From: Patescibacteria group bacterium
GTDB taxonomy: Bacteria; Patescibacteriota; Patescibacteriia; CAIXNZ01
Assembly (NCBI GenBank): GCA_041651155.1
Contig: JBAZJU010000004.1
Coordinates: forward strand, 39,427 to 103,426
Direction: 5' to 3'
Length of the DNA stretch: 64,000 nt
Shown here: piece after piece, positions 1 through 64,000 of the stretch
Numbering within the stretch: position 1 is the stretch's first letter
Layout: each line of letters starts with the position of its first letter
Translations under genes and position numbers: made by a program
The notes under the pieces: model-generated
The model's input: only the letters and a program-made list of their open reading frames with translations
What the model was told of the DNA's origin: nothing
Database searches by the model: none

Positions 1-17
1 TTAAAGAAAACAGCAAT

Positions 18-1685
18 ATGGCTTATTCCTTGCAAGGCTTGAATAATCATGTTGCTTCGGCTGTTTCAGCCCATTATTGGCTGCACAAAGTTTATCCGCA
101 AGAAGTCAGAGACGCACATTCAAATGCGGATATTCATATTCATGATTTGCAGACTCTGGCAGCTTATTGCTGTGGCTGGGATTTGCGTGATTTATTAATG
201 AAAGGCTTTGGCGGGGTAATGGGGAAGGTTTCTTCTAAGCCAGCTAAGCATTTTAGAACAGCTTTGGGCCAGATCGTGAATTTTTTTTATACCTTACAAG
301 GCGAAACAGCAGGCGCTCAGGCTTTTTCCAGCTTTGATACGTATTTAGCGCCTTTTATTGCTTTTGATAATTTAACTTACGGCGAAGTGAAGCAATGCAT
401 ACAGGAATTTTTATTTAATATGAATGTGCCAACACGCGTTGGCTTTCAAACGCCCTTTACCAATATAACGATGGATTTGATTATTCCAGACATGATGAAA
501 GACGAGCCTGTCGTGATTGGCGGTAAATTCCAGGATAAGACTTATAAGGAATTTGCCAAAGAAATGGATATGATTAATATTGCTTTTACGGAAGTTATGA
601 CTGCAGGAGATGCGAGCGGGCGTGTTTTTACTTTTCCAATCCCGACTTATAATATTACCAAGAATTTTAGCTGGGATAATGAAGTAGTTGATAAAATCAT
701 GGAAATGACAGCGAAATATGGCATCCCATATTTTTCCAATTTTATTAATAGCGATATGAAACCAGAAGATGCGCGTTCTATGTGCTGCCGTTTGCGCTTG
801 GATAACAGGGAATTAAGAAAAAGAGGCGGCGGACTTTTTGCGGCTAATCCTTTGACCGGCTCAATTGGCGTAGTGACTATTAATTTGCCGAGATTAGGCT
901 ATACTTCAAAAGATAAAGGTGAATTTATGGAAAAATTAGAGCGGATGATGAATATTGCTAAAACTAGTTTAGATATGAAGCGCAAGGTAGTAGAGAAATT
1001 TACTGACGATGGCCTGTATCCGTATTCCCGTTATTATCTGCAGGATATTAAAAGTAAATTCGGCGAATACTGGAAAAATCATTTTAATACCATTGGCATT
1101 AATGGGATGAATGAAGCGGCTTTAAATTTGCTTGGCAAAGATATTACCACCGAAGAAGGCCATAAGTTTGCAGAAGAAGTTTTGGATTTTATGCGGGAAA
1201 AATTAATGGATTACCAAAATGAAACCAATAGTTTGTATAATTTAGAAGCTACGCCTGGAGAAGGTATCACTTATCGCTTTGCCAAAATTGATAAACAGAA
1301 ATATCCGGATATTATTGCAGCCAATGAAAAATCTTATCGTGAAAGCGGGGCAGATCCTTATTACACTAATTCTTCGCATTTGCCGGTTGATTATACTGAT
1401 GACATTTTTGAAGCGCTTGATTTGCAGGATGGCCTGCAAACGCGCTATACTGGAGGTACAGTGTTACATGGCTTTATTGGCGAGAAATTACCAACCATTG
1501 AAGCAACTAAAAAATTGGTGAAAAAGATTGCAGAAAATTACCATTTGCCGTATTATACAATTACACCTACATTTTCTGTCTGTCCGGTTCATGGTTATAT
1601 TGCAGGTGAGCATTATTTTTGTCCAAAATGCGACGCGGAAATAGGTTATGTGGAAAAAGTTGGCAGTATCCATTCAGCGAGCTAA
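18..1685 (+). CDS. nrdD: Anaerobic (class III) ribonucleoside-triphosphate reductase NrdD; large body with C-terminal zinc ribbon; probably 5'-truncated by the window edge
   Basis: 555-aa ORF with NrdD-like segments (SMCCRLRLD catalytic Cys pair, C-terminal CPVHGY...FCPKC zinc-ribbon). The reading frame stays open back to position 3, so the true start is probably upstream of the window. Confidence 0.85.
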   Translation: MAYSLQGLNNHVASAVSAHYWLHKVYPQEVRDAHSNADIHIHDLQTLAAYCCGWDLRDLLMKGFGGVMGKVSSKPAKHFRTALGQIVNFFYTLQGETAGAQAFSSFDTYLAPFIAFDNLTYGEVKQCIQEFLFNMNVPTRVGFQTPFTNITMDLIIPDMMKDEPVVIGGKFQDKTYKEFAKEMDMINIAFTEVMTAGDASGRVFTFPIPTYNITKNFSWDNEVVDKIMEMTAKYGIPYFSNFINSDMKPEDARSMCCRLRLDNRELRKRGGGLFAANPLTGSIGVVTINLPRLGYTSKDKGEFMEKLERMMNIAKTSLDMKRKVVEKFTDDGLYPYSRYYLQDIKSKFGEYWKNHFNTIGINGMNEAALNLLGKDITTEEGHKFAEEVLDFMREKLMDYQNETNSLYNLEATPGEGITYRFAKIDKQKYPDIIAANEKSYRESGADPYYTNSSHLPVDYTDDIFEALDLQDGLQTRYTGGTVLHGFIGEKLPTIEATKKLVKKIAENYHLPYYTITPTFSVCPVHGYIAGEHYFCPKCDAEIGYVEKVGSIHSAS

Positions 1686-1744
1686 TAAAAATATTTAAAT
1701 AAGTTTGTCTATTTTTAACAAATAGGCAAAACTGGGGAATTATT

Positions 1745-1885
1745 ATGAATACAAAAATGCAACGCACACCCTGTGAGGTGTATTCCCGAGTAGTCGGCTA
1801 TATTCGCCCTGTCAATCAGTGGAACAAGGGGAAAAGAGCAGAATTTGCAGACAGAAAAGAATATAACAAGCAGCTAGCCGGGTAA
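1745..1885 (+). CDS. Small ORF encoding an NrdD-type glycyl-radical C-terminal motif (MNTKMQRTPCEVYSRVVGYIRPVNQWNKGKRAEFADRKEY...)
   Basis: A 46-codon ORF not in the supplied track (below its size cutoff). The RVVGY...NxGK...E motif is the class III RNR glycyl-radical signature. It lies in a different frame from nrdD, 60 nt after the nrdD stop. Confidence 0.45.
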   Translation: MNTKMQRTPCEVYSRVVGYIRPVNQWNKGKRAEFADRKEYNKQLAG

Positions 1886-1923
1886 TGGTTCCTTAAAGGA
1901 GGACAGTCTAGTTCTTTAAAGAT

Positions 1924-2032
1924 AAAAACCAGTCCGCGCAGAAATTTTGGGTACAGTTAACCCATAAAAGCGTCAGATAATTTGGCACTCTTATGAGTTA
2001 ACTGTATTCTCCTTGCAGAGACTGGTTTTTTT
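1924..2032 (+). terminator. Nested long hairpin with 3' T-run in the nrdD-nrdG intergenic region (terminator or structured RNA)
   Basis: Outer stem aaaaaccagtc (1924-1934) pairs with gactggttttt (2020-2030), followed by tt. Inner stem acagttaac (1953-1961) pairs with gttaactgt (1997-2005). Confidence 0.4.
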
Positions 2033-2073
2033 AATTAAAATGAAACTACGAATAAGGATACCCGGCTAATTTA

Positions 2074-2108
2074 CAAACCTTCGTTCCGCATGGCGGGACT
2101 ACGGTTTG
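2074..2108 (-). repeat. REP-like structured palindromic element, instance 1 (caaacc-TTCG-ttccgc-atg-gcggga-CTAC-ggtttg on the plus strand)
   Basis: Same architecture as instances at 9512, 30367, 43321 and 63312, with covarying stems. Confidence 0.5.
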
Positions 2109-2216
2109 CAAAGGCAAATTCAATACAAATATTACAAATTAGTTTTTAGTAGTTTTGTAAATTATAAATTGGACAAATATTAGTATAATTAGTATTAAAT
2201 TAGTAAATTAGTATCT

Positions 2217-2912
2217 ATGTTAAAGATCGGCGGTTTGCAAAAAATAACTTTAATTGATTATCCTGGCCATTTAGCAGCTACGATTTTTTTAGCTGGCTGT
2301 AATTTTCATTGCGGTTTTTGCCATAACCCTGGTTTGGTAGAAATTAAACCCGGCCGAGAGTTTATTTCTGCCCAAGAAATTTTAGATTATTTATGCAAAA
2401 GAAAAGGGATTTTGGAAGCTGTCTGCATTAGTGGCGGTGAACCCTTAATCCAGCCGGATTTAAAGGATTTTTTAGCTCAAATTAAGTCTTTGGGTTATTT
2501 AATTAAACTGGACACCAATGGGTTTAACCCCGCTTTCTTAAAAGAATTACTAGCCCAGAATTTAATAGATTATATTGCCATGGATATTAAAGCTTCGCTT
2601 GCTAAATATGGGGAGATTACAAATGTAAAATCTGATTTTAAAAATATAGAAGAAAGCATCAAGATAATTTTGGCAGGGAACTTGCCATATGAATTTAGAA
2701 CAACTGTTTTGCCAAAATTTCATGACCCAAAGGAGATGGCAAAAATCGGGCAAATGATTACTGGCGCAAAAAATTACTATTTGCAAAATTTTAGAAATTT
2801 TAAAACTCTGGATCCCTCTTTTGCGCAAGAGCAGGCTTTTACCGAGGCTGAATTGCAAAAATTAAGAGAAATAGCCTTAAAATACGTTAAAAATTGTGAA
2901 ATCAGGAATTAG
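2217..2912 (+). CDS. nrdG: Anaerobic ribonucleotide reductase activating protein (radical SAM)
   Basis: CNFHCGFCHN radical-SAM CxxxCxxC motif near the N-terminus; 231 aa; immediately downstream of nrdD. Confidence 0.8.
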   Translation: MLKIGGLQKITLIDYPGHLAATIFLAGCNFHCGFCHNPGLVEIKPGREFISAQEILDYLCKRKGILEAVCISGGEPLIQPDLKDFLAQIKSLGYLIKLDTNGFNPAFLKELLAQNLIDYIAMDIKASLAKYGEITNVKSDFKNIEESIKIILAGNLPYEFRTTVLPKFHDPKEMAKIGQMITGAKNYYLQNFRNFKTLDPSFAQEQAFTEAELQKLREIALKYVKNCEIRN

Positions 2913-2938
2913 ATTTAAGATATTTGAGATGAATTAAA

Positions 2939-3244
2939 ATGACGATTTTAGAAAAAAAGATTTTATCTTTAGTTAACAAAATCCCCAAGGGGAAAGTAAC
3001 AACTTATGGCCTTTTAGCGTTAAAAATAGGTAATAGCCGTTTAGCGCGTGTTGTAGGAAATGCTGTACATAAAAATTTAAATATAATCGTGGTTCCTTGC
3101 CATCGGGTAGTCAAAAGTGATGGCCAGATCGGCAATTATCGCCTGGGTATTGCCAAAAAGACAGAATTGTTGCAAAATGAGGGTATAAAAATAAAGGCAG
3201 GTAAAATTTTAAATTTTACTGATGTCCTTTATAATTTTAATTAA
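2939..3244 (+). CDS. Methylated-DNA-protein-cysteine methyltransferase (MGMT/Ogt) DNA-binding/active-site domain protein
   Basis: VVPCHRVV active-site PCHR motif. The 101-aa size matches standalone MGMT C-terminal domain proteins. Confidence 0.75.
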   Translation: MTILEKKILSLVNKIPKGKVTTYGLLALKIGNSRLARVVGNAVHKNLNIIVVPCHRVVKSDGQIGNYRLGIAKKTELLQNEGIKIKAGKILNFTDVLYNFN

Positions 3245-3296
3245 ATTTAAAGTTTAGTTAAAATCTGTCCAGGTTTTGACTATTAAAAGGAACTAT

Positions 3297-3524
3297 ATGA
3301 AAAAATGTAAAAAATGCGGGGCGCCTTTGGAAGGTTTTCTTTATAATACCATTGGCAAATTAATGGGCATTAAGCCATCTGCTTCAGATCCAGAAACATG
3401 TAATAAATGCGCTGAAGATAAGACTGAAGAAGCGCCAAAGGCAGAAGAAAAAACTCCAGAAGTTGCCACTCCAGCTGAACCAATAGAAACTCAAGCAGAA
3501 GAAAAAGAAGATACTTCACTTTAA
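3297..3524 (+). CDS. Small hypothetical protein with CxxC...CxxC zinc-ribbon-like N-terminus and an acidic Pro/Glu-rich tail
   Basis: MKKCKKCGAP...CNKC. ATG at 3297 with AAAGGA 8 nt upstream; the track ORF begins at an upstream TTG. Confidence 0.4.
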   Translation: MKKCKKCGAPLEGFLYNTIGKLMGIKPSASDPETCNKCAEDKTEEAPKAEEKTPEVATPAEPIETQAEEKEDTSL

Positions 3525-3548
3525 AAATTTTTATTTAAAAAATTAAGG

Positions 3549-3577
3549 GACAGGAAAAATTTATTTTTCCTGTCTTT
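3549..3577 (+). terminator. Intrinsic terminator (perfect 12-bp hairpin gacaggaaaaat/atttttcctgtc plus T-run)
   Basis: Perfect inverted repeat with a 2-nt loop, followed by tttaatt. Confidence 0.6.
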
Positions 3578-3591
3578 AATTGGGTAAAATT

Positions 3592-4857
3592 ATGTTTGCA
3601 CAAAATAATAGTCAGGAGAAAATTTTTTCTAAAAATTTAATAGTTTTGGTTTTGATTTTTAGTTTGATTTTTGGCGGTTTAGCCGGAGCAGGCACAACTT
3701 TTTTAATTTTAAATAATTCAGGCAAGGCGGGTATTTTAAATATTCAATCCCAAGAGCAGAATAATTCTAATTTGACTAATAATGCAGGCACCTCCGGCAT
3801 TGACTTAGAAGCGGCAACTATCAGCGCAGTTAAAAAAACTCAACCTTCAGTTGTCAGTATAATTATTTCCAAAGAAGTCAGCGCTGTGCAGACTCCCAAT
3901 TTTAATGATTTTTTCCAGCTTGGTTTTCCTTTTCAATTTAATTTTGGCGAACCTGCCCAGCCTGCTCCTTCTCAAGATCAAAAGCCGCAAAAGCAGGAGA
4001 TTGGCGGTGGTTCTGGTTTTATTGTTTCCAATGATGGCTTAATCATTACCAACAAACACGTGGTGGCAGATGATGCCGCAAGTTATACTGTTTTAACCAA
4101 TGATGGCAAAAAATATGAGGCTAAAGTTTTAGCCAAAGATCCAACAAATGATTTGGCGGTCATAAAAATAGAGGCCAAAGATTTAACCCCATTAACTTTA
4201 GGCGATTCTGATAATATTGAAGTTGGCCAAACAGTGATTGCGATTGGCAATGCCCTGGGAGAATATAGAAATACTGTTACCAGAGGTGTAATTAGTGGGA
4301 TTAACAGGACAGTCCAGGCTGGCGGCCAGGGATTTACAGAAACTCTGGAAGAAGCGATCCAGACTGATGCAGCTATTAATCCGGGCAATTCAGGCGGTCC
4401 GCTTTTAAATTTAAAAGGCGAGGTCATTGGCATGAATACCGCAATTTCCCAATCAGGCCAATTAGTTGGCTTTGCCATACCGATCAATGAAGCCAAACAA
4501 GACATAGAGAGCGTGCAAAAAACTGGCAAAATTGTCAGGCCATATTTGGGTGTGCGTTATGTTCTTATCAATAAAGAAATTGTTGAGGCTAATAAATTAT
4601 CAGTTGATTATGGCGCTTTAATTTCCCGAGGCCAGACAGCAGATGAACTGGCTGTGGTGCCTGGTTCTCCGGCTGATAAAGCGGGCTTGGTTGAAAATGA
4701 TATTATTTTGGAAATAAATGGCCAGAAAATTGATGAGAGCCATTCATTGGCCAGACTTTTGGCAAAATATGCGCCGGGCGATGAAGTTGAACTTAAGATT
4801 TCACACAAAGGGGAAGAAAAGACTGTTAAGGTTAAATTGGAGGAAAGGAAGGATTGA
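3592..4857 (+). CDS. HtrA/DegP-family serine protease with N-terminal membrane anchor and C-terminal PDZ domain
   Basis: Trypsin-like GNSGGPL motif, HV...D catalytic segments, PDZ-like C-terminus. An alternative TTG start lies at 3580. Confidence 0.85.
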   Translation: MFAQNNSQEKIFSKNLIVLVLIFSLIFGGLAGAGTTFLILNNSGKAGILNIQSQEQNNSNLTNNAGTSGIDLEAATISAVKKTQPSVVSIIISKEVSAVQTPNFNDFFQLGFPFQFNFGEPAQPAPSQDQKPQKQEIGGGSGFIVSNDGLIITNKHVVADDAASYTVLTNDGKKYEAKVLAKDPTNDLAVIKIEAKDLTPLTLGDSDNIEVGQTVIAIGNALGEYRNTVTRGVISGINRTVQAGGQGFTETLEEAIQTDAAINPGNSGGPLLNLKGEVIGMNTAISQSGQLVGFAIPINEAKQDIESVQKTGKIVRPYLGVRYVLINKEIVEANKLSVDYGALISRGQTADELAVVPGSPADKAGLVENDIILEINGQKIDESHSLARLLAKYAPGDEVELKISHKGEEKTVKVKLEERKD

Positions 4858-4917
4858 TAAATTGTTAAACTGTTAAATGATTAAATTATTAAACTGATAA
4901 ATTGTTGAATTGTAAAA

Positions 4918-4947
4918 AGAACAGTCTCGCAATATGGGGCTGTTTTT
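4918..4947 (+). terminator. Terminator-like hairpin plus T7 run after the htrA-like gene
   Basis: aacagtctcgcaatatggggctgttttttt. Confidence 0.45.
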
Positions 4948-4981
4948 TTGTATAATATTAGCCACAAATGGGCCTTAATAC

Positions 4982-5010
4982 TTGACTGAATTATATAAAT
5001 ATGCTATAAT
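4982..5010 (+). promoter_or_regulatory. Consensus sigma70-type promoter (TTGACT, 17 bp, TATAAT) driving the GC-rich ORF
   Basis: TTGACT at 4982-4987, a 17-nt spacer, TATAAT at 5005-5010. AGGAGG RBS 8 nt before the ATG at 5062. Confidence 0.6.
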
Positions 5011-5061
5011 AACAAATCTAGTAAATTAACAAGTAATAAGCTCAAAAATAGGAGGATTTGG

Positions 5062-5787
5062 ATGAGAAAATTTGAATTAGCCGATCTGGGCGGGTGCTTC
5101 CGCGAGGAAGTAGAACAAAATGGTGTTTTTGGAAAGATAATTTCTAGGCATCTCTGCGAAGTCCCCATCATTGATGGGGTATATGCCGATGAAAGATGCA
5201 AGGAACCGATTGCTCGTTTGGACGGATGCGTCGAAGATTTGCTTTCAGCCGCTGATCCAGATCTGGATGAGATTTGGACACTGGTAAAGCGTGAGCAAAA
5301 GGCCAGGTCTGACGCCATGAATCGGGAGCTTTCCGTATGGGATGCTCAAGCAGAGGCGGACTTTGACCGAGAGGGTGAGATGGAAGAACCAGACGAGCTG
5401 AGTTTTACAATCAGCGGGCGATATTTCGCCAACCTTGAAAAGCTCGATGAATTCATCGGAATCTCGGCCGATCTGCATTGGCCGAGTGATACCTGGTGTC
5501 CTGAGGAAATGAAGGAACCTGATCCCCAGGAACAATTTCCATTGCCAAAACGTCCCAAGCAGATATATGAGGAGGGGACGCCTCCGAGATTCATGGGTTC
5601 CTCTAGGCGGAATTGCGGGCGAAAGCCACGCGGCATTCAAAATTGCCGGGTGAAAATTCGCAGAGCCCGTCATGAGAAGAGGAATGAATTTCGATCTTTG
5701 GCAGAGGAAGAAATTATCGAGCAGGAATGCCAAATAGAAGAGGATTATGCTGCGGCTCTGGACTTTGCCCAGCATGGTCAAGTCTGA
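5062..5787 (+). CDS. Hypothetical acidic protein encoded in a GC-rich (~50% GC) compositional island
   Basis: 241-aa ORF with strong promoter and RBS. No recognisable family. GC content is far above the flanks, and antisense ORFs overlap as expected in GC-rich DNA. Confidence 0.5.
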   Translation: MRKFELADLGGCFREEVEQNGVFGKIISRHLCEVPIIDGVYADERCKEPIARLDGCVEDLLSAADPDLDEIWTLVKREQKARSDAMNRELSVWDAQAEADFDREGEMEEPDELSFTISGRYFANLEKLDEFIGISADLHWPSDTWCPEEMKEPDPQEQFPLPKRPKQIYEEGTPPRFMGSSRRNCGRKPRGIQNCRVKIRRARHEKRNEFRSLAEEEIIEQECQIEEDYAAALDFAQHGQV

Positions 5788-5804
5788 CACTCATAACTTT
5801 ACGT

Positions 5805-5872
5805 GCGGCGCATTGATAATCAATGTGCCGCTTTTCTTTTTAATTTAGCTCTTTTCAAAGGAGCTTTTTTTT
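5805..5872 (+). terminator. Two tandem intrinsic terminators closing the GC-rich island
   Basis: gcggcgcattg/caatgtgccgc hairpin plus ttttcttttt (5805-5841); agctcttt/aaggagct hairpin plus T8 (5847-5872). Confidence 0.55.
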
Positions 5873-5892
5873 GTTAGAATTAAGGTAAGTTT

Positions 5893-5921
5893 GAAAGTTA
5901 TAAAGTTTATAAAGTATAAAG
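5893..5921 (+). repeat. Left inverted-repeat arm (gaaagttataaagtttataaagtataaag) flanking the four-helix-bundle gene
   Basis: Its reverse complement actttataactt recurs at 6282-6293. A near-identical arm occurs at 54541-54570. Confidence 0.55.
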
Positions 5922-5929
5922 AAAATATT

Positions 5930-6274
5930 ATGAAATTTGAACGATTTGAGGATATTATTGCTTGGCAAAAAAGTAAAGAATTAGTCATTTCTGCCTATGC
6001 TTGTTTTAAAGAATGCATAGATTATAGTTTTAGGAATCAAATACAAAGAGCTGTTATTTCAATTATGAATAATATTGCCGAAGGATTTGAGAGAAAAACA
6101 AACAAGGAATTTATAAGATTTTTATATATGGCCAAGGGTTCGTGCGGAGAAGCAAGATCAATGTTATATTTAGCTTTAGAATTAAAATATATTTCAAGAG
6201 AAGATTTTGAAAAAAATTATAATATGGCATTAGAAATTTCAAAAATATTATCAGGATTAATAAAATCTTTATAA
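5930..6274 (+). CDS. Four-helix-bundle protein of the 23S rRNA intervening-sequence protein family
   Basis: Family hallmarks: N-terminal FEDLxxWQ-type helix (FEDIIAWQKSKEL), central NIAEG and AKGS segments, length about 115 aa. Confidence 0.7.
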   Translation: MKFERFEDIIAWQKSKELVISAYACFKECIDYSFRNQIQRAVISIMNNIAEGFERKTNKEFIRFLYMAKGSCGEARSMLYLALELKYISREDFEKNYNMALEISKILSGLIKSL

Positions 6275-6299
6275 ACTTTCTACTTTATAACTTTTTACT
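6274..6299 (+). repeat. Right inverted-repeat arm flanking the four-helix-bundle gene
   Basis: aactttctactttataactttttact contains the reverse complement of the left arm. Confidence 0.5.
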
Positions 6300-6304
6300 A
6301 AATC

Positions 6305-7399
6305 ATGAAAGAAGGAGAATTGATCGTAAAACTTAAAGATTTGCAGCAAAAAATAAAAGAAGCCTGGGGCTTTCTTGGCATTGAGGAAAAAATGCAGGAA
6401 ATTGAAAAATTAGAAGCCATGATGGGCAAGCCTAGCTTTTGGCTGGAGCAAGATAAGGCCAAAGCGATTAGCCAGAAAGCCAGTGATTTAAAAAAAGAAA
6501 CAGAAACCTGGCAGAAACTTAAAAAGGAAATTGAGGAAGCTTTAGAATTGGCAAAAATGGATGAGAAAGATCAGTCATTAAGCTTAAGGGAGGAAATTGA
6601 AAAAAAGTATCTGGAATTGGAAAAAGAATTTGCTGAATTAGAATTTTTCCTTTTATTTAGAGAGCCACATGACAAAAGCAATGCGATTTTGGCAATCCAT
6701 GCGGGCACTGGCGGAGTTGATGCCATGGATTGGGCAGGAATGCTAATGCGCATGTATTTGCGCTATTGCGACAAAAAAGGCTTTAAAACAGAAATTTTAG
6801 ATCAAAATTCTGGGTCAGAAGCTGGTATAAAAAGCGTAGTTATTGAAGTGACGGGAAATTATGCTTATGGCAATTTAAAATCAGAAAATGGCGTGCATCG
6901 TCTGGTGCGCATTTCACCTTTTGACGCAGAAAAAATGCGCCATACTTCTTTTGCCTTGGTTGAAGTTATTCCGGAAATTGACGAAGAGCTTGATTTGGAA
7001 ATTAAGCCAGAAGATTTAAGAATTGATACATATCGCGCGTCAGGCCATGGCGGGCAAAATGTGCAGAAAACTGAAACAGCAGTACGGGTAACTCATTTGC
7101 CGACAAAAATTGTAGTTGCTTGCCAAAGCGAGCGTTCACAAGCCCAAAATAAAGAGCGCTGTTTAAAAATTTTAAAATCAAAATTGCAAAAGCTGGAAGA
7201 AACAAAAATTGAAGCAGAAAAAAAACAGCTGCGCGGCGAATTTACAGAAGCTGTCTGGGGCAATCAGATTCGCTCTTATGTCTTGCAGCCATATCATCTG
7301 GTTAAAGACCATCGCACTGATTTTGAAAAAGCTGACGTAGATGCGGTTTTGGACGGAAATTTGGAAGGATTTGTGGAGGCATATTTAAAGCAAAAATAA
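6305..7399 (+). CDS. prfB: Peptide chain release factor 2 (single continuous ORF, no programmed +1 frameshift)
   Basis: SPF tripeptide (RISPFD) and GGQ motif (GHGGQNVQ). The N-terminal region is contiguous, with no in-frame TGA. Confidence 0.85.
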   Translation: MKEGELIVKLKDLQQKIKEAWGFLGIEEKMQEIEKLEAMMGKPSFWLEQDKAKAISQKASDLKKETETWQKLKKEIEEALELAKMDEKDQSLSLREEIEKKYLELEKEFAELEFFLLFREPHDKSNAILAIHAGTGGVDAMDWAGMLMRMYLRYCDKKGFKTEILDQNSGSEAGIKSVVIEVTGNYAYGNLKSENGVHRLVRISPFDAEKMRHTSFALVEVIPEIDEELDLEIKPEDLRIDTYRASGHGGQNVQKTETAVRVTHLPTKIVVACQSERSQAQNKERCLKILKSKLQKLEETKIEAEKKQLRGEFTEAVWGNQIRSYVLQPYHLVKDHRTDFEKADVDAVLDGNLEGFVEAYLKQK

Positions 7400-7401
7400 T
7401 T

Positions 7402-8346
7402 ATGGAAGGAAAAAGTAAAATTTTAGTCACGGGTGGCGCCGGTTTTATCGGTTCGCATTTAACCGATATATTAATCTCCGAAGGCTGCCGGGTTTATATT
7501 ATTGATAATCTTTCAACAGGACAAAGGCAGAATATTCATCCTGGAGCAAATTTTTTCAAATTTGATATTCAAGATAAAAAAGTTGAAGATTTGTTTAAAG
7601 ACATAGGTTTTGATTACGTCTTTCATACAGCCGCTCAAGTGAATTTGCGCAAATCAGTTGATAATCCTGTTTTTGACGCCAAGACAAATATTCTAGGCAC
7701 TTTGAATATTTTAGAAAACTGCCGCAAATACGGGATTGAAAAAATTATTTTTTCTTCAACTGGCGGAGCAATTTATGGCGAAGCAAAAATTGTTCCTACC
7801 CCGGAAACTTATGAAGCTAAACCTGTTAGTCCCTATGGCGTAGCCAAATTGACAATTGAAAATTATTTGTATTACTATCGTCGTGTATTTAATCTGAATT
7901 ATACTATTTTGCGTTATGCCAATGTTTACGGGCCACGGCAGAATAGTTTAGCCGAAGCTGGAGTAGTTTCAATTTTTATTAATAAAATTTTACAAGATGA
8001 ACAGCCGATTATTAATGGCGATGGTCTGCAAACGCGTGATTATGTTTATGTTGACGACGTAGTTAGAGCCAATTTGCTGGCAATGACTGTAAAAGATATT
8101 GGAATTTATAATGTGGCTACTGGCCAGCAAAACACCGTTAATCAGATTCTCAAATTAGTCGCAGCCGGTTTTTTTGATAAGAAAGTTGAAGAAAAGCATG
8201 GGCCGGCCATGCTGGGAGAACAGCGCATAAGCTGTTTGGCGATTGATAAAATTAATAAATATTTAAATTGGCAGCCCAAAATCAGCTTAGATCAGGGTAT
8301 AAAATTAACAGTTGAGTGGTTTAAACAAAATTATGATAGACAATAA
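7402..8346 (+). CDS. NAD-dependent sugar epimerase/dehydratase (UDP-glucose 4-epimerase-like)
   Basis: N-terminal GGAGFIGSH Rossmann motif; YxxxK-type SDR fold; 314 aa. Confidence 0.8.
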   Translation: MEGKSKILVTGGAGFIGSHLTDILISEGCRVYIIDNLSTGQRQNIHPGANFFKFDIQDKKVEDLFKDIGFDYVFHTAAQVNLRKSVDNPVFDAKTNILGTLNILENCRKYGIEKIIFSSTGGAIYGEAKIVPTPETYEAKPVSPYGVAKLTIENYLYYYRRVFNLNYTILRYANVYGPRQNSLAEAGVVSIFINKILQDEQPIINGDGLQTRDYVYVDDVVRANLLAMTVKDIGIYNVATGQQNTVNQILKLVAAGFFDKKVEEKHGPAMLGEQRISCLAIDKINKYLNWQPKISLDQGIKLTVEWFKQNYDRQ

Positions 8347-9007
8347 AGTTTGGATAATTATTCCAGCCCACAATGAACAAGAAAATATTTTTGGTGTAAT
8401 TAAAAGCGTTCAAGAATTAACGCCCAATATTGTAATTGTAAATGATGCCTCAACCGACAGGACAGGGGATATTGTTAAGGCTTTAAATTGCTATATGTTA
8501 GAACACATGGTAAATCGCGGCCAAGGCGCGGCTTTGCAGACCGGCACGGAGTTTGCTCTAGCCAATGGCGCTGAGATAATTGTGCATTTTGACGCTGACG
8601 GCCAGATGCAGGCCAAGGATATTTACCGCATCATTAATCCAATTTTAGACAGGCAGGCTGAGATTGTATTTGGCACGCGTTTTTTAGGAAAAAAATCAAA
8701 AATGCCCTGGACAAAAAAATATTTCATACTAAAACCGGCCATAATTTTCAACTGGTTTTTTACGGGAATTAAATTAAGCGATGCGCACAATGGCTTTCGC
8801 GCGCTTTCCAGAAAAGCAGCTGAAACGATTAAAATTACTCAGGATAACATGGCTCATGCCACGGAAATTTTAGATCAGGTCAGAGCGCATGATTTAAATT
8901 ACACTGAAGTGCCGGTAGAAATTGTTTACAATCAGTATGGTCAGAAATTTACTAGTGGTTTTAAAATTATCCGTGATTTAATTTTTGCGAAAATATTTGG
9001 AAAATGA
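8333..9007 (+). CDS. Family 2 glycosyltransferase (Dpm1-like)
   Basis: IIIPAHNE...VNDASTDRT GT2 N-terminal signature. ATG at 8333 overlaps the end of the epimerase gene. Confidence 0.75.
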   Translation: MIDNKVWIIIPAHNEQENIFGVIKSVQELTPNIVIVNDASTDRTGDIVKALNCYMLEHMVNRGQGAALQTGTEFALANGAEIIVHFDADGQMQAKDIYRIINPILDRQAEIVFGTRFLGKKSKMPWTKKYFILKPAIIFNWFFTGIKLSDAHNGFRALSRKAAETIKITQDNMAHATEILDQVRAHDLNYTEVPVEIVYNQYGQKFTSGFKIIRDLIFAKIFGK

Positions 9008-9086
9008 AAATTAATTTTTTAATTTCAAACTTAAATAAAAAATTTAATCCTTAATTATCTAGTTTCTAATTTCTTATTTCAAACCC

Positions 9087-9428
9087 ATGATTATTCAGAT
9101 ATTTTTAATCCTCTTTATAATTTACGTGGTGATTAAAGTCGCGCTTCGGTACCGCGATAAAATAATTTCTCTGCAGGAATTTGTGCTCTGGACGATTTTT
9201 TGGTTTTTGGTCGGTTTTGTGGTAATTTTGCCTGATACAACTTCAATGGTGGCCAATATAGTCGGTGTCGGACGCGGTGTGGATTTAGTGACTTACATTT
9301 CCATCCTTATTCTTTTTTATCTAGTCTTCAGGATATTGGTGCGAATGGATAAAATTGATAAAGATGTGACTAAGATTGTGCGCAAAATCGCCTTGGGATC
9401 CAAAGATGAGGAAGATGAGCAATCTTAG
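9087..9428 (+). CDS. Small integral membrane protein (GT-associated, DUF2304-like)
   Basis: 113 aa with 3-4 predicted TM helices, directly downstream of the GT2 gene. Confidence 0.45.
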   Translation: MIIQIFLILFIIYVVIKVALRYRDKIISLQEFVLWTIFWFLVGFVVILPDTTSMVANIVGVGRGVDLVTYISILILFYLVFRILVRMDKIDKDVTKIVRKIALGSKDEEDEQS

Positions 9429-9511
9429 AAAAACAAAAATCAAAATCCAAAAAACAAAACAATTTCAAAATTCAAAAGACAAAATAAATTCTAAATTCAA
9501 ATGACAAATGA

Positions 9512-9537
9512 CCTGCCTTCGCCAAGGCTACGGCAGG
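9512..9537 (+). repeat. REP-like element, instance 5 (degenerate): cctgcc-TTCG-ccaagg-CTAC-ggcagg
   Basis: Same TTCG/CTAC internal-loop architecture, about 35 nt upstream of ksgA. A GC-rich cctgcc/ggcagg stem also occurs at 53076-53118. Confidence 0.35.
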
Positions 9538-9570
9538 CAGGCAAATAATGAATATTAAAATTATTTAGGC

Positions 9571-10440
9571 ATGACAATAAATGAAATTAAATATCTTTTA
9601 GAACAATATGGAATTAGACCGAGCAAAAGCAAGGGGCAAAATTTTTTAATCAATAAAGAGATCTTAAAAAAAATTGTTGCAGCAGCTGATTTGAAAAATG
9701 ATGATAATGTCTTGGAAATTGGCCCGGGTCTGGGAATTTTAACTGAAGATTTAATCAAAAATTCAAAAAAAGTTTTAAGTGTAGAATTAGACAAGCGTCT
9801 AATCTTTTTTTTAAAGCAAAAATTTGCTCATCAGAAAAATTTGGAAATTTTTGAAGGTGATATTTTGAGGATTAAAAACAGCCAAATAGCAAACCTGCTT
9901 GATTGCCAAAAGGCTGGTTACAAAGTAGTGGCGAATTTGCCCTATAATATCACAAAACCGGTTTTGCGAAAATTTTTAACTTATGAGCCGAGGCCAAAAC
10001 TAATGGTTGTTCTGGTGCAAAAAGAGGTAGCCCAAAAAATCACAGCCAAGCCAGGGGAGATGAGCCTTTTAAGCTTATCAGTGCAACTTTATGGCCAGCC
10101 AGAAATAATTGGCTATGTTGGCAAGGAAAATTTTTATCCCCAGCCAAAGGTAGATAGTGCGATTTTAAAAATTGTGTTTTGGCCGCAAAATTTGGCGCCG
10201 GAAATAAGCCAAATTTTAGACAAAAACATGCAATTTGCAGCCAATAAGTTCTGGCAAATGGTAAAATTTGGCTTTAGTTCGCCAAGAAAACAGTTGCAGA
10301 ATAATTTATCAGCCGGTTTTAAGATACCTAAAGATGAAGTCATTTTGAGGTTAAAAACAGCTAAGTTAAGTGCAAAAATCAGGGCTCAAGACCTGGCTTT
10401 GAGTGATTGGCTCAACCTTTATCAGAAATTTGTAGTTTAA
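9571..10440 (+). CDS. rsmA: 16S rRNA (adenine1518/1519-N6)-dimethyltransferase
   Basis: KSKGQNFL N-terminal motif, LEIGPGLGILT SAM-binding motif, 289 aa. Confidence 0.85.
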   Translation: MTINEIKYLLEQYGIRPSKSKGQNFLINKEILKKIVAAADLKNDDNVLEIGPGLGILTEDLIKNSKKVLSVELDKRLIFFLKQKFAHQKNLEIFEGDILRIKNSQIANLLDCQKAGYKVVANLPYNITKPVLRKFLTYEPRPKLMVVLVQKEVAQKITAKPGEMSLLSLSVQLYGQPEIIGYVGKENFYPQPKVDSAILKIVFWPQNLAPEISQILDKNMQFAANKFWQMVKFGFSSPRKQLQNNLSAGFKIPKDEVILRLKTAKLSAKIRAQDLALSDWLNLYQKFVV

Positions 10441-10520
10441 AGAAGCTTTTTGTGTTATAATTATATTCAGAGATCTGAGAGAAAGGCCCAGGAAGTTTTA
10501 AAATTTAAAAGATAAATATA

Positions 10521-11375
10521 ATGGCCTTTGGTAAAGAAAAAATTAAAGAATTTCTTGAGGGAAAAACTGAAAAAATAAGTGAAAAAATTGAAAAGACTCC
10601 CATTGACAAGTTCTTCCTGTTTTTTTTGATTTTAATTACAATTTCAGCCCTAGTTTTGGGTTACCTGCAGTTTAAGAAAAATCTGGAGTCGCCTTTAGCA
10701 GACAGTTATTTAAGGGAAAAAAGAGGCCAGCTAAGGGACCAGTATGGTTTGCTTAATTTAATTAATGGCAATGAAAATACCAACCAAAATTTAAGCCAGG
10801 CAGATATTGATAAATTAAAAAGCCAGGATAGTGATTTGGACGGCCTGAATGATTATGAAGAAATATATATTTACCATACCAATGCTTATAACGAAGACAC
10901 TGATGGAGATGGCCTTAGCGATAAGCAGGAAGTTTTAAATAACACTGATCCTAATTGCGCCCAAGGCCAGGATTGCACTGCCTTACAAACAGCAGGCACT
11001 GTTACTTCTGCAGGGGATAATATAAATACAAATCAAGACTCGTCTGCCAGCCAGCCAGATTTAGCAAGCCTGGATCAGAATGCAATTTTAAATTTGGAAA
11101 CCCAGCTTTTATCAGGCGAAATTACTTTGCAGGATTTGGGCATTGATGACCCTGAATTGCAAAATACTTTTGATCAGATTAGAAACGGGCAAGCCACTGA
11201 TTTGAGCCAACTGCAGCCAGAGGAAAAGAGCGCGGCAATTGAGACTTTAAAAAATTTAACTCCGCAGCAAATCAGAGATGAATTGATCAAGCAAGGAATG
11301 TCTGAGGCTGATTTGGATAAAATAGATGATCAGACTTTGCAAAAAGTATTTTTGGACACAATAGGCAAATATTAA
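10521..11375 (+). CDS. Membrane-anchored protein with calcium-binding-like DxDxDG repeats (thrombospondin type 3-like)
   Basis: N-terminal TM segment, DSDLDGLNDYEE and DTDGDGLSDKQE motifs, acidic Gln-rich tail. Confidence 0.5.
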   Translation: MAFGKEKIKEFLEGKTEKISEKIEKTPIDKFFLFFLILITISALVLGYLQFKKNLESPLADSYLREKRGQLRDQYGLLNLINGNENTNQNLSQADIDKLKSQDSDLDGLNDYEEIYIYHTNAYNEDTDGDGLSDKQEVLNNTDPNCAQGQDCTALQTAGTVTSAGDNINTNQDSSASQPDLASLDQNAILNLETQLLSGEITLQDLGIDDPELQNTFDQIRNGQATDLSQLQPEEKSAAIETLKNLTPQQIRDELIKQGMSEADLDKIDDQTLQKVFLDTIGKY

Positions 11376-11410
11376 AAATTTTAAATAGAAAAATAAAAAG
11401 CCTTTTGACC

Positions 11411-14400
11411 ATGCAAAAGACAAAAAAAACAAAATTGCGTAAAGTAATAATCGGGTTTATTGCCGTATTTTTTGTTGTAAATAGTTTCAGCGCAATATTG
11501 ATTTTTAATGTTGAACAGGCAAGCGCTCAAGATAAGGCGGGGTCTGAAGTGGGAGTGACAGCAGGCATACCGGTTACAAATCAGGCATATGCAATAGAAA
11601 GATTTTTGGGCAGTGTAACTGATGAACTAAAAGCAGTGTTTTTCAAAAATATTTTAGGCAATTTGCTTAATAAAATCGCTTCCCAGACAGCTACTTGGAT
11701 TGCCACAGGCGCCAAAGGCAAAGGCCCATACTGGATTACCAATCTAAAGCAATTTACCACTGATTATGCTCAAGGCGCGATCACTGATATGGTCGTTGAA
11801 TCCATTAAGAATGTGACGGGCATAAATATCTGCGAATTTGATCCGCGCATGGCTATTGATTTAGCCCTGCAAATTCCCATGTTCCCGGAATATAAAGGTT
11901 ATCAGCCTAATTGCGATTACACAAAATTAAAAAATCATTGGGATGAAATCGGCAAGTCAAATTTGCTGACTTTTAATTATAGCATTACTGCCGGCGGAGA
12001 ATTTCAGAAAAATTCAGCTCAGCTTTCCAATTCAGTAAGCGTTGACAGGACTTTGTTGGTCTGGGATAAATCATTACTGCAATATCTTTTAAAACTGTCT
12101 CCTTGTGAGCCAAGCGGCATTGGCGAAATTACCTGCGTTGCTCCTGGAATGACTGAGAATCCAGAACAATATATTAAGTCCCAATTGCAGCAAATAGCTG
12201 ATGCTTTGGATACTTTAACTGGCAAATTAGCTTCTGATGTTGAGCTGATGACTAAAAATGCCCAATTAAATACGCCTGTGCAATTATATGTCGGTTCTTT
12301 TATTATCCAGCCGGAAAGAATAAATGACATTAAAGATGCCTGGAATAAAGAAATGGATATATGGGTGACCAAGGCTAATAAAATTAATGATCAATTCAGC
12401 AAATGCCAGAATAAAACCAGGGAGCAGCTTTTAGCTGATCCTAATTGCGTTTCTGTCTTGATTGAATTAGGGTTTGGAGCTTTAGATGTGCCTGGTGCGC
12501 AGTCATCTGTGCTTGTGCCAGATCCTGCGGCACAAACCGAATGCCAAATAATTGCTGGTTGTATGAAAGCTGATGATTGCGCAAATATCCCTGCTTGCAC
12601 AGGCGGTGATCCAATATGCCCGCCAGAATGTACTCAAGCAGATTGCAAAGAAACGCCAAAGCCATTGGGATGTATAAGGACTCAAAATTGCCAGGATTGC
12701 CTGGATAATATTGACGATTGCAGTAAGGTTCCTGCACGATGCAAAATAAGCGGATCTCAGGCTGTTAATACTTTCCAGAGCGAAGTAACAGCCAAAACAA
12801 CTTATGTCGCGGCCACAGCCACTTCTTTGATTAGCGGTTTTAATTATTTGAAAACTCAGATGAATGACAATCTCAACCCTGCCAATTTTGAAGGCGGGGC
12901 AGCTTACAGCGCTAAATTAGCCCAGGGACTTTTTGATCCTCAGGCCAACCAGTTTAATACCTATAAAACTTTATATGAGCAAATGGCCAAGGAAGGTTTA
13001 GGGACATTTGCCGAAAAGCAATTGCAGGCTACGGTTAATCAAGGCTGGAAAAATGCAGAGGACAAAATTTCCGGTTATATTAATACGCCGGCAGAACTTT
13101 TAAAAGCCAAGGCAGTTGAGGATTTGACCAAAAATGATACTTCATTAACCTATACCAAAAGCATAATCGCTGATTCTTTGGGTGTATTTTTAAAAACTTT
13201 GTGGAATAAATATATGCAAAAGCTTTTGAGTTCGCTTTCAAATTCCCACCAAGAACAAAACACCCAGCAATCTTTGGCAGCTCTTTCCGGAACGTCTGTG
13301 ACTGCGCCCCAATCATCAAGCGATCAATATACGCAAAGGATTATAAGCGCCCAGGGAGTGGAAAATTATATTACCAAATTAGCCCAGCAGTTTACAGTTA
13401 ATTTTTCATTTAAAGATGTGGATCTTTTAAGCGCCTTCCAGACAAATTTAAGCGGCGAAGTTAATCCGGATCTTTATAATAATGTCATTGATCAGAATTT
13501 AGCCCAGGCTATCAATGATAAATTAACCATCAAAGAGGCTCTGGCTCAAAATAAATTAATCGGCACATATACATTTTCCTGGAATGAAAAAGCAGATTTG
13601 GGGACATATAACTTAGCTAATCTGAAGAAATTAAGAAAAGCGCGCGTTATCCCTCTGGGTTTGGAATTAGCCGCTGAATTAGTCAGGGATTGCAATTATC
13701 GCCAAGATTTGGGGGCTGATTATGCGCAATATAAAGATTTAGATTTTGATGATACGAATTTTTCCAATGCTTCATTGCAGGGCTATAGCAATACAGCAGA
13801 TCCTTTAAAATACCAAAGGTTAAGAAATTGTTTATTTAAGCCTTTGACAGAAAGTACTTCAGATGCGGCTGCGGTCAGGAATTATAACAGTAAACGATTA
13901 AATGAATCAGTTAAGGCAACTTTGGCTGAGGTGGTCTCTGGGTTTGATAAGTCTGGGACAGGCGCTTGCGGCGGCAATGATTTAGATGAAGAGGAGTCTC
14001 CTTTCTGCAATTTAGTCAATCCCAACTGGGTTTTAAAATTGCCAGTGACTAAATGTTCCCTGCCGACTGAGGCTGAGCCATATGGTGAGATATTGCAATC
14101 AAATAATGATGTCTCACGCTATTCCCATTGTCCGGATTTTGCCAGCTGTTTGCAGGACGATGGCAAAGGCGGCTGTGTCGGTGAAAATTATGGCTTCTGC
14201 GTGAAGGAAAAAAACGTCTGGCAATTCAATGTCAATACTTGCCCGGCTGACTTTAATAGCTGTCAGACTTTTAAAACAGATAAGTCAGATAACGCCAGCC
14301 TGGTTTCATATTTAAAAAATACCTTAAGCGGCAGTGATGTTTGCAGTGCGGCCAATGCCGGTTGCACTTCGTATTTAACTAAAACAGATCAGGCCAGCGC

Positions 14401-17400
14401 CTGGAAAGATCCATTTGTAATTTATAAAAACAGACAGGACTGTGAAACGGCTGGTTTTGGCTGGTTAGCTGAGCAAAATGTTTGCGATCCGTCTAGGATC
14501 TATCTGAATAGAAATGTTAATAGCTGCGTAGTAGCTGATGAAGGCTGCCATGAATTTATGTATTACCGCAATCCGACGAATAATTTACTGCCTGATTCCA
14601 GTTTTGAATTCGCCCAGGATAATACTTTTCCGGCTCATTGGGATTTACTCCTGCAAAGCGAGGTTAGCCAGGATATTTGTACTAATTTGAATGACCCAGC
14701 GAAAAATGTAGGCTGTCAAAGAGAAGGCAATTGCGGATATATCAAAACTTGTTTGAATTATAATTATAAGGATAAAGCTTTGTGCTCAGAAAATAACGGG
14801 CAGTGGTTTCCTGGCGGGTTTTGCAGTGATGGCTCAAGCCCTGATCAAGCTGCTTGCGCTGCTAATTCTGGCCAGTGGTTATATTGCGTTGGTGGCATCA
14901 AGGCCAATGCTGAAAAAAATGATTGTGCCAATAATGCCGGCCAGTTCAGGGAGTATTGTTTAACCAGTTTATTAAAATATAATCTTTGCTCAAATCCTCA
15001 ATATGATAACCAAGCTGCCTGCACAAGTCAGAATGGCACCTGGCATGAAGAATGCCAAAAAGGAGGCCAGGTCGTTACTAATTTGCTGAGACAAGATGAC
15101 TGCGAAGATCCAAATAACGGCGGAACCTGGGTGAGTTTTTGCCAAGGCGCGCAATTATATAATTCCACTAAAGCGCAGTGTCAAAAACTTTTAGGCGCCT
15201 GGCAAGGCGAAGGGCCTTTTACAAGTTTGGGCAGCGTTTCTAAAAATGGCAATGATACCGAGCAAGGCCTGGGCAAATTGCAGATTAATATCGGCAGCCT
15301 GACAGCTGGCCAGGAATTAAGATTAATTTACAAAAATAGCTTTAGCGATACTAGTAAAGTCTTAACCAAAGCAGGTGATGTGTATACCGCTTCAGTTTAC
15401 ATTAAATCCGATCAGGCTTTAAGTTCTCCGATAATATTTAGCTTAATCGGCGGTCAAGGTGAAAGCGAAATTAGCAGTAATAGTATAACCGTTGGGCAAT
15501 CATATGAGCAGGTTAGCAGTACGCTAATTACTTCCAGTCCGGGCAATGATTTAGAGTTGCGTATAAATTTACCAGCGGAACAAACCGGCGCAAATATCTT
15601 TATTGATACTGCTTCCTTGATAATGAATTCACTGGATCAGGTTCGCAGTTATGATTTTGTCCAGTCTTACCAGGATTATGACCTGAATAGCAAGGTTTAT
15701 TATAAAAAACCTGCAGAAAATTTATCTTGCCATGGTTACGGGCCGAATGATCCTCCTCCAAAATTAGAATCAAACGGCTGTTCTGATAATGGCCAAACTT
15801 ATTGTGAAAATACATGCAACGGCTATTGGGATGGAACCAATATTTATTCCACTGCCAAGTTCTGCTATCAGTACGCGCCAGACAATCCTTCATGCAGTAA
15901 TTTTATGAAAATGTGCGAGCCAGAAGAAGTCGGCTGCCAAATGTATACGCCTGTAAATGGCGATCCGTCTATCCCAGGCGTGGTTAGTTTGACTGACTAT
16001 TGTCCGGCTGAATGCGTTGGCTTCCAAACATATAAGCAAGATCCGACATTGTATGAGCCAGAACCCGATCCTTTATTTAATAATTTTATTTCCGAAACTG
16101 CAACAAGTTGTACTTTGGATGAAGTCGGTTGTTCGCAATTTACAAACTTAGACTCTGTAGCTCAAGGCGGAGAGGGCATTGAATATTATTCTTACATCAG
16201 GCAGTGTATTAAGCCAAATCTAGGTTTGGGCGAAAAGACCTTTTTCACCTGGCAAAGCTCAGCCAGCGGGCCGCCTCAATTAGTAAAATACCAATACCAA
16301 AGCGATAAAATAACAGGTGCGCCGAAAACCATTGATAATTCCGGCGATTGCACAATATCATTGGGCGCAGAAGATTTTAATTGCATTAAATTTTTTGACA
16401 GCGCAGGCATAGAATATTACCGCGATAATCGAAAAACTATTACAGTGGCTGATGATTGCCATCCCTACAGAAAGACAGAATCTACACAGGCTAATTGTGT
16501 GGCAACCAATGGACGCTGGCAAGCCGACATTAATGCCTGCCTTTATGATGCGATCCCAAGTGAAGGCTTAGCTTGCAGCGCAGCCTCTAATAATTGCCGG
16601 GCTTATGTGGGTAATCGCGGCAATAATGTATATTTCCAGATTTATGATACTTTTGAAAATGGCCAGATATCAGATTGGTTTACCGGAACTGACGGGACTG
16701 GTACAGAAGGTTTGTTGCCCTCAAGCGAATCTTTAGTTCTGGGCGGACATTCATTGTCTGTTGCAAATTCAGTCAGGGAAATTCATAAATCTGTGAGTCT
16801 GGCCAAAGGCAATTTATACACTTTGTCTTTTTGGGCGAAAACTGACAATTCCGCCGGCAATAATATAGGTGTAAAATTTAATGCGGGTCAGGCTAAATCT
16901 TTTGCCGCGGTTGATGATAAAAAAGTTGCTTTAACAACTAATTGGAAAAATTATAATTTAGGCCCGATTCTAATTGACTGGGATCCAAGCGGCAATGACA
17001 GTTTAAATTTTAGCGGCTTAAACAGCAAAATTTATCTGGACAATATAGTTTTGAAAGTCGTTAAAGATAATGTTTATGTGGTCAAAAATAGTTGGAATAC
17101 GCCTGATTCTTGCAACCAAAATTTCTTTGGGGCAAAGGCAGCTTCTGATGAAATTCCGCCAATGCTTGGTTGCCAGGCTTATACTGATACTTTAGGCCAA
17201 ACGCATAATCTCAAATCATTCACCAGCTTATGCCGTTCAAGCGCGGTCGGTTGCCAGCTGCTGATAGATACGCAAAATTCAACAAGTCCAAATCAGCAGA
17301 TATTTAATGGTGATAATGCTTCTTATCTTGATGATTATACTGTTTCCCAAGATCAATTGGCTGCCTATATTCTGAATGATAGTAATCGTTGCACTGCTGA

Positions 17401-19756
17401 AAATAAAGGCTGCCAAAAATTAGGCTTGCCAAGCTATGGAACGACAGGTGACCCGACATTTTCGGATAAATATCTGAAAAACGATCCCAACCTTTATGTT
17501 AACGCGCCAAACTCCATCATGTGCAGTGAAGAATCATTGGGTTGCAGTGAATTAATCAATGAGTCAGGAACTCCTGAATATTATAAAATAGACCAGACAA
17601 AACTCTGTGAATTCAAAACAGGTTTAGTGGCTGGAGTGAGTGTTGACGGCTGGTTTAAAAAAGGCAGTGCAACTTTGGGTTGCGGTTCTCTGCCGTATGA
17701 CCAGGCTAATTGTCCAGTTGGTGCAGGCGTTTGGAGCGAGAAATACAACCAGTGCGTGATTGTTTTAAATGATGTAACCAGCCAGGATATCTGCGTAGCT
17801 GGCAAGGGCGAATGGCTGGGCAGCAAATGTCTGGCTAATCCTTTTACAATTTATAAAATAGCTGAAGCCAATAAATATAATGGCTATGTTGGAATTTGTG
17901 AAAATAAATGGAATGGCTGTACCCAGTTTACAGATGTTAATCCAAATTTTGTCGCTAATAATAGTTTTGAAACAACAAGCGAAGGCGCGCTTTTGTCCTG
18001 GAATTCAGCAGCATCTGAGAGCTTGGGAATTTACAGGGTAGTTAGCGACAGAGTCCAGGAAGGCAATAATGCTTTGCAATTAATAAAACGAACAGAGCAA
18101 AATGCAAGCGGAGATACTTACGGGTTTGGCCAAACCATTTATCGTTTAGAAAAAGGCAAAACTTATAAAGTTTCTTTTTATTATCGTGTGCCAGCTGAGG
18201 CCAGCGGACGTGGCGAGAGCTGTCTGAGTCCGAGCGCTGCTTTTTCTTTTAATTCCTCAGACGGTATCTGTTCCAACCCTAATCATTTGACCAAAGAAAC
18301 ATGCACAGCCACAGAAACATGGAAAGCTGCGCCGCAAACTGCGGTAAATTATTATAACGCAGAAGGCGACTGGAAAAAAGTAGAAGTTTTGTATTCTGTG
18401 CCTCTGGGGATTTGTTCCACTCCTGGCAGACTGACTCAGGCAGATTGTCTGGCAGGCGGCGGCAGCTGGCAAGACCTTAAGCAGCTGCAGGATTATAAAT
18501 TGGTTTTATACGCGCCAGCTAATGCAAATTGTCCGGATTCTTATGTTTTATATGATCAGGTTGAGGTTAAAGATTATCAGGAAGACAGCTATTATGTCAT
18601 TGATCAAGGAGATAATCTTGATCGCTCCAGCTGCAATAGCATCAATTGGGATTCAGGTTGCGTGCAATTTTTGAATTCAAATACTAATTCTTACGAAATA
18701 ATTCAGGTTGCCAACGACCGCAATTGCGAGGAATGGGCAGTTTGCACCAGTCATTGTTCTGACACCGTGTCTGCCACAGAAGCGGACTGCAAAGCTAATG
18801 GACAAACCTGGAATGCTAGTCTCTGCACTGCCACGAATTTGTGCACTCAAGGAACAACAGATAACTGTACGGCCTATGCGCCTAAAAAAGATAATGTGCG
18901 CTATGGTTTAGACAGCGCGCCATTGGATGTAAAAAGAATAAGCGATTTTACAAACCAACAAGGCTATATTTACCGTTATGGCGCGGGTCCTTTGAGCCAG
19001 CTGACAGAGTGGCGGGCAGGTGACTATTCCGGCTATACAATTCCTGACCGTTTGCCGATTGAAGAGGAAATTAGTTTAGCGCCTGATCAGCAATTTAAGA
19101 CATTCCAGCCGGTTAATGATCTGGGAACCAATACTGATGATAGGCGCTATACTGAAGCGATTTGCAAAATTTTTCCCAGCGCTGACTCGCCAGTGCCTTA
19201 TGTTTTATCCCAGCAGCCGGGCTATGAAAATTTGAAGAGTTTATACAGTCAGACTTATGGTGAAAAATCCATGTCTTTTGAAGTGCTGCAAAGTAATTTG
19301 AATAAAATCGGCACAGGCTGTTTTTATGCCAAGGCAGAAGGCTCTGGCGTAACTACTTATGTGCCGCGCCTCCTGAACCCAGCCGCTGTCTGCACCTCGC
19401 CTTTAGATTTGCAAGGGAAAGTTTGCGAGATTAATGCGAATAATTGTAAAACCAGCTTTGGCGGGATTGAAACAGATGCCTGCAGTAATATTGAAAAAGT
19501 CACTGAGTTTAACGGCCTGGAAGGCATGTGTTTGGAATTTGACACTTTAAATCCGCTTTTTAGCACGATTTATAAAGATTTATATAAATCACTTGATGAA
19601 TCAGAAAATTTAACCGGGTCTGATTATCAGCCTTATGCGTGTTTAACATATTATCCGTTTTTGACTGATACCTGCCCGTTTCACGATGCAAATAATTGCG
19701 CTGCTGATCCCGGCTGCAATTGGACTGAGCCTTCAGGCCCTTGTATCCATAAATAA
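11411..19756 (+). CDS. Giant (~2780 aa) secreted/surface cysteine-rich protein with Cys-repeat arrays and CBM4/9-like beta-sandwich domains
   Basis: N-terminal signal/anchor. More than 100 Cys residues. Tandem C-x3-N-x-G-x-W repeats at about 14.76-15.2 kb. Three NxSFE...W carbohydrate-binding-like modules. ATG at 11411; the track uses TTG at 11405. Confidence 0.7.
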   Translation: MQKTKKTKLRKVIIGFIAVFFVVNSFSAILIFNVEQASAQDKAGSEVGVTAGIPVTNQAYAIERFLGSVTDELKAVFFKNILGNLLNKIASQTATWIATGAKGKGPYWITNLKQFTTDYAQGAITDMVVESIKNVTGINICEFDPRMAIDLALQIPMFPEYKGYQPNCDYTKLKNHWDEIGKSNLLTFNYSITAGGEFQKNSAQLSNSVSVDRTLLVWDKSLLQYLLKLSPCEPSGIGEITCVAPGMTENPEQYIKSQLQQIADALDTLTGKLASDVELMTKNAQLNTPVQLYVGSFIIQPERINDIKDAWNKEMDIWVTKANKINDQFSKCQNKTREQLLADPNCVSVLIELGFGALDVPGAQSSVLVPDPAAQTECQIIAGCMKADDCANIPACTGGDPICPPECTQADCKETPKPLGCIRTQNCQDCLDNIDDCSKVPARCKISGSQAVNTFQSEVTAKTTYVAATATSLISGFNYLKTQMNDNLNPANFEGGAAYSAKLAQGLFDPQANQFNTYKTLYEQMAKEGLGTFAEKQLQATVNQGWKNAEDKISGYINTPAELLKAKAVEDLTKNDTSLTYTKSIIADSLGVFLKTLWNKYMQKLLSSLSNSHQEQNTQQSLAALSGTSVTAPQSSSDQYTQRIISAQGVENYITKLAQQFTVNFSFKDVDLLSAFQTNLSGEVNPDLYNNVIDQNLAQAINDKLTIKEALAQNKLIGTYTFSWNEKADLGTYNLANLKKLRKARVIPLGLELAAELVRDCNYRQDLGADYAQYKDLDFDDTNFSNASLQGYSNTADPLKYQRLRNCLFKPLTESTSDAAAVRNYNSKRLNESVKATLAEVVSGFDKSGTGACGGNDLDEEESPFCNLVNPNWVLKLPVTKCSLPTEAEPYGEILQSNNDVSRYSHCPDFASCLQDDGKGGCVGENYGFCVKEKNVWQFNVNTCPADFNSCQTFKTDKSDNASLVSYLKNTLSGSDVCSAANAGCTSYLTKTDQASAWKDPFVIYKNRQDCETAGFGWLAEQNVCDPSRIYLNRNVNSCVVADEGCHEFMYYRNPTNNLLPDSSFEFAQDNTFPAHWDLLLQSEVSQDICTNLNDPAKNVGCQREGNCGYIKTCLNYNYKDKALCSENNGQWFPGGFCSDGSSPDQAACAANSGQWLYCVGGIKANAEKNDCANNAGQFREYCLTSLLKYNLCSNPQYDNQAACTSQNGTWHEECQKGGQVVTNLLRQDDCEDPNNGGTWVSFCQGAQLYNSTKAQCQKLLGAWQGEGPFTSLGSVSKNGNDTEQGLGKLQINIGSLTAGQELRLIYKNSFSDTSKVLTKAGDVYTASVYIKSDQALSSPIIFSLIGGQGESEISSNSITVGQSYEQVSSTLITSSPGNDLELRINLPAEQTGANIFIDTASLIMNSLDQVRSYDFVQSYQDYDLNSKVYYKKPAENLSCHGYGPNDPPPKLESNGCSDNGQTYCENTCNGYWDGTNIYSTAKFCYQYAPDNPSCSNFMKMCEPEEVGCQMYTPVNGDPSIPGVVSLTDYCPAECVGFQTYKQDPTLYEPEPDPLFNNFISETATSCTLDEVGCSQFTNLDSVAQGGEGIEYYSYIRQCIKPNLGLGEKTFFTWQSSASGPPQLVKYQYQSDKITGAPKTIDNSGDCTISLGAEDFNCIKFFDSAGIEYYRDNRKTITVADDCHPYRKTESTQANCVATNGRWQADINACLYDAIPSEGLACSAASNNCRAYVGNRGNNVYFQIYDTFENGQISDWFTGTDGTGTEGLLPSSESLVLGGHSLSVANSVREIHKSVSLAKGNLYTLSFWAKTDNSAGNNIGVKFNAGQAKSFAAVDDKKVALTTNWKNYNLGPILIDWDPSGNDSLNFSGLNSKIYLDNIVLKVVKDNVYVVKNSWNTPDSCNQNFFGAKAASDEIPPMLGCQAYTDTLGQTHNLKSFTSLCRSSAVGCQLLIDTQNSTSPNQQIFNGDNASYLDDYTVSQDQLAAYILNDSNRCTAENKGCQKLGLPSYGTTGDPTFSDKYLKNDPNLYVNAPNSIMCSEESLGCSELINESGTPEYYKIDQTKLCEFKTGLVAGVSVDGWFKKGSATLGCGSLPYDQANCPVGAGVWSEKYNQCVIVLNDVTSQDICVAGKGEWLGSKCLANPFTIYKIAEANKYNGYVGICENKWNGCTQFTDVNPNFVANNSFETTSEGALLSWNSAASESLGIYRVVSDRVQEGNNALQLIKRTEQNASGDTYGFGQTIYRLEKGKTYKVSFYYRVPAEASGRGESCLSPSAAFSFNSSDGICSNPNHLTKETCTATETWKAAPQTAVNYYNAEGDWKKVEVLYSVPLGICSTPGRLTQADCLAGGGSWQDLKQLQDYKLVLYAPANANCPDSYVLYDQVEVKDYQEDSYYVIDQGDNLDRSSCNSINWDSGCVQFLNSNTNSYEIIQVANDRNCEEWAVCTSHCSDTVSATEADCKANGQTWNASLCTATNLCTQGTTDNCTAYAPKKDNVRYGLDSAPLDVKRISDFTNQQGYIYRYGAGPLSQLTEWRAGDYSGYTIPDRLPIEEEISLAPDQQFKTFQPVNDLGTNTDDRRYTEAICKIFPSADSPVPYVLSQQPGYENLKSLYSQTYGEKSMSFEVLQSNLNKIGTGCFYAKAEGSGVTTYVPRLLNPAAVCTSPLDLQGKVCEINANNCKTSFGGIETDACSNIEKVTEFNGLEGMCLEFDTLNPLFSTIYKDLYKSLDESENLTGSDYQPYACLTYYPFLTDTCPFHDANNCAADPGCNWTEPSGPCIHK

Positions 19757-19764
19757 AAAAATAA

Positions 19765-22700
19765 ATGTTGGCTAAAATAAAAAATTTTTTTCTGCACAAT
19801 AAGACTGCCCAAATATATTTATTAAATGTGGGGCTGGTTGTTTTTATTTTGTTAATTGTTTTTTATCCGTTAACTGTCCATGCAGATATACTAAGCGGTA
19901 TTGTTAGCAATGCTTTTAATTCCGGCATTTCTATTATTATATTTATCCTGAATGCTTTTATTAAATTGTTCGGCTCGCTTTTAACAGTGGTCATGGGCGT
20001 TTTGACCTGGATTGCCCAGTATAATAAATTTATTGATAATCCATACGTCAATGAGGGCTGGGTGATTTTGCGCGATTTGGTCAATATGTTTTTTGTTTTA
20101 GGCCTGCTTTTTATTGCTTTTGTGACTGTTTTGGGCATTGAAAAACAGCCCTGGAATAAGCTTTTAGCCAGGCTTTTGATCATGGCGATCATGGTTAATT
20201 TTAGCAAGACCATTTGCGGCTTAATCATTGATTTTTTTCAGGTTTTAATGCTGACGTTTGTTAATGCTTTTAAAGATATAACTTCAGGTAATATTGAAAA
20301 AGCTTTAGGTATGGAAAATTGGTTTAAAATTCTTCCAACTGCTACTGGTGCCCAAGGAGAAATTACAGGAGGTACAGACTGGAGGCAGGGTTTAACAGCA
20401 GTGGCCGGCAGTTTATTAGGTCTGATTTATGTGATGGTTGCGTTTATTGTTGTCCTTATTTTTTGTGTGGTTTTGGCTTTTAGAATGGTTGCTTTGTGGA
20501 TTTTGGTAGTTTTTTCACCTTTGGCATTTTTTGCCTGGGCCTTTGAAGGCGCTGCTGGCAAGGTTGGCAAATTTGCCAATGAATGGTGGGATCAATTTTT
20601 CAATTATTGCGTGGTGGGACCTTGCATTGCTTTTTTCTTATGGATCTCTCTAATTACCATGGCGAAATTAAATTATGATCAGATGAATACATCTGTCACG
20701 GCAGCTGATCGGGCAAAGATAAATGCTGATATAGGAGCTGGTTCCAGCATGGATCAAGTTTTATCAGTTTTAATCGGCATTATAATGCTGGTTTCTGGCT
20801 TAACAATGTGTTCAAAATACGCTGGCGCAGCAGCCGGAGTCATGACCAAAGGCGCTAATTTTATCAAAGATCAGACAGCAGGCAGGCTGGAGCGGGCGGC
20901 AACTAGAGTTGGACGCGAAACTGCTGGAGTAGTTGGTGCGCCATTCAGAGCAGCTGGCGCAATGGCTAAATTGCCTTTTAAGGCTTTAAAGCCATTTGCC
21001 ACCGGGGCGGCTGAAGGTGCAAAGGAAAGATTGCAGAGAGGTCCTTTTTCAAGACTTTTAACAAAAGAAGGTCGCGCTCAAACAGCTGAAGCTATGAGAG
21101 AAAGAGGCAGAGCTCTTGTTCCAGGCGTCGGTCGTTTGGGTATTAGAGAAATGCGTGCTAAACAAGCGGAAGATTTTAAAAAAATCAGAAAGGATATAAA
21201 TTGGGAAAATCCAGATCAAATTAGAAAAATACAAGAAGCAGCCATAGAAAGAGATCCAAAAACCAGTAAAATTACCAGAGTAGAAAATAAAGACAGGCGT
21301 TTTTGGGAATCAACTTATACAGCTTTGGCTGATGCCGGCAAATTAAAATACAGTGATATTGAAGACATGAAAAGTTTACCTTTTTACCAAGAAATGCAAA
21401 CGGAGTCAGGCGATAGAGGCAGACAAGTCTTTTTAGAAGATATGGAAAAAAGATATGAAAAGAAGACTCAAATTAAAAAAGCTTTTTCCTCCTTGATTTA
21501 TAATGCCGATACTAATGAATACGATGATATTGAGGATTTAGAAGAAAGAAGCGACACTGCCAAAAGCAGAGCCAAAACAGCTGGTCGTGATTTAAGCGGC
21601 ATTGATTTTAATAAAATAAGACGCAAAAAAGACGATGGGACATATGAATTTGATGTTAATAGTGATGAGTACAAAAATTTGGCCAAAAATGACCCTGATA
21701 ATTTAGCATATTTACAAAATCTTCAAGCACAAGGAACCGGAACCAAATCGGATTTTTATGCTTTAGCCAGATCAACGGAAATTAGGGAGAAAAAATTCAA
21801 TGAGATTAGAAAAGCAGCCGCTACTGCTTCAGAACCCAATCTTAATGAAGCAGGGAAACAGGCTAATTTAGGCGATATTATTCAAAATCCGCCCGATTAT
21901 GCAGTGGCAGAAATTGACGGCTTTACAGACCAAATACCCAGAATTGGCAAACTTGATAAAATTGCCCGGGATAATGTCAATGCCAAGGCCAGATTTTTAA
22001 TGGGAGATAATCGTGAGCGGGCGGCTTTAATTGAAGCCAATAAAAATCTTTTTGATAAATCTTTGCATCGTCAGGAAAATGAAACAGAAAATGAGCATGC
22101 AACGCGGTTAGGGGGCATGTCGCAAATTAAAAAAATTGATGATATTAAAGGTAAAATGAAAGAGGAACAGCTTGAAAAATTTCAGAATTTAATCATTGAA
22201 TCAAGCTCACAATTTAATGCCATCGGCCAGAAATTACCAGGGGGAGAAGGCCAATCAAGCGCTAACCTGGATTCCATAATACGCCAAAAGAGAGTGCAAA
22301 GTGGTGTCACAGCTGGCCTTAAAGCATTTATACCGAATGTTAATGATTTGGAATTTGTTGATGCCCAGGCAGCGCAAATGTTAGCTCAAACAGCAGACTT
22401 CCCAAGAGAAGACAGGATAAACAAAATTTCAATTCGCTTGGCGGTTAGAAAAAACCTGCCAGAAGAAAATAGGAATAAAATTGCAGAATATTTGATTGAC
22501 AATGAAGTTATTGTTAGAACTCGCGAGAAAAAAGAGGAAGCTGTGAAAGAAAAAGTAAAAGTAAATATCAAGACAACCATTGATGAAGTGAAAAAGCAGG
22601 TGCAAAGCAGAGTAATTGATCAGGGTAAAATAGAATTTGCCATTGATAATATTATTTTCAGGATAAATAAAGAAATTACAGAAGGCGCTTTGCCAGAGGA

Positions 22701-22863
22701 AACTTTTAAGCCCGAGTTATTAAAGCAAGAGTTATCAAAGCTGGTAGAGATGTTGGGTAAATTTGAAAGTAAAGAAGAGGCAACTTCAGCAGTCAAAAAA
22801 GTTGAAGACGCTGTTGAGGCCTTGGGTTATAAAGTTAAAACTCAAAAAGGGAAAAAGAAATAA
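19765..22863 (+). CDS. VirB6/TrbL-like polytopic membrane protein with long C-terminal charged (K/E-rich) domain
   Basis: About 8 TM helices in the first ~340 aa, then ~690 aa of hydrophilic coiled-coil-like sequence. Sits beside the VirB4 ATPase. Confidence 0.5.
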   Translation: MLAKIKNFFLHNKTAQIYLLNVGLVVFILLIVFYPLTVHADILSGIVSNAFNSGISIIIFILNAFIKLFGSLLTVVMGVLTWIAQYNKFIDNPYVNEGWVILRDLVNMFFVLGLLFIAFVTVLGIEKQPWNKLLARLLIMAIMVNFSKTICGLIIDFFQVLMLTFVNAFKDITSGNIEKALGMENWFKILPTATGAQGEITGGTDWRQGLTAVAGSLLGLIYVMVAFIVVLIFCVVLAFRMVALWILVVFSPLAFFAWAFEGAAGKVGKFANEWWDQFFNYCVVGPCIAFFLWISLITMAKLNYDQMNTSVTAADRAKINADIGAGSSMDQVLSVLIGIIMLVSGLTMCSKYAGAAAGVMTKGANFIKDQTAGRLERAATRVGRETAGVVGAPFRAAGAMAKLPFKALKPFATGAAEGAKERLQRGPFSRLLTKEGRAQTAEAMRERGRALVPGVGRLGIREMRAKQAEDFKKIRKDINWENPDQIRKIQEAAIERDPKTSKITRVENKDRRFWESTYTALADAGKLKYSDIEDMKSLPFYQEMQTESGDRGRQVFLEDMEKRYEKKTQIKKAFSSLIYNADTNEYDDIEDLEERSDTAKSRAKTAGRDLSGIDFNKIRRKKDDGTYEFDVNSDEYKNLAKNDPDNLAYLQNLQAQGTGTKSDFYALARSTEIREKKFNEIRKAAATASEPNLNEAGKQANLGDIIQNPPDYAVAEIDGFTDQIPRIGKLDKIARDNVNAKARFLMGDNRERAALIEANKNLFDKSLHRQENETENEHATRLGGMSQIKKIDDIKGKMKEEQLEKFQNLIIESSSQFNAIGQKLPGGEGQSSANLDSIIRQKRVQSGVTAGLKAFIPNVNDLEFVDAQAAQMLAQTADFPREDRINKISIRLAVRKNLPEENRNKIAEYLIDNEVIVRTREKKEEAVKEKVKVNIKTTIDEVKKQVQSRVIDQGKIEFAIDNIIFRINKEITEGALPEETFKPELLKQELSKLVEMLGKFESKEEATSAVKKVEDAVEALGYKVKTQKGKKK

Positions 22864-22878
22864 TTTTCAAATAAAGAT

Positions 22879-24210
22879 ATGCCGGAAAGAAATTATAAAA
22901 TAGAAAATTTAGGGAATTTTCAAGACATATTTTTTCAGGTATTAAAAAAAAATAATGTGGAAGCCGAAACTGAAAAGATTTTTGATTTTTTAGTCCAAAC
23001 AATTTTAGGCAGGTTTAACGTTTTGCAGTTGAGCAATTCATTTGAAAGTGATTTGAATCTTGATTTTGAAACCGCCAATAGTTTGGCATATGATTTAAAA
23101 ATTAAGATTTTGGATAAAAAATCTGATCTGGACGAGGTAAAAAACAAGTTGCAAGGCAAAACCTGGCAAAAATATTCTCCGCTGGCCATTGCTGATGAGT
23201 TTTTGGCTAAATTAAATTATTCGCTAAAGGATGAAAATAAGAAAAAAAGATATTACGAAGCGATTTTGAGCTGGCTAAAGGAAGTGCGCGATCTGCCTGA
23301 ACTGAAAGATATTTTGACCCGTTCAGAAAAAATTGGCGGCATAGGCATGAGTGAAGAAGTTTTTAATCGACTTTATGATTTGCTTGTTGCTAAAAAAGAG
23401 GAAATCAGAAAAGAAAAGGTTGATTTGATCAAAATAATTGCGGATTATGAGTTAGGACAGAAAAAAGAAACTGTGGCTATGCCAAGTGGAATTAAGGAAG
23501 AAGAGATAGATGTTTCGGCCAGACCAAAACAAATTTCCATTGTTAAAGAAAATCCAACCGGGGGTGATGTTACCATTGACCATTTACTAAAGGAAAAAGG
23601 GGTGCCCTTTGAGGAATTAGCGCAAAAGGAAGAGATAAAGAGGCAGCTTGGCGAAATAGCAAAAATTGCTTCCAAGCCGGAAGCCCCCTTAGTTGAAGAG
23701 ATTAAGGCGAATGAAGAATTCATAGAAAGCCGAAAAGAAATTGAACCGCCAGCCCAAACAAATTACCAGCTCAGGCAGCCAGTTATACATCCAGAAATGC
23801 CGATACCTTCAGAGCTTAAAACCGAATTTAAGCAGCCGATGGTTAAAAACACTGACAACGAGATCAGGCCGAAATTAGATGACGTGAAATTTACCCCTCA
23901 ATTATACGGGCCCGTTGATGAATTAGGAGCCTTTAAAATTGAGGATCTGCGCCGCTTATCTAAAGATCCGCAGGTCGCAGTCCAGAAAATAAAATCCAAA
24001 ATTGAACTTTTAGAAGACGATTCGCTTGTTAAGAGAAATGAAGGCCTCAAGGCCTTAAAAAACAGTCCGCTTTATAAAGCTTATGCTGAAATTATGAACA
24101 CAGCAATTAAAGAAGGCAAATCATTTGCTCAAGTCATAGCAGCGAAGCCAATTATGACTCTGGCCGAGTTTAAAGCAGTAATGGATTTAAATAAAAGTCT
24201 AAAGTATTGA
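22879..24210 (+). CDS. Hypothetical charged/coiled-coil protein (T4SS-locus associated)
   Basis: 443 aa, K/E-rich, no recognisable motif. Confidence 0.45.
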   Translation: MPERNYKIENLGNFQDIFFQVLKKNNVEAETEKIFDFLVQTILGRFNVLQLSNSFESDLNLDFETANSLAYDLKIKILDKKSDLDEVKNKLQGKTWQKYSPLAIADEFLAKLNYSLKDENKKKRYYEAILSWLKEVRDLPELKDILTRSEKIGGIGMSEEVFNRLYDLLVAKKEEIRKEKVDLIKIIADYELGQKKETVAMPSGIKEEEIDVSARPKQISIVKENPTGGDVTIDHLLKEKGVPFEELAQKEEIKRQLGEIAKIASKPEAPLVEEIKANEEFIESRKEIEPPAQTNYQLRQPVIHPEMPIPSELKTEFKQPMVKNTDNEIRPKLDDVKFTPQLYGPVDELGAFKIEDLRRLSKDPQVAVQKIKSKIELLEDDSLVKRNEGLKALKNSPLYKAYAEIMNTAIKEGKSFAQVIAAKPIMTLAEFKAVMDLNKSLKY

Positions 24211-24331
24211 AGCCTATAGGCTATTTTGTGGAATTAAAATTACCTTCGGCGTATTTGAAATCCGCCGAAGCAAAAGAAGGTTATCTAATAGATTTATTTT
24301 TGTAACATTCCGCGTAGGCGGATAAAAATTT

Positions 24332-24778
24332 ATGGCTGATGAAGTACAGGAGACGCAATCATTATCGCATTTTTTAGTGCCGCAATTCATTGATATAGAA
24401 TCAAAAATTATCGGGCCAATCACCACCAGGCAATTTCTGATTATGATGGTTGCCGGCATGCTGGATTTTATTTTTTATAAGATATTTTATTTTAATACAT
24501 TTTTAGCCGTGGGGATCATAGTTTCAGGCATTTTTGGCGTAGTTGCTTTTGTAAAAATTAATGGCATGCCTTTTCACTTTTTTTCCCTGAATGTAATTCA
24601 GACATTAAAAAAATCCAAACTAAGGCTGTGGTCAAAAGAAGCAATTACGGCTCTGCCGCCGGTTGAAAAGGCAGAGGTTAAAAAAGAATTTATAGCCAAG
24701 CCTGCTTTGGTCAGTTCCAGGCTGTCCAGCTTATCTTTAGTGGTCAATACAGGCGGCGCTTATCGGGAAGAAGAATAA
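24332..24778 (+). CDS. Small two-TM membrane protein (possible VirB3/PrgI-like T4SS component)
   Basis: 148 aa, two adjacent hydrophobic helices, immediately upstream of the VirB4 pieces. Confidence 0.35.
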   Translation: MADEVQETQSLSHFLVPQFIDIESKIIGPITTRQFLIMMVAGMLDFIFYKIFYFNTFLAVGIIVSGIFGVVAFVKINGMPFHFFSLNVIQTLKKSKLRLWSKEAITALPPVEKAEVKKEFIAKPALVSSRLSSLSLVVNTGGAYREEE

Positions 24779-24794
24779 TTATAATTAACCGCAG

Positions 24795-24850
24795 ATTTTA
24801 TTCACAGATAACACAGATTTGTGAATAGTATCAGTGTAAATCTGTGATAA
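24795..24850 (+). promoter_or_regulatory. Operator-like TCACAGA/TCTGTGA direct and inverted repeat cluster upstream of the virB4 N-terminal ORF
   Basis: attcacagataacacagatttgtgaat, then repeated aatctgtg. The same heptamer family occurs at 58131-58195. Confidence 0.35.
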
Positions 24851-24882
24851 TTAATCTGTGTTTAAGATATCAAATCAAATCT

Positions 24883-25536
24883 ATGGCAAAATCATCAACC
24901 CAAAAATATCTGGATATTGCGGAAATAAGGGAAGATACGGTTATTTTAAAAGACGGCACCTTACGCTCGGTAATTTTGTGTTCCAGCATTAATTTTGCTT
25001 TAAAATCAGAAGAAGAACAAAATGCTTTGATTTTTGGCTACATAGAGTTTTTAAATTCTTTAGATCATCCTATGCAGATTGTTATCCAGTCAAGAAAACT
25101 GGAAGTTGATAATTATCTTAGAAGACTTAGAGAGGCGCAGAGAGTGCAAACTAATGAATTATTAAAAATACAAATAGCCAGCTATATTGATTATATTCAA
25201 GAGCTGATTGAAATTGGTGAAATAATGACCAAGAAGTTTTTTATTATCATCCCTTATAATCCCTTAGGTGATAAAACCAAAAGCTTTTGGTCCAGATTGA
25301 GTGAGGTTTTTAGCGCCAGCCGGTCTATTAAAATAAAAAAGGAAAAGTTTTTGGGATATAAAGAAGCTTTAAACCTGCGCTTGGCTAATGTCCAAACCAA
25401 TCTGAAAGGCATGGGTCTTGATTCAGCGGTTTTGGATACGCAGAGTTTAATAGAACTTTATTATAGCGTGTATAACCCAAAAACAAGCCAAAACCAAAAA
25501 TTACGGGATATCAGCCAGCTTGGGATTGAACGCTAA
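24883..25536 (+). CDS. VirB4/TrbE N-terminal domain encoded as a separate ORF
   Basis: IAEIREDTVILKDGTLRSVI...SEEEQNALIFGYIEFLN matches the VirB4 N-terminal region. Same frame as the downstream ATPase ORF, separated by one TAA. Confidence 0.55.
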   Translation: MAKSSTQKYLDIAEIREDTVILKDGTLRSVILCSSINFALKSEEEQNALIFGYIEFLNSLDHPMQIVIQSRKLEVDNYLRRLREAQRVQTNELLKIQIASYIDYIQELIEIGEIMTKKFFIIIPYNPLGDKTKSFWSRLSEVFSASRSIKIKKEKFLGYKEALNLRLANVQTNLKGMGLDSAVLDTQSLIELYYSVYNPKTSQNQKLRDISQLGIER

Positions 25537-25563
25537 ATTATATTTTTTAAAATAAATTTTTTT

Positions 25564-27504
25564 ATGGCCATACCAATTACACCAGAGACACAAACAGAGC
25601 TGAGACCAGCGCCTGCTCAGCTTTCAAAAAAAGAACAGCAAGCAGCGATTAAAGCCGAAGCAATTACCCTGGAAGAAGAAAGGCTTTTTCGCCAAGGTTT
25701 GATAGAGATTAAAGATTTGATTGCGCCGGCGGCTTTGGAAGTAAAACCGACTTATATGCTTTTGGGTGATCTTTTTGTCAGAACACTTTTTGTTTTAAAT
25801 TATCCGCGTTATATCTCTGTAGGCTGGTTTACGCCGATTATCAACCTGAGCAAAACCTTGGATGTCGCCATGTTTTTTTATCCTGTCAGGTCAGATATTA
25901 TTCTGAAGCAATTAAAAAAGAGAGTGGGAAATCTGGAGGCACAGCTCATGTCGGATATTGAAAAAGGCGCGCCTCGCGATCCAATTTTGGAAACAGCTTT
26001 GCGTGATATTGAAAAATTACGGGACGATCTGACTCAGGGCACTGAAAAATTTTTCCAATTTGCCCTGTATGCCACGCTTTATGCCAATACCTTGGAAGAA
26101 TTAGATGAATTAACAGCAGAAATTGAAGCGATTTTGGGAGGCAAGCTGATTTATAGCAAACGAGTTTTTTACCAATCAGAACAAGGCTTTAATTCAACCT
26201 TGCCTTTGGCTGAGGATGAATTAATGGTCTCATTTAATATGAATACTTCGCCCGTTGCCTCTTCATTCCCCTTTATTTCTTCAGAATTAACTTCAGACGA
26301 CGGAATTTTATACGGCATCAACCGGCATAATAACAGCTTAATACTTTTTGACAGATTTTCTTTGCAGAATGCTAATTTTGTGGTGTTTGCGACTTCGGGC
26401 GCAGGTAAAAGTTATACCATCAAGCTGGAAGTTTTGCGCAGCCTGATGTTGGGCGTTGACATAATAATTATTGATCCTGAAAGAGAATACCTGCATCTGG
26501 CAGAGGCAGTTGGCGGCACTTATGTGGATATTTCTTTAGCCTCAAAAAATAAAATTAATCCATTTGACTTGCCCAGAGCAATTGGCGATGCAAGTACTGA
26601 AGATATTATCCGCAGCGCGGTTATTACCTTGAAAGGCTTATTGCGCTTGATGCTGGGGAATTTGACTGTGGAGGAGGATTCTATTTTAGATCGGGCTTTG
26701 ATTGAAACTTATGCAAGCAAAGATATAACCCCGCAGTCAGATTTGTCTGTCGCCGAAGCGCCAGTGATGCAGGATTTGCAGAGTATTTTGGAAGGCATGG
26801 AGGGTGCAAAAACATTAAGTCTGAGATTAAAAAAATATACTGATGGCACATTTGCGGGCTTGTTTAACCAGCCAACCAATGTGGATATGCATAATCAGCT
26901 TGTGGTTTTTAGCGTCCGAGATTTGGAAGACGAACTCAGGCCGATTGCAATTTATAGCATTATAAATTATATCTGGAATGTGGTGCGTTCAGAAATTAAA
27001 AAAAGGGTATTAGTTATTGATGAAGCCTGGTGGCTGATGACTCATGAGGATTCAGCAAAATTTATTTATGCCTTGGTTAAGCGCTGCCGCAAGTATTATC
27101 TCGGCGTGACTACGATTACGCAGGACGTGAATGACTTTTTAAATAATCCGTATGGCAAGGCCATTGTGACAAACTCAGCTCTGCAGCTGCTTTTAAAACA
27201 ATCGCCTGCAGCTATTGATACGATTCAGGATATATTTTTGTTGACTCAGGGTGAAAAGTATTTGCTGATGGAAGGCGGCGTAGGCGAGGGCATCTTTTTT
27301 GCAGGCAATAAGCATGCGGCCATCAAAGTAGTCGCCTCATACAATGAAGACCAGCTAATAACCAGCGATCCCAAGCAGCTTTTAGAAATAGAAGCGGCTA
27401 AGCGAGAATTTGAAGAACAGACAAAAACTCCAGAGGCAGGATCCAAAAAACAATTAGTCCCGCCCAGAAAAAGAGAAGGCAGTTTTGAGGAGATGACAAT
27501 TTAA
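25564..27504 (+). CDS. virB4: VirB4/TrbE-family type IV secretion ATPase (C-terminal two-thirds)
   Basis: Walker A FATSGAGKSY, Walker B VLVIDEAWWLM, and the conserved VirB4 mid-region (YPRYISVGWFTPIINL). Confidence 0.8.
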   Translation: MAIPITPETQTELRPAPAQLSKKEQQAAIKAEAITLEEERLFRQGLIEIKDLIAPAALEVKPTYMLLGDLFVRTLFVLNYPRYISVGWFTPIINLSKTLDVAMFFYPVRSDIILKQLKKRVGNLEAQLMSDIEKGAPRDPILETALRDIEKLRDDLTQGTEKFFQFALYATLYANTLEELDELTAEIEAILGGKLIYSKRVFYQSEQGFNSTLPLAEDELMVSFNMNTSPVASSFPFISSELTSDDGILYGINRHNNSLILFDRFSLQNANFVVFATSGAGKSYTIKLEVLRSLMLGVDIIIIDPEREYLHLAEAVGGTYVDISLASKNKINPFDLPRAIGDASTEDIIRSAVITLKGLLRLMLGNLTVEEDSILDRALIETYASKDITPQSDLSVAEAPVMQDLQSILEGMEGAKTLSLRLKKYTDGTFAGLFNQPTNVDMHNQLVVFSVRDLEDELRPIAIYSIINYIWNVVRSEIKKRVLVIDEAWWLMTHEDSAKFIYALVKRCRKYYLGVTTITQDVNDFLNNPYGKAIVTNSALQLLLKQSPAAIDTIQDIFLLTQGEKYLLMEGGVGEGIFFAGNKHAAIKVVASYNEDQLITSDPKQLLEIEAAKREFEEQTKTPEAGSKKQLVPPRKREGSFEEMTI

Positions 27505-27534
27505 AACTATTTTAAAAAAATAAATAAATTCATT

Positions 27535-28173
27535 ATGGCAATCAGAGATGAATTAACAAAAAGAAAAAAAGTAATCTGGCTTATTATTATTTTATTATTA
27601 ATTTTAATTATTGGCGCGATAGTCTATCTGCTGTTGATTTATTTTAAAGTGCCTATTTTAAATAATAATACCAGCCCTAATCTTAACCAGGTTCCAGTCC
27701 AGCCCGGGGCTGCGCAGCCTATTTTTAATACTCCAAATACCGGAGTGACAGCGGAAATCCAGGAATTAAATAACACTGTTCCAGTTAATACGGACCAGCA
27801 AAATGTCATATTTATTGCTTCTTCATTTGCAGAAAGATTCGGCACATATTCAAATCAGGGTAATTATAAAAATTTTGATGAATTGGGCTCTCTGATTACG
27901 GCCAGCATGCAAACTTGGCTCACTCAGTATAAAGCGCAATTAGAAAAAGAAAATCCAGATATTAGTAGCTATTATGCTCTGGAAACAAAAGCTATTTCAA
28001 CTCAGGTCAGAAGTTTAAACTCAACAACTGGCCAGGGAGAAATTCTGGTTAAAACTCAAAGGCAGGAATTTAAAAATTCTACCTCCAATCCTCGCGTATT
28101 TTATCAGGATATACTTTTAAAATTAGTAAATGTTAATAATGTCTGGAAAGTAAACGGAGCATATTGGCAATAG
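27535..28173 (+). CDS. N-terminally anchored protein with NTF2-like C-terminal domain (VirB8-like candidate)
   Basis: Single N-terminal TM helix, ~150-aa soluble domain ending VWKVNGAYWQ. The position in the T4SS-like locus supports the call. Confidence 0.3.
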   Translation: MAIRDELTKRKKVIWLIIILLLILIIGAIVYLLLIYFKVPILNNNTSPNLNQVPVQPGAAQPIFNTPNTGVTAEIQELNNTVPVNTDQQNVIFIASSFAERFGTYSNQGNYKNFDELGSLITASMQTWLTQYKAQLEKENPDISSYYALETKAISTQVRSLNSTTGQGEILVKTQRQEFKNSTSNPRVFYQDILLKLVNVNNVWKVNGAYWQ

Positions 28174-28210
28174 CCTGGATATTGGAAATAAGAAATACGA
28201 AATTAGGATT

Positions 28211-28933
28211 ATGGAATTTAAAAAAATTAAGAATTTTATCCTGGATTTATTTTTTCCTAAAGAATGTTTTGGCTGCGGGGAGGAAGGCTTATATTTATGC
28301 CATCAATGTTTGGGGAAAATTGATTTAAATAAAAGATATTATTGCGCCTTGTGCAAAGCTGAAAGCCGGCAATCGCTTATCTGTCCGAATTGCAGGACAG
28401 GCAGTTCACTTTTAGCTGTCTGGGTGGCAACAGATTATAATAACAAAATTTTACAGGATCTAATCCATCATTTAAAATATAATTATCTGGAAGAATTGGC
28501 AGAAGATTTAGCTAATTTAGCCATCAGCTATTTGGAGACAAATAATATTTTAAATACATTTGAGCTGAATCAAGCTAATACAATAATTGTGCCGGTACCT
28601 TTGCACAAAAAGCGTTTTTTAAGCCGAGGCTTTAATCAGAGTGAATTATTAACAAAAAAAATAGGCAATTATTTCCGGTTTTCTAATAAGGGATTAATTA
28701 CTAGAAATATAAATACGCCCAGTCAGATTAATTTGAAGAGAATTGACAGGCAGGCTAATGTAAGAGACGTTTTTTCTTTAATAACTATAAAAGATTGTGA
28801 TAAAAATAAAAAAATCATCCTAATTGATGATGTAATTACCACAGGGAGTACATTAAATGAGTGCGCAAAAATTTTAAGCGAGCATGGCTTTAAAGAAATT
28901 TACGGTTTAGTAATTGCCCAGAGAGAAGATTAA
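28211..28933 (+). CDS. comFC: ComF-family protein (zinc-finger plus phosphoribosyltransferase domain), ComFC-like
   Basis: N-terminal CxxC...CxxC...CxxC cluster and C-terminal PRTase motif IILIDDVITTGSTL. Confidence 0.75.
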   Translation: MEFKKIKNFILDLFFPKECFGCGEEGLYLCHQCLGKIDLNKRYYCALCKAESRQSLICPNCRTGSSLLAVWVATDYNNKILQDLIHHLKYNYLEELAEDLANLAISYLETNNILNTFELNQANTIIVPVPLHKKRFLSRGFNQSELLTKKIGNYFRFSNKGLITRNINTPSQINLKRIDRQANVRDVFSLITIKDCDKNKKIILIDDVITTGSTLNECAKILSEHGFKEIYGLVIAQRED

Positions 28934-29141
28934 TAAGGAAATCACTATTAAGCTATTAAGCGGATCAAAATCCGCCGAAGCCCGACTCAGAAAATTTTTA
29001 TTTAAAGCCTTCCCTCTAAAACTATAGAGGGCGAAGGCGGAGCCCAGATGCAAGTTTGTGTATTTCATCGGTAAAGCCGTATAAATAATATTGATAAATA
29101 TTTTACGGTTGAATTATAAATTACACAGACTTGCATCTGGG

Positions 29142-29228
29142 CGGAGAGGGTAGGATTCGAACCCACGGCCCCGTAAACGGGGCTCCGGTTTTCAAGACCG
29201 GTGCATTCGACCGCTCTGCCACCTCTCC
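29142..29228 (-). tRNA. tRNA-Ser (anticodon TGA), type II with long variable arm
   Basis: Manual fold: acceptor GGAGAGG/CCTCTCC, 3-bp D stem, anticodon loop CTTGAAA, long variable arm, T-arm GTGGG-TTCGAAT-CCTAC. No CCA encoded. Confidence 0.8.
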
Positions 29229-29391
29229 ATATTTTATAACTATAACAAATAACTATATTATCGCCCAGCTACAAGTTTATGTGAAGGACGGAGACCCGAT
29301 AAAAGTTTATGAATTTTGTTGTTCAAATCCGTTAAATAACCATTTATTATTAAATCAGTTGCAGATATTTATTCACAGACTTTTATCGGGT

Positions 29392-29482
29392 CGGAGAGGG
29401 AGGGATTCGAACCCTCGCGCCGGGAAAACCCCGACCTACAGGTTTAGCAAACCCGCCCCTTCAGCCTCTTGGGTACCTCTCC
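29392..29482 (-). tRNA. tRNA-Ser (anticodon GCT), type II
   Basis: Acceptor GGAGAGG/CCTCTCC, anticodon stem CGGGT/ACCTG with loop TTGCTAA, long variable arm, T-arm GAGGG-TTCGAAT-CCCTC. Confidence 0.8.
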
Positions 29483-29587
29483 AAAAGCGCTTTGCTTTCT
29501 CTTATCTTAGCAGAAAAAAATAAGAGTGTCAAAAGTTTATTACCTGAATATAATCCCTTAAATCTTAAATTATTTTAGACAAAAAAT

Positions 29588-30109
29588 ATGGCAGCTGAAA
29601 TATCCAATGATAATAATGAATTACAACCGCAAGATAATGATTTTGGCGAGGTTTTATTCCAGTGGACAATTCCAGAATATATTGCCCACGAACGAAGCTT
29701 AATTTGGTATTTAATAATGATAGGTTTGGCTTTGATTTTGATTATTTATAGCATTTTTACAGCTAATTTCCTATTCGCCCTGATTATTATTGTGGCGATT
29801 TTTATTGTCTTTTTAAAAAGCTATTCTCAGCCTAAAGAATTAACATTTCAAATTACTGATCAAGGCCTGATTTTGGGCACACAATTTTTCCCATATAGCA
29901 GAATAAATAAATTCTACATTATTTACAAACCGCCAACAGTAAAAAAGATATTTTTTGATTTAAAGGGATTATCGCCAGACTTGTCGGTTTGGCTGGATGA
30001 AATGAATCCACTAGAGGTCAGAGAAACGCTTTTAGAATTTTTGCAGGAAGATTTGGAAAAAGAACGCCAGACTATTGATGATATTCTGGATACCCTTTTA
30101 AAGTTGTAA
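29588..30109 (+). CDS. Hypothetical membrane protein
   Basis: 173 aa with two central TM helices; no recognisable family. Confidence 0.45.
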   Translation: MAAEISNDNNELQPQDNDFGEVLFQWTIPEYIAHERSLIWYLIMIGLALILIIYSIFTANFLFALIIIVAIFIVFLKSYSQPKELTFQITDQGLILGTQFFPYSRINKFYIIYKPPTVKKIFFDLKGLSPDLSVWLDEMNPLEVRETLLEFLQEDLEKERQTIDDILDTLLKL

Positions 30110-30138
30110 ATTTTATGAAAATAGTTTATACTTTTTAA

Positions 30139-30156
30139 GGAGATATTCGTATCTCC
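30139..30156 (+). terminator. Perfect hairpin ggagata-ttcg-tatctcc after the 29588 ORF
   Basis: 7-bp stem, TTCG loop, followed by ttatt. Confidence 0.4.
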
Positions 30157-30168
30157 TTATTAGTTTAA

Positions 30169-30281
30169 GTCCTCGGATAGATGTAAGTTTATGTAAAATT
30201 TAAAATTAATGTCCCCGACCAGATAAAAGTTCGTGTATAAATTTTAATAATTGAGTCCTCGGACAGATAAAAGCTTATGTG
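30169..30281 (+). repeat. Three ~27-bp imperfect direct repeats (gtcctcggaYagatRWaagYttatgtR) with 15-17-bp spacers; an inverted fourth copy lies at 30338-30362
   Basis: Repeat 1 at 30169-30195, repeat 2 at 30211-30237, repeat 3 at 30255-30281. They are related to the trailers of both tRNA-Ser genes. Confidence 0.5.
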
Positions 30282-30366
30282 TTAGCACGTTAAACCAATT
30301 ACATTCTTCGTACACCAATAAAGGTTATTTCGACAAATACACAAGCTTTTATCTGTCCTCGTAGTT

Positions 30367-30401
30367 TCCACCTTCGCCCCGCGTTGCGGGGCTACGGTGG
30401 A
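30367..30401 (-). repeat. REP-like structured palindromic element, instance 2 (tccacc-TTCG-ccccgc-gtt-gcgggg-CTAC-ggtgga)
   Basis: Outer and inner stems covary relative to the other instances. Confidence 0.5.
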
Positions 30402-30430
30402 CGGGCAATGGATTTTATATTTTAAATTAA

Positions 30431-30502
30431 GTCCTCGTAGTTCAATGGATAGAACGCAAGATTGCGGATCTTGTGATCTAGGTTCGATTCCTAGCGGGGG
30501 CA
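30431..30502 (+). tRNA. tRNA-Arg (anticodon GCG)
   Basis: Acceptor GTCCTCG/CGGGGGC (two G-U pairs), D stem GTTC/GAAC, anticodon stem CAAGA/TCTTG with loop TTGCGGA, T-arm CTAGG-TTCGATT-CCTAG. Confidence 0.6.
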
Positions 30503-30555
30503 CAGGTTCTCAGCCAAAGGCCTGGCCTTGGCCAAGACAGGCTGATTCGCCTCTG

Positions 30556-30576
30556 GCGGAGATTCCTAGCGGGGCA
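30556..30576 (+). repeat. Direct duplicate of the tRNA-Arg 3' end (gattcctagcggggcaca), possible integration-site scar
   Basis: Near-identical to tRNA positions 30484-30503. The tRNA 5' end gtcctcgtag is also duplicated at 30353-30364. Confidence 0.45.
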
Positions 30577-30629
30577 CAATTATAATTAAAAATTCAAAGT
30601 GCGAAATTCAAAATTAAGGTTAATTTAAA

Positions 30630-32696
30630 ATGTATTCTTTGGAAACGCCAATTGAAGAGTTAACTCGAGTTGGGAAAGCGACGGCCGGCAGATTAAATCG
30701 GTTAGGGCTAAAGACAGTGAATGATCTATTGTACTATTGGCCGTTTCGCTATGAGGATTTTAGCCGCCTTATCGCTATCAAAGATTTACAGCCCAACCAG
30801 ATAGTGACAATTAAGGGCAAAATTGTTTTAATTGAAAACAGGAAAAGCCACAGGAAAAGAATGACCATAACAGAAGCTTTAATTGAGGATGAGACAGGTT
30901 CAATTAAAGTTGTCTGGTTCAACCAGCCTTATTTAATAAAAAATTTAAGAGCAGGCGAGGAAGTTTTTATTGCCGGCACGACTGAAATAAAAAACATGTC
31001 ATTGCAGTTTACTTCGCCGGCTTATGAAAAAATTTCTGATCGAGCGAGTATAAATACTGCAAAAATTGTCCCTGTTTATCCTTTAACCAGTAATTTAACT
31101 CAAAAACAATTGCGTTTTTTAATTAGTCTAATTTTAAATTCCACTAAGTTAATTACAGATTGGCTGCCAAATGAAATTAAAGAAAAATATAAATTGTTGA
31201 GTTTAAACTTAGCTTTAAACGAAATACATTTTCCTAAAAATTTGGAAACAATGGAACAGGCTCGTTATCGCCTTAAATTTGACGAGCTTTTTTTAATTGC
31301 CTTGCAAACCCAGCTTTTAAGGAAATTTTTAACACAAAATCCTGCTCCGGCCATTAAATTCCATGAGGCTAAAATTAAAAGTTTTGTAGATTCTTTGCCT
31401 TATGAATTAACAAATGATCAGAGAAAGGCTGCCTGGCAGATCATGATTGATTTAGCCAAAACCAAACCAATGAATCGTCTTTTGGAAGGCGATGTTGGTT
31501 CGGGCAAGACCGTTGTTTCTGCACTGGCAATATTAGATACTGTCTTGAATGGTTATCAGGCTGTTTTAATGGCGCCGACAGAAATTTTAGCCAGGCAGCA
31601 TTTTAATTCTCTAAGCAAATTTTTTCATAATTTTGCTATTAAAATAGCGCTCTTGACCCACAGTGAAAAGCTGGTAAATAATGATGAAAATTTAGAAAAA
31701 AACGAAGTCTTAAAAAAAATTAAAAATGGAGAAATAGATTTGATTATTGGTACGCATGCCCTGATCCAAGACTCAGTTGCCTATAAAAAAATCGGGCTGA
31801 TTGTAGTTGATGAGCAGCATCGTTTTGGCGTAGAACAGAGGAAAAAATTAAAAGATAAAAATAAAAATAAAAAATTGCCGCATTTTCTGTCAATGACTGC
31901 CACTCCTATCCCAAGATCACTAGCCTTAATTTTATACGGTGACTTAGACTTATCAATGATTAAAGAAATGCCCAAGGGCAGGAAAAAGATTATTACCAAG
32001 ATAATTGCTGAAAAAGAGCGGTCAAACGCTTATCAGTTTATCAAAGAGGAAATAGCTGCCCGCCGCCAGGTTTTTGTCATTTGTCCGCTGATAGATCCTT
32101 CGGATAAATTGGGAGTCAAATCAGTAACTGAAGAATTTAAAAAGCTTGATAAAGTAATTTTTCCTGATTTAAAAATTGGTTTGCTGCACGGCAAATTAAA
32201 AGCTAATGAAAAAGAAGAAATAATGAGAGAATTTAAAGACAATAAAATAAAAATTTTGGTTTCCACTTCTGTGATAGAGGTTGGGATTGATATTCCCAAT
32301 GCCACGATAATGATGATTGAAGGCGCTGATCGTTTTGGCTTAGCACAGCTGCATCAGTTTCGTGGCAGGGTTGGCAGGGGAGAACATCAGTCATCTTGTT
32401 TCCTGTTTACGGAAAATAATTCTCCCAAAACTCGGGAAAGACTGTCTGCCCTAACTCAATCAAATGACGGGTTCGCCTTAGCAGAATATGATCTTAAATT
32501 CCGCGGGCCTGGCGAAGTTTATGGTACGAGGCAATCAGGCCTGCCTGATATGCGGCTGGCAACTTTAAATGATTTAGACTTGATAGATCTGACGAAAAAA
32601 GTGGCTCAGGAATTTTTAGAAAAAAATAATTTAGATAATCATTCTTTGCTTAAGCTCAAATTGGAAGAAGGGAAAATGATGAATCATTTGGAATAG
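30630..32696 (+). CDS. recG: ATP-dependent DNA helicase RecG
   Basis: N-terminal wedge/OB region, helicase motifs GDVGSGKT and DEQHRFG, 688 aa. Confidence 0.85.
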   Translation: MYSLETPIEELTRVGKATAGRLNRLGLKTVNDLLYYWPFRYEDFSRLIAIKDLQPNQIVTIKGKIVLIENRKSHRKRMTITEALIEDETGSIKVVWFNQPYLIKNLRAGEEVFIAGTTEIKNMSLQFTSPAYEKISDRASINTAKIVPVYPLTSNLTQKQLRFLISLILNSTKLITDWLPNEIKEKYKLLSLNLALNEIHFPKNLETMEQARYRLKFDELFLIALQTQLLRKFLTQNPAPAIKFHEAKIKSFVDSLPYELTNDQRKAAWQIMIDLAKTKPMNRLLEGDVGSGKTVVSALAILDTVLNGYQAVLMAPTEILARQHFNSLSKFFHNFAIKIALLTHSEKLVNNDENLEKNEVLKKIKNGEIDLIIGTHALIQDSVAYKKIGLIVVDEQHRFGVEQRKKLKDKNKNKKLPHFLSMTATPIPRSLALILYGDLDLSMIKEMPKGRKKIITKIIAEKERSNAYQFIKEEIAARRQVFVICPLIDPSDKLGVKSVTEEFKKLDKVIFPDLKIGLLHGKLKANEKEEIMREFKDNKIKILVSTSVIEVGIDIPNATIMMIEGADRFGLAQLHQFRGRVGRGEHQSSCFLFTENNSPKTRERLSALTQSNDGFALAEYDLKFRGPGEVYGTRQSGLPDMRLATLNDLDLIDLTKKVAQEFLEKNNLDNHSLLKLKLEEGKMMNHLE

Positions 32697-32714
32697 ATTA
32701 TAAATCAAAAATAA

Positions 32715-32754
32715 AACCGAAGAGGCGATTGGCCAATCGCCTCTTCGGTTTTTT
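32715..32754. terminator. Bidirectional intrinsic terminator between recG and the convergent glycosylase gene
   Basis: ccgaagaggcgattgg/ccaatcgcctcttcgg 16-bp perfect stem flanked by A-run and T6. Confidence 0.7.
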
Positions 32755-32761
32755 AAGGCAA

Positions 32762-33391
32762 CTATTTTTTAGAGATAAATTCACTATTTTTTAAATAGTA
32801 CCGCCACAACTTATCTTTGTATTTGCCTGCGTAATCAACGCCAATTCTTTTGGCGCTTTTTATCTGAGAAGAATTGGTTTTAAGAGGATTTTCAGCTAAA
32901 AATAGTTTTTTGCTATTAATTAAATTTTCGCCATTTAATTTTTTATCAATTTTCAGCGCGCGACAGAGTTTGCCTGGGCCGTTGGTTAAAGAATTCTGAA
33001 TTCTGAATTCCGAATTATTAAATTTGGTTTTTATTTTGTAGTTCAGGGCGGCCTGTTTAAATCCAGAAATTGGTTGTATAGCGCGGATTAAGATCGCGGC
33101 CGGGAATTCCTTGGCTTCAGTCACTATATTAAAGCAGTAATACATGCCATAAATTAAATATATGTAAGCAGTTCCGGCTGGTCCAAACATTATTTTGGTA
33201 CGTTCTGTTTTGCCGCGTGAAGCATGTGAGGCAAGATCTTTGGACCCGTAATATGCTTCAGTTTCCACAATTTTACCAATTAAAATTTTTGAACCAATTT
33301 TCCTGACAATAAATTTGCCAAGGAGCGACTTGGCAAGTTTAAAAGTGTTTTGGTGATAAAATTTTGCTGGCAAGCGTTTTAATTTTGACAT
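32762..33391 (-). CDS. DNA-3-methyladenine glycosylase (Mpg/AAG family)
   Basis: GPAGTAYIYLIYGMYYCFN and GPGKLCRAL motifs. Start trimmed to the ATG at 33391, since the track ORF extends through an upstream hairpin. Confidence 0.75.
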   Translation of the reverse strand: MSKLKRLPAKFYHQNTFKLAKSLLGKFIVRKIGSKILIGKIVETEAYYGSKDLASHASRGKTERTKIMFGPAGTAYIYLIYGMYYCFNIVTEAKEFPAAILIRAIQPISGFKQAALNYKIKTKFNNSEFRIQNSLTNGPGKLCRALKIDKKLNGENLINSKKLFLAENPLKTNSSQIKSAKRIGVDYAGKYKDKLWRYYLKNSEFISKK

Positions 33392-33403
33392 ACCAAATAG
33401 GGT

Positions 33404-33441
33404 AATAAGAGGTTCGGCCTCCAATTTGGAGGCCGAACCTC
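33404..33441. repeat. Conserved palindromic hairpin repeat aagaggttcgGcctccaaattggaggccgaacctctt (copy 1)
   Basis: Perfect 16-bp stem. A near-identical copy lies at 45649-45686 after murI. Confidence 0.55.
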
Positions 33442-33468
33442 TTAACAAATCGCGCCTGTGTATAATGG

Positions 33469-34803
33469 TTAAAGTATTTTTTTTATAGCTTCTTCCAGGC
33501 TTTTAACCATTGTTACTTTTTTATCTGTTTTAAAAACAGGCGTAATAATATTTTTAAAATTCATTTTTTGCGCTTCTTCAATTCTTTTTTCCATTTGAGA
33601 AACTGGCCGAATTTCCCCGCCTAACCCGACTTCGCCAATTATTAAAGTATCAGGTTTAATAATTTTGTCTTTAAATGAGGAAATAATTGCCAGACAAACT
33701 GCCAAATCAGCGCCAGTTTCAATAATTTTAAGTCCGCCTGTAACATTCAGATGCACGTCTTGGTTGACCAAGGGAATATTGGCTCTTTTGATTAAGACCG
33801 CAATTAACATCTGCAAGCGATTCAAATCAAAACCCGAGGTTTTTCTTTGCGGATAGCCAAACAGGGTTTTACTGGATAATGCTTGAACTTCAATTAAAAA
33901 TGGCCTGACGCCTTCCATAATGCAGGTTAGACTAGAGCCAGAAATTGATTCCTGGTTATGAGGCAAAAAAAGTTCAGAAGGATTTTTTACTTCCAAAAGT
34001 CCAGTGCCAGTCATGCTAAAGACGCCGAGTTCATTTGTTGAACCAAAGCGATTTTTAGCGCAGCGCAAGAGCCGAAAATCATTCTGGCTGGAACCTTCCA
34101 AATACATAACAGCATCAACCAGATGTTCTAATGATTTTGGGCCGGCAACCAGGCCGTCTTTGGTTACATGGCCAATGATTAAAATTGGGATATTGAATTT
34201 TTTAGCAATTTCCAAAAGTTTTACAGTACAAATTCGTACCTGGTTAATTGAACCGGCTTCTGAGGGCAGTTCCGTGGAATATAAAGTTTGAATGGAGTCA
34301 ATAATTAACAGACTGGGTTTTTCTTCAATGGCAAAAGCCACAATTTTTTCCATGTTATTTTCACCCAGGAATTTTAAATTTGAAAAATCAAGATTCAAGC
34401 GATCAATTCTCATTTTAATCTGAGAGGCTGATTCCTCGCCTGAGACATATAAAATAGGGGACTTAATTTTATCGCAAATCTGCAAGACCAGAGTTGATTT
34501 GCCAATGCCTGGTTCGCCGCCGAGTAAAATTAAGGAGCCGACAACAATCCCGCCGCCTAGTACCCGGTCAAATTCAGAGACCTGAGTTTGCAATCGGGCT
34601 TGGCTCGGCGGCGGCGTTTTTTGAAAATCAATCAGCTGGTTTTTATCAACTTTGGTTATTGTAGATTGGAGATTTGAGATTGGGGATGAGATTTCTTCAC
34701 TTACAGTGCCCCAAGAGCCACAAGTAGTACAACGCCCAGTCCACTTGGGGAATTGGGCGCCACACTTTGAGCAGGTGAAGATGGTTTGAGGTTGTTTGGG
34801 CAT
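33469..34803 (-). CDS. radA: DNA repair protein RadA/Sms
   Basis: N-terminal C4 zinc finger (CSKCGAQF...CTTCGSW), Walker A GEPGIGKST, KNRFG motif, Lon-like C-terminal domain. Confidence 0.9.
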   Translation of the reverse strand: MPKQPQTIFTCSKCGAQFPKWTGRCTTCGSWGTVSEEISSPISNLQSTITKVDKNQLIDFQKTPPPSQARLQTQVSEFDRVLGGGIVVGSLILLGGEPGIGKSTLVLQICDKIKSPILYVSGEESASQIKMRIDRLNLDFSNLKFLGENNMEKIVAFAIEEKPSLLIIDSIQTLYSTELPSEAGSINQVRICTVKLLEIAKKFNIPILIIGHVTKDGLVAGPKSLEHLVDAVMYLEGSSQNDFRLLRCAKNRFGSTNELGVFSMTGTGLLEVKNPSELFLPHNQESISGSSLTCIMEGVRPFLIEVQALSSKTLFGYPQRKTSGFDLNRLQMLIAVLIKRANIPLVNQDVHLNVTGGLKIIETGADLAVCLAIISSFKDKIIKPDTLIIGEVGLGGEIRPVSQMEKRIEEAQKMNFKNIITPVFKTDKKVTMVKSLEEAIKKIL

Positions 34804-34915
34804 AACGGGCTTTCATTGATCGGACGCTTTAGTAGTGTCCGATGGCTATCTTCGACACTAAAGTGTCAAAGAGAGGAGGTGATATCTTTATCTTAACAAA
34901 TTCCCTTAAAAAAGA

Positions 34916-34945
34916 AAAACGTCCTATAGCTGGACGTTTTTTTCT
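34916..34945. terminator. Bidirectional terminator hairpin aacgtcc/ggacgtt with flanking A and T runs
   Basis: aaaaacgtcctatagctggacgttttttt. Confidence 0.5.
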
Positions 34946-34963
34946 CTAATATGTAAAAAGATT

Positions 34964-35260
34964 TTATAAAATTTGCGGAAAGGGCTCCATTGATAAGATT
35001 TTTTTAACATCTTCATCAGTAATTATTTTACGCTCTTTTAAAATGTCAACGAGAGCGCGTACTTTAGTATCTTCTTTACGCATGAGCACTGTTAGGTCGC
35101 CCCGCAAGTCAGCTAGTTTATCATCAAGATAATCTTTAGTGACCATTGTAGCTTCAATTTTATTAAGTCGCGACTCAACGCCGTCAAACCTTTTTTCAGT
35201 TTGATTAGCAAAATCATTTATTGACTCTAATATTTCTTGATTTGATACTTCTTTATTCAT
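34964..35260 (-). CDS. Hypothetical 98-aa coiled-coil protein inserted between duplicated radA 5' segments
   Basis: ORF with heptad-like charged sequence; no family recognised. Confidence 0.4.
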   Translation of the reverse strand: MNKEVSNQEILESINDFANQTEKRFDGVESRLNKIEATMVTKDYLDDKLADLRGDLTVLMRKEDTKVRALVDILKERKIITDEDVKKILSMEPFPQIL

Positions 35261-35332
35261 AGAAATTAAACTTATTTATAGTTTAATTATATATTGTAGG
35301 CACAATGGTGTCAAACAGCCGGATAGCGCTCA

Positions 35333-35398
35333 GTCCACTTAGGAAATTGGGCGCCGCACTTTGAGCAGGTGAAGATGGTTTGAGGTTGTTTGGACATA
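35333..35398 (-). pseudogene. Duplicated fragment of the radA 5' end (encodes MSKQPQTIFTCSKCGAQFPKWT... then a stop)
   Basis: About 93% identical to 34737-34803, the true radA start, in direct orientation about 530 bp away. Confidence 0.6.
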
Positions 35399-35435
35399 AA
35401 GGAAAAAGAATAAGAGTGGTTTTCCCTCTGATTTT

Positions 35436-37055
35436 TTAATTTGCTTCGCATTCTGCTTTATCAGCACATTTGCTAGCTCCAAAAAGAGCGCCAATGCAAC
35501 AATTAGATTGGCAAGCATATCTTGATAGAGGCCACGCTCCGCTTTCATAATCATTAACTACCCAGCCAAAGCATGCCGTACCATTCGGGGCTTTTGGCGT
35601 GCAGACTCCTGCCCCTGTGCAGCCATTGCCATCAGAAGCGATGCCAGAAAGAAAGTTATGGCAGGCACAAAATAATCCGGAAACACAATTAAGATTACTT
35701 GTGCAGACGGCACCTTTTTGGCCTTGGAAATCTTTTGGTGCGCATAAGGCTAAAGTGCCGCCAGAACAGTTTCCGCTTAAACATACTGCATTTGTCCCGC
35801 CGCCAAATATTCCTAACAGAGTGTTATATGTTGAGTCACCTAATACAAGTTCACTGCAATTTGCACCATTTTCCCTTTTTGGGAAACAAGAACCTTGTTG
35901 ATTTGCTCCTTTTGAAGCACAATACCAGTTTGCTTCGGGTTGGCATTTTGTGCTTGCATCACAGGTTAAAAGAGGTCCAATCTTTGTACAGCAGATTGGT
36001 TTAGATGTATCCAGGCAAACTCCTCCGTTAGAACTTGCTGTTAGGCCAGCGGCATCACCTTGTCCGCAAGCGCTAGCATAACATTGAGCCAAAGGATCTT
36101 TACCATTACATGTGCTGGCGAATGCTTGTTGAGCTGTGGGCACAGCAGCGCCTTGGCATTGATCAAAACTGACGATTTTACCTTTACAATCAGCCTGAGT
36201 GGAAAAATAAAAGTTTGTGCCGCTTTGGCAGCAATACTGGGCGGTTATTTGTTCAGGGGGTGTTATGGGTTGAAAGGTGATGGTGCCAGGACTAACGATT
36301 TGCAGAACAAAAATAGCAAAAAGTGAAATAAATAAGCCCAGCAAGGCTTTGATAATCGTGCTTTTGGCCTGGCCAATTTTACCGCTATCTCCGCCTGACA
36401 CGATCCAACGAACTCCGCCGATTATAATCATCACAATAGCAACGACGACAACAACCGAAGAGCCAAAAGTAAAAAGAGCTTTAATATAATCGCCAATAGT
36501 GGAGCCGGAAATGGTTAATTCTGATAAGTTGCTCAAAGGTATTTGGAGCTGTAATTTTATCGTTTCTGTCGCAACAGGCGGCGTGTAAGGTTGGATAGTC
36601 GTATCTGCTGCTGTACCTGCTGCGGGGTTTGTTGCTGGGCTAGTTGGCGTCAAGGGCTGGCAGCAATAATTATTTGGCGATTTATTATTGGCGCACCAGC
36701 TATCAAGGGTAAAGCCAGCTGTTCTATCTGGGCAGGTTTTTGATTCGCACTTATTGGGATCTGCGCAAGTTATTCCAGTAGTTTTAGGAACACAGCAATA
36801 TATCTCAAGCCCAGACTGGCAGTCAATACTATCAGCAACTGTTGGGGCAAGATCAGTTGTATCGCAAGCAGGCAAGGATTTGCAAGTACCTGTGGCTCCG
36901 GAAAGATTTTTACAGGTCGCCGCTAATACATTTTGAGGAAATAAGAATAATAAAGCCAGCAGGAATAAATATAAAAATCCCAGAATATTTTTTTTCATGA
37001 GGTTGGTATAAAATTTAATTTTAAAGGGGAGTGTTTTATTGGAGCTTGGCATCAA
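35436..37055 (-). CDS. Secreted cysteine-rich protein with a central two-helix membrane hairpin
   Basis: Signal peptide, two Cys-rich domains of about 30 Cys each, and an internal hydrophobic pair (VVVVVAIVMIIIGG...LLGLFISLFAIFVL). Confidence 0.55.
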   Translation of the reverse strand: MMPSSNKTLPFKIKFYTNLMKKNILGFLYLFLLALLFLFPQNVLAATCKNLSGATGTCKSLPACDTTDLAPTVADSIDCQSGLEIYCCVPKTTGITCADPNKCESKTCPDRTAGFTLDSWCANNKSPNNYCCQPLTPTSPATNPAAGTAADTTIQPYTPPVATETIKLQLQIPLSNLSELTISGSTIGDYIKALFTFGSSVVVVVAIVMIIIGGVRWIVSGGDSGKIGQAKSTIIKALLGLFISLFAIFVLQIVSPGTITFQPITPPEQITAQYCCQSGTNFYFSTQADCKGKIVSFDQCQGAAVPTAQQAFASTCNGKDPLAQCYASACGQGDAAGLTASSNGGVCLDTSKPICCTKIGPLLTCDASTKCQPEANWYCASKGANQQGSCFPKRENGANCSELVLGDSTYNTLLGIFGGGTNAVCLSGNCSGGTLALCAPKDFQGQKGAVCTSNLNCVSGLFCACHNFLSGIASDGNGCTGAGVCTPKAPNGTACFGWVVNDYESGAWPLSRYACQSNCCIGALFGASKCADKAECEAN

Positions 37056-37728
37056 TGATTTTTTTAAGCGTATCCACGTTTAGGTAGCCTTCAACTTTTT
37101 CATCATTGATATAAACAGTCGGGATGGAAACAATTTGTAAATTTATGGCGTCATTAATATTTTGAGTCAAGACCGGGTTGAATTTTTTAGCCTCATAGCA
37201 CTGGTTGAATTTTTCCAGATCCAGGCCTAATTGATTGGCATACTCGCGATAGATCTGTAAATTTAAGTTGTTAAGATTTTGAAAAATCAAATCTTTGTAG
37301 GGCCAAAATTTTCCTTGGTCGCTTGCGCAATAAGCAGCAGTCGTGGCATTTAGGTTTTCTGCCGTATTGGTGATGGGCAGGCTCTTATACACAAAAAGCA
37401 CCTTATTCCCGTATAATTTTTGTAATGAGGCTGAATTTTTTTCCCAGTCAGCGCAGGCCGGGCAGCCAAAATCAGTATATTCATAGACTGTGACCTTGGC
37501 GCCAGTTAGTCCAAGAGAAGGATCAAAACGATTAATTTGAGGTGAAACTCGAGTAAGCTCTTGCTGTTGCCCTTTATAATATTTATCCATCGTAGTTACT
37601 AAAGACCAGTAATTCCATGAATAGCCGACTATGATAAAAGAAAAAATAATTAAAACAATGACCGTAAAAATAATAAAATAAACAAAATAAAATTTGGTTG
37701 TAGTGAATTTACTTTTATCAAGAGGCAT
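37036..37728 (-). CDS. DsbA-like thioredoxin-fold oxidoreductase with N-terminal TM anchor
   Basis: CPAC active-site motif (DFGCPACADW) within a thioredoxin-like fold. Confidence 0.75.
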   Translation of the reverse strand: MPLDKSKFTTTKFYFVYFIIFTVIVLIIFSFIIVGYSWNYWSLVTTMDKYYKGQQQELTRVSPQINRFDPSLGLTGAKVTVYEYTDFGCPACADWEKNSASLQKLYGNKVLFVYKSLPITNTAENLNATTAAYCASDQGKFWPYKDLIFQNLNNLNLQIYREYANQLGLDLEKFNQCYEAKKFNPVLTQNINDAINLQIVSIPTVYINDEKVEGYLNVDTLKKIIDAKLQ

Positions 37729-37769
37729 AGCTTATTTTTAAAATAATTAGGGTTTTGTGCAAGGAAAAA

Positions 37770-39077
37770 TTATAAATCCATTTTTTTAATCTGGCCAGTA
37801 TTTTTTTCCAGCCAATAAAGGGTTTTGCCGTCAGTGCTGACAATCATTTTATCAATAGTAGTGGGAAATAGAGGCTGAGCTAGAAGTTGTTTAGCGCCTG
37901 TAGAAATATCTATTTTGTAAATATCATCAGGTGTTGAATTTGCCATATCTGGACTAAAGCCCGAGCCCATTTCCAAGGTGCGCGGTACGCCGCAGTAAAT
38001 AATATTTTCTGAAGAAAAAACACATTTATCTGCCCAGGTTTGCAGATCTAAATTATTGCGGCCTGTGCCAAGAATATCCGGACTTGAATTTACCACCCAA
38101 AGTTCGGGATTATAATTTGATTGGCTGTTAAATACGCTATAAACCAGCTTATTGCCGCTGGGCGTCCAGGCGAACCTTAAATCTCTGCCTTCTACAATCA
38201 GACTGGCGTAGTTTTCCCCGTTCAAACCAATAGGCAAAACTTCAGAACGGTCGCCATCTAATGGTGAACGTGCCAGGGCGACGTATGAATTATTTGGCGA
38301 CCAGGTTGTATAAACATATTCATCCTCCTCTCCCAGGCGCTCAATTTCCTTATAATTGCCGCCGTTAGAATCAGCTATTGCCAGAAATCTATTTTCGGGG
38401 TCTACGCGCATATCTTTAAAAGCGATTTTTGTCGAGTCGGGAGAAAATACAAAGTCTTTCCAATGGCTAGGCAGAGTTACTGATTTATTTTGGTTAAAAT
38501 CATAAATTAATTTTGAGCCATCAGGATATTCTAAAATTGCTTTTTGCTTATTAGGTGCAAAGATGGCGTTGGACACATTTTTGAAAATCTGGTCTGAAAA
38601 AAATTGTTTCTGTCCATCAGGCGTTAAGTCATAAAAATAACCAGTAGTTGAATCATAATAAATTAAATCTTTGCCATTTGTCGCTAAAGCAGGACTTTTG
38701 GCAGGGGTATTAATTAAAGTTTGGAATGAGGTGATGCCGCCATTGGCTTGATAGGCAATCGCTGGCGTAGATGGGCCGCTAGGCGTTAAAGGAAGACTAG
38801 GAATTTCCGGGCGTAAACCGGGCGGGATGCTGACAGTAGGAGGAATATTTAAATTTAGCGCAGGGGGAATTGTAGGCAAGCCTATGGTGGAAGGAGGCGT
38901 AACAATTGGCCCAGTGATTGTTGGAGGAGAAATGATTGGCCTAAAAAATAAATAATATATAGCTAGAGCTAATAGCAGAGTAACAACTACAAAAAGAATT
39001 ACGAGTAATATTTTTTTTGTGCGGTCAGACATAATATTTTTTTTAAAATTAAATAATTTAAGAGATAATGCCGACAA
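37770..39077 (-). CDS. Membrane-anchored beta-propeller protein (TolB/WD40-like) with Pro-rich linker
   Basis: N-terminal TM segment, a PPxxxP-rich segment, and repeated beta-propeller-like blades (YSPD, WSPN, FSSE segments). Confidence 0.45.
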   Translation of the reverse strand: MSALSLKLFNFKKNIMSDRTKKILLVILFVVVTLLLALAIYYLFFRPIISPPTITGPIVTPPSTIGLPTIPPALNLNIPPTVSIPPGLRPEIPSLPLTPSGPSTPAIAYQANGGITSFQTLINTPAKSPALATNGKDLIYYDSTTGYFYDLTPDGQKQFFSDQIFKNVSNAIFAPNKQKAILEYPDGSKLIYDFNQNKSVTLPSHWKDFVFSPDSTKIAFKDMRVDPENRFLAIADSNGGNYKEIERLGEEDEYVYTTWSPNNSYVALARSPLDGDRSEVLPIGLNGENYASLIVEGRDLRFAWTPSGNKLVYSVFNSQSNYNPELWVVNSSPDILGTGRNNLDLQTWADKCVFSSENIIYCGVPRTLEMGSGFSPDMANSTPDDIYKIDISTGAKQLLAQPLFPTTIDKMIVSTDGKTLYWLEKNTGQIKKMDL

Positions 39078-39516
39078 CTATTAAAGCCGGTGTAAATATT
39101 ATAATTAAGGCGAATAAAACCAAAATGATTAAGATGAAATCTAAAAGGAAAAGAGCGATAATTTCAAACCATTTTGGCGCGCCTCCGCCTTTTCCCGGCA
39201 TGGCCTCGCTGGCTGTTTTTGGCAGCCATTCTTCTCCGAAATCACTAAATAGATTTGAACCCGCAATATATTTGCCTAAAAAATGAAAATTAATATAGAT
39301 AAGCGTCAAACCAAAAGAATCAATCAGGTTTAACCAGGAAAATTTTAAGGCTTGAGCTGTAAATTTAGCGCCCACTTTTGAAACTGGAGATTCTGCATTT
39401 TCCTGAGTCTGATTTTGTCTCATTGCTATTAATTGTCGCTTGCGCAGCTGCAACGCTCTAGCAGTTTCGGCATTATTTTTATTCTCTGATTCTTGTTTCT
39501 GAGTTTGAGCACACAT
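39058..39516 (-). CDS. Hypothetical membrane protein
   Basis: 152 aa with a C-terminal TM pair. Confidence 0.35.
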   Translation of the reverse strand: MCAQTQKQESENKNNAETARALQLRKRQLIAMRQNQTQENAESPVSKVGAKFTAQALKFSWLNLIDSFGLTLIYINFHFLGKYIAGSNLFSDFGEEWLPKTASEAMPGKGGGAPKWFEIIALFLLDFILIILVLFALIIIFTPALIVVGIIS

Positions 39517-39535
39517 AATTCAAGACCTTATCTCA

Positions 39536-40321
39536 TTAAATATTTTTAAGTTTTTTCAAGTCCAGGTAAATGGCAAAAAGATAAGCAAAACTAAGATAAA
39601 TCATTAGGAGCAGGATAAAAGCACTGATAATTACGCCAATATATTGCAGTTTTAGAACAACCGTTGAGAGGCTGTTTAATATTAGTAAAACAAGAACCAA
39701 AATTAGGATTTTAAATAAAATATTTCTAAAAAATCCGCTAGCAAGAAGAAAAGATTTTTTTAATGATTCTAGCCAGGACAATTTTTTATCTAAAAGAATA
39801 AAAGGCGAAAAAATTAAATAGCTAGAAAAGAATAAAATTATAATTGCGCCAAATAAAAGGCAGGCAATGCCCAGCCAAGTATTTCCCGTTAATAAAAGAA
39901 AAAGTCCTACATAGAGGGGCAAAGAAAAAAGCAGTAAAGCCAGGTTTAAAATAACATTTAAACAAAGCCAGTCCCAAAATAAGTTAAAAAAGGCTCCGAT
40001 GTTTTCTCTCAATTTTATTAGGGGATTTAAAAGGTAATTGATAATTAAAAATTGAGCTAAGAGAGTAAGCAAAAAGAAAACCACAAAAGAAATTATTGTC
40101 CAGCCGAGATTAAAGGTTAAAAAATAGGATGGCTGGATCAGATTCAACATTATGCAAAGTTGCCAGATTACCCACAAAATAATTAAAATGGCGATTATTA
40201 AACCCGTGATAAAAATTATAATTGACAAAAGATTAAGCCAATTTTTTCTAATAATTTCCCAAGTATTTTGCCATATTTTAATCACGGCAAGAGGTTTTTG
40301 TTTTAAAACAGGATTGTCCAT
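39536..40321 (-). CDS. Hypothetical polytopic membrane protein
   Basis: 261 aa with 6-7 hydrophobic helices. Confidence 0.4.
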   Translation of the reverse strand: MDNPVLKQKPLAVIKIWQNTWEIIRKNWLNLLSIIIFITGLIIAILIILWVIWQLCIMLNLIQPSYFLTFNLGWTIISFVVFFLLTLLAQFLIINYLLNPLIKLRENIGAFFNLFWDWLCLNVILNLALLLFSLPLYVGLFLLLTGNTWLGIACLLFGAIIILFFSSYLIFSPFILLDKKLSWLESLKKSFLLASGFFRNILFKILILVLVLLILNSLSTVVLKLQYIGVIISAFILLLMIYLSFAYLFAIYLDLKKLKNI

Positions 40322-40362
40322 TTTATTTTTTTAATTTTTTAATTTTATATAATTTTATTTTT

Positions 40363-41298
40363 TTAAGCCATCTGCCTAAGACTGGCAATGCGTTCTTCAA
40401 TCGGCGGATGAGTGGAGAAGAGGGAACTTAAAAATCTTTTAGTCTGGCCAAAAGGATTGGCAATATAGAGATGCGCAGTGGCATTATTGGCTTTTTTCAA
40501 AGGTTCTTGATTAACTTGTGAAATTTTTGCCAGGGCGCTGGCCAGGCCTTCAGGATATCTCGTTAATAAAGCGCCGTCTGCGTCTGCCAGAAATTCTCTT
40601 TTGCGCGAAATAGCCAGCTGAATAATCTGGGCAATTAAAGGCGAGAGAATTGCCAGCGCAATGCCAACTATTAATAAAATCAAGCCCAGCTGGCTGTCTC
40701 TATCCCGATTGCCGTTTTTGCGCCAGAAAAAGCCGCGCATTAACCAATCAGAAACTAAAGCAATGATGCCGACTAAAACAATGATGACCATCATCAGGCG
40801 AGTATCGTAATTTTTTACATGCGAGAGTTCATGGGCGACAACTCCTTCTAATTCTAAATTATCTAGTTTATCCAAGGCGCCTGTGGTAATCGCCATAGAT
40901 GAGTGCTGCGGATCTCGTCCTGTGGCAAAGGCATTGATATCAGGATCATTGATTATATAAATCTGGGGCATGGGCAACCCGGCAGTAATGCATAAATTTT
41001 CCACTAACCTGTAAAGATCAAGATTTTCTTCTTTTGTAACTGGCTTAGCACCGGCTGTGGCCAGCGCAACTTTATCCCCGGCAAAATAGCTTAGGCTGGT
41101 CATAATTAAGGAAATGATGATTGCAATCGCTAAGCCAAAATAGCCGCTTTGGGAGATTTGTCCATATAGCCAGCCAATAAACAAGACAAATATTATAAAT
41201 ATCGTAATTAAAATGATTGTTTTTCTTTTGTTTGAATCTATTTGGTTATACATTTTGGCTTTATGGCTTACGGCCAATGGCAATGAAGCATTGGCCAT
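40363..41298 (-). CDS. htpX: HtpX-like M48 zinc metalloprotease
   Basis: HELSHVKN HExxH motif flanked by TM helices; 311 aa. Confidence 0.85.
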   Translation of the reverse strand: MANASLPLAVSHKAKMYNQIDSNKRKTIILITIFIIFVLFIGWLYGQISQSGYFGLAIAIIISLIMTSLSYFAGDKVALATAGAKPVTKEENLDLYRLVENLCITAGLPMPQIYIINDPDINAFATGRDPQHSSMAITTGALDKLDNLELEGVVAHELSHVKNYDTRLMMVIIVLVGIIALVSDWLMRGFFWRKNGNRDRDSQLGLILLIVGIALAILSPLIAQIIQLAISRKREFLADADGALLTRYPEGLASALAKISQVNQEPLKKANNATAHLYIANPFGQTKRFLSSLFSTHPPIEERIASLRQMA

Positions 41299-41318
41299 CC
41301 AGCCAATTTTTGGCGAAG

Positions 41319-41885
41319 TTAGAATTTAACCGCTGGCGCCATTTTTTCTTGTTCATTTTCCACCTGGAAAAATTCATAAGCTTTGAAGCCCAGCATGCCC
41401 GCCACCATATTATTTGGGAAGACCTGAATTTTGATATTAAAATCCCGGACATTGCCATTGTAAAAGCGGCGCGAAGCCTGGATTTTATTTTCAGTGTCTG
41501 ATAATTCACCCTGCAATTGTAAAAAATTCGTGCTGGCTTTAAGGTCTGGATAATTTTCAGCCACGGCAAATAATGATTTAAGAGTTTGGCTTAGCATGTT
41601 TTCCGCCTTGCCTTTTTCATCTAAAGACTTGGCTTGCATGGCAGAAGAGCGCGCTTCTGTTACTTTGGTAAAAACTTCTTTTTCATGGCCGGCATAAGCT
41701 TTAACAGTTTCAACTAAATTGGGGATAAGATCATATCTTCTTTTTAATTGCACATCAATGTCTGACCAGGCTTCATCAACGCGATTTTTACTTTTAACCA
41801 GGCCATTATAGACGGCAATTAACCAAAGAATTATTGCGCCGATAATGATAATTACAATAATCCAAAGTGGCATAGATTTTTGCAT
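41319..41885 (-). CDS. lemA: LemA family protein
   Basis: N-terminal TM segment and LemA-typical motifs (NRVDEAWSDIDVQLKRRYDLIPNLVETVK). Confidence 0.85.
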   Translation of the reverse strand: MQKSMPLWIIVIIIIGAIILWLIAVYNGLVKSKNRVDEAWSDIDVQLKRRYDLIPNLVETVKAYAGHEKEVFTKVTEARSSAMQAKSLDEKGKAENMLSQTLKSLFAVAENYPDLKASTNFLQLQGELSDTENKIQASRRFYNGNVRDFNIKIQVFPNNMVAGMLGFKAYEFFQVENEQEKMAPAVKF

Positions 41886-42020
41886 TAATTAATTAAATTT
41901 TATATACTAAAAACAGTATATGTTGTGCTTTAATTATAAAGAAAAATAAGCATTCTGTCAAAAGAAATTCAATTAATTTATATAAGCTCAAACAAGTTTA
42001 ATAAATTAGCTCTAAAAATT

Positions 42021-43205
42021 ATGAAATTTTCTTTAATGTTAGTAAAAAAGAGGCTAGGGATGCTTATTTTTTTTATAGCTGGTTTTTTGTTAATTGGCAG
42101 CGCCTGCTTGGCACAAACAGCAAATACTCCGATGAATAAGGATGTTTTTTTGCCTAACAATATAGTTATTTCTGATATCTACTTTACAGCTGGCCAAAAT
42201 GTTAATCTCAATGCGCAAATGAAAGATGATGTGTATGTCGCTGGCGTGAATGTTGAGATTTCCGGCCCGGTTGATGGAGATGTGATTGTGGCTGGTTCAA
42301 ATGTGGTAATTAATTCTGAAATTAAAGGTAATTTGAGAGTAGTCGGAGGAACAATTTTGATCAATGGTAAAATTGCGAAAAATGTCACTGTCGCAGGCGG
42401 CATGGTAACCATATCTGAGTCTGCAGAAATTGGCCAAAATCTGATAATTGGCGCTGGTAATGCTCAGATAAAAGGCAAAATTAATAAGAATTTATATGGT
42501 GGAGCAGGCAATTTGACGATAGATAGTGAAGTTTTAGGCAGCGCTTATTTAAAAATTGATCCAGAAGGCAGCCTGATTCTATATCCTAGCGCTAATATCC
42601 ATGGCAATTTAGAATATACAGCCACAAAGACAGCCGATATCATGGCCGGTGCCCAGATCCAAAATGAAGAAAAATTCAGCCAATGGCCGCAAGCGCCAAA
42701 AAGTGTTGAACCAAAATCCAAATTTACGATTTGGTTTCTGACCTGGTGGCTGGCTGGCTTATTCGGGACTTTGGTTGTAGGTTTGGTTGTGATATTTATC
42801 TTTAAAAATCAGACGTTAAAAGTTGAAAAGAAAATGTCCGGCAATATCTTTATGTCTATTTTAAAAGGTTTGGTATATTTAATTGTAACACCGCTGGCTT
42901 TGATACTATTAGGCATTACTATGATTGGACTGCCCTTAGCTTTAATTCTCGGAGCTCTCTATTTAATTTTGCTTTATTTAGCCATTATTTTTGTGGCAAT
43001 TTTTATTGGTGAAAAAATCCTGCGTCTATTTTTTAAACATCAAGAGATTCCCTTAATTTGGCCCATGATTGTAGGCACTTTAGCCATTTTTATTTTAATT
43101 GCCTTGCCTTTAGTCGGCTGGCTAATAAAATTAATTGCAATTTTGTGGGGACTGGGAGTTTTGATGACAATTATTAAAAGTGAACTTAAATTAGAAAACA
43201 CATAA
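42021..43205 (+). CDS. Bactofilin-like (beta-helical polymer-forming repeat) protein with C-terminal multi-TM domain
   Basis: Signal peptide, tandem V/I-x-V-x-G repeats (VYVAGVNVEISGPVDGDVIVAGSNVVIN...), then 4-5 TM helices. Confidence 0.5.
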   Translation: MKFSLMLVKKRLGMLIFFIAGFLLIGSACLAQTANTPMNKDVFLPNNIVISDIYFTAGQNVNLNAQMKDDVYVAGVNVEISGPVDGDVIVAGSNVVINSEIKGNLRVVGGTILINGKIAKNVTVAGGMVTISESAEIGQNLIIGAGNAQIKGKINKNLYGGAGNLTIDSEVLGSAYLKIDPEGSLILYPSANIHGNLEYTATKTADIMAGAQIQNEEKFSQWPQAPKSVEPKSKFTIWFLTWWLAGLFGTLVVGLVVIFIFKNQTLKVEKKMSGNIFMSILKGLVYLIVTPLALILLGITMIGLPLALILGALYLILLYLAIIFVAIFIGEKILRLFFKHQEIPLIWPMIVGTLAIFILIALPLVGWLIKLIAILWGLGVLMTIIKSELKLENT

Positions 43206-43320
43206 GGAATGACAAAATTAAAATGACAAAAAACAAAATAAATTCAAAATATAAAATCCAAATAACAAAATTTTTGATTTAGTTATTTTGATTTTGGTAT
43301 TATTTTGTAATTTGCCTTCG

Positions 43321-43354
43321 CAAACCGTAGTTTGCTAAGGCAAACGAAGGTTTG
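43321..43354 (+). repeat. REP-like structured palindromic element, instance 3 (caaacc-GTAG-tttgc-taag-gcaaa-CGAA-ggtttg), 30 nt upstream of the pmm/pgm start
   Basis: The upstream gccttcg (43314-43320) can alternatively pair with cgaaggc. Confidence 0.5.
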
Positions 43355-43384
43355 AGCTTTGTCATTTGTTATTAAAATAATTTT

Positions 43385-44728
43385 ATGGTATTTAATCCCA
43401 ATATTTTCAAAGCATATGATGTGCGCGGCATTTATCCCGACGAGATTAACGAAGAGGCTGTTTATCAAATTGCCCAGGCATATGTAAAAGTTTTTAAGCC
43501 AAAAGGAGCCATAGTCTTAGGCAAAGACGTGCGTTTATCATCACCAAGTTTATGGCAGTCTGCAGCCAAAGGCATTACCAATGCAGGCTTTGATGTGATT
43601 GATATTGGCACAATCTCCACAGATATGCTGTATTTTGCGGTTGCTAATTATGATTATGCCGGTGGCATGACTATTTCAGCTTCGCATAATCCCAAGGAAT
43701 ATAATGGGATAAAATTTGTCAGGGAAAAGGCAATTGCGATTTCCGCAGATACTGGCTTGGAGGATATTAAGAAAGAAGTTTTGAAAGGTGAAGAAATCAT
43801 GGAACCAGAGAAAGGCGATATTATTGCAAAAGAAATTTTGTCCGATTACGTAAAACATTGTTTGTCATTTATTGAGCCCGAAGTTATTAAGCCAATGAAA
43901 ATCGTGGCTAATGCTAATTTTGGCATGGCTGGCGTGGCAGTAAATAAAATTTTAGAGTTTTTACCAATAGAAATTGTGCCCTTGAATTTCCAGCCTGATG
44001 GCAGTTTCCCCAAAGGCAAACCAGATCCTTTGATCCCTGAAAATCGCCGGGAAACAGAGGCTTTGGTCAGGAGTGAAAAAGCCAATTTAGGCGTGGCGTG
44101 GGATGGCGATGCGGATCGCTGTTTTATTTTTGATGAAAACGGTGAATTTGTTGATGGTTATTTTTTAACTGCAATTTTGGCCGATTATTTTTTAAAAAAG
44201 AAGCCAAAAAGTAAAATTATCAGCGACCCGCGTTTAGTTTGGGCGATAGCTGAGACTGTTAAAGCTGACAATGGCAGCCTTATAATTAATAAACCGGGCC
44301 ATGCTTTTATCAAAGATCGCATGCGAAAGGAGGATGCTTTATTTGCCGGTGAAACTTCAGGCCACTATTTTTTTCGTGATAATTTTTATTGTGATAATGG
44401 CATGATCCCATTGCTTATAATATTAGAAGAATTGAGTAAAAAGGGAATTAAAATGTCTGATTTGGCCAGGCCATACCGCGAGAAATATTTTATTTCCGGA
44501 GAGCTAAATCAGGCTGTCAATGACCCAGATGCGGTTTTAAAAAATGCTGAAGAAAAATATTCTAAAGGCAGAATTGAACATATTGATGGCGTGTCTGTGG
44601 AATTTGAGGATTGGCGTTTTAATTTACGAAAATCAAATACTGAACCTTTGATTCGTTTGAATGTGGAAGCAAAGACGCAGGAATTGGTTGATGAGAAGGT
44701 TAAGGAATTGATGGAATTGATTAGATAA
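43385..44728 (+). CDS. Phosphomannomutase/phosphoglucomutase (alpha-D-phosphohexomutase)
   Basis: Active-site TISASHNP, metal-binding DGDADR, 447 aa. Confidence 0.85.
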   Translation: MVFNPNIFKAYDVRGIYPDEINEEAVYQIAQAYVKVFKPKGAIVLGKDVRLSSPSLWQSAAKGITNAGFDVIDIGTISTDMLYFAVANYDYAGGMTISASHNPKEYNGIKFVREKAIAISADTGLEDIKKEVLKGEEIMEPEKGDIIAKEILSDYVKHCLSFIEPEVIKPMKIVANANFGMAGVAVNKILEFLPIEIVPLNFQPDGSFPKGKPDPLIPENRRETEALVRSEKANLGVAWDGDADRCFIFDENGEFVDGYFLTAILADYFLKKKPKSKIISDPRLVWAIAETVKADNGSLIINKPGHAFIKDRMRKEDALFAGETSGHYFFRDNFYCDNGMIPLLIILEELSKKGIKMSDLARPYREKYFISGELNQAVNDPDAVLKNAEEKYSKGRIEHIDGVSVEFEDWRFNLRKSNTEPLIRLNVEAKTQELVDEKVKELMELIR

Positions 44729-44834
44729 ATTTAAAGTTCAAAGTTCAAAGTTTAAAAATGCATTTTAAAATTAAAAATTTCGGATTTTGATATGTAATTT
44801 TGTATTTTGAATTTTAAATTTTGAATTTATTATT

Positions 44835-45638
44835 ATGAAAATAGGAATTTTTGACTCCGGGCTCGGAGGTCTTATTATTTTAAATGAAATTATAAAAAAA
44901 CTGCCTCAATATGATTATATTTATTTGGGCGATAATGCGAGGACTCCCTATGGCAACCGCTCCCAAGATGTAATTTATAAATTCACTGAACAGGCAGTTG
45001 ATTTTTTATTTAAGCAGGATTGTGAGCTAATTATTATTGCCTGCAATACTGCTTCGGCTAAGGCCTTGAGAAAAATCCAGCAGCAATGGTTACCCTTAAA
45101 TTATCTTGACCGTCGAGTTTTGGGCGTGATTCGGCCAGTAGTTGAAACGGCTGTCGCATTTGCCAAAAATAAAATAGGAGTAATTGGCACTAAGGCTACT
45201 GTAAATTCTCAAGCTTATATTCGGGAAATTGAAAAATCAAATCCACAATTGGAGGTAATCCAGCAAGCTTGTCCATTACTCGTGCCTTTGATTGAAGAAG
45301 GCTGGGAAAAAAGGCCAGAGACAAAAAAGATTTTGCGCTCATATTTAAAACCATTGAAATTTTCCCAGGTTGATACTTTAATTTTGGGCTGCACTCATTA
45401 TCCGATTTTGTTTAAGGAAATCCAGGGAATAATGGGAAAGAAAACAAAAGTTTTAAATTCTGGACAGATTGTGGCAGATTCTTTGGCAGATTATTTAAGT
45501 AGACATCCGGAAATTGAAAATAAATTGGAAAAAAATTCTCAATATAAATTTCTTGTCACTGATTTTGCAGAACATTATCAGGAATTGGGGGAAAAATGGT
45601 TTGGTAAGGGGATTGAGTTTGAAAAGGTGGAATTGTGA
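44835..45638 (+). CDS. murI: Glutamate racemase
   Basis: IGIFDSGLGGL N-terminal motif and CNTAS/GCTHYP catalytic Cys motifs. Confidence 0.85.
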   Translation: MKIGIFDSGLGGLIILNEIIKKLPQYDYIYLGDNARTPYGNRSQDVIYKFTEQAVDFLFKQDCELIIIACNTASAKALRKIQQQWLPLNYLDRRVLGVIRPVVETAVAFAKNKIGVIGTKATVNSQAYIREIEKSNPQLEVIQQACPLLVPLIEEGWEKRPETKKILRSYLKPLKFSQVDTLILGCTHYPILFKEIQGIMGKKTKVLNSGQIVADSLADYLSRHPEIENKLEKNSQYKFLVTDFAEHYQELGEKWFGKGIEFEKVEL

Positions 45639-45648
45639 GTAGGGTCAA

Positions 45649-45686
45649 AAAGAGGTTCGACCTCCAATTTGGAGGTCGAACCTCTT
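45649..45686. repeat. Conserved palindromic hairpin repeat (copy 2): aagaggttcgAcctccaatttggaggtcgaacctctt
   Basis: Differs by compensatory G/A and C/T changes from copy 1 at 33404-33441. Confidence 0.55.
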
Positions 45687-45694
45687 AGCTCACA

Positions 45695-45903
45695 CCTACA
45701 GTGGATTTTTCGCCCGCTTTGGCAAGGCCATGTCCGCGTAAGTAAAAGGGAAACACGGGAAAAAGATTTATTCGGAATCCGATTCCGAACTCAGATTTTA
45801 AAATAGGGAACTTCAGAATGTACTTAGGAATCGGATTCCTTACTCATTCCAGAAATGTTCCTTGATGATCTAGTTACCTCACGGGGACAAAGTCTCCTGT
45901 AGG
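45695..45903 (+). ncRNA. Candidate structured non-coding RNA (unclassified) in the murI-rseP intergenic region
   Basis: A ~210-nt ORF-free segment. Its ends pair (cctacag with ctgtagg). Internal inverted repeat ggaatccgattcc/ggaatcggattcc. Strand is unknown. Confidence 0.25.
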
Positions 45904-45985
45904 AACAATCCAATTGCCTATTTGATATTTATTTTCATTTACGCTAAAATTAAAGCATAAGTCTTAATTATTTTTAAAAAAATAC

Positions 45986-47095
45986 ATGATTGTCACTGTA
46001 TTGATTTTTATAATTATTCTGGGGGTATTGGTTTTTGTCCATGAATTCGGGCATTTTATTTCAGCCAGAAAATTAGGCATGAAAGTGGAAGAATTTGGCT
46101 TTGGTTTCCCGCCAAAGATTTGGAGTAAAAAGGGCAAGGACGGAGTTGTTTATTCAATTAATGCCATACCTTTGGGCGGTTTTTGCAAGATAAAAGGCGA
46201 AGATGGTGAAAATAAGAACGAGCCAGACAGCTTTGGGGCTAAAAAGCCGTGGCGCCGGGCCATTGTTTTAACTGCAGGCGTAGCCATGAACTTTTTGCTT
46301 TGCGCTGTCTTGCTTTCAGTTGGTTTTATGGTTGGCTTGCCACAGGCAGTTGACCAACAGGCTTTGGATCAAGGCATTGTAAAAAATTATAAAATTCAGG
46401 TTGTTTCAGTTTTAGATAATATGCCGGCCAAAGAAGCAGGGATTGAAGTCGGAGATGTTATCCAATCAGTAGATGGCTCAAAGATAATCAGCGTAAAAAA
46501 CTTAATTGATTATACTTCTGGCAAGATTGGCCAACAAGTTACTTATGACATTATGCGTGGCAAGGAAGCATTGGCTAAAGAAATAAGCGTGGTTGATATT
46601 GGCCAGGGCAAGGGTGGGATTGGCATTGGCTTAGTAGAAACAGGCATTGTCACTTATCCTTTTTTTAGCGCAATTGGCCATGGATTTGTTTTAACAGGAA
46701 TTTTAACAGAGCAATTTGTCTTAGCTTTTTATAATATAATTAAAAATTTAGTGATCGGTAAGCCGGTTGGAGTACAGGTTTCAGGTCCGGTAGGTATTGC
46801 AGTTTTAACTGGCCAAGTCGCCAAATTGGGCTTTATTTATTTACTGCAGTTTACCGCGCTTTTGTCTTTGAATTTAGCGATAATAAATTTTGTTCCTTTC
46901 CCTGCTCTTGATGGCGGCAGACTTTTATTTTTAGCAATTGAAAAAATCAGAAGAAAACCCATTAGCCAAAAAATTGAAAGCGCTATTCACACCATTGGAT
47001 TTGCGTTACTAATGCTTTTGATCGTTGTTATAACTTTTCAGGATGTGATGCGCTATGTGAACTTTGGTAAAATTTTTAGCGGGTTTTTTCAATAA
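45986..47095 (+). CDS. rseP: RseP-like site-2 protease (M50) with PDZ domain
   Basis: HEFGHF zinc motif in the first TM, a PDZ segment, LDGG motif near the C-terminal TM. Confidence 0.85.
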   Translation: MIVTVLIFIIILGVLVFVHEFGHFISARKLGMKVEEFGFGFPPKIWSKKGKDGVVYSINAIPLGGFCKIKGEDGENKNEPDSFGAKKPWRRAIVLTAGVAMNFLLCAVLLSVGFMVGLPQAVDQQALDQGIVKNYKIQVVSVLDNMPAKEAGIEVGDVIQSVDGSKIISVKNLIDYTSGKIGQQVTYDIMRGKEALAKEISVVDIGQGKGGIGIGLVETGIVTYPFFSAIGHGFVLTGILTEQFVLAFYNIIKNLVIGKPVGVQVSGPVGIAVLTGQVAKLGFIYLLQFTALLSLNLAIINFVPFPALDGGRLLFLAIEKIRRKPISQKIESAIHTIGFALLMLLIVVITFQDVMRYVNFGKIFSGFFQ

Positions 47096-47131
47096 TGTAA
47101 ATATTTATTTAAAAAATAAAATCGTTTTATT

Positions 47132-47539
47132 ATGGAAAGAGCAAAGATTATTAAACCTACTACTGAACAAGCTGAGGCAATAAAAAAATGGAAAGAATCA
47201 AAAAAAGGTCATTTTGAAAGTATGGTTGATAAGATGCATAAATTAGATCCTGAGAATGATGAACTTTTTGTAGCTGTAAACAATTTAAAAACACCTGAAG
47301 AAATCAGGCAATTTATCGGTGATTACCTAAATTTAAAATATCCTGTAATAGAAAAAGGGACAATGTGGTTTGGAAGCACTGCGGAAGAAGCAAAGAAACA
47401 AAAAGAAAATTTAAACAGGGAATTTAGGAGAAATTTATATAGAAATCTGGTTGCGTTTATTAATAGTCACTATCTTGACAACCAACCTGAACTGCAAAAT
47501 CTTTGGAAAAAAATATCTCAAGAATTCGAAAGGAAATAA
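47132..47539 (+). CDS. Hypothetical protein
   Basis: 135-aa charged soluble ORF; no family recognised. Confidence 0.35.
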   Translation: MERAKIIKPTTEQAEAIKKWKESKKGHFESMVDKMHKLDPENDELFVAVNNLKTPEEIRQFIGDYLNLKYPVIEKGTMWFGSTAEEAKKQKENLNREFRRNLYRNLVAFINSHYLDNQPELQNLWKKISQEFERK

Positions 47540-47545
47540 ATATTT

Positions 47546-48571
47546 ATGGAGTTAAATCTTAAAAAACTTAAAGGGCAGGCTTTGAAAGAAATTGAGGGAG
47601 TTAGAAATTCAAAAGAGTGGCAAGAAATTGAGAATAAATATTTTTCCAGAAAAAGCGGGGAACTGGCCAAACTTTTGAAAGATTTAAAAGATGTGTCTGA
47701 GGATATGCGTCCTAAACTTGGAGCTTTAGCAAATGAAGTTAAAGTTGAAATTAATAATGCTTTGCAGAAAAAGCAGGCTGATTTAGGTATGGAATCAGAT
47801 TCAGATTTGGACAGGGATTTTATTGATGTGACTTTGGAAATTGAAAAATATAAATTGGGACATTTGCATCCCTTAACGCAGGTTCAAATGGAATTAGAGG
47901 ATATTTTTAAATCAATGGGTTTTATGATTTTGGACGGGCCGGAATTAGAATCTGATTATTATAATTTTGAAGCTTTAAATATTCCGACTTGGCATCCGGC
48001 ACGTGATTCCCAGGATACTTTTTATATTGAATCAAAAGATAAATTAGTTTTGCGCACGCAAACTTCTCCCGTGCAAATTAGGGCTATGCAAAAATATGGT
48101 GCACCTTTACGTTGCATAGTCCCAGGTCGGGTTTTCCGTAATGAAGCGACTGATGTCTCTCATGATCACACTTTTTATCAGCTGGAAGGTTTAATGATTG
48201 ATAAGGATATTGCTATCACTCATTTGGTGGCCGTGATGAAGGAAATGTTATCTGCGATTTTCAAAAAAGAAGTAAAAGTAAGATTACGGCCCGGTTATTT
48301 TCCTTTTGTGGAGCCGGGATTTGAATTGGATTTTGGCTGTTTGATTTGCCAGGGTAAGGGCTGCCCCATCTGCAAACAGAGCGGTTGGATTGAATTCGTC
48401 GGTTCTGGTTTGGTCCATCCCAATGTATTAAAAGCCGGAGGCATTGATCCAAAAAAATGGACTGGGTTTGCGTTTGGTTTGGGTTTGACTCGTTTAGTTA
48501 TGATGAAATACAAGATTGATGATATACGGTTATTACAAAGTGGAGATTTGAGGTTTTTAAATCAGTTTTAA
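47546..48571 (+). CDS. pheS: Phenylalanine--tRNA ligase alpha subunit
   Basis: Class II aaRS motifs (FRNEATD, GLGLTRLVM); 341 aa. Confidence 0.9.
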   Translation: MELNLKKLKGQALKEIEGVRNSKEWQEIENKYFSRKSGELAKLLKDLKDVSEDMRPKLGALANEVKVEINNALQKKQADLGMESDSDLDRDFIDVTLEIEKYKLGHLHPLTQVQMELEDIFKSMGFMILDGPELESDYYNFEALNIPTWHPARDSQDTFYIESKDKLVLRTQTSPVQIRAMQKYGAPLRCIVPGRVFRNEATDVSHDHTFYQLEGLMIDKDIAITHLVAVMKEMLSAIFKKEVKVRLRPGYFPFVEPGFELDFGCLICQGKGCPICKQSGWIEFVGSGLVHPNVLKAGGIDPKKWTGFAFGLGLTRLVMMKYKIDDIRLLQSGDLRFLNQF

Positions 48572-48671
48572 ATAGGATACTAATATACTAATTTAATACA
48601 AATAATACTAATATTTCATCCATTTACAATTAGTATTATTAGTAAACATTCGTTAAATTAGTAACATAAAT

Positions 48672-48950
48672 ATGGATTTGACCATAATAATCGGTTCTTT
48701 AGGCGCTTTGTTGATTCTGATCGCTTTTATCATGAATCAATTGCATAAATGGCAAGAAGATTATTTAATTTATGATTTGGTTAATGCGATTGGCAGTTTG
48801 CTTTTGGTGACTTATGCCATTATTCTGGCAAGTTATCCGTTTTTAATCTTAAATCTGGTTTGGCTAGCACTTTCTTTAAGGGATGTAGTTGTGGACTTAA
48901 AAAAGTCAGGCACAAGAAAAAAACATTTAATTTCTAAGTGGGTTAAATAA
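48672..48950 (+). CDS. Small membrane protein (hypothetical)
   Basis: 92 aa with two or three TM helices; inserted between pheS and pheT. Confidence 0.3.
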   Translation: MDLTIIIGSLGALLILIAFIMNQLHKWQEDYLIYDLVNAIGSLLLVTYAIILASYPFLILNLVWLALSLRDVVVDLKKSGTRKKHLISKWVK

Positions 48951-48954
48951 AAAT

Positions 48955-49593
48955 ATGAAAACAATATCTGAATTAAATTCAAAAGGGTGGTATAGGCTAA
49001 TAAAGGTTATTTTTATTTTAGTTTTTATAATTGTTTTAATTGGCTATAATATTTTTGTTTTTTATAATGGAGTTAGGCATGTAGATCAGAAACAAACAAT
49101 AATACAATGTAATTTAGGGGCTAAAACAAATTTTACAGCTCAAAGTATCGGGCTAGATCTGAGCGTAGATGATTTTACAAATGGACAATTTGACTATGAG
49201 GAGTTTTTTAAGGGATATAACTCTTACAAGGCTGAAGATATTGTGAGTGCCTGTTATCCCAAAAGGGAGGCTAATATTTATGATTCGCAAAAGCTGGGAG
49301 AATTATTAAATAAATATGGATTCATTGGTAATGAAAATTCATTATCCCAAGAGCAAAAAGATATACTTCTACCTGAATATAATGAGTATAAACAACAAAC
49401 GAGTAAAATATTCGGGACTGATAAAGCAAAATATTTAGATTTTAGTTTTAAGATGTTTGATATAATGCCAATTTTTACATTCAATTACTTTTTAATGTAT
49501 TTCTTTATAGGTAATGTAATAATAACACTTATTTTTGAAGGCTTAAGGCGGGCTTTTTATTATGTGGTTCTGGGCACAATAAAACCTCAATAA
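48955..49593 (+). CDS. Hypothetical membrane protein
   Basis: 212 aa with N- and C-terminal TM segments. Confidence 0.35.
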   Translation: MKTISELNSKGWYRLIKVIFILVFIIVLIGYNIFVFYNGVRHVDQKQTIIQCNLGAKTNFTAQSIGLDLSVDDFTNGQFDYEEFFKGYNSYKAEDIVSACYPKREANIYDSQKLGELLNKYGFIGNENSLSQEQKDILLPEYNEYKQQTSKIFGTDKAKYLDFSFKMFDIMPIFTFNYFLMYFFIGNVIITLIFEGLRRAFYYVVLGTIKPQ

Positions 49594-49614
49594 TAAAATT
49601 TTAATTATAAATAT

Positions 49615-49815
49615 ATGGGAATAAAATTCGGTGAAGTAGATTCAAGCCAAATAATAGAAAATGAATTTAGAATTAACGTTTTAGAGAGAGTTATTGAATT
49701 TATGGCAAATAATCAAGGGGTTCTACCTTCGATCGTGCAATTGAATGAAATAAGAAAAGAAGTGGCACGTTTGTTAAAAACCAAGTATCCTAATTCTATC
49801 AAATTACCCGAATAA
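49615..49815 (+). CDS. Hypothetical small protein
   Basis: 66-aa ORF; weak support. Confidence 0.2.
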   Translation: MGIKFGEVDSSQIIENEFRINVLERVIEFMANNQGVLPSIVQLNEIRKEVARLLKTKYPNSIKLPE

Positions 49816-49822
49816 TAAATTT

Positions 49823-50161
49823 ATGCCTATAGATTTTAATAATCCAGACGACGTAAAAAAGTTTATGGAGGAAAAAGCCGATAAAGATGATATTAATAAA
49901 TTAGCGGTTGATCTTGAACAAAGATTTGATAAAAAAACGAGGGATCTAATTTATGCTGTTGGAATTGTTTTATTAGTAATGACAATATCAATTTTATGTT
50001 CTTTGTGGATTGATTATAAAAATTCTACTAGACCTGAATGGGAATTAGTCAATAAGTTGACCGAAATTAAAACCGAACAAAATCTATTAAGATCAGATTT
50101 TGAAAATTTAAATAAAAAAGTAAAGGATTTAGAAAATTATTATATAATACCATCAAAATAA
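49823..50161 (+). CDS. Hypothetical small protein with central TM helix
   Basis: 112-aa ORF. Confidence 0.3.
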   Translation: MPIDFNNPDDVKKFMEEKADKDDINKLAVDLEQRFDKKTRDLIYAVGIVLLVMTISILCSLWIDYKNSTRPEWELVNKLTEIKTEQNLLRSDFENLNKKVKDLENYYIIPSK

Positions 50162-50162
50162 T

Positions 50163-52571
50163 ATGTACATCTCCCGCAATTGGTTAAAAGATTTTGTTAA
50201 AATACCGGACTCATTGAGCGCGAAAGATTTAGGTTTGAAATTGACCATGGCCATGGCTGAAGTAGAAAGTTTTACTGACCAAAAGGAAAGTCTTAAAGGT
50301 GTTGTGGTTGGTGAGATTTTGGAAGTAAAAAAGCATCCTAATGCTGATAAATTACAATTAACAGTGGTTGATATCGGTTCAAAGAAATTAAACATTGTCT
50401 GCGGGGCGCCAAATATTGCCAAAGGACAAAAAATTCCAGTCGCAACTCTGGGTACTGTTTTGCCAAATGGTATGAAAATAGAAAAAGTAAAAGTGCGCGG
50501 TGAGGAATCAGAAGGCATGCTTTGTGCTGAAGATGAGTTAGGTTTGGGTAAAGATCATTCAGGAATTTTGATCCTTGATAAAAAAGCCAAAATTGGAGAG
50601 CCATTAACAAAGGTTTTAGGCTTAGATGATGTTATTTATGAAATAGATAATAAATCATTAAGCCACAGACCAGATTTGTGGTCGCAATATGGCGTGGCTA
50701 GGGAAGTGGGAGCAATACTTGGTGAAAAATTGAAAGAGTACAAGGTCACCCTTCGACAGGCTCAGGGTGACAAACGATTAGATATTAAAGTTGAGGACTA
50801 TAAATTATGCCCGAGGTATATGGGAGTTGTTTTGGAAGGGATTGAAATCGCTGAATCGCCGGAATGGTTGAAAAAAAGAGTGAGCGCCATTGGTATGAGG
50901 CCGATTAATAATATTGTTGATATAACAAATTATGTGATGATGGAAATCGGCCAGCCTTTGCATGCATTTGATTATGATAAATTAGAAGGGCATAAAATCA
51001 TTGTCAGAACTGCCAAAGCAGGTGAAAAAATTAAAACTCTAGATGATCAGGAGAGAAAATTGGATGAATATATGTTAGTCATTGCCGATGCCAAAAAACC
51101 AGTGGCGATTGCAGGGGTAATGGGCGGAGCCAATACTGAAATTGATAATAAGACTAAAAAGATAATTATTGAATCAGCTAATTTTGATCATGTTTTAATC
51201 AGAAAAACTGAAGCCAAATTAAATTTAAGGACAGAAGCTTCAATCAGGTTTGAAAAATCATTAGATCCTAATATCACTGAATTAGGCATAAAAAAAGCCA
51301 TTGAATTAATCTTGCAGATTTGCCCTAAAGCTAAGGTGGTTTCTAAAATTGAAGACGTAAAGAAATTCGGTCTGAATCAGGGGCCGATTAAAGTAAACTT
51401 TGAATTTTTAAATAAAAAAATTGGTCAGGCAATTGAACCTAAAAAAATCATTGATATTTTAGAAAGCTTGGGATTTGGGATTAAAAAACAAAAAGACGGG
51501 CTCTCAATTTTAGTGCCATCTTGGCGAGCGACCAAAGATATTTCTATTCCCGAAGATATTGTGGAAGAAGTGGCGAGAATTTTCGGTTATGATAATTTAC
51601 AGATCAATATGCCCATGGTTGCCATGGAACGGCCAGAAGTAAATAAAGAAAGGGAACTGGAAAGAAAAATTAAGAATATTATGGCTTGTGGCCTGGCCAT
51701 GACCGAAGTCTATAATTATTCATTTAACAGCGAAGAACAAATAAAAAATGCTGGTCTGGATCAGGCTGATCATATTAAAGTTGCAAATCCGCTGTCTTCC
51801 TTAGCCGGATATATGAGAACTTCTTTAGTGCCCAATCTTTTGGAAAATGTCGGTTTGAATGCCAGATTTTTTGAGGAAATAAAAATATTTGAAGTCGGGT
51901 CAATTTATTTGAAAGAAGAAAAAGGCGAGAAAATTTCCGATCAGGGCAGCAAGCGCCTGCCTTTGCAGGAAAAATATATTAGCGGCCTAATTTATGAAAA
52001 AGGCAATGACACGCCTTTTTATGCGGCTAAAAATATTGCTGAAATAATTTTAAAGCAATTAAGATTTGATTATAAGCTGGCCAAATCGCCAATGGCCATG
52101 CCCTGGGGAAATTCAAAAAGATCCCTTAGAATTTTAATCGCCAATAAAATCGTGGGCTTAATAACTGAATTAAATCCAAGCATTGGCGCTAATTTTTATA
52201 TAAAAAATAAAGTGGGAATTTTTTCTTTGAATTTGAGCGAACTCGTTAATTTTTATAATGAAGAAATGATTTATCAGCCTATACCTAAATTTCCTAGCAT
52301 TGATTTGGACATTTCCATGATTGTTTCAAAGAAAATTTTGTGGGCAGAGGTTAGGCAGGCAGTAATTGGCGTAGAAAAAGATTTAATTAAAGAAGTGAAG
52401 ATTTTTGATGTATTTGAAGGTAAGGGAATCCCTGAAGGCAATAAATCAATTGCTTTTAGGATTGTATATCGCTCTGATGACAAAACATTGACCATGGCAG
52501 AAGTGCAGATTATTCAGCAGAAAGTTCTAAAAATTCTGGCAGAAAAATTTAATGCCCAAATAAGGCAATAA
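50163..52571 (+). CDS. pheT: Phenylalanine--tRNA ligase beta subunit
   Basis: N-terminal tRNA-binding OB domain (KHPNADKL), B3/4 and B5 regions, C-terminal FDBD; 802 aa. Confidence 0.9.
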   Translation: MYISRNWLKDFVKIPDSLSAKDLGLKLTMAMAEVESFTDQKESLKGVVVGEILEVKKHPNADKLQLTVVDIGSKKLNIVCGAPNIAKGQKIPVATLGTVLPNGMKIEKVKVRGEESEGMLCAEDELGLGKDHSGILILDKKAKIGEPLTKVLGLDDVIYEIDNKSLSHRPDLWSQYGVAREVGAILGEKLKEYKVTLRQAQGDKRLDIKVEDYKLCPRYMGVVLEGIEIAESPEWLKKRVSAIGMRPINNIVDITNYVMMEIGQPLHAFDYDKLEGHKIIVRTAKAGEKIKTLDDQERKLDEYMLVIADAKKPVAIAGVMGGANTEIDNKTKKIIIESANFDHVLIRKTEAKLNLRTEASIRFEKSLDPNITELGIKKAIELILQICPKAKVVSKIEDVKKFGLNQGPIKVNFEFLNKKIGQAIEPKKIIDILESLGFGIKKQKDGLSILVPSWRATKDISIPEDIVEEVARIFGYDNLQINMPMVAMERPEVNKERELERKIKNIMACGLAMTEVYNYSFNSEEQIKNAGLDQADHIKVANPLSSLAGYMRTSLVPNLLENVGLNARFFEEIKIFEVGSIYLKEEKGEKISDQGSKRLPLQEKYISGLIYEKGNDTPFYAAKNIAEIILKQLRFDYKLAKSPMAMPWGNSKRSLRILIANKIVGLITELNPSIGANFYIKNKVGIFSLNLSELVNFYNEEMIYQPIPKFPSIDLDISMIVSKKILWAEVRQAVIGVEKDLIKEVKIFDVFEGKGIPEGNKSIAFRIVYRSDDKTLTMAEVQIIQQKVLKILAEKFNAQIRQ

Positions 52572-52622
52572 ATTTTGACTTTGAGTTTTATTTAAATTAT
52601 AATAGAAACATAATATTAAAAT

Positions 52623-53042
52623 ATGCCAGAAGATAAAATTTTACAAAAATTAGAGCAACATGACCAGAAATTTGACGCAATTTTAGGTAAATTGGATGAG
52701 CATGATGTAAAATTAGATAATCATGCAAGAAAATTAGAATCCATTGATACAAAGCTGGAAGATCATGCAATAAAATTAGGATCTATTGATGTTAAACTAG
52801 ATAATCATGCAAAAAAATTAATAGAACACGACGAATTGTTGAAGCCTCTTTGTGGAGACGTTAAAACGCTTAAAACTGACGTAAAGAATATTGCAAATAA
52901 TCAGGAGCAAATGATTACAATTTTAAAACGACTTGATGAAGATCGTGTTTTTACTCATGCGTGGGTAAAAAGGATTGAAAAAGAAGTTGAGGATCACAGC
53001 CAAGAAATTAAAGACATGAAGCTGAAATTAAATATTGCCTAA
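52623..53042 (+). CDS. Coiled-coil protein with seven tandem heptad KLDxHxx repeats
   Basis: KLDEHDV KLDNHAR KLESIDT KLEDHAI KLGSIDV KLDNHAK KLIEHDE. Confidence 0.4.
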   Translation: MPEDKILQKLEQHDQKFDAILGKLDEHDVKLDNHARKLESIDTKLEDHAIKLGSIDVKLDNHAKKLIEHDELLKPLCGDVKTLKTDVKNIANNQEQMITILKRLDEDRVFTHAWVKRIEKEVEDHSQEIKDMKLKLNIA

Positions 53043-53046
53043 TTAA

Positions 53047-53070
53047 TCCCGAGCCAATCGGGATTTTTAT
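53047..53070 (+). terminator. Intrinsic terminator (atcccga/tcgggat hairpin plus T5), followed by a GC-rich cctgcc/ggcagg hairpin at 53076-53118
   Basis: aatcccgagccaatcgggattttt. Confidence 0.5.
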
Positions 53071-53124
53071 CCTGCCTGCCGCCTGCCTGTCCGGTAGGCA
53101 GGGCAGGCAGGTCTAATAATTACC

Positions 53125-54519
53125 ATGAAAAATTTATTTAAAATATTTTTGCTGCTATTAGTGGCAAGTTTGTTTTTAAATTTAAGGTCAGCAAATGCTG
53201 TCACAAGTTTAAATAATGTTACTCTGAGCATTGAGCCAAAAAACGCTAGTAGTCTGGCAACCTGGAATATTAGTTTTACTTTACCCGCTACAACCCCAGT
53301 CGGTCATGTCCTAATTTCTTTCGGCGGTTATGCGCCAGATTTAAGCCAGGCTAGTTTGTCAGTCTCTGGTTTGTCCGGGGGCACAGCAATTGTGGGTAAA
53401 AGCAATCCCAGTTGCGTGTCAAATTGTGATGATGTGCGCTATTACTTTAAGGATCCAGTGCAAATCCAAGCTAATACAAGAGTGACATTTGCCTTGAGCA
53501 AGGTTAAAAATTCTGACCAAGCCGGGCAAACAGGCCTAAATTTTATTAATATTTTTAGTTCCAAATATCCAAATATGACCTTGGCTTTTTCAACCGGCGA
53601 ACAATTAATTAATCTTGAGCCGGCCTTAGCATTAAATGAAGAAAATTTAATTCCAGCTACGGCAACAGCAGAAAATACGAATCAAGAGCCGGAACAAATC
53701 CAGCAGGTTATAATCAATGAATTATTTTATAAAGCCGGAGCTAAGACTACAAAGCTGCGGGAAATTAAGGATCCGACCAAGGTTGAAGATTTCACTTTGG
53801 ATTTATTAGGCAAAATAAAAGTTACATTTAAAGGCCCAATAGATCTTTCTAAGCCTCAGGCCATTTCTTTTATTGAGAACTTCACAGCCTATATGACTTT
53901 TGATATTTTGTATTTCAAAGTTGATAAACAGTTAATGGATTATTTCAAAGTGCCCTTGGAACTTACTTATTATGATTTGCCTTTTGTCTGGGATCCGGAT
54001 GTTTTGAAAGATGATAATGAGGTAATAACCAAAGATAAATTGGAAAATTATAGCTCTTATATTATTGATAATAAGTCTCAGGTTGCCTTTACTATCAAGG
54101 AAGCCGGGTCTTATCGTTTAGTGCCGCATTTTGAACTTTATATAGCAGACAATCAGGAAATAAATAAAGCCAGCAATTTATCAACTTTTACCGGCAGAAT
54201 TTCTGATCCAAAAGCGATTATTAAAATTTCTTTAAACGGCAAAGAGCTGACAGATATTAAGCCGACTATTGATCAGCAAAGAGGGGAATTCACTTTTTCA
54301 GTTGCCTTATTGGAAGGGCCGAATTTAATTGAAGCCCAGGCGCAAAGCGAATACGGCAAAATTAACAAGATAACAAAGATTATCCAATATCTGCCGCCGA
54401 CACCAGGTAAGGTTGCGGCCAAAAGCAGTATAAGCCCGTTAAATATTGTGGCAATTGGCCTGGCTGTTTTAGCCATAATTTTAATTATTGTTTTGCGTTA
54501 TTTGGTAAAGAAAAAATAA
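53125..54519 (+). CDS. Secreted protein with C-terminal TM anchor (hypothetical surface protein)
   Basis: Signal peptide, Ser/Thr/Asn-rich beta-type sequence, C-terminal LNIVAIGLAVLAIILIIVL anchor plus KKK. Confidence 0.45.
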   Translation: MKNLFKIFLLLLVASLFLNLRSANAVTSLNNVTLSIEPKNASSLATWNISFTLPATTPVGHVLISFGGYAPDLSQASLSVSGLSGGTAIVGKSNPSCVSNCDDVRYYFKDPVQIQANTRVTFALSKVKNSDQAGQTGLNFINIFSSKYPNMTLAFSTGEQLINLEPALALNEENLIPATATAENTNQEPEQIQQVIINELFYKAGAKTTKLREIKDPTKVEDFTLDLLGKIKVTFKGPIDLSKPQAISFIENFTAYMTFDILYFKVDKQLMDYFKVPLELTYYDLPFVWDPDVLKDDNEVITKDKLENYSSYIIDNKSQVAFTIKEAGSYRLVPHFELYIADNQEINKASNLSTFTGRISDPKAIIKISLNGKELTDIKPTIDQQRGEFTFSVALLEGPNLIEAQAQSEYGKINKITKIIQYLPPTPGKVAAKSSISPLNIVAIGLAVLAIILIIVLRYLVKKK

Positions 54520-54540
54520 AATGCTATACTTAAACAAGTA

Positions 54541-54623
54541 GAAAGTTCTTAAAGTTTATAAAGTATAAAGATTAAACAACGCAACGAAAACTTTATAAAC
54601 TTTATACTTTTAACTTTATAACT
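54541..54623. repeat. Gene-less copy of the inverted-repeat pair that flanks the four-helix-bundle gene (MITE-like)
   Basis: gaaagttcttaaagtttataaagtataaag, a 19-nt spacer, then actttataaactttatacttttaactttataact. Compare 5893-5921 and 6274-6299. Confidence 0.5.
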
Positions 54624-54629
54624 GCATCT

Positions 54630-54923
54630 ATGATTTCAACCTCCAAAGACATTTTTTATCTCATTCTTTCTTTCAGTATTCTGTTGTTTACAGTTTTTCT
54701 GTGCTGGGCAATTTATTTTATGGCCATGATTTTGCGCGAGTTTAAAAAAATAATTGCTGATGTGAGAAAGAAAATTGAATTAGTTGAAGGTTTGATCGTG
54801 GCGCTAAAAGAAAAATTAGAGCATACTTCCAGCCATATGAAATTATTAGTTGAGACCGTTTCCAATTTGGCTGAATATTTTAGAGAAAGAAGGGGAGAAA
54901 AGAAAAGCAAGAAAAAGAAATAA
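54630..54923 (+). CDS. Small membrane protein (hypothetical)
   Basis: 97 aa with an N-terminal TM helix and a K-rich C-terminus. Confidence 0.3.
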   Translation: MISTSKDIFYLILSFSILLFTVFLCWAIYFMAMILREFKKIIADVRKKIELVEGLIVALKEKLEHTSSHMKLLVETVSNLAEYFRERRGEKKSKKKK

Positions 54924-55034
54924 TTATTTTACATATTTTTTTAAGCACTCCGCTACGCGGGGTGTTTTTTTGATGCTTGACTTTTTTAATTTTTTTGCCT
55001 AAAATAAAGGCAAATTTAAAGGAGGTGCCATGTA

Positions 55035-55508
55035 GTGAAAAAAATTGTGATTTTAACAATCTGTCTGAGCCTTTTGCTGAATAGCGCCTGTCTGAAGAAA
55101 GTCTATCAGAAGCTTGACAGCCTTGATGCCAAGGTAACTCAATTCCACCAAGAAGAAATGAGTGCCATGCAAAAGAACCATCAGGAGGCTATGGCTGCAA
55201 TCTCTGACTTGAATAAGGCCATCAGTAAAAACAGCCGCAAAGTGGAAGAGCTGGGCAAAAAGTTGGATGTGCTCATTCAAAAAGGAGTCATTGTTTCTGG
55301 CCAGATGTATAGCTATGCCACTGTTCACGTGCGCGAAGGCCCTTCTGTGCGATTCAAAAGCGTTGGCTACCTAAAAGGCGGCGAAGTAATCAAAATTGAC
55401 CGCATTGAGAAGAAATGGGCCAGAATTAAAGAAGGGAAATGGCAAGGCAAATGGTGCACGCTACTTTACATGCAATTAAGCGTGGAACCGATTGCTGAAC
55501 CGCAATAA
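55035..55508 (+). CDS. Lipoprotein with coiled-coil region and C-terminal bacterial SH3 (SH3b)-like domain; GC-enriched gene
   Basis: GTG start with AAAGGAGGTG RBS, LLNSAC lipobox, SH3b-like YATVHVREGPS...GYLKGGEVIKI...W segment. GC is visibly higher than the flanks. Confidence 0.45.
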   Translation: MKKIVILTICLSLLLNSACLKKVYQKLDSLDAKVTQFHQEEMSAMQKNHQEAMAAISDLNKAISKNSRKVEELGKKLDVLIQKGVIVSGQMYSYATVHVREGPSVRFKSVGYLKGGEVIKIDRIEKKWARIKEGKWQGKWCTLLYMQLSVEPIAEPQ

Positions 55509-55702
55509 TCAGCATCAAAGGGCGAGGAGAAATCCTTGCCCTTTTTTAATTGGGATACTAATTTACTAATTTGTTACTAATATACGAATATTTCCCATAT
55601 TAATAACCTAATAGCCAAATTACCTAATAACCCAATTATCCCTATTACGTTTGAATTTTTCACTAAATTGTATTAAACTCAAGATAAGCTAAATTTTAAA
55701 AT

Positions 55703-57274
55703 ATGCTTGAAAAAATGCCGCAATTTGAGGAAAAAGAGAAACCTTTAAAAGATAAAAAGGAGGCTTTTTCATATTGGGCACTTTTAGAGTCAACTTCTGA
55801 CAAATCAGTTGCCGAATCAGTTAAAAATATTGCTAAAAGAAAAAAGGCTTTAGTAAAATTGCAGGAAATGGGCTGGGAAAATTTTGAGGATTTTAAAATT
55901 CATGGCATTAATATAGACTCTATTGTCAAAGGTTCAAGGGAAAGAAAGGGCTTATGGGAAAAGTATTCTGCCTTTGGCAATTTTCCCGCTAAAACAGTAG
56001 AAACTATTAATGGCCAGATTGATTTAAGCGGACCAGTTTTTGGTGCAAAGCCCGAGGCTTACAAATGGAAAGCTGTTTTGTCCGAAGAAAGTTTAACGCC
56101 TGAGAAAACATATTTTACATTAGATATAGCTTTGCTTGATGAAAAAAAACCTTGGGAAACTCGCGAGGGCGCAGATGAAATAATTGAGCAAATTGAAAAA
56201 AATATTAAGAAAAATAAACTGGATATAAGTTTCCCTTTTGCTCGTTCCTTGGGGCAGGAAGCTCTGCGACGCGCTTTGCCTGATATTTTTAAAGAAATAA
56301 AAAAATATATCTGGGAAAAATGTTATCCGCTTGCTGCTGTTGATAAGAATGTGGCTAATTTAGAATTTCGCTTGGAGACTGAAATTTCCAGGGAAATTGA
56401 CCAGGCAAGAGAGGCGGAAATTATTGAAGGTTTAAAAAAGAGGGAATTTGATGAAAAAATATTTTATTTAGGTGCTGGTGCGGAAAAATATTTGGAATAT
56501 TTAAAGAGCGAGGAAAACCTATTGTCTAATTTTGAATTGCAACTGATGAAAAAAAGTTTGGACAAATTAGTGCCTTTTATTAATAAGAGAACAATCTATG
56601 ATTTAGGCCCGGCAAATGCCTTGAAAGTTATTCCACTTTTAGAAAAACAGCTAGAAACACAAGAAGAAGTTGAGTATGTGCCAATTGATATAAATCCGGC
56701 CATGATTTTTGCAGCTGCGGCGAATATAAATAATCCCAAGGTTAAGGTTGAAGGTAAAATTTTAGATTTTACAAAGCCAATGGCCGGGAAATTAGAGATC
56801 GGCTCTAAATTTTTTACTTTGCTCGGCAACACCCTGGGTAATGGGGATGAAAATTATCAGAAAGGACTTTTGAAAAATATAAATCAGGCCATGACTGCGG
56901 CTGATTATTTAATGGTTGGCATTCATTTAAAAAGCGATTGGCAAGAGATATTAAAAAGTTATGAGTCAAAAAGCGGCAGGGAAGTGTTTTTAACTGCAGT
57001 TGAGAATATTGGCTTTCCTTTGGCTAAAATTGATTTAGAAATAATTGCTGACCAAAAAAATAGGCAGATTAAAGCCATTGTTAAAATTAAAGAAGATTTA
57101 CAGGTTAAAGGGGTTGATTTTAAGCAGGGAGAAAATTTAACAATTTTTGTCTCGCAAAAATATGAGGTGGGTGAATTGGCCAAATTAGCGCAAAGCGCTG
57201 GTTTGGATGTTGAGAAAACTTTTTTGGATGAGAAGAATCAATATGAGTTGGCTGTGTTGAGGAAAGGGAAATAA
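55703..57274 (+). CDS. Hypothetical protein with C-terminal EgtD-like (histidine-specific methyltransferase family) SAM-MTase-like domain
   Basis: YDLGPANALK...YVPIDINPAM...LLGNTLGNGDENYQ resembles the EgtD-family LGSTIGN motif region. The N-terminal ~250 aa are novel. Confidence 0.4.
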   Translation: MLEKMPQFEEKEKPLKDKKEAFSYWALLESTSDKSVAESVKNIAKRKKALVKLQEMGWENFEDFKIHGINIDSIVKGSRERKGLWEKYSAFGNFPAKTVETINGQIDLSGPVFGAKPEAYKWKAVLSEESLTPEKTYFTLDIALLDEKKPWETREGADEIIEQIEKNIKKNKLDISFPFARSLGQEALRRALPDIFKEIKKYIWEKCYPLAAVDKNVANLEFRLETEISREIDQAREAEIIEGLKKREFDEKIFYLGAGAEKYLEYLKSEENLLSNFELQLMKKSLDKLVPFINKRTIYDLGPANALKVIPLLEKQLETQEEVEYVPIDINPAMIFAAAANINNPKVKVEGKILDFTKPMAGKLEIGSKFFTLLGNTLGNGDENYQKGLLKNINQAMTAADYLMVGIHLKSDWQEILKSYESKSGREVFLTAVENIGFPLAKIDLEIIADQKNRQIKAIVKIKEDLQVKGVDFKQGENLTIFVSQKYEVGELAKLAQSAGLDVEKTFLDEKNQYELAVLRKGK

Positions 57275-57282
57275 AAAAAAGA

Positions 57283-57367
57283 CAAACCGTCCACGTGTCA
57301 TCCAGAACGAAGTGAAGGATCCTTAACTTCAAGGATTCCACGCTTTGCTCTGAATGACGGTTTGTCT
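57283..57367. terminator. Convergent bidirectional terminator: 12-bp long-range stem agacaaaccgtc/gacggtttgtct with A/T runs and a nested hairpin
   Basis: Lies between the converging 55703 and 57377 genes. Confidence 0.5.
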
Positions 57368-57376
57368 TTTTTTATT

Positions 57377-58114
57377 TTATTTCAATTTTTCCCAAAAGAA
57401 TTTATGGATCAGGGCCATGGTTTTGGCGATTTCTTTTGATTCAATAATCACGCCCATGAGTTCATTTGCTTTAAATGACATGAAAGCGACTTTATTGCCA
57501 TAGATATTTATTTCAATGGAAAAGGGATAATCTTTTTCCGGAATTAATTTTGTTTCTCGTAATTCCTTAGTATCTCTTTCTTGATATTCTTTGGCTAAAG
57601 GCGCATCAGGCGCAATGACTTTGGCCATTATTTTTTTCTCTATTCTTTGCTGGACATATTGCTGGGTTAGATAATCTATAAGAGGGGATTTATAAGCAGT
57701 AGCCACAGAAACAAAAGCCAATATGTCTTTGCCTTCTTTAATCGTATCAGCATAAACACTTTTAATGCCTTCTTCACCTTCATAAAACCTGATTTTGGGT
57801 TTAACAGGTGAAACCTTGCTTAAGGCCTCTAATTCAGGCAGGATTTGGTTTAAGGTTTTTTGCTTTTGGGCAATTACCTGGGCTAAATGGCTTGGTTCAG
57901 CAGCTAAAAAATAACGTTTTTTGCCTTTGGGTATAACAGTAATAAGATTCTGCTTAATTAAATTTTCTAGTAATTCATAAACAGTGCTTCTTTTAATTTG
58001 GGCTTTTTTAGCAATATTTTGCACTGAAGTTAGCCCCAATTCCAGGGAGGCCAGGTAAATACTGGCTTCTTTTTGGTTTAGGCCAAGTGTTTGGAGTTGG
58101 TCTTGTAATGACAT
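57377..58114 (-). CDS. TrmB-family transcriptional regulator (HTH)
   Basis: N-terminal winged HTH (EASIYLASLELG...TVQNIAKKAQIKRSTVYELL) and TrmB-like C-terminal domain; 245 aa. Confidence 0.7.
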   Translation of the reverse strand: MSLQDQLQTLGLNQKEASIYLASLELGLTSVQNIAKKAQIKRSTVYELLENLIKQNLITVIPKGKKRYFLAAEPSHLAQVIAQKQKTLNQILPELEALSKVSPVKPKIRFYEGEEGIKSVYADTIKEGKDILAFVSVATAYKSPLIDYLTQQYVQQRIEKKIMAKVIAPDAPLAKEYQERDTKELRETKLIPEKDYPFSIEINIYGNKVAFMSFKANELMGVIIESKEIAKTMALIHKFFWEKLK

Positions 58115-58130
58115 ATGAATACTTAAACCA

Positions 58131-58195
58131 CAGAATTTAGCTCACAGAATACACAGAAAATTCAGTGTTTTTCTGTGAATTTATTCAGTGGTTTA
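58131..58195. promoter_or_regulatory. Operator-like CACAGAA/TTCTGTG repeat cluster in the trmB-like promoter region
   Basis: ccacagaatttagctcacagaatacacagaaaattcagtgtttttctgtgaattt. Confidence 0.4.
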
Positions 58196-58269
58196 TTATT
58201 TCCTTAGTTTTGTCGCCTAAAAAGACAATATTATAATCTAAAGTAATCATAGCATATCATGGCAAAAAT

Positions 58270-58339
58270 GTCAAGATTTCCGCCGACATTTGAAATTATT
58301 GTCGGAAGTATTGACAAGAATAATAATAATTGCTATAAT
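58270..58339 (+). promoter_or_regulatory. Consensus sigma70 promoter (TTGACA 58311-58316, 17 bp, TATAAT 58334-58339) overlapped by nested palindromes
   Basis: Nested pairs tgtcaag...cttgaca and ccgacatt...attgtcgg surround the -35 element. Drives ORF 58423. Confidence 0.5.
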
Positions 58340-58422
58340 TTAGTGTTTAAGAATGAATATTTAAAACAGAAACCAAATCCGCTATCAACGGGTATAAAAC
58401 CAATCTTAAAGGAGTACAAGAA

Positions 58423-58731
58423 ATGGATTTAACGCGCATTAAAGAAGAGTCAAGAAAATTTGCACTAGGTATAGTTACAGATTATCTCAAAGAAGTAAGG
58501 GTCTCCTTCATAAACGAAAAGGATGTTGTGTATTTGGTGGATGTGCAGGAAATAAAGAATTTGTTTGATGAGGTGGGCATAACTGTCCGAGAAAAAGAAT
58601 TGGCTGATATGTTGAATGAATTAATGTTCGGCCAAAAAAGGGTCGCAAACTTCAGAGTGGAGCATCTATTTCCGGAGTTTTGCAAGGACGGAACCCATTT
58701 CAGGGTAATAAAGATTTCGGAATTGGAATAA
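58423..58731 (+). CDS. Cassette-region ORF 1: small soluble hypothetical protein
   Basis: 102 aa; GGAG RBS. Confidence 0.4.
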   Translation: MDLTRIKEESRKFALGIVTDYLKEVRVSFINEKDVVYLVDVQEIKNLFDEVGITVREKELADMLNELMFGQKRVANFRVEHLFPEFCKDGTHFRVIKISELE

Positions 58732-58780
58732 ACATTCCTGAAATTTCGGGCAAGTTAATTATAAAAGTTAGCTTGCCCAT

Positions 58781-58822
58781 CGTCTTTAGCCCAGAAAATT
58801 TTTTCGTGGGTTAAAAAACGGG
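58781..58822 (+). repeat. Cassette box1 copy a (cgtctttagcccagaaaattttttcgtgggttaaaaaacgg), preceded by hairpin gggcaag...cttgccc
   Basis: Conserved ~41-bp box, then conserved aatgttctttacaaaagaaaggag RBS box, then an ATG. Confidence 0.7.
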
Positions 58823-58852
58823 AATGTTCTTTACAAAAGAAAGGAGAAAAAA

Positions 58853-59140
58853 ATGAAAAAGAAGATACATTGGGCAATTTGGCTGGTTATAATTCTGATT
58901 GTGCTTTTTGTGGTTTTGGGCAACTGTTGGTTAGCAATATTATGCGGCTATAAATTAACCGCAGATATTATTGCTATATGGAAACATCCTGAAATAATTA
59001 CGATCTGCAAAATCCTTATTCTTCTGGCGGAGGTCTGCATCATTCCGATGTGCATACTTATGACAATTTGTTTGTGCAAATCTGCCAATAAGAAAAAATT
59101 GTTAGAAGAATTTGGCGAATGGGAGGATATATCGGAATAG
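58853..59140 (+). CDS. Cassette ORF 2: small two-TM membrane protein
   Basis: 95 aa; box1 plus RBS box upstream. Confidence 0.5.
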   Translation: MKKKIHWAIWLVIILIVLFVVLGNCWLAILCGYKLTADIIAIWKHPEIITICKILILLAEVCIIPMCILMTICLCKSANKKKLLEEFGEWEDISE

Positions 59141-59197
59141 AGATTTGCAATCGCTTGTGATTTATCGGGCAGAAATTGTCCTGCAATTTTTGCCCAT

Positions 59198-59238
59198 CGT
59201 CTTTAGCCCGGGAAATTTTTTCATGGGTTAAAATACGG
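59198..59238 (+). repeat. Cassette box1 copy b
   Basis: cgtctttagcccgggaaattttttcatgggttaaaatacgg, preceded by hairpin gggcag...ctgccc-like at 59167-59195. Confidence 0.7.
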
Positions 59239-59287
59239 ACTTTAAAACAAATCAAAACTCCGCTGAAAGCGGGAAGGGAGAGAAAAA

Positions 59288-59593
59288 ATGCCCGAATTGG
59301 TAGAAGTAATATCCATAATCGTATCAGATGAAGAAGTCTACATTACAACAAAAGATGGGGAAACAACTGCGGAAAGGCAGACAACACTTGAAGAAATAGA
59401 TATAACAAATATCTTCATGTCTGATCCTGCAGCAGTTTTGTATGACACTCAAAGAAATGCAATAAGGCTGGATCATAGTTATTGGCAGGCTAAATTTTTC
59501 AGCGAAATTAACCGTGATATCTGCCGGCAAATCGCATATTTAGCCTTAATGAAGGTAATGCAGCATTCTTTCTTGAAAGCTCACAATAGGTAA
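59288..59593 (+). CDS. Cassette ORF 3: small soluble hypothetical protein
   Basis: 101 aa; GGGAGAG RBS. Confidence 0.45.
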   Translation: MPELVEVISIIVSDEEVYITTKDGETTAERQTTLEEIDITNIFMSDPAAVLYDTQRNAIRLDHSYWQAKFFSEINRDICRQIAYLALMKVMQHSFLKAHNR

Positions 59594-59660
59594 AAAAGTT
59601 AAATCCAATTCGGGCGATTTCGCTGCACCAGGCTTCGGCCTAGACAACGGAATCGCCCAT

Positions 59661-59701
59661 CGTCTTTAGCTCAGGAAATTTTTTCGTGGGTTAAAAAACG
59701 G
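59661..59701 (+). repeat. Cassette box1 copy c
   Basis: cgtctttagctcaggaaattttttcgtgggttaaaaaacgg, preceded by gggcgat...atcgccc-type hairpin. Confidence 0.7.
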
Positions 59702-59747
59702 ATTGAACTTTAAAACTAAAGGCACGAAGTGCCAAAAGGAGGAAGAA

Positions 59748-59933
59748 ATGAAAGATAAAATTATCACTCTATTTTGGCGGACAATTATTTGTCTGGGCGC
59801 GGTACGGGCAATATGTCCCATTGTTATAGGGGACTTTAACTTTGATGATTTTTTTTGGGGTTTTTTCTTTTTTAGTTGGGCTGTATGGATGTACGACATT
59901 CATAAGTGGGGCAAAAAATTAACTAAAAATTAA
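59748..59933 (+). CDS. Cassette ORF 4: 61-aa two-TM membrane peptide
   Basis: ATG at 59748 behind a GGAGG RBS; the track ORF starts upstream at 59703. Confidence 0.4.
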   Translation: MKDKIITLFWRTIICLGAVRAICPIVIGDFNFDDFFWGFFFFSWAVWMYDIHKWGKKLTKN

Positions 59934-59970
59934 CCCAAAATTATCTTTCGGGCGATCCCAAATCGCCCCT

Positions 59971-60011
59971 CGTCTTTAGCCCAGGAAATTTTTTCGTGGG
60001 TTAAAAAACGG
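59971..60011 (+). repeat. Cassette box1 copy d
   Basis: cgtctttagcccaggaaattttttcgtgggttaaaaaacgg, preceded by hairpin gggcgat-ccca-aatcgccc. Confidence 0.7.
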
Positions 60012-60042
60012 AATTGTTCTTTAAAAACAAAAGGAGGAAAGA

Positions 60043-60456
60043 ATGAAAATCAACAAAAATAGCTGGCATTATCGTTTGGTTTTAAAACAGGTAAAAAACG
60101 AAATCTGCCCTTTCAATGAAAGCTATTATATGCCTGACACCAGTTGCGCATATTTTGCCAAATTGATTAAAGTGGCTTTTCTTAATTTTTGCAAACTGGT
60201 TTTGGGCCTTTTTGTTCTGGGAATGAGCTATGGATTTTCCTGGGCCGTGATTGAAGATCCTTTACCGTTAATCTGCGTTCTCGTCTCTGTATCTTTGGCC
60301 ATCGGACTCACGATTGGATTACGTTTTCTTAGTGAGATGATTAGTGGCCTGTATTGGCCGATCAAACTAAGGTTAAAGCAATTCTGTCTGTATCGTCTGT
60401 ATTGGCCGATCAAACTAAGGTTAAAGAAATTCTGTGCCAAGATTGAATATACCTAA
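60043..60456 (+). CDS. Cassette ORF 5: membrane protein with N-terminus MKINKNSWHYRLV (paralog of ORF 62853) and an internal 16-aa tandem repeat
   Basis: 137 aa; a 48-bp tandem duplication at 60349-60435 encodes LYWPIKLRLKQFC twice. Confidence 0.5.
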   Translation: MKINKNSWHYRLVLKQVKNEICPFNESYYMPDTSCAYFAKLIKVAFLNFCKLVLGLFVLGMSYGFSWAVIEDPLPLICVLVSVSLAIGLTIGLRFLSEMISGLYWPIKLRLKQFCLYRLYWPIKLRLKKFCAKIEYT

Positions 60457-60492
60457 AAACGGAAATGTTCTTTACAAAAGAAAGGAGAGAAA

Positions 60493-60993
60493 ATGAAAAG
60501 TCTAAATGAAATGACTGGGGTAGAGGCTATTGAAGCTTTTATTGAAGGCGCTAGAAAATTTACGCTTCAAGATATTGTTTCAATTTTCGGGGCTAACGAC
60601 TTTCAAATTCTTAGCCGCAAAGCGCGAATAAGCATTATGGAATTTTTCAGTGAACAATCTTTTCTTTTTAAGCCCATGGATAGGGCGAACTACGAAGAAG
60701 AATATCTTCAAAAATTCTTTTCATTCATTGGCGTGGACTCTACCTTGCCAATAAACGAAGTAGAGATTATTGAAAAGTCAATGAAAAATGGCAACGGTAA
60801 TGCGGTGCGTAATATATTTAGCATTGTCATCCGTGCCAACCCTTTAGTCCTCGGTGATTTAAGCAAAAAAGCCAAGGAACAAATGCTTTACCATTTGCAC
60901 GATGGAAGAATTAATGCAGAAGAGGAAGTTCTTAACAAAGACAATTTCCGCTCCCCCGAATATATCGCAGGGCTAAAAGCCTTGCTTTCCTGA
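60493..60993 (+). CDS. Cassette ORF 6: 166-aa soluble hypothetical protein
   Basis: Preceded by a degenerate box (only taaaaacgg plus the RBS box retained, 60454-60492). Confidence 0.45.
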   Translation: MKSLNEMTGVEAIEAFIEGARKFTLQDIVSIFGANDFQILSRKARISIMEFFSEQSFLFKPMDRANYEEEYLQKFFSFIGVDSTLPINEVEIIEKSMKNGNGNAVRNIFSIVIRANPLVLGDLSKKAKEQMLYHLHDGRINAEEEVLNKDNFRSPEYIAGLKALLS

Positions 60994-61045
60994 TAAAACT
61001 TAAATTTTCGGTGAACCAGATTCTCTTGGGAACTGGTTCACCTTT

Positions 61046-61085
61046 CGTCTTTAGCCCAGGAAATTTTTCGTGGGTTGAAATACGG
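61046..61085 (+). repeat. Cassette box1 copy f
   Basis: cgtctttagcccaggaaatttttcgtgggttgaaatacgg, preceded by hairpin ggtgaaccag...ctggttcacc plus ttt. Confidence 0.7.
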
Positions 61086-61115
61086 AAATGTTCTTTTAAA
61101 AAGAAAGGAGAAAAA

Positions 61116-61469
61116 ATGTCTGCATTGTATGTTCTGATTATGGTTTTAGTGGCAGTAGTATTATTTCTTGTCTTAATGGGAGGTGGAGATGATGATCGAA
61201 CAAGAAGACAAAAATTTGTCCGAGACAATCCGGATCTCTGCAACATTATCACCATTGAGCCAGACAAGGAATATCTGGTGATAATCAAATCTGACGTACC
61301 AATATGGGTATTTGATGATTATGCTGTCCTAAAACAGGGTTTGGCAAGTTTAGTAGCAACTCATCCTCGCTATTATTTAACCAAAATTTGGACGACTAAC
61401 GGATCAGATAACCCAGACGAGATGATGATTAGAATGGGATACCGAGTTTTTGTTCTCAATAATACGTAA
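61116..61469 (+). CDS. Cassette ORF 7: 117-aa protein with N-terminal TM helix
   Basis: ATG at 61116 behind AAAGGAG; the track ORF starts upstream at 61011. Confidence 0.45.
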   Translation: MSALYVLIMVLVAVVLFLVLMGGGDDDRTRRQKFVRDNPDLCNIITIEPDKEYLVIIKSDVPIWVFDDYAVLKQGLASLVATHPRYYLTKIWTTNGSDNPDEMMIRMGYRVFVLNNT

Positions 61470-61517
61470 GAAAAAAAATAATCTTATCGGGCGATTCCGC
61501 TGCGCGGAATCGCCCAT

Positions 61518-61557
61518 CGTCTTTAGCCCGGGACAATGTGTCATGGGTTAAAAAACG
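61518..61557 (+). repeat. Cassette box1 copy g (variant carrying the embedded palindrome gacaatgtgtc at 61532-61542)
   Basis: cgtctttagcccgggacaatgtgtcatgggttaaaaaacgg, preceded by perfect hairpin gggcgattccg-ctgcg-cggaatcgccc. A ~75-nt hairpin-containing leader follows before the RBS. Confidence 0.7.
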
Positions 61558-61662
61558 GAAAAATGTTCTTTAAAACAAAAGTCCGCCTTTGCATCCATCC
61601 CCCGTAGAAGTAGTCTGCTAATGAGGACGAGCAAGGCTATGGCGGACAAAGGGAGGAAGAAA

Positions 61663-62109
61663 ATGAAAATTTTGTTGTTCGGTCTTGTCGTCTTAGGATA
61701 TTCAGGCGCATTAATTTGGTTAGCCCGGAGATGTAAAAGAGAGGGTCTCCCTAAAACAGTGGCTCATTCACTTCTGATTGCTACCCCCGTTTCCCTTTTT
61801 GTAGTCATGCCGCTTTTTGCCTGGAATGAAAGTCTAACACTTATTGAATATTCCGGCTGGCTTGCTTTAGGAATTATGTTGCCAATAACAGCATTGATTG
61901 CTTACGACAGAATTAACGTGGGAGATGAATCTGAGGGAATATTGGAAGAAATGGTAGCGATTAAAGATATATTGTCGCTTGTTTTTTCCAATATTTTTCT
62001 AGTTATTGCCGTTGCCATGTTTTTACTTCCCATGGCTCTGTCTCATCTGATTTTTACGCTGATATCCAAAAAAATGAGAGGCGAGTTATCTGAAGATGAT
62101 GGATTCTAA
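61663..62109 (+). CDS. Cassette ORF 8: ~148-aa polytopic membrane protein
   Basis: ATG at 61663 behind a GGGAGG RBS; four predicted TM helices. Confidence 0.45.
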   Translation: MKILLFGLVVLGYSGALIWLARRCKREGLPKTVAHSLLIATPVSLFVVMPLFAWNESLTLIEYSGWLALGIMLPITALIAYDRINVGDESEGILEEMVAIKDILSLVFSNIFLVIAVAMFLLPMALSHLIFTLISKKMRGELSEDDGF

Positions 62110-62186
62110 TTTTGAAAACCTAGCCTGAACCCTCTGTGTTTCATGCTATGCCGCAAATCCAACATGGTTTGCGGCTTCAACTCGAG

Positions 62187-62205
62187 CATAGGACAGTGTC
62201 ATATG
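62187..62205. promoter_or_regulatory. Palindromic operator-like site cataggaca-g-tgtcatatg upstream of ORF 62247
   Basis: 8/9-matching inverted repeat. The conserved tggagattg...ccttaaaaa box follows. A near-identical site lies at 62754-62776. Confidence 0.45.
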
Positions 62206-62246
62206 TTGGAGATTGAAAAAAGTACCTTAAAAAGGAGAATTAAATT

Positions 62247-62741
62247 ATGCCTATAGTAACTGGAGAATTCAGAGATCATTTTACAGTAGAAGTAGAGGAG
62301 ATGCCTAATCAATATGGTAAATACACTCTTTACGTGGATTTAGGTGAAGAAGTAAAAATTTTTATCCGCTATAGTAAAAGCGGCGAAAAATACCCTTGCA
62401 AAGAATTAAAAATGGAAATCAGCGGAATTACTAGAAGAGGATGCTGGAGAAGAATAACTAAGCCTAAAGAAAAATTGGAATCCTGGAAAAATAAACAAGG
62501 GTTAGGTCATTGTGTGGTATTTCATGATTGGCAAAGACCAGATATTCATCGGTTATTTGTTGATCTGGGAACTGAAGTAATAATTGAAATCAGGCGCTAT
62601 ACCGGTAAACTACTCTGGGGACATTGGCCGGAGCTAAAAAGCAATACTGAAATCGGCACAATAACAGCTAATGGGACTTGGAAAAGAAACATAAAACCAA
62701 AGGAGGAATCAATTTCGGTCAATCCACCTTTGGCGGATTGA
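62247..62741 (+). CDS. Cassette ORF 9: 164-aa soluble protein with two tandem ~60-aa internal repeats
   Basis: YTLYVDLGEEVKIFIRY... and HRLFVDLGTEVIIEIRRY... are paralogous halves. Confidence 0.45.
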   Translation: MPIVTGEFRDHFTVEVEEMPNQYGKYTLYVDLGEEVKIFIRYSKSGEKYPCKELKMEISGITRRGCWRRITKPKEKLESWKNKQGLGHCVVFHDWQRPDIHRLFVDLGTEVIIEIRRYTGKLLWGHWPELKSNTEIGTITANGTWKRNIKPKEESISVNPPLAD

Positions 62742-62753
62742 CCCTCAACTTGA

Positions 62754-62776
62754 GCATATGACAATGTGTCGTATGC
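62754..62776. promoter_or_regulatory. Palindromic operator-like site gcatatgaca-atg-tgtcgtatgc upstream of ORF 62853
   Basis: 9/10-matching inverted repeat sharing the GACA-n-TGTC core. Confidence 0.45.
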
Positions 62777-62852
62777 TGGAGATTGGGAAATGAACCTTAA
62801 AAAAGAAGGGTCGCTTTCGCATAAAGCTATGGCGACCAAAAGGAGGAAGAAA

Positions 62853-63221
62853 ATGAGAATCAACAAAAATAGCTGGCATTATCGTTTGGTAGAAAAAACG
62901 ATTGAAGATCACAGGTTTCATGTGGGGTGGAACCACAAATTACCTGAAAAAAAATGCAGATATTTTTTAATCTTACTGCATGGTATTTTTTCTTACGCAG
63001 TTGGGCCTGCATTAATAATGATAGGTCTTTGGCTCTTTATTATTCACCGTAAGGAATGGGTTTACATTTTACTAACATTTGCAATCTTTGCATTTGTTAG
63101 TACTGTATTTACTCTATTTGGTTACGGCTTGCATAAGCTGTATAAGTCACATGAAGAGGACTTCAAAAAATGGTTCAAAAAATGCAAAGACAAAATTTGC
63201 ACTGATGTTGAGTATTTCTAA
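62853..63221 (+). CDS. Cassette ORF 10: membrane protein with N-terminus MRINKNSWHYRLV (paralog of ORF 60043)
   Basis: ATG at 62853 behind a GGAGG RBS; two or three TM helices. Confidence 0.45.
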   Translation: MRINKNSWHYRLVEKTIEDHRFHVGWNHKLPEKKCRYFLILLHGIFSYAVGPALIMIGLWLFIIHRKEWVYILLTFAIFAFVSTVFTLFGYGLHKLYKSHEEDFKKWFKKCKDKICTDVEYF

Positions 63222-63263
63222 AAAATTTTCGGTGAGCCAGATCTAATAATCTGGTTCACCTTT

Positions 63264-63304
63264 CGTCTTTAGCCCGGGAAATTTTTTCATGGGTTAAAAA
63301 ACGG
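63264..63304 (+). repeat. Cassette box1 copy h
   Basis: cgtctttagcccgggaaattttttcatgggttaaaaaacgg, preceded by hairpin ggtgagccagat...atctggttcacc plus ttt. The REP-like element is inserted between box1 and the RBS box. Confidence 0.7.
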
Positions 63305-63311
63305 TCAATGC

Positions 63312-63346
63312 TAACCGTAGTCCCGCCAACGCCGGGACGTAGGTTG
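63312..63346 (+). repeat. REP-like structured palindromic element, instance 4 (taacc-GTAG-tcccgcc-aac-gccggga-CGTA-ggttgg) within a cassette leader
   Basis: Same architecture as the other instances. Confidence 0.45.
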
Positions 63347-63377
63347 GAAATGTTCTTTACAAAGAAAGGAGAAAAGA

Positions 63378-64000
63378 ATGGGAAAAAAAGAAATGCTTGA
63401 ACTTTTTCACAAACAAGAAAGTGTCCATGTTTCCAGGGATGATGCCAGGTTAAGTGATTTAGAAGCTGTGCTTGGTGTTAATGTTTTTGATTTAGCTATT
63501 ACAGATTTAGCAGAAATCAAAGACAGGCAAGAGGTTTTTGTTTACTTGCTAAATAATCCACAGATTTTTGATCGGCTATTTGTCGCTTGGACTGAAATTG
63601 GCAGTTGTACTGTCCCGACAGACAGCGGCCAGCAGTTTCTATCTTACTATGAAAACCTGCGCTTTAAAAATACCGATTTTTGGCTCTGGACGGAAGGGGT
63701 GCTCAAGAATCTTACAGGTGAATTGCCAAAACGGATTGAACAAGCACTCGAAGTTATTAAGCAGGAAAAAGATGATTATTGCCAGGAAGAACTAGATCTG
63801 GCTGAAGCTATGGTCGCGGATTTAACCAGGTCAATAGTCGTTGAAGGTGTTTTGGATTTGCAGGTTAAGCGCCCAGGCCAATTTTTTCAGACGTTAGACT
63901 GGTCAGAATTGGTTTGTTGTGGTGTGGATTTGTATATTTCGCCTCAAATCCCAGAGCAATTCCAGGCGCCTGAATGGCTGGGCTCAGCCGGCCGTTATGT
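63378..64000 (+). CDS. Cassette ORF 11 (3'-truncated by window end): soluble hypothetical protein
   Basis: Open frame from the ATG at 63378 to the window end (over 207 codons, no stop), behind box1 and the RBS box. Missing from the supplied track because it has no stop in the window. Confidence 0.45.
   Translation, partial: MGKKEMLELFHKQESVHVSRDDARLSDLEAVLGVNVFDLAITDLAEIKDRQEVFVYLLNNPQIFDRLFVAWTEIGSCTVPTDSGQQFLSYYENLRFKNTDFWLWTEGVLKNLTGELPKRIEQALEVIKQEKDDYCQEELDLAEAMVADLTRSIVVEGVLDLQVKRPGQFFQTLDWSELVCCGVDLYISPQIPEQFQAPEWLGSAGRY

Follow-up and report, generated by a model that had tools for sequence, protein, structure and literature searches.

The window, by which we mean the whole 64,000-nt stretch of Patescibacteria DNA analysed here, carries on its forward strand the large chain of nrdD (ORF1, positions 1–1685), a small ORF for a 46-aa glycyl-radical peptide (ORF2, 1745–1885), and nrdG for a radical-SAM activating enzyme (2217–2912). 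ORF1 was listed at 18–1685 (555 aa); its frame is already open at the start of the window, and the 5′ end of the gene lies outside. The product, comprising the catalytic barrel and the zinc ribbon, scored 948 bits against NCBIfam NF006126 (cutoff 548) over profile positions 122–656 of 684. Since this match begins at position 122, approximately 121 N-terminal residues, the ATP-cone region, are off the window. A score of 544 bits was obtained against TIGR02487 (cutoff 326), and residues 2–541 covered positions 6–532 of the 562 in Pfam NRDD (PF13597, E 3e-186). By profile, above the curated cutoffs, ORF1 is the catalytic subunit of a class III ribonucleotide reductase.

An MCCR motif at 779–790 (forward strand), read from the sequence and matched by motif only, is the apparent counterpart of the thiyl-radical cysteine loop; the finger-loop cysteine motif is SCCR in T. 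maritima NrdD and MGCR in T4 NrdD (PMC4493059). The zinc-ribbon ligands, read from the sequence as C-P-V-H ... C-P-K-C (1581–1631, forward strand), stay on the large chain, and the ribbon was kept across all relatives as CP.HGY......CP.C. The C-terminal end of the chain (1632–1685, forward strand) consists of D-A-E-I-G-Y (1632–1649), an unconstrained tail, and the stop. Its last residues are ...FCPKCDAEIGYVEKVGSIHSAS, followed by TAA (1683–1685), and an earlier note on this DNA was therefore correct in placing the nrdD stop just past the zinc ribbon. CD.E[IM]GY was conserved in approximately 78 loci, and the tail beyond it differed in sequence and length (roughly 3–50 aa). The closest relatives (L172, L173, and L007), in which the tail reads ...GYVERTNQFANKNI before the stop, are separated from the window by a 10-nt indel in this tail. 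Within the tail region, ...EIGY is conserved, unlike the residues after GYVE. The tail (EIGYVEKVGSIH) was also considered as a degenerate radical motif and rejected, because the residues past GYVE are in a shifted frame when compared with close relatives and differ from one family member to the next; the likeness of its VGSIH to the radical motif, remarked on earlier, is accidental, the tail of the closest relatives differing by the 10-nt indel. The glycyl-radical motif RVxGY was absent from ORF1, which stops at 1683, and the large chain of every relative (78 of 78) lacks one as well.

The motif is found instead in ORF2, which has its own ATG, lies at a frame offset of 2 and translates as MNTKMQRTPCEVYSRVVGYIRPVNQWNKGKRAEFADRKEYNKQLAG, with the codon of the radical glycine, Gly18 (GGC), at 1796–1798 on the forward strand. 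ORF2 residues 8–40 matched Pfam NRDD (PF13597) at profile positions 531–562 (E 7.5e-11, 41.8 bits, cutoff 26.2). Because ORF1 and ORF2 occupy adjoining stretches of PF13597, they are contiguous pieces of one family profile, far beyond chance; NCBIfam likewise puts the two next to each other on the NrdD profile. PF13597 was the sole significant match, and Pfam Gly_radical, the radical domain of pyruvate formate-lyase, gave no match to ORF2 at E up to 1. Coordinates and Pfam together thus bear out the placing of the radical motif in a separate small ORF in another frame, across a gap of 59 nt (1686–1744).

Homologues of ORF2 numbered 601, and the best 120 of the 601 were all 42–78 aa long. In a phmmer search of 1.84 billion cluster representatives, 3478 matches were obtained, the best 150 of them 49–110 aa in length; these matches may include fragments from contig edges, and 3478 is not a count of true small genes. 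Ten residues of the peptide were invariant (n = 10: Y13, S14, R15, G18, P22, N27, G29, K30, E33, and R37). The exact peptide was found in two independent assemblies with identical gene arrangement. The dN/dS of the small ORF was 0.03–0.07 at dS 0.7–1.9, which indicates that the peptide is under strong purifying selection.

Every informative species-representative genome (78 of 78, GTDB) showed nrdD split in this way, the loci being 68–87% identical across the C-terminal part of the large chain. The earlier note had called for a search of related genomes, and the split is indeed widespread among them. The peptide was 44–66 aa long in the 78 loci and began at its own ATG every time, and 77 of these loci had nrdG downstream of the small ORF, the remaining one running to the contig end. 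Spacers between the two ORFs ranged from −1 to 411 nt, and frame offsets of 0, 1, and 2 were all seen. Unsplit relatives read ...CPKC-x(3-9)-CEVYSRVVGY, which places the break in the linker that joins the zinc ribbon to the radical loop. The approximately 35 residues that had seemed to be extra here are not an insertion: they comprise the variable large-chain tail together with a leader of 6–9 residues at the N-terminus of the peptide. The order nrdD, peptide, nrdG was also found beyond the clade of the window, in WS6 (L085), in L081 (on a 3.7-Mb contig), and in L088 and L089, the last two with nrdR upstream of the three genes. In addition, a protein search with the C-terminus of the L081 large chain brought up a second large-chain lineage, which ends ...CPYDHTxEEL..FGIE, without the Gly motif and at a different break point. 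Since unsplit intermediates exist as well, the split has at least two origins. Judged by these comparisons, it is genuine and ancient, and it has been conserved under purifying selection.

These data bear directly on the possibility that the split is only a recent indel that inactivated the gene and left a pseudogene, or else a fault of assembly or sequencing in the contig. A stop ahead of an essential motif is a typical product of such events, and the tail of ORF1 in the window does show the 10-nt indel relative to close relatives; but this indel lies downstream of the break, where the tail is under no constraint. Furthermore, the frame of ORF1 closes at 1683 and that of ORF2 opens only past the TAA at 1700–1702, so the open stretches of the two frames do not overlap and no single indel can fuse them into one ORF. 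With the split in 78 of 78 genomes and in independent assemblies, and with the small ORF under purifying selection, we consider such an origin extremely unlikely. The earlier note had offered three readings without choosing one. The two-piece NrdD among them is now strongly supported; the recent frameshift or indel pseudogene and the assembly error are refuted by the 78 split genomes, the identical peptide in two independent assemblies, and the dN/dS of the small ORF.

The spacer contains an intercistronic hairpin (1702–1733, forward strand), located directly 5′ of a Shine-Dalgarno-like run, GGGGA (1734–1738, forward strand), which lies between the hairpin and ORF2. A spacer hairpin of 9–13 bp occupied this position in L001–L012 as well as in the window, with differing stem sequences, and stability z-scores were −2 to −4.5 in 11 of these 13. 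The hairpin is judged by per-sequence stability, the MAFFT alignment being too poor for RNAalifold covariation. In many relatives no clear Shine-Dalgarno sequence precedes the peptide ATG, and nrdG of the window has no clear one either. A hairpin inside the gap between two ORFs that are near each other on one strand, with a 12-nt near-repeat (AAAATGCGACGC / AAAATGCAACGC) on both sides of the gap, could be taken as a sign of programmed recoding of the T4 gene 60 kind, whether by frameshift, hop, or readthrough, that would fuse both ORFs into one polypeptide. Several observations make this very improbable. The gaps of the relatives (−1 to 411 nt, in every frame offset) show no fixed length; a single shift would be insufficient with one frame shut at 1683 and the other open only after 1702; landing at the second repeat copy would not give the reading frame of the motif; the closest relatives do not keep the repeat; the peptide has its own ATG in every case; and some copies of the peptide are wholly unlinked from nrdD. 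We also considered whether the repeat could be a target-site duplication or mark sites of take-off and landing, but a 129-nt deletion leaves the frame unrestored and the repeat was treated as chance.

An intervening element that is removed later, either a small intron or a split intein ligating both chains, would also account for the two ORFs. T4 nrdD carries a group I intron (PMC2988022), and the L089 nrdD bears a LAGLIDADG intein elsewhere in the gene. Against an intron, the extra segment here is approximately 125 nt, and typical group I and group II introns are far longer. Rfam searches of 1400–2400 at E up to 10 and of the whole window at gathering thresholds returned only spurious miRNA-like hairpins and three tRNAs, with no intron and no riboswitch; the search of 1400–2400 gave no real family. 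Nor is the spacer sequence conserved across the family, the 59-nt spacer being conserved only within the closest clade. For an intein, the leader of just 6–9 residues and the variable tail of the large chain leave no room for the two halves, and Pfam gave no Hint or intein match. Removal of an intervening element is thus hardly to be credited, being about as improbable as the indel or error and slightly more so than recoding.

Downstream of ORF2, the interval before nrdG contains a long terminator-like hairpin (1915–2039, forward strand; inverted repeats I1 and I2), with an outer stem AACCAGTC/GACTGG, a palindrome nested inside, and a T-run after it. It is preceded by two GTTC[CT]TTAAAG boxes at approximately 1888–1899 and 1910–1921, and the same hairpin architecture was present in the closest relatives. 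The nrdG product matched TIGR02495 (NrdG2) with 215 bits (cutoff 131), as well as Pfam Radical_SAM and Fer4_12. By profile, NrdG and the rest of ORF1 are intact, and MCCR is kept.

Taken together, the sequence comparisons point to a locus that very probably encodes a naturally split, obligate two-subunit class III reductase, with the radical loop on a separately translated peptide. As the large chain has no Gly motif, the peptide is the sole radical site available. We infer translation of the peptide and assembly of the complex from conservation alone. The radical loop and the C-terminal segment that normally follow the zinc ribbon would be made as a 46-residue peptide from its own start, and NrdG would abstract hydrogen from Gly18 while the peptide is free or only loosely bound. 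Docking would be in trans, the loop of the peptide entering the barrel of the large chain so that the radical could reach the loop cysteine, as it does in single-chain enzymes. The radical Gly of T. maritima NrdD is described as "completely buried" and as having to move for activation (PMC4493059). A loop that can detach may ease activation, given that single-chain NrdD keeps its glycine buried. Moreover, after O2 cleavage at the radical glycine, the cell could swap a 5-kDa peptide rather than the whole enzyme.

Alternatively, the peptide might be merely accessory, a spare part resembling GrcA or a regulator, with the large chain inactive or obtaining its radical otherwise. GrcA/YfiD provides a precedent for pyruvate formate-lyase, and the lone peptide copies in Spirochaetota and phages, described below, resemble accessory genes. 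We consider this improbable, if less so than recoding: the large chain lacks the Gly motif in the window and in all 78 relatives, leaving the peptide as the only radical site; the large chain, peptide, and NrdG are all conserved together; and an inactive reductase would not stay intact at 948 bits against NF006126.

The proposed two-subunit reductase can be compared with several known systems. It shares the family profile with the single-chain NrdD and NrdG of phage T4, E. coli, and T. maritima (NF006126 / PRK08270 type), along with the MCCR cysteine loop, the zinc ribbon, the RVVGY motif, and an adjacent radical-SAM activase. It differs in that the radical motif and all that follows are on a separately initiated 46-aa polypeptide. 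GrcA/YfiD and T4 Y06I, the "spare part" of pyruvate formate-lyase, are likewise small stand-alone glycyl-radical domains; GrcA needs the activase of the parent enzyme and works in trans with a large chain that lacks a functional radical domain, as the ORF2 peptide would. However, GrcA is homologous to the pyruvate formate-lyase radical domain, whereas ORF2 matches PF13597 only, and GrcA (approximately 127 aa) is a repair part for a full-length parent that is present alongside it. At this locus the adjacent parent has no radical domain, which would make the peptide obligate, unlike GrcA. To our knowledge, the radical glycine is on the barrel chain in all characterised glycyl-radical enzymes, with GrcA the sole known exception. 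A June 2026 review describes spare-part radical proteins as known for formate lyases only (PMC13450708), and no description of a split NrdD was found in the searchable literature. Catalytic subunits made of two reassembling polypeptides are known for class II NrdJa/NrdJb of Pseudomonas aeruginosa (PMC9669993) and for the genes-in-pieces class Ia NrdA of Aeromonas phage Aeh1 (PMC2988022); these belong to other reductase classes and are split at other positions, and the radical-bearing element is not separated. In addition, Aeh1 nrdA was split by insertion of a homing-endonuclease gene, whereas no endonuclease gene lies between the halves here: no ORF fits the 59-nt gap, and the longest gap among relatives is 411 nt.

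A naturally and obligately two-piece reductase would offer a minimal native substrate for NrdG, bearing on how the buried glycine is reached, and would permit a direct test of how the radical domain docks into the barrel. It would also suggest a cheap repair after oxygen damage where genomes are tiny, provided that the organism has no other source of deoxynucleotides.

Copies of the peptide were also found away from nrdD. An orphan peptide was present in three Spirochaetota clusters with the conserved synteny leuS, peptide, thiD; GCA_964484915.1 is one of the Spirochaetota genomes that carry the orphan gene. Among viral small-frame loci, drawn from the 80 best viral-contig matches, 70 of 73 were without nrdD or nrdG within up to 10 kb on either side, so that approximately 70 represent the peptide alone. 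The occurrence of the peptide unlinked from nrdD fits a module working in trans. It is possible, in our estimate just short of evenly balanced for the proposal as a whole, that NrdD-type glycyl-radical peptides form a general, exchangeable "radical cartridge" that is indispensable to at least two NrdD lineages split independently of each other and whose lone copies, in many phages and in Spirochaetota, load or reload the class III reductase of the host. If so, the cartridge would give ribonucleotide reductases their first spare-part or auxiliary radical system, and viruses a new type of auxiliary gene. The orphan copies in phages suggest that viruses may manipulate the anaerobic dNTP supply of the host using a gene of approximately 150 nt.

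Both parts of such a reductase are at risk in annotation. The large chains resemble truncated pseudogenes, and peptides of 40–60 residues are easily overlooked or called fragments. The tryptic peptides expected from ORF2 are TPCEVYSR, VVGYIRPVNQWNK, and AEFADR.

[quoted passage not shown] A small ORF of 46 codons (ORF2), in a frame different from that of ORF1, was located at 1745-1885 and reads MNTKMQRTPCEVYSRVVGYIRPVNQWNKGKRAEFADRKEYNKQLAG. With the Pfam NRDD model (562 positions), residues 2-541 of ORF1 matched positions 6-532 and residues 8-40 of ORF2 matched positions 531-562; with NCBIfam NF006126 (684 positions), ORF1 fell on 122-656 (948 bits) and ORF2 on 649-683. The adjoining ranges in both profiles indicate that ORF1 and ORF2 are consecutive pieces of one enzyme. 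The large chain kept the zinc ribbon and the MCCR loop of the NrdD family (779-790), the counterparts of which are SCCR (T. maritima) and MGCR (T4), according to PMC4493059. The radical motif was absent from this chain and present on the peptide, which is conserved together with the activase NrdG; nrdG was found at 2217-2912 (TIGR02495, 215 bits versus a cutoff of 131). These coordinates and profile matches confirm the observation in the earlier note that NrdD is split, with the radical motif in a separate small ORF of another frame.

Three readings had been offered for this arrangement: a two-piece NrdD, a recent frameshift or indel pseudogene, and an assembly error. The related genomes, in which a search for the same split had been proposed, were scanned in GTDB (one genome per species) with the last 221 residues of ORF1, yielding 80 loci with 68-87% identity, all Patescibacteria-type. 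By script, the radical motif was detected downstream in a separate frame in 77 of them; a 78th (L071) had the small ORF with its motif hidden by Ns, and the other two, both stopping at contig edges, were uninformative. In the 78 split loci, the distance from the ORF1 stop to the ATG of the small ORF ranged from -1 to 411 nt, and frame offsets of 0, 1, and 2 were about equally common. The small ORF was 44-66 aa long, always had its own ATG 7-17 codons ahead of the motif, and was followed by nrdG in 77 loci, the 78th running into its contig end. Ten residues were invariant across the peptide family, Y-S-R-x-x-G among them. The dN/dS of the small ORF was 0.03-0.07 (dS 0.7-1.9) in comparisons with six relatives that have 46-aa peptides alignable in register and unsaturated synonymous sites.

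A recent pseudogene is refuted by the recurrence of the split across relatives, by the low dN/dS, and by the closed frames; ORF1 ends at 1683 and the frame of ORF2 is blocked by a TAA at 1700-1702, so that fusion by one indel is impossible. Assembly error does not hold either, since species-level relatives share the arrangement and two independent assemblies (ENA and JGI) carry the same 46-aa peptide with no differences, there too separated from a preceding stop codon by a short spacer. On sequence grounds, a two-piece class III reductase with a separate radical peptide is strongly supported by the split in the 78 informative loci, the peptide's own ATG, and its dN/dS.

When the end of ORF1 was fused to ORF2 and the chimera used as a query, unsplit relatives were recovered in Planctomycetes, Moranbacteria, Nealsonbacteria, Spirochaetes, Bathyarchaeota, Omnitrophica, and others; they read ...FCPKC-x(3-9)-[QK]PCEVYSRVVGY.... 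The break therefore falls in the short linker that runs from the last cysteine of the zinc ribbon to the radical glycine, leaving the zinc ribbon on the large chain and placing the radical loop and a conserved WN.GK..E..DR segment on the peptide. Past ...CD.E[IM]GY, the tail of the large chain was variable in length and composition among relatives. At 1650-1685, a 10-nt indel relative to three close relatives (L172, L173, and L007) altered the last 11-12 residues and shifted the stop by 15 nt, without effect on the downstream gene. Such a change of frame and stop indicates that the tail is unconstrained and its likeness to the radical motif accidental; ...EIGY near the end of the chain is conserved, unlike the tail that follows it.

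Recoding that joins ORF1 and ORF2 was excluded: gaps and frames are variable, the open frames do not overlap, the peptide has a start codon of its own, and unlinked copies of it exist elsewhere. A 12-nt repeat flanking the gap, considered as a recoding site, was not conserved, and its use gives the wrong frame. An intron or split intein was excluded as well, the extra sequence being only about 125 nt. Against an intron, an Rfam scan of the region found nothing and spacer conservation was confined to the closest clade; no intein-like sequence was found in the ORFs with Pfam.

The nrdD-peptide spacer contained a predicted hairpin (1702-1733) directly ahead of a Shine-Dalgarno-like GGGGA run and the ATG. 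It occupied the same position in the twelve closest relatives, with stems still paired and sequence different, and in 11 of the 13 (window plus relatives) its stability exceeded that of shuffled sequence; it may govern how much of each chain is made relative to the other. The peptide-nrdG spacer (1886-2216) had two GTTC[CT]TTAAAG boxes and, after them, a long hairpin resembling a terminator (AACCAGTC...GACTGG with a T-run), in which a palindrome is nested: in the window this is TACAGTTAAC...GTTAACTGTA, and in relatives TATAGTTAAC...GTTAACTATA. This architecture was common to close relatives, some with a simple terminator alone, and its elements had no Rfam match. This layout suggests that transcription of nrdG is separate from that of nrdD and the peptide gene.

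The order nrdD - peptide - nrdG was also found in WS6 (L085, gap of 5 nt) and in L088 and L089, long contigs with nrdR upstream. The genes of L088 abut; in L089 (1553-4996), a large chain of 1147 aa with a LAGLIDADG-type intein stops ahead of the radical motif, and a 54-aa peptide gene lies 4 nt further on. The same order occurred on the 3.7-Mb contig L081, where the large chain (1873-4171) has a different end, ...FCPYDHTPEELRKFGIEADTE. In a search with this chain, the radical motif was missing in 84 of the 120 best matches (P0385-P0504), and most motif-less chains finished with a conserved ...CP[YH][DE]H[TS].EEL..[FY]G[IV]E. By NCBI names, members of this lineage included Hydrothermota, Caldimicrobium, Thermodesulfobacterium, Chloroflexi, and others. 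In a few unsplit proteins (P0428, P0455, P0456, and P0460), the motif comes after the segment with which these motif-less chains end, indicating that the split arose at least twice, independently, and at a different point.

Neither NCBIfam nor PHROGs held a model for the peptide. In open-access papers and bioRxiv full text, neither a split NrdD nor an autonomous radical peptide of the NrdD type was found to be described, an earlier description elsewhere being possible, and the passages checked of papers on reductase evolution mention neither. The known split reductases, class II NrdJa/NrdJb (PMC9669993) and class Ia NrdA of phage Aeh1 (PMC2988022), differ from the NrdD of the window in class and in cut position. 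Split NrdD is widespread and, so far as the literature search reached, undescribed; its biochemistry is directly testable. NrdG would create the radical at the peptide's Gly18, and the peptide would enter the barrel of the large chain and hand the radical to the loop cysteine, as happens in single-chain NrdD. Activation of the single-chain enzyme requires the radical glycine, which is 'completely buried', to swing out (PMC4493059). A detachable loop would lift this obstacle. In glycyl-radical enzymes, oxygen cuts the chain at the radical glycine; in the two-piece enzyme, this would cost only a 5-kDa peptide.

Peptide genes unlinked from nrdD, which a trans-acting peptide would lead us to expect, were also found. 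In three Spirochaetota clusters (L083/L084, L086, and L087; 4001-4177 or 5001-5174), an orphan peptide of 54-58 aa, reading ...PTE[IV]YSRVVGYYRPVNQWNKGK... and ending in A[IL]AV, was encoded between leuS and the thiamine operon in the conserved synteny leuS - peptide - thiD, and neither nrdD nor nrdG was nearby. Relatives of the peptide are encoded by 413 stretches in IMG/VR; in 73 of the best 80, a small reading frame carried the motif, and nrdD-like and nrdG-like sequences were absent at 70 of these 73 loci, which extended up to 10 kb to either side (median locus length 14.4 kb). The viral stand-alone peptides (L090-L169 and L174-L251) were 39-140 aa long and neighboured by phage genes (head-tail connector, transglycosylase, M23 peptidase, exonuclease, and HNH endonuclease). 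Some had their own CxxC...CxxC zinc ribbon (L154, L155, L156, L161, L166, and L151), and one group had a conserved N-terminal extension, NGDL.LDNG..IPA. A deposited example of such a viral orphan radical-domain protein is the 144-aa stand-alone CDS AJP62049.1 of archaeal virus ANMV-1 (GenBank KP703175.1; L170, 2680-3114), annotated 'anaerobic ribonucleoside triphosphate reductase' among hypothetical genes. The unlinked copies may act as spare parts or may supply split host enzymes.

Many peptides carried short cysteine-rich tails (CDTCGE, GCGC, DSCC, CEEC, and NCGC), including those of L017, L022, L023, L025, L034, L052, L065, L080, L088, and others. These tails are reminiscent of the C-terminal cysteine pairs with a redox role in class I and class II reductases.

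Follow-up and report, generated by a model that had tools for sequence, protein, structure and literature searches.

The five short hairpins scattered over the 64,000-nt stretch of Patescibacteria DNA analysed here (hereafter, the window) raise the question of what kind of element they represent and how it came to lie where it does. The initial annotation described them as a dispersed, REP-like palindromic family under selection for structure. All five of its instances were recovered and, with a 4-nt extension at their 5′ side, are the following, each read on its own strand:

Positions 2074-2108 (2074..2112 with the 5′ extension), minus strand: copy c1, CAAACC-GTAG-TCCCGC-CAT-GCGGAA-CGAA-GGTTTG; in full TTTG-CAAA-CCGTAG-TCCCGC-CAT-GCGGAA-CGAAGG-TTTG, between nrdD and nrdG.
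Positions 9512-9537 (9512..9541 with the extension), minus strand: copy c2, a short form, CCTGCC-GTAG-CCTTGG-CGAA-GGCAGG; in full CCTG-CCTG-CCGTAG-CCTTGG-CGAAGG-CAGG, with the ksgA start codon 29 nt downstream.
Positions 30367-30401 (30367..30405 with the extension), minus strand: copy c3, CCACC-GTAG-CCCCGC-AAC-GCGGGG-CGAA-GGTGG; in full CCCG-TCCA-CCGTAG-CCCCGC-AAC-GCGGGG-CGAAGG-TGGA, inside a duplicated tRNA-Arg 5′ fragment.
Positions 43321-43354 (43317..43354 with the extension), plus strand: copy c4, CAAACC-GTAG-TTTGC-TAAG-GCAAA-CGAA-GGTTTG; in full TTCG-CAAA-CCGTAG-TTTGC-TAAG-GCAAA-CGAAGG-TTTG, 30 nt 5′ of glmM, its inner stem being AT-adapted.
Positions 63311-63347 (63307..63347 with the extension), plus strand: copy c5, CTAACC-GTAG-TCCCG-...-CGGGA-CGTA-GGTTGG; in full AATG-CTAA-CCGTAG-TCCCG-CCAACGC-CGGGA-CGTAGG-TTGG, a deviant copy in which CGTA replaces CGAA.

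The pattern CCGTAG-N4-34-CGWAGG matches the window five times, against 0.02 matches expected by chance. A covariance model of the kind proposed for these hairpins, run on the window with filters off, likewise found only c1-c5 (51.3, 36.7, 51.3, 39.1 and 41 bits, respectively), the next-best match reaching 12.4 bits. DNA folding returns the proposed hairpin with a T-A pair sitting between two G.A mismatches; fold z-scores range from -2.8 to -5.3 in four of the copies (for c1, -10.4 kcal/mol and z -4.8), c5 being the weakest at -1.2. The 5′ extensions read TTTG, CCTG, CCCG, TTCG and AATG from c1 to c5, so that a G at position -5 is invariant. Both c1 and c2 are identical in two further assemblies of the same organism (the c1 copies there being loci L124 and L125), and no empty site is therefore seen among these strains. 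A near-identical relative of c2 occupies a different site in L001, the locus most similar to the window among those fetched.

The exact core was found in at least 120 loci from genomes of other species, mostly Patescibacteria and Verrucomicrobiota, in agreement with the dispersed nature first proposed for the family. The common plan begins with a 5′ G (usually in CYTG) and a variable stem of 4 bp; CCGTAG and CGAAGG then enclose an inner hairpin that varies, and the complement of the stem follows. CCGTAG immediately precedes the inner hairpin in 5/5 window copies and in 127 aligned copies, a GAAG variant of the GTAG tag also occurring. The inner part extends from a 5-nt loop to hairpins of more than 40 nt with the box retained; its stem has 5-7 bp in the long form and only 2 bp in the short form, to which c2 and many other copies, in other genomes too, belong; for REPs the published rule is a basal stem of 7-20 fully paired nt with a loop of 2-5 nt (PMC6006769). 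The single architecture of the initial annotation, GUAG facing CGAA, stands for four window copies but not for c5, and its 5-6-bp inner hairpin stands for the others but not for c2, which has no real inner stem and in which G-C and C-G pairs close a CUUG-type loop.

Covariation of the outer stem amounts to a score of 0.194 over 127 copies, compared with 0.097 in shuffles, none of 500 of which scored as high; as an example, alignment columns 14 and 46 pair as GC in 54 cases, UA in 27, GU in 9 and AU in 7. This supports the original view that the stems vary yet stay complementary around a fixed loop. G.U-type pairs outnumber A.C and C.A mismatches by a modest excess (57 vs 34). The proposed sarcin-ricin/loop-E (bulged-G) RNA reading, for which AGUA opposite GAA with a bulged G and a trans U.A pair is the defining motif, finds no clear support: of this consensus only GUA/GAA is present, with C in place of the 5′ A, the register of the outer stem matches a symmetric 3x3 loop (G.A, U-A, A.G), and copies have no preferred direction with respect to transcription. 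Comparison by eye with the K-turn, the hammerhead core and the 11-nt receptor led to their rejection, their defining positions being different.

Compensatory stem changes around a fixed internal loop, together with a short form carrying a CUUG-type tetraloop, might point to a functional RNA hairpin kept by RNA-level selection, either as a loop-E-like protein-binding or RNase-processing signal or as an RNA-stabilising or terminating element, located in leaders, in spacers of operons and in precursors of tRNA or rRNA. The U.G pair of c1 on the gene-sense strand, a C.A mismatch on the other strand, concurs with this, as do several locations: 15/147 copies have a tRNA at no more than 60 nt, 7 of them beginning 0-2 nt past the tRNA 3′ end in a single orientation with the outer stem pairing CCA, two copies come directly after a 16S rRNA gene, and c3 lies beside a tRNA in a different genome as well. 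On the contrary, co-directional gene pairs hold 22 sense and 25 antisense copies, and the loop of the complementary strand is pyrimidine-rich, lacking the purine-rich loop. No T-run exists on either strand of any of the five copies, and c1 and c2 are absent from a terminator scan of positions 1-20000. Searches of the window and 18 loci against Rfam 15 yielded tRNAs, rRNA and RNase P RNA only, with no match to the element; permissive E-values, with a tandem array included, added microRNA matches and, as the best sub-threshold hit, THF-II with 13.7 bits where 41 are required, a resemblance dismissed as meaningless. Literature searches with the literal CCGTAG and CGAAGG strings retrieved primer noise only. 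An RNA function would furthermore leave unexplained the target-site duplications, nested copies and duplicated tRNA 5′ fragments described below, and we consider it quite unlikely to be the primary nature of the family. The two readings are not exclusive, as inserted copies could be co-opted secondarily.

The distance to the following start codon or tRNA, 29-31 nt in 4/5 window copies, and a 5′ CTTGCC/CTTGTC that looks like a -35 box might alternatively suggest a protein-binding site in double-stranded DNA, namely an operator or promoter element ~30 nt upstream of gene starts. In operators, nonetheless, it is the bases and not their pairing that are conserved, in contrast with the co-varying arms and fixed asymmetric box found here. 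No suitably spaced -10 box is read inside the element, copies also occur in arrays and past tRNA 3′ ends, and the ~30-nt spacing is accounted for by a leader plus a target-site duplication, making this possibility extremely improbable. A promoter reading of CYTG was also considered and found weak.

The flanks of the hairpins bear on the reading that we favour, to which we assign a probability of about 60%: the five hairpins would be copies of a small gene-less mobile element, whose conserved hairpin serves as an enzyme handle and whose copying starts at the 3′ end in a target-primed-like manner. In 19-24 of 135 copies, the 9-mer starting 3-8 nt past CGAAGG is found again 0-50 nt upstream (expectation, 1.7), with a peak of 22-24/135 at offsets 3 and 4 (~13x expected), while at offsets of 0-1 or ≥40 this holds for only 3-5 copies. 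A wider scan of all loci examined retrieved 35 duplication pairs of 8-30 nt, 25 of which start at offset 3-4; their leaders, spanning 0-110 nt overall, cluster at 20-46 nt. The mirror test showed no sharp 5′ junction, so that a sharp 3′ junction is combined with a ragged 5′ leader. A clean duplication is present in only ~1/6 of the copies, and none was detected for c1, c4 and c5. Simple tandem duplication was rejected as the origin of the flanking repeats, as the stretch that separates the two repeats is not itself duplicated. In L086 and L094 the flanks are short tandem repeats, a kind of sequence that can mimic duplications.

Around 30 nt 5′ of CCGTAG are homologous among c1, c4 and one L001 copy, which occupy non-orthologous sites; judged from this shared sequence, the leader belongs to the inserted unit. 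The unit therefore reads, from 5′ to 3′, as a poorly conserved leader (usually 20-50 nt), CYTG, a 4-nt arm, CCGTAG, a variable hairpin or short loop, CGAAGG and the complement of the arm. It has inserted at many unrelated sites leaving direct target duplications of 8-30 nt, one copy of which exactly abuts the 3′ arm while the other sits upstream of the leader. The hairpin taken at the outset for the whole element is no more than the 3′ part of the sequence that is inserted.

Two window copies illustrate this arrangement, the first of them being c2:

Positions 9501..9511, plus strand: c2 target-site duplication, copy a, ATGACAAATGA, abutting the 3′ end of the element and resembling the ksgA start.
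Positions 9571..9584, plus strand: c2 target-site duplication, copy b, ATGACAATAAATGA, the true ksgA start.

As read from the sequence, copies a and b match except for a 3-nt gap. Because a gapped pair is missed by the ungapped 9-mer test, c2 is described only as probably flanked by a duplication of the ksgA start. The c3 copy is associated with the following features:

Positions 30355..30366, plus strand: c3 target-site duplication, copy a, GTCCTCGTAGTT, equal to nucleotides 1-12 of the tRNA-Arg starting at 30431.
Positions 30406..30430, plus strand: leader of the c3 unit (reverse complement here), where CAATGGAT matches tRNA positions 13-20.
Positions 30431..30503, plus strand: intact tRNA-Arg(GCG), its first 12 nt being copy b of the duplication.

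Here the duplication is an exact 12-mer whose second copy begins 25 nt past the element, so that c3 interrupts, past nucleotide 12, the duplicated 5′ fragment of tRNA-Arg. The 8 nt following the element match the tRNA from position 13 on, and the subsequent 17 nt are AT-rich and contain a TATATT -10-like box. The layout is kept in L088, from a different genome, and is common to c3, L088, L017 (twice), L030, L057 and 12/12 metagenome matches. In 13/15 distinct cases, tRNA nucleotides 1-12 are followed by the element, by 25-98 nt and by the same 12-mer running into an intact tRNA, the genes concerned being those for tRNA-Ala, Arg, Met, Asp, Lys, Trp, Thr and His. The acceptor-stem sequence in the duplication is the one proper to each tRNA, and must therefore derive from the target. 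An insertion into the first ~12 nt of a gene can persist, since the start of that gene is restored by the duplication, as occurs at the tRNA-Arg of c3 and, probably, at ksgA with c2. The modal gap between element and tRNA, 38-45 nt, corresponds to the length of a promoter, and the layout can also be parsed differently: the element, together with a copy of the transcript's 5′ end, may have landed upstream of the gene's own promoter. This parse does not suit L034, sited in an rRNA spacer.

Regarding distribution, loci with the 21-base core pattern comprise ~41 from Patescibacteria, ~45 from Verrucomicrobiota, 8 from other PVC members and ~15 labelled Proteobacteria, as counted by reading record titles; they come from metagenome-assembled genomes, and mis-binning could account for part of this phylum breadth. 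The G+C content of the host flanks, however, differs from about 37% to >65%. With respect to the flanking ORFs, copies show no preferred orientation (25, 22, 15 and 14 in the four classes), which agrees with the intergenic location in either orientation originally reported. Copies are nested in L020 and form tandem arrays in L010, L082 and L120. All-against-all BLAST of 903 ORFs revealed no recurrent neighbour protein family; those shared among neighbouring ORFs are ABC ATPases (7 loci), Y1 transposases (3) and 23S-IVP-like four-helix-bundle proteins (3). Long elements with distant halves, perhaps gene-carrying, were discarded, orphan 5′ halves being chance matches or decayed copies, and so was a phage origin, with the strict pattern in only 2 viral contigs.

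The GTAG tag fits the REP-like label, GTAG followed by a hairpin being the hallmark of the GTAG-tagged REP superfamily (PMC3733652), in which GTAG or GTGG stands 0-2 nt 5′ of the hairpin foot. The family might then consist of ordinary REPs, mobilised as single-stranded DNA by a RAYT/TnpA-REP (Y1 HUH) encoded once elsewhere, their flanking repeats being secondary, e.g., to hairpin replication slippage. In line with this, GTAG stands directly 5′ of a GC-rich hairpin with a short tail opposite, as in the GTAG-1/-2 families (PMC3733652); copies of either orientation sit between genes, some of them as dimers or in clusters; and a GTAG tag with stems tolerating G.T pairs suits RAYT-type REPs equally. 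Y1 transposase genes occur in 6/120 element-bearing loci, including L001, and the tRNA D-arm (G-T-A, then a hairpin) resembles a REP and could act as a mis-target. Nonetheless, the Y1 genes inspected, in L001, L040, L084 and L085, are flanked by other repeats (GTAGCGTCCGCTG... in L084; GTAACGCAC...GTCATTCC in L001), the window lacks the REP found in L001, and only in L085 is an element closer than 450 nt, ~200 nt upstream of the gene and on one side. On the loci inspected, RAYT was rejected as partner, and tblastn with 12 RAYT/TIRYT sequences gave no match in the window. Y1/HUH transposition leaves no target-site duplication, in contrast with those of 8-30 nt, with a sharp 3′ junction and at ~13x the expected frequency, observed here; to our knowledge, no duplications of this kind have been reported for REPs. 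Nor does the element match the peptides listed as REP-encoded in Opitutus terrae. REPs are moreover described as species-specific (PMC6006769), whereas the core is here identical across phyla. Considering that (i) the duplications are long and variable, (ii) identity crosses phyla, and (iii) no cognate RAYT was found in the loci examined, the label is kept for its tag but not for its mode of mobility, and an ordinary REP appears unlikely.

Returning to the mobile element that we favour, its hairpin, with the G.A / T-A / A.G box, would be the handle for a trans-acting enzyme on single-stranded nucleic acid; such recognition would account for co-varying stems around a fixed box. A precise 3′ end, a variable 5′ end and variable duplications are the traits by which target-primed retroposons are recognised, and all are found here. 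This sharp 3′ end, ragged 5′ end and long variable duplications suggest that the target is nicked and that the element is copied from the nick, its 3′ end first, in the way of target-primed (retroposition-like) synthesis, and argue against both duplication-free Y1/RAYT peel-and-paste and a two-ended DDE transposase. The mobilising enzyme would be encoded outside the window; among the neighbourhoods examined, no reverse transcriptase, nuclease or transposase linked to the element was found. A target-primed, SINE-like mechanism is possible, and an RNA intermediate is pure conjecture. The most specific version, a bacterial SINE counterpart, seems rather unlikely: it would be a ~60-95-nt transcript ending in the GUAG/CGAA hairpin, copied from a nick by a hairpin-recognising reverse transcriptase encoded by host or element, producing the 8-30-nt duplications, preferring exposed single-stranded tRNA D-arm regions or gene starts, and spread over Patescibacteria, the PVC superphylum and other phyla.

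Small gene-less bacterial repeats are at present accounted for in two ways: as REPs, moved by Y1/RAYT with no duplication, or as MITEs, moved by DDE enzymes and having two defined ends and a fixed duplication. The present family fits neither scheme, one end being defined, the other ragged, and the duplications long and variable. It is spread over many bacterial phyla, an unchanged 12-nt box, in many cases with an unchanged inner stem, being found from 37%-GC Patescibacteria to GC-rich Verrucomicrobiota, and its insertion mode fits no known class of small bacterial repeats. If target-primed synthesis holds true, it would be the first bacterial SINE-like retroposon and would reflect an unrecognised bacterial reverse transcriptase activity. 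Even with a DNA-based mechanism, the element lends itself readily as a marker of past insertions in streamlined, uncultivated genomes, exemplifies how a gene for a tRNA or a protein can tolerate an insertion in its first few nucleotides through a duplication that rebuilds it, and offers a defined hairpin substrate for fishing out the enzyme.

Among known systems, the GTAG-REP superfamily (Di Nocera et al. 2013, PMC3733652), especially GTAG-1/-2 with a 3-nt tail, shares GTAG 5′ of a short GC-rich hairpin, a conserved tail (CGAA here), a size of 30-45 nt, extragenic location in both orientations, dimers or clusters, complementary changes and G.T pairs; REPs are also known in Verrucomicrobia and Planctomycetes. 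In contrast, GTAG and CGAA of the element face each other in a longer hairpin closed by a co-varying 6-bp stem, and its cross-phylum core, variable 5′ leader and 8-30-nt duplications set it apart, as does, with respect to REP/RAYT REPtrons, the lack of a RAYT gene flanked by the element in the loci examined. Ssn-related motifs, or Neisseria NTS, are CGTC-tagged REPs cut by GIY-YIG SsnA nucleases (PMC11893778), and are, like the element, hairpin repeats found scattered and bearing a non-palindromic tag with an orientation; they are recognised as single-stranded DNA, as may also be the case here. Its inner stem TCCCGC/GCGGGA is similar to NTS ATTCCCGC/GCGGGAAT, and its reverse strand reads CGTC at the hairpin foot in most copies. 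Membership was rejected by inspection, because the reverse-strand CGTCCC fails the W position of HGTCWYN(0-2)YYVSBRHN(0-5)WNVSBRGN(0-2)RNCYNB; no ssnA-like gene was seen beside any copy, the only small recurrent neighbour being the three 23S-IVP-like proteins, and target-site duplications are not among the described NTS features. DDE-derived MITEs are similarly small, non-autonomous, multi-copy, intergenic and flanked by target-site duplications, but the element has no conserved 5′ terminal inverted repeat, one defined (3′) end only, and a duplication of 8-30 nt that is not fixed. Finally, SINEs and other non-LTR retroposons, including the tRNA-gene-targeting TRE of Dictyostelium, differ in that the element is bacterial, of only ~60-95 nt, devoid of an A-tail and of a known partner reverse transcriptase/endonuclease; they nevertheless share with it a non-coding nature, a precise structured 3′ end with a ragged 5′ end, long variable target-site duplications, and frequent insertion at or near tRNA genes that are spared.

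The element is a small non-autonomous mobile element present in several phyla, whose conserved hairpin constitutes its 3' module and whose insertion leaves long target-site duplications of variable length. The five window copies reported in the initial annotation were all found in place, and their settings are as follows (start position, copy, neighbours).

2074, copy 1, between nrdD and nrdG
9512, copy 2, between DUF2304 and ksgA
30367, copy 3, between a hypothetical gene and tRNA-Arg
43321, copy 4, between a hypothetical gene and glmM
63312, copy 5, between two hypothetical genes

Read in the GTAG direction, they share the architecture described for them, namely an outer stem ending in CC/GG, GTAG facing CGAA, and a variable inner part. 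Two details attributed to every copy each hold for four of them: the CGAA strand reads CGTA in copy 5, and in copy 2 the inner hairpin is reduced to merely two pairs closing a CUUG-type loop. The pattern CCGTAG-N4-34-CGWAGG occurs five times in the window versus 0.02 expected, and G at position -5 is invariant across the copies. Folded as single strands, the copies are predicted to adopt the proposed hairpin (z-scores from -2.8 to -5.3 in four, -1.2 in copy 5), the internal "loop" being a T-A pair flanked by two G.A mismatches. All flanking genes lie on the + strand and are co-directional, with three copies antisense and two sense to them. A covariance model derived from an alignment of 127 copies and run with filters off retrieved only these five in the window (36.7-51.3 bits), the next-best match scoring 12.4 bits, and no copy in a further 10 kb upstream available from a second assembly of the same organism. 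Apart from a 23S-IVP-like protein and a protein with a TraG domain, the window has housekeeping genes only.

Outside the window, scanning one genome per species with CCGTAG-N-CCCGC-N3-8-GCGG-NN-CGAAGG returned at least 120 loci, against a roughly estimated 1.6 chance matches. According to record labels, the matches listed include about 41 loci from Patescibacteria, about 45 from Verrucomicrobiota, 8 from other PVC lineages (Kiritimatiellota, Victivallales, Planctomycetota, Omnitrophota), and about 15 labelled delta- or gamma-proteobacteria; three (L019, L023, L110) look like chance matches within coding sequence. The consensus of 127 aligned copies reads C-Y-T-G, a 4-nt arm, CCGTAG, YCCCGC, loop, GCGGGR, CGAAGG, and the arm complement, with CYTG standing 4-5 nt ahead of CCGTAG in roughly half the copies. 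The compensatory stem changes proposed earlier were borne out, as the four variable outer-stem pairs covary with a score reached in 0/500 shuffles of these copies; columns 14/46, for example, pair as GC 54, UA 27, GU 9, and AU 7. Covariation was assessed for the outer stem, the inner one being preset by the search pattern in this set, and additional copies in the same loci have inner parts very different from the pattern-fixed stem. These comprise a short form with a 5-7-nt loop (copy 2, L017, L067, L001, L120), other hairpins, and inserts of up to 70 nt. GAAG occurs as a variant of GTAG, one element is nested within the loop of another in L020, and tandem arrays are found in L010, L082, and L120.

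A second, unrelated repeat, the near-perfect 38-nt palindrome AAGAGGTTCG(G/A)CCTCCAAATTGGAGG(C/T)CGAACCTCTT, occurs twice in the window (33407-33444 and 45649-45686) and, 97.8% identical, at 3263-3307 of L001, a Parcubacteria MAG contig; a further mobile hairpin and a terminator working in both directions are possible readings of this palindrome. At 53065-53112, in the 83-nt gap ahead of the gene at 53125, lies a long GC-rich hairpin of CCTGCC repeats, TCCTGCCTGCCGCCTGCCTG-TCCGGTA-GGCAGGGCAGGCAGG, which may be a relative or a decayed copy; its covariance model score is weak (8.9-10.5 bits) and the GTAG/CGAA box is absent. Two adjacent giant ORFs (11405-19756 and 19765-22863; 2783 and 1032 aa), preceded by a gene with a TSP3_bac domain, probably form a giant surface protein locus, and Pfam gave a faint CBM_4_9 match alone for the same proteins in L123. 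L001 also carries (524-871, - strand) a 116-aa gene whose sequence resembles the 23S rRNA intervening-sequence (four-helix-bundle, Avd-like) family, bracketed by inverted element copies at 393-441 (-) and 1076-1115 (+). Homologues occur in L057 and L104, and Pfam assigns a window protein to the same 23S-IVP family.

The clearest case of insertion with a target-site duplication is copy 3, laid out on the + strand as follows.

30355-30366, GTCCTCGTAGTT, same sequence as tRNA-Arg nt 1-12
30367-30405, copy 3, in reverse orientation
30406-30413, CAATGGAT, matching tRNA positions 13-20
after 30413, 17 AT-rich nt
from 30431, intact tRNA-Arg, opening with the same 12-mer as 30355-30366

Two tRNA-Ser genes (TGA, GCT) at 29138-29483, on the - strand in a region otherwise read on +, make up a small tRNA cluster with this tRNA-Arg. 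The layout of copy 3 was also observed in L088 (labelled Peribacteraceae) beside a different tRNA-Arg, ahead of tRNA genes in L030, L057, and (at two places) L017, and in 12/12 loci returned by a metagenome scan with GTAGCT-NNNN-CCTTCG...CTACGG. In 13/15 distinct cases, nt 1-12 of the tRNA are found again, without mismatch, at a distance of 25-98 nt past the element (most often 38-45 nt), where they run into the intact tRNA; Ala, Arg, Met, Asp, Lys, Trp, Thr, and His tRNAs are represented. Since the duplicated acceptor-stem sequence differs with each tRNA, the element cannot have brought it, and it must represent target duplication. Another parse of the tRNA cases is possible, namely that the 5' end of the transcript was copied and set, together with the element, upstream of the native promoter; it would account for the 38-45-nt mode, but does not fit insertions such as L034, located in a spacer between rRNA genes. 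Insertions appear to have occurred one after another in L127, L128, and L134.

A second tRNA class comprises seven copies that begin no more than 0-2 nt from where the tRNA ends on its 3' side; in all seven, the tRNA strand reads CCTTCG...CTACGG and the outer stem pairs with CCA. In L014 (2021-2440), tRNA Lys and Arg genes are each trailed, 1 nt past CCA, by an identical 56-nt sequence holding a GAAG-variant element whose outer stem pairs with the CCA end, which suggests either that the element was duplicated along with tRNA 3' ends or that it has a 3' trailer role.

Target duplication extends beyond tRNAs. For 135 copies (L010 array excluded), 9-mers after CGAAGG were sought over 112 upstream nt, allowing one mismatch. 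Those starting 3-8 nt past CGAAGG, just after the 4-nt 3' arm, recur in 19-24/135 copies (22-24 at offsets 3 and 4, versus 1.7 expected from mismatched pairings), those at offsets 0-1 or ≥40 in just 3-5. Of the 23 hits, 5 have their upstream copy ending 0-7 nt ahead of CYTG and 16 have it ending 23-50 nt ahead. A wider scan of all loci, including the tRNA-pattern metagenome ones, gave 35 duplication pairs of 8-30 nt, 25 of them starting at offset 3-4, with leaders concentrated at 20-46 nt. The mirror test, using the 9-mer immediately 5' of the element, revealed no comparably sharp junction. Both tests thus define the inserted unit as [leader][CYTG-arm-CCGTAG-inner-CGAAGG-arm], precise at its 3' end and ragged at its 5' end. 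The leader counts as part of the unit, since copies 1 and 4 and an L001 copy, which sit at unrelated sites, have ~30 nt ahead of CCGTAG in common; copy 2 and a second L001 copy likewise have ~20 nt in common.

Judging from its flanks, copy 2 probably duplicated the ksgA start (ATGACAAATGA at 9501-9511 versus ATGACAATAAATGA at 9571-9584). Four window copies keep about 29-31 nt to the next gene or tRNA start, a spacing that may reflect leader plus duplication rebuilding the gene start; this geometry is seen in copy 3 alone and is probable for copy 2. No duplication was seen at copies 1, 4, and 5, which may be old insertions. Short tandem heptamer-like repeats (GTCATTT, GTCACT, TTCGTCATTC) often border the element in unrelated genomes, as in the 3' flank of copy 2 (about 9483-9511, + strand), L069, L013, L113, and L095; target-site duplication accounts for them partly, and the element may also prefer short tandem repeats for insertion.

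The loop-E RNA reading of the initial annotation found no support. No Rfam family matched the element in the window, in 18 loci, or in a tandem array searched with E values as high as 10; THF-II came closest, at 13.7 bits versus a threshold of 41. The copies show no orientation bias with respect to the ORFs beside them (25 antisense/antisense, 22 sense/sense, 15 and 14 mixed), and none is followed by a T-run. Over 13 modelled pairs, 57 G.T-type pairs versus 34 A.C and C.A mismatches, counted separately, lean weakly to the GTAG strand as the folded one.

The observations establish that the element inserts with 8-30 nt of target duplication, that one of its ends is sharp, and that base pairing on either side of the fixed G.A/T-A/A.G box is under selection. 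The hairpin would act as a recognition handle for a trans-acting enzyme working on single-stranded nucleic acid. Y1/HUH enzymes (RAYT, IS200/IS605) insert without duplication, DDE transposases require two defined ends and produce duplications of fixed size, and target-primed synthesis, as in non-LTR retroposons, yields a precise 3' end together with a 5' end that varies and long duplications of differing length. Target-primed copying that begins at the 3' end is considered the most likely class of mechanism here. An RNA intermediate is putative, and neither a reverse transcriptase nor a nuclease was found as partner. The possibility that the element represents the first bacterial SINE-like retroposon is real, if unproven and rather improbable. 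Y1 genes occur in 6 of the 120 matches listed; those inspected carry their own, different flanking repeats. One such gene (IS200/RAYT-like; L001 3920-4471) has on both sides REP-like hairpins of the form GTA-ACNSAC-TRAA-GTSNGT-CRTTCC, a family absent from the window that has the same overall plan as the element (GTA tag, 6-bp stem, CG-WW-SS tail).

The literature searched describes no bacterial element with such an insertion signature, which is absence of evidence only. NTS/SRM repeats, which are cut by SsnA (PMC11893778), resemble the element in inner stem and in the logic of acting as single-stranded DNA, but the element does not fit their degenerate motif. The proposal of a REP-like family under structural selection proved partly right: GTAG 5' of the hairpin and covarying stems agree with it, while target-site duplications, cross-phylum identity, and the lack of a REPtron do not. 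GTAG-tagged REPs, in which GTAG likewise lies 5' of the hairpin and G.T pairs are tolerated, are found as dimers and clusters too and extend to Verrucomicrobia and Planctomycetes, families GTAG-1/-2 having a conserved 3-nt tail on the opposite side as well (PMC3733652). Peptides encoded by REPs have been listed for Opitutus terrae, and these show no correspondence to the element. Unlike these REPs, the element has an additional covarying closing stem, a sequence identical across phyla, a leader belonging to its unit, and target-site duplications, and no REPtron arrangement was seen at the loci examined. We rate it among the small hairpin repeats, the GTAG-tagged REP superfamily (PMC3733652) being the closest class described.

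Follow-up and report, generated by a model that had tools for sequence, protein, structure and literature searches.

A giant secreted, cysteine-rich protein with predicted CBM4/9-type modules and a TSP3-repeat membrane partner, encoded beside T4SS-like genes in an uncultured Patescibacteria bacterium

The uncultured Patescibacteria (CPR) bacterium studied here encodes a genuine 2,781-residue secreted, cysteine-rich protein. This giant protein and the TSP3-type membrane protein encoded directly upstream form a conserved two-gene module with near-obligate linkage. The reading that we favor, tentatively and with a little less than even confidence, is that the giant protein is a disulfide-stabilized surface protein that is held by its TSP3 partner, serves contact with glycans or cells and probably acts together with the T4SS-like apparatus encoded next to it. 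As we infer from the domains and the genomic context, an adhesin or cell-contact function is plausible. Patescibacteria account for much of bacterial diversity and apparently live attached to other cells, and the giant family is a concrete candidate for a contact component in the Falkow-, Buchanan-, Uhr- and Magasanikbacteria lineages. In Saccharibacteria, the one lineage tested, epibiotic growth requires the T4SS (PMC10633639). The CPR T4SS is of the monoderm MPF_FATA type, and a PrgB-like adhesin has gone undetected for it (10.1101/2025.01.22.634366). The function of the patescibacterial T4SS-like system has been called "completely unknown" (PMC11665869). Our analysis covered a stretch of 64,000 nucleotides (the window), and all coordinates given below are positions in it.

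Results

The reading frame of the giant gene (11405/11411..19756, + strand) is uninterrupted across 2,783 codons. The ATG at 11411 yields the giant ORF (11411..19756) of 2,781 amino acids, and an in-frame TTG at 11405 is an alternative start. A preliminary description of this DNA had taken 10521-19756 as one ORF of about 2780 amino acids; the size holds, whereas position 10521 opens the upstream gene and the giant ORF begins at 11411. The protein is rich in serine, asparagine and glycine and contains 114 cysteines (4.1% of its residues), in line with the more than 100 claimed before. An identical database protein from a Patescibacteria MAG is labeled a hypothetical protein. Neither a sequence search of the whole protein against the PDB nor an NCBIfam search gave any match. 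SLH, LysM, CWB, or similar anchoring domains were found neither in the giant protein (Pfam and NCBIfam) nor in 15 diverse relatives (Pfam). The EGF, furin-like, GCC2_GCC3, TNFR and Myxococcus Cys-rich repeat families had no Pfam match at E<=1, with either the whole protein or nine overlapping segments as the query.

Directly 5' of the giant gene lies the TSP3 partner gene (10521..11375, + strand), encoding a protein of 284 amino acids with a single transmembrane (TM) helix (aa 26-52). It matches Pfam TSP3_bac (PF18884) with an E value of 1.4e-11 and 44.4 bits (cut-off, 25) over two repeats, and its TSP3-type loops, DSDLDG.. and DTDGDG.., are predicted to bind Ca. An upstream membrane protein with TSP3-like Ca-binding motifs had been proposed, and it is indeed present, the Ca binding being predicted. 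Also conserved in the partner are a DPNCxxGQxC loop and, at the C-terminus, a motif of ~35 aa; the protein has a low-complexity linker as well. The DxDxDG motif occurs in 61 of 69 partner homologues, mostly in two copies. Of the 66 loci with enough upstream sequence, 65 have the TSP3 partner immediately 5' of the giant gene, and 61 keep the gene order KsgA-TSP3-giant, which is conserved clade-wide.

From the TSP3 partner through the giant gene and a polytopic protein to a 443-aa protein, the genes are co-oriented, with intergenic gaps of 35, 8, and 15 nt. A promoter and terminator scan gave counts no higher than those in shuffled sequence and yielded nothing on operon structure. The polytopic membrane protein (1,032 aa; 19765..22863, + strand) begins 8 nt past the end of the giant ORF, has about eight TM segments in its N-terminal third by hydropathy and has no Pfam or NCBIfam match. 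It is tentatively named the VirB6-position protein, after its gene position alone. In 37 of 53 loci, the giant gene is followed by a homologue of it. The 443-aa protein (22879..24210, + strand) is conserved in the T4SS-like cluster. At 4.6-8 kb downstream of the giant gene, on the same strand, follow PrgI (VirB3-like; 24332-24778, +; E value of 1.1e-7, 32.7 bits versus a cut-off of 27), a TrsD/TraC-like protein (24844-25536, +; TrsD/TraD NF041427, E value of 5.5e-10, under NCBI's cut-off) and a VirB4-type ATPase (25564-27504, +; P-loop_TraG, E value of 2.2e-26; AAA_10, E value of 1.2e-10). T4SS-like genes had been placed downstream, and these three, which are MPF_FATA-like, are the core ones there; 37 of 53 related loci have the same arrangement. 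In 16 of 53 loci, including L003 and L005, the T4SS-like genes are not adjacent to the giant gene and the TSP3-giant pair persists. No giant gene of this kind is present in the Saccharibacteria T4SS cluster that has been studied experimentally.

The N-terminus had been described as an anchor, but it has the look of a cleavable Sec signal peptide (aa 1-39; 11411..11527, + strand), with a basic n-region, a long hydrophobic core and the site A-S-A|Q. The presence of this site behind the hydrophobic stretch, and of similar small-x-small sites in most homologues, suggests cleavage rather than anchoring. A hydrophobic N-terminal segment was present in 125 of 134 family members and was followed by a strict A-x-A in 69. 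Hydropathy gave no TM segment in the giant protein beyond the N-terminal one. None of the 134 family members has a C-terminal TM segment, and two contain LPXTG, by chance; the giant protein has neither. Behind the signal peptide, the N-terminal region (aa 40-840; 11528..13930, + strand) is Cys-poor, predicted to be mostly alpha-helical and collinear with distant homologues. The AF2 model of the N-terminal 1,020 aa (m9a89694e82d0) has long helices at a mean pLDDT of 49.6, and the best Foldseek E value against the PDB was 0.5; weak Tc-toxin and BAR-domain rows were set aside. Within this region lies a Cys-rich insert of ~80 aa with 12 cysteines (aa 372-446; 12524..12748, + strand), which is unique to the giant protein studied and missing from seven full-length homologues. 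At the other end, the C-terminal Cys-rich region (aa 2400-2781; 18608..19753, + strand) has no TM segment or sorting signal. Roughly half of the giant protein has no confident AF2 model, namely, the N-terminal 800 aa and aa 1498-1691, where AF2 performed poorly.

The first family-wide Cys-rich segment (aa 853-1046; 13967..14548, + strand) contains three C-x6-C motifs, and its cysteines do not vary among 15 sequences and reach at least 90% conservation in a set of 136. The family core (aa 1486-2180; 15866..17950, + strand) comprises the most conserved Cys-rich block, module 2 (see below) and a second Cys-rich block that holds two further G-x-W units; conservation peaks at aa 1500-1750, with a mean column identity of 69-84% in eight close homologues. 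In eight full-length homologues with 41-58% identity, 79 of the 114 cysteines are invariant, and 51 are at least 90% conserved across 136 family members. Conserved cysteines occur mostly in local pairs, and variable ones are gained or lost as neighboring pairs. The family-wide hallmark is the C-x6-C motif, which is recurrent and had been overlooked, together with the 51 conserved cysteines. A search with the core profile returned 1,894 representatives, nearly all of 2,000-3,500 aa, with 1,178 clusters passing E<=1e-30, and the family was seen in Patescibacteria alone. A wide protein search with full-length alignment A1 returned only proteins already known, and no published description of the family was found in the literature.

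The giant protein is predicted, from profiles and models, to have three CBM4/9 (CenC)-type beta-sandwich modules, for which carbohydrate binding is putative. SFE...W-type segments occur at aa 1062 (DSSFEF..W), ~1746 (DTFENG..DW) and 2183 (NNSFE..SW). The NxSFE...W signature given before is therefore right in kind, with the literal N-x-S-F-E occurring once. The motifs common to the three modules are [ND]-x-[ST]-F-E..W, G-x-x-Y-x-x-S-F/x-[WY] and [IV]-[YF]-[LI]-D. Against Pfam CBM_4_9 (PF02018; gathering score, 25.9 bits), the whole protein scored 41 bits (E value of 3.1e-10). The profile HMM domain search that had been suggested as a check places module 2 (aa 1739-1890; GNLYTLSFW..., IYLDNIVL; 16625..17080, + strand) at 30.9 bits and module 3 (aa 2176-2392; NNSFE..., GKTYKVSFY..., VLYDQVEV; 17936..18586, + strand) at 28.4 bits.

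Module 1 is interrupted. Its N-terminal strands (aa 1058-1086; NLLPDSSFEF...HWDLLLQSEV; 14582..14668, + strand) were located with hhalign, and the AF2 model has a strand at aa 1077-1085; the remainder (aa 1265-1410; GDVYTASVY..., IFIDTASL; 15203..15640, + strand) has eight strands in the AF2 model at a pLDDT of about 70-89. When spliced, module 1 aligned in hhalign to the uninterrupted family module at the same position with 94% probability and an E value of 1.3e-7 over 140 columns, and the alignment skips the insertion point of the array described below. Pfam scores for module 1 stayed below significance, with one of seven spliced homologues matching (E value of 0.065), and spliced module 1 had no match among PDB sequences. 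Two of the three CBM4/9-like modules claimed before thus exceed the Pfam threshold, and the first is recovered by hhalign and the AF2 model. In hhalign against the family's canonical module, modules 2 and 3 each reached 96%, and comparisons among the protein's own three modules, made with shallow eight-sequence profiles, were not significant; only by way of the canonical module was significance reached.

Module 2 was modeled at a pLDDT of about 70-87, and all of 15 sequences have its residues H1780, S1781, Y1803, F1807, K1810, W1845 and D1877 in common. Module 3 bears two inserted Cys-helix-Cys-x-W units (aa 2287-2301 and 2335-2354), and Cys 2335 and Cys 2346 are co-present family-wide. Foldseek retrieved CBM4, CBM22 and CBM16 structures with a TM(target) of 0.55-0.70 and an rmsd of 3.4-5 Å, matches that are not attributable module by module. 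Eleven of 15 diverse members of the family gave a Pfam CBM_4_9 match (best E value, 9.8e-16). Among the eight close homologues, the modules and the array show 45-55% identity, compared to 69-84% for the scaffold core. This greater variability fits the expectation for ligand-contacting parts.

The array consists of six tandem Cys-helix-Cys-(N)G-x-W hairpin units (aa 1114-1264; 14750..15202, + strand) and sits in a loop of module 1. Its consensus is [TN]-Q-x-[DE]-C-x(2,3)-N-x(0,1)-G-x-W-x(2,6)-C. The repeat strings quoted in the preliminary description lie within it, at aa 1124-1264; the literal C-x3-N-x-G-x-W pattern has no exact match, whereas the repeat itself stands. Ten copies of C-x(3,6)-G-x-W are present, compared to 0.46 expected and a maximum of 3 in 500 shuffles, and seven with the closing Cys, compared to 0.12 expected. 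The Cys, Gly and Trp positions are kept across homologues at 41-58% identity. Structure prediction and a copy-number comparison had both been proposed for the repeat unit: AF2 gives regular helix plus beta-hairpin units at a pLDDT of about 80-88, and the eight close homologues carry four to seven units. Tandem Repeats Finder found no tandem repeats at the DNA level in the giant gene. At the protein level, the repeats are ancient, have diverged and are not compositional artifacts. They had also been called novel, in agreement with the lack of a match in the Pfam, NCBIfam and PDB sequence searches, the last made with the array profile. The repeat-unit HMM matches 19 of 163 family representatives (about 10%), and the array is missing from distant homologues; it is a lineage-specific insertion in module 1 and not a hallmark of the family. 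A wide protein search with array alignment A5 gave no matches and missed its own protein as well, so it is uninformative beyond the family.

Discussion

On the reading that we favor, Sec export would deliver a disulfide-cross-linked multidomain protein that is kept at the cell surface. After signal peptide cleavage, the giant protein would be held noncovalently by the ectodomain of its TSP3 partner, itself anchored in the membrane; this binding would probably be Ca dependent. We infer the anchoring step from gene linkage alone. The rigid disulfide-rich scaffold could then project the beta-sandwich modules outward, where they may bind glycans on the envelope of another cell, and such contact may position or stabilize the adjacent T4SS-like apparatus. 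In Gram-positive conjugation systems, the corresponding role falls to separately encoded surface adhesins. As CBM-type folds also serve protein-protein contacts, glycan as the ligand stays putative. With its large family, TSP3 pairing, usual T4SS adjacency and modules of a glycan-binding type, the giant protein qualifies well as a candidate for the cell-contact component so far missing from the T4SS-like machine. It is even conceivable, in a speculative extension that we consider improbable, that the TSP3 partner and the giant protein are an unrecognized Ca-dependent "dock-and-display" pair, analogous to dockerin and cohesin, that builds the host-contact organelle of the patescibacterial T4SS-like machine. 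The pair would then be the missing adhesin of the CPR T4SS, and the variable modules and the expandable array would set the host range.

Since the KsgA-TSP3-giant order is clade-wide, the T4SS adjacency could be inherited synteny and not functional coupling. The giant protein might then be a general envelope protein (an S-layer-like coat, a spacer or a wall-organizing scaffold) whose work with the TSP3 partner does not involve the T4SS. This is a serious alternative, if a somewhat unlikely one. The survival of the TSP3-giant pair without adjacent T4SS genes agrees with it, as do the very widespread family and the failure to find enzymatic or T4SS-specific domains. However, T4SS genes follow immediately downstream in 70% of the loci, with gaps of a few bases, and searches for SLH and other known domains of S-layers or wall anchoring were negative. 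The giant protein is also Cys-rich, unlike the S-layer proteins known so far, which are usually Cys-poor. The close spacing could also point to a structural part of the T4SS-like machine, such as an extracellular stalk, cap or conduit that crosses the wall and S-layer and stands in for the outer complex absent from monoderm-type systems; the giant protein would then not be a separate adhesin. The gene ends 8 nt before the VirB6-position gene and is co-oriented with those for PrgI and VirB4. The great length and rigid scaffold of the protein would suit such a part, and aa 1500-1750 are conserved above the putative binding modules, as for a machine-contacting surface. Nevertheless, we consider this unlikely, as the Saccharibacteria T4SS cluster is essential and yet has no giant gene, 30% of giant-gene loci have no neighboring T4SS genes and no resemblance to known T4SS components was seen in sequence or fold.

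A secreted effector, toxin or glycan-degrading protein acting on the host cell would also carry a secretion signal, and CBM-type modules are frequent companions of glycoside hydrolases. Cry protoxins were among the multidomain Foldseek matches, but these matches have a TM of about 0.1 and are explained by the shared CBM-like sandwiches; the Cry protoxin, EngBF fusion and Elapor1 rows were rejected, with an rmsd above 30 Å. Moreover, the C-terminus is conserved and not polymorphic, and an obligate partner in the membrane speaks for a protein that stays with the cell. Pfam detected no catalytic domain in the giant protein or 15 diverse relatives, and with none in these 16 family members, a polymorphic toxin or glycosidase was rejected. 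We regard an effector of any of these kinds as very improbable. That the repeats and modules are compositional artifacts of a Cys/Asn/Ser-rich sequence, or that the ORF is not a gene, has next to no probability and can be considered refuted. The preliminary description had named such artifacts as what would undo its repeat, and the S-, N- and G-rich composition and the lack of an exact match to its literal patterns point that way. However, motif counts are 20-fold above those in shuffles, the key positions are conserved, the array is modeled as a regular repeat, Pfam matches lie above threshold and there are more than 1,000 homologous clusters.

Several known systems resemble parts of the contact protein that we propose. 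The CBM4/CBM9 (CenC-type, PF02018), CBM22 and CBM16 modules have the same predicted fold and share motifs with the giant protein. In contrast to CBM4/9, the modules here have no glycoside hydrolase attached and are built into a very large disulfide-rich scaffold; Cys-stapled minidomains are inserted in modules 1 and 3, and the ligand could be a protein. The surface adhesins of Gram-positive conjugative T4SSs (PrgB/aggregation substance, PrgA and PrgC of pCF10 and TraO of pIP501) are likewise large, exported and encoded just upstream of MPF_FATA-type channel genes (PrgI/VirB3 and VirB4), and the role proposed for PrgB-type adhesins, cell-cell contact for a secretion machine, is the one proposed here. 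The giant protein differs from them in having no sequence or domain homology, no LPXTG and no adhesin domain match (Pfam and NCBIfam); it is much larger, Cys-rich and has a dedicated TSP3 membrane partner, and the CPR system, unlike Gram-positive conjugation, has no relaxase. Phage tail fibers and host specificity proteins with CenC-type modules were the best Foldseek matches in the viral library (E values down to 1e-15). These and other phage receptor-binding proteins with such modules are long, extracellular and multidomain, and their CBM-type sandwiches recognize bacterial envelope glycans. The TM of about 0.1 reflects that the match is limited to the sandwiches; in addition, the giant gene has no phage genes around it, trimerization and tail attachment domains were undetected and the scaffold is disulfide rich.

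The cohesin-dockerin pair is an analogy only. The partner's two tandem Ca-binding loop-helix segments are reminiscent of dockerin, and the jelly-roll sandwiches of the giant protein are reminiscent of cohesin. However, the repeats in the partner are TSP3-type, Pfam gave no dockerin match for the partner and no cohesin match for the giant protein at E<=1 (only TSP3_bac and CBM_4_9, respectively), and the interaction is purely hypothetical. The giant proteins of other ultrasmall or predatory bacteria, such as those of Omnitrophota, are also very large and exported, occur in small-genome bacteria living on or with other cells and have a proposed role at the cell-cell interface. They belong to another lineage and have other domain content; the protein described here is free of enzymatic and signaling domains, its cysteines follow another pattern, and both its partner and its locus are conserved.

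A heavily disulfide-bonded giant protein is unusual for a bacterium, and its two Cys motifs are missing from every domain library searched. The window also encodes a DsbA-like thioredoxin-fold oxidoreductase (37036..37728, - strand; Thioredoxin_4, E value of 7e-31; DSBA, E value of 1e-11), which is a possible disulfide-forming enzyme for exported proteins. DsbA-like genes are found close to the giant gene in loci L003 and L004 as well.

Results

The preliminary description had assigned the span 10521-19756 to one giant cysteine-rich protein. A giant cysteine-rich ORF is indeed present, but the span comprises two genes. The first (10521..11375, +) encodes a 284-aa product, the TSP3 partner, and after a gap of 35 nt the giant ORF starts at 11405 (TTG) or 11411 (ATG) and is open throughout up to 19756 (+). 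Counted from the ATG, the giant protein has 2,781 aa and 114 cysteines (4.1%), in line with the claim of more than 100. A database entry for the identical protein lists it as hypothetical and assigns it to a "Patescibacteria group bacterium" MAG. The G+C content across the window is 31-42%, and up to about 32.7 kb nearly all genes are on one strand.

The upstream product had been described as a membrane protein with thrombospondin-type-3-like calcium-binding motifs, and we found a single transmembrane helix (aa 26-52 of the partner) and two bacterial TSP3 repeats (Pfam PF18884, E 1.4e-11, 44.4 bits versus a cut-off of 25). Proteins of the partner family share a fixed architecture: the helix, then two TSP3 loops, a conserved DPNCxxGQxC loop, a linker and a conserved C-terminal motif. 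This motif of about 35 aa (tPxxIRxxLxxxGvdxxxLdxxxDxxL) occurs in one or two copies in the product of 10521-11375 and in the related loci L001-L085. Among these 85 loci, 66 have enough sequence; the partner lies directly upstream of the giant gene in 65 of them and is preceded by KsgA in 61.

The N-terminus of the giant protein has a basic n-region and a long hydrophobic core, followed by A-S-A|Q. A hydrophobic N-terminal segment is present in 125 of 134 family members, followed by a strict A-x-A in about half and by small-x-small variants in the others, so that the N-terminus reads as a putative cleavable Sec signal peptide, and the N-terminal anchor proposed previously is therefore doubtful. 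None of the 134 members has a C-terminal transmembrane segment, and LPXTG occurs at chance level.

The three CBM4/9-like modules that had been proposed were confirmed by profile HMMs, AF2 prediction and Foldseek. Module 2 (aa 1746-1849) and module 3 (aa about 2179-2264) match Pfam CBM_4_9 with 30.9 and 28.4 bits, respectively, versus a gathering cut-off of 25.9. Module 1 (DSSFEF..W, aa 1062) has no Pfam match, even with the repeat array spliced out, and its direct hhalign comparison with modules 2 and 3 is not significant. The wider family carries an uninterrupted (canonical) module at exactly this position, which matches modules 2 and 3 at 96% each in hhalign. Spliced module 1 aligns with this canonical module from the first to the last strand, with the splice point skipped (94% probability, E 1.3e-7, 140 columns), and the AF2 model shows one strand (aa 1077-1085), the array and then eight strands (aa 1289-1406), with a pLDDT of about 70-89. 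Taken together, the alignment and the modeled strand order show the array to be an insertion into module 1, in an early loop. In the PDB, Foldseek matched the model to CBM4, CBM22 and CBM16 modules (TM(target) 0.55-0.70, rmsd 3.4-5 A), and among viral models to phage proteins that carry CenC-type modules (tail-fibre, minor-tail and host-specificity proteins; E down to 1e-15).

The repeat strings reported for the array are located at aa 1124-1264 (14750-15202). The literal pattern C-x3-N-x-G-x-W has no exact match in the giant protein, but the array of six units stands, and searches of Pfam, NCBIfam and PDB sequences gave no match for the repeat. There are 10 occurrences of C-x(3,6)-G-x-W versus 0.46 expected (500 shuffles, maximum 3), and 7 with a closing cysteine versus 0.12 expected. 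From 59 units in eight full-length homologues (41-58% identity), the consensus is [TN]-Q-x-[DE]-C-x(2,3)-N/G-G-x-W-x(2,6)-C, and in the four units common to all eight the Cys, Gly and Trp positions are invariant. The AF2 model of aa 1040-2180 shows the array as regular units of a short helix and a beta-hairpin (pLDDT about 80-88). The repeat is real and not a compositional artefact. There is no tandem repeat in the giant gene at the DNA level, so the units are old and diverged. Their number varies from four in the close homologue P0007 to seven in P0006, where one unit was cleanly duplicated. Lone units lie outside the array at aa 1683-1703, 2091-2108, 2115-2134, 2335-2354 and 2449-2467. The unit HMM matches just 19 of 163 family representatives, and the array is missing from distant members.

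Among the 114 cysteines, 79 are invariant in eight close homologues, and across 136 members 51 show a conservation of at least 90%. Disulfide connectivity was inferred from co-occurrence in the 136-member alignment, in which variable cysteines are gained or lost as adjacent pairs (1011/1025, 1102/1108, 1138/1149, 2335/2346, 2408/2417, 2449/2460 and 2755/2769). The lone units 2287/2298 and 2335/2346 have no cysteine further downstream. The most economical reading is that a unit consists of a cysteine, a stretch of about 10 residues with a short helix at its end, a second cysteine and the (N)G-x-W strand, and that the two cysteines would staple the helix. C-x6-C (typically C-x4-[VN]-G-C-x2-[FY]), a motif missed previously, is the real hallmark of the family: aa 944-2170 (about 14240-17920) contain 15 copies versus 4.6 expected, 11 of them in the conserved scaffold and 10 with both cysteines invariant in a 15-sequence alignment. 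None of the searched domain libraries contains it. At aa 372-446 (12524-12748), an insert of about 80 aa with 12 cysteines in C-x5/6-C spacing is found only in the giant protein of this window; seven full-length homologues have a short cysteine-free linker there. A DsbA-like (thioredoxin) oxidoreductase is encoded at 37036..37728 (-), and two other genomes also have such genes close to the giant gene, which fits extracytoplasmic disulfide formation.

A word-indexed search gave at least 15 relatives, and an exhaustive profile search with the family core (aa 1486-2180) gave 1,894 representatives at E<=1e-3, of which 1,178 reached E<=1e-30; most of the 150 matches listed are 2,000-3,500 aa long. 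Species-representative genomes contain 118 family loci, and further wide protein searches gave nothing new. Loci with a lineage in the record title are Patescibacteria (Falkow-, Buchanan-, Uhr-, Magasanik-, Komeili- and Kuenenbacteria, Parcubacteria), with one Saccharimonadales label. The exceptions are many TPA records (CAZ*/CAY*) titled "uncultured Gammaproteobacteria" and some records without lineage. Members also occur on short contigs titled Methanoregula sp. (JALOBP010000105.1) and Tangfeifania sp. (CAYTDH010000396.1). Because these loci show the Patescibacteria-type KsgA-TSP3-giant arrangement, all three labels are probably due to mis-binning or placeholder names.

Distant members are collinear with the giant protein over aa 1-315, 500-757, 830-1075 and 1486-2200. 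In close homologues, conservation peaks in the cysteine-rich block aa 1500-1750 (69-84% mean column identity), and the sandwiches and the array are each at 45-55%. For aa 40-840 and 1498-1691, half of the protein, AF2 gave no confident model. Among 15 diverse members, Pfam detected CBM_4_9 in 11 and one DUF7107 match, and no recognisable enzyme.

The giant gene lies directly upstream of T4SS-like genes, as proposed. After 8 nt follow genes for a 1,032-aa polytopic protein (19765..22863, +; about eight transmembrane segments), a 443-aa protein, the VirB3-like PrgI, a TrsD/TraC-like protein, a VirB4-type ATPase, a small transmembrane protein and a ComF-like protein, and beyond these RecG and, on the opposite strand, a RadA-like gene. 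The 1,032-aa and 443-aa proteins (19765-24210) have no Pfam or NCBIfam match; both are conserved between the giant gene and PrgI in many related loci, and the former sits at the VirB6 position. A homologue of the polytopic protein lies downstream of the giant gene in 37 of 53 loci. A Falkowbacteria genome and one other carry the TSP3-giant pair without adjoining T4SS genes.

Discussion

The giant protein is exported and rich in disulfides; its several domains include three CenC-type sandwiches, and it carries a lineage-specific repeat insertion. Its small membrane partner is almost obligate, and linkage to MPF_FATA-like T4SS genes is frequent. Large adhesin-like surface proteins that carry CBM-type modules and lie beside a monoderm-type T4SS are a known kind; the scaffold, the two cysteine motifs and the TSP3 partner were not known before, and Pfam, NCBIfam and the full-text literature searched, which covers part of the journals, hold no description of the family.

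We infer that the giant protein may be held at the surface through the TSP3 partner, that the sandwiches may bind envelope glycans of another cell and that the protein would serve the T4SS-like machine as a contact element. This role would resemble that of the adhesins which Gram-positive conjugation systems encode separately; a published survey of CPR T4SS detected no such adhesins (10.1101/2025.01.22.634366). The giant protein could also have an envelope or S-layer-like role with no relation to the T4SS, which would agree with the frozen synteny across the whole clade and with the 30% of loci that lack T4SS adjacency. Alternatively, it could belong to the machine as one of its structural components. 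In the Saccharibacterium S. epibionticum, the T4SS cluster that has been studied experimentally has no gene of this size (PMC10633639), so the giant protein is not a universal part of CPR T4SS. A secreted effector is another alternative, but no catalytic domain was found.

The region 28211-34803, with the ComF-like protein (double zinc ribbon and phosphoribosyltransferase), RecG and the RadA-like gene, flanks the T4SS-like genes. Published work on T4SS loci in "Magasanikiibacteriota" reports an association with comF, recG and radA (10.1101/2025.01.22.634366), and these DNA-uptake and recombination neighbours hint that the machine may handle DNA. A second T4SS-related gene lies 16 kb from the main cluster: within 35436-37728 (-), the gene for a 539-aa protein, which has a T4SS pilin domain (PF18895, E 3.5e-8), lies directly downstream of the disulfide oxidoreductase gene and overlaps it by 20 nt. 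At 55703-57274, a 523-aa protein has a histidine-specific SAM-dependent methyltransferase domain (EgtD-type, PF10017, E 7.7e-40), an unexpected enzyme for a reduced Patescibacteria genome.
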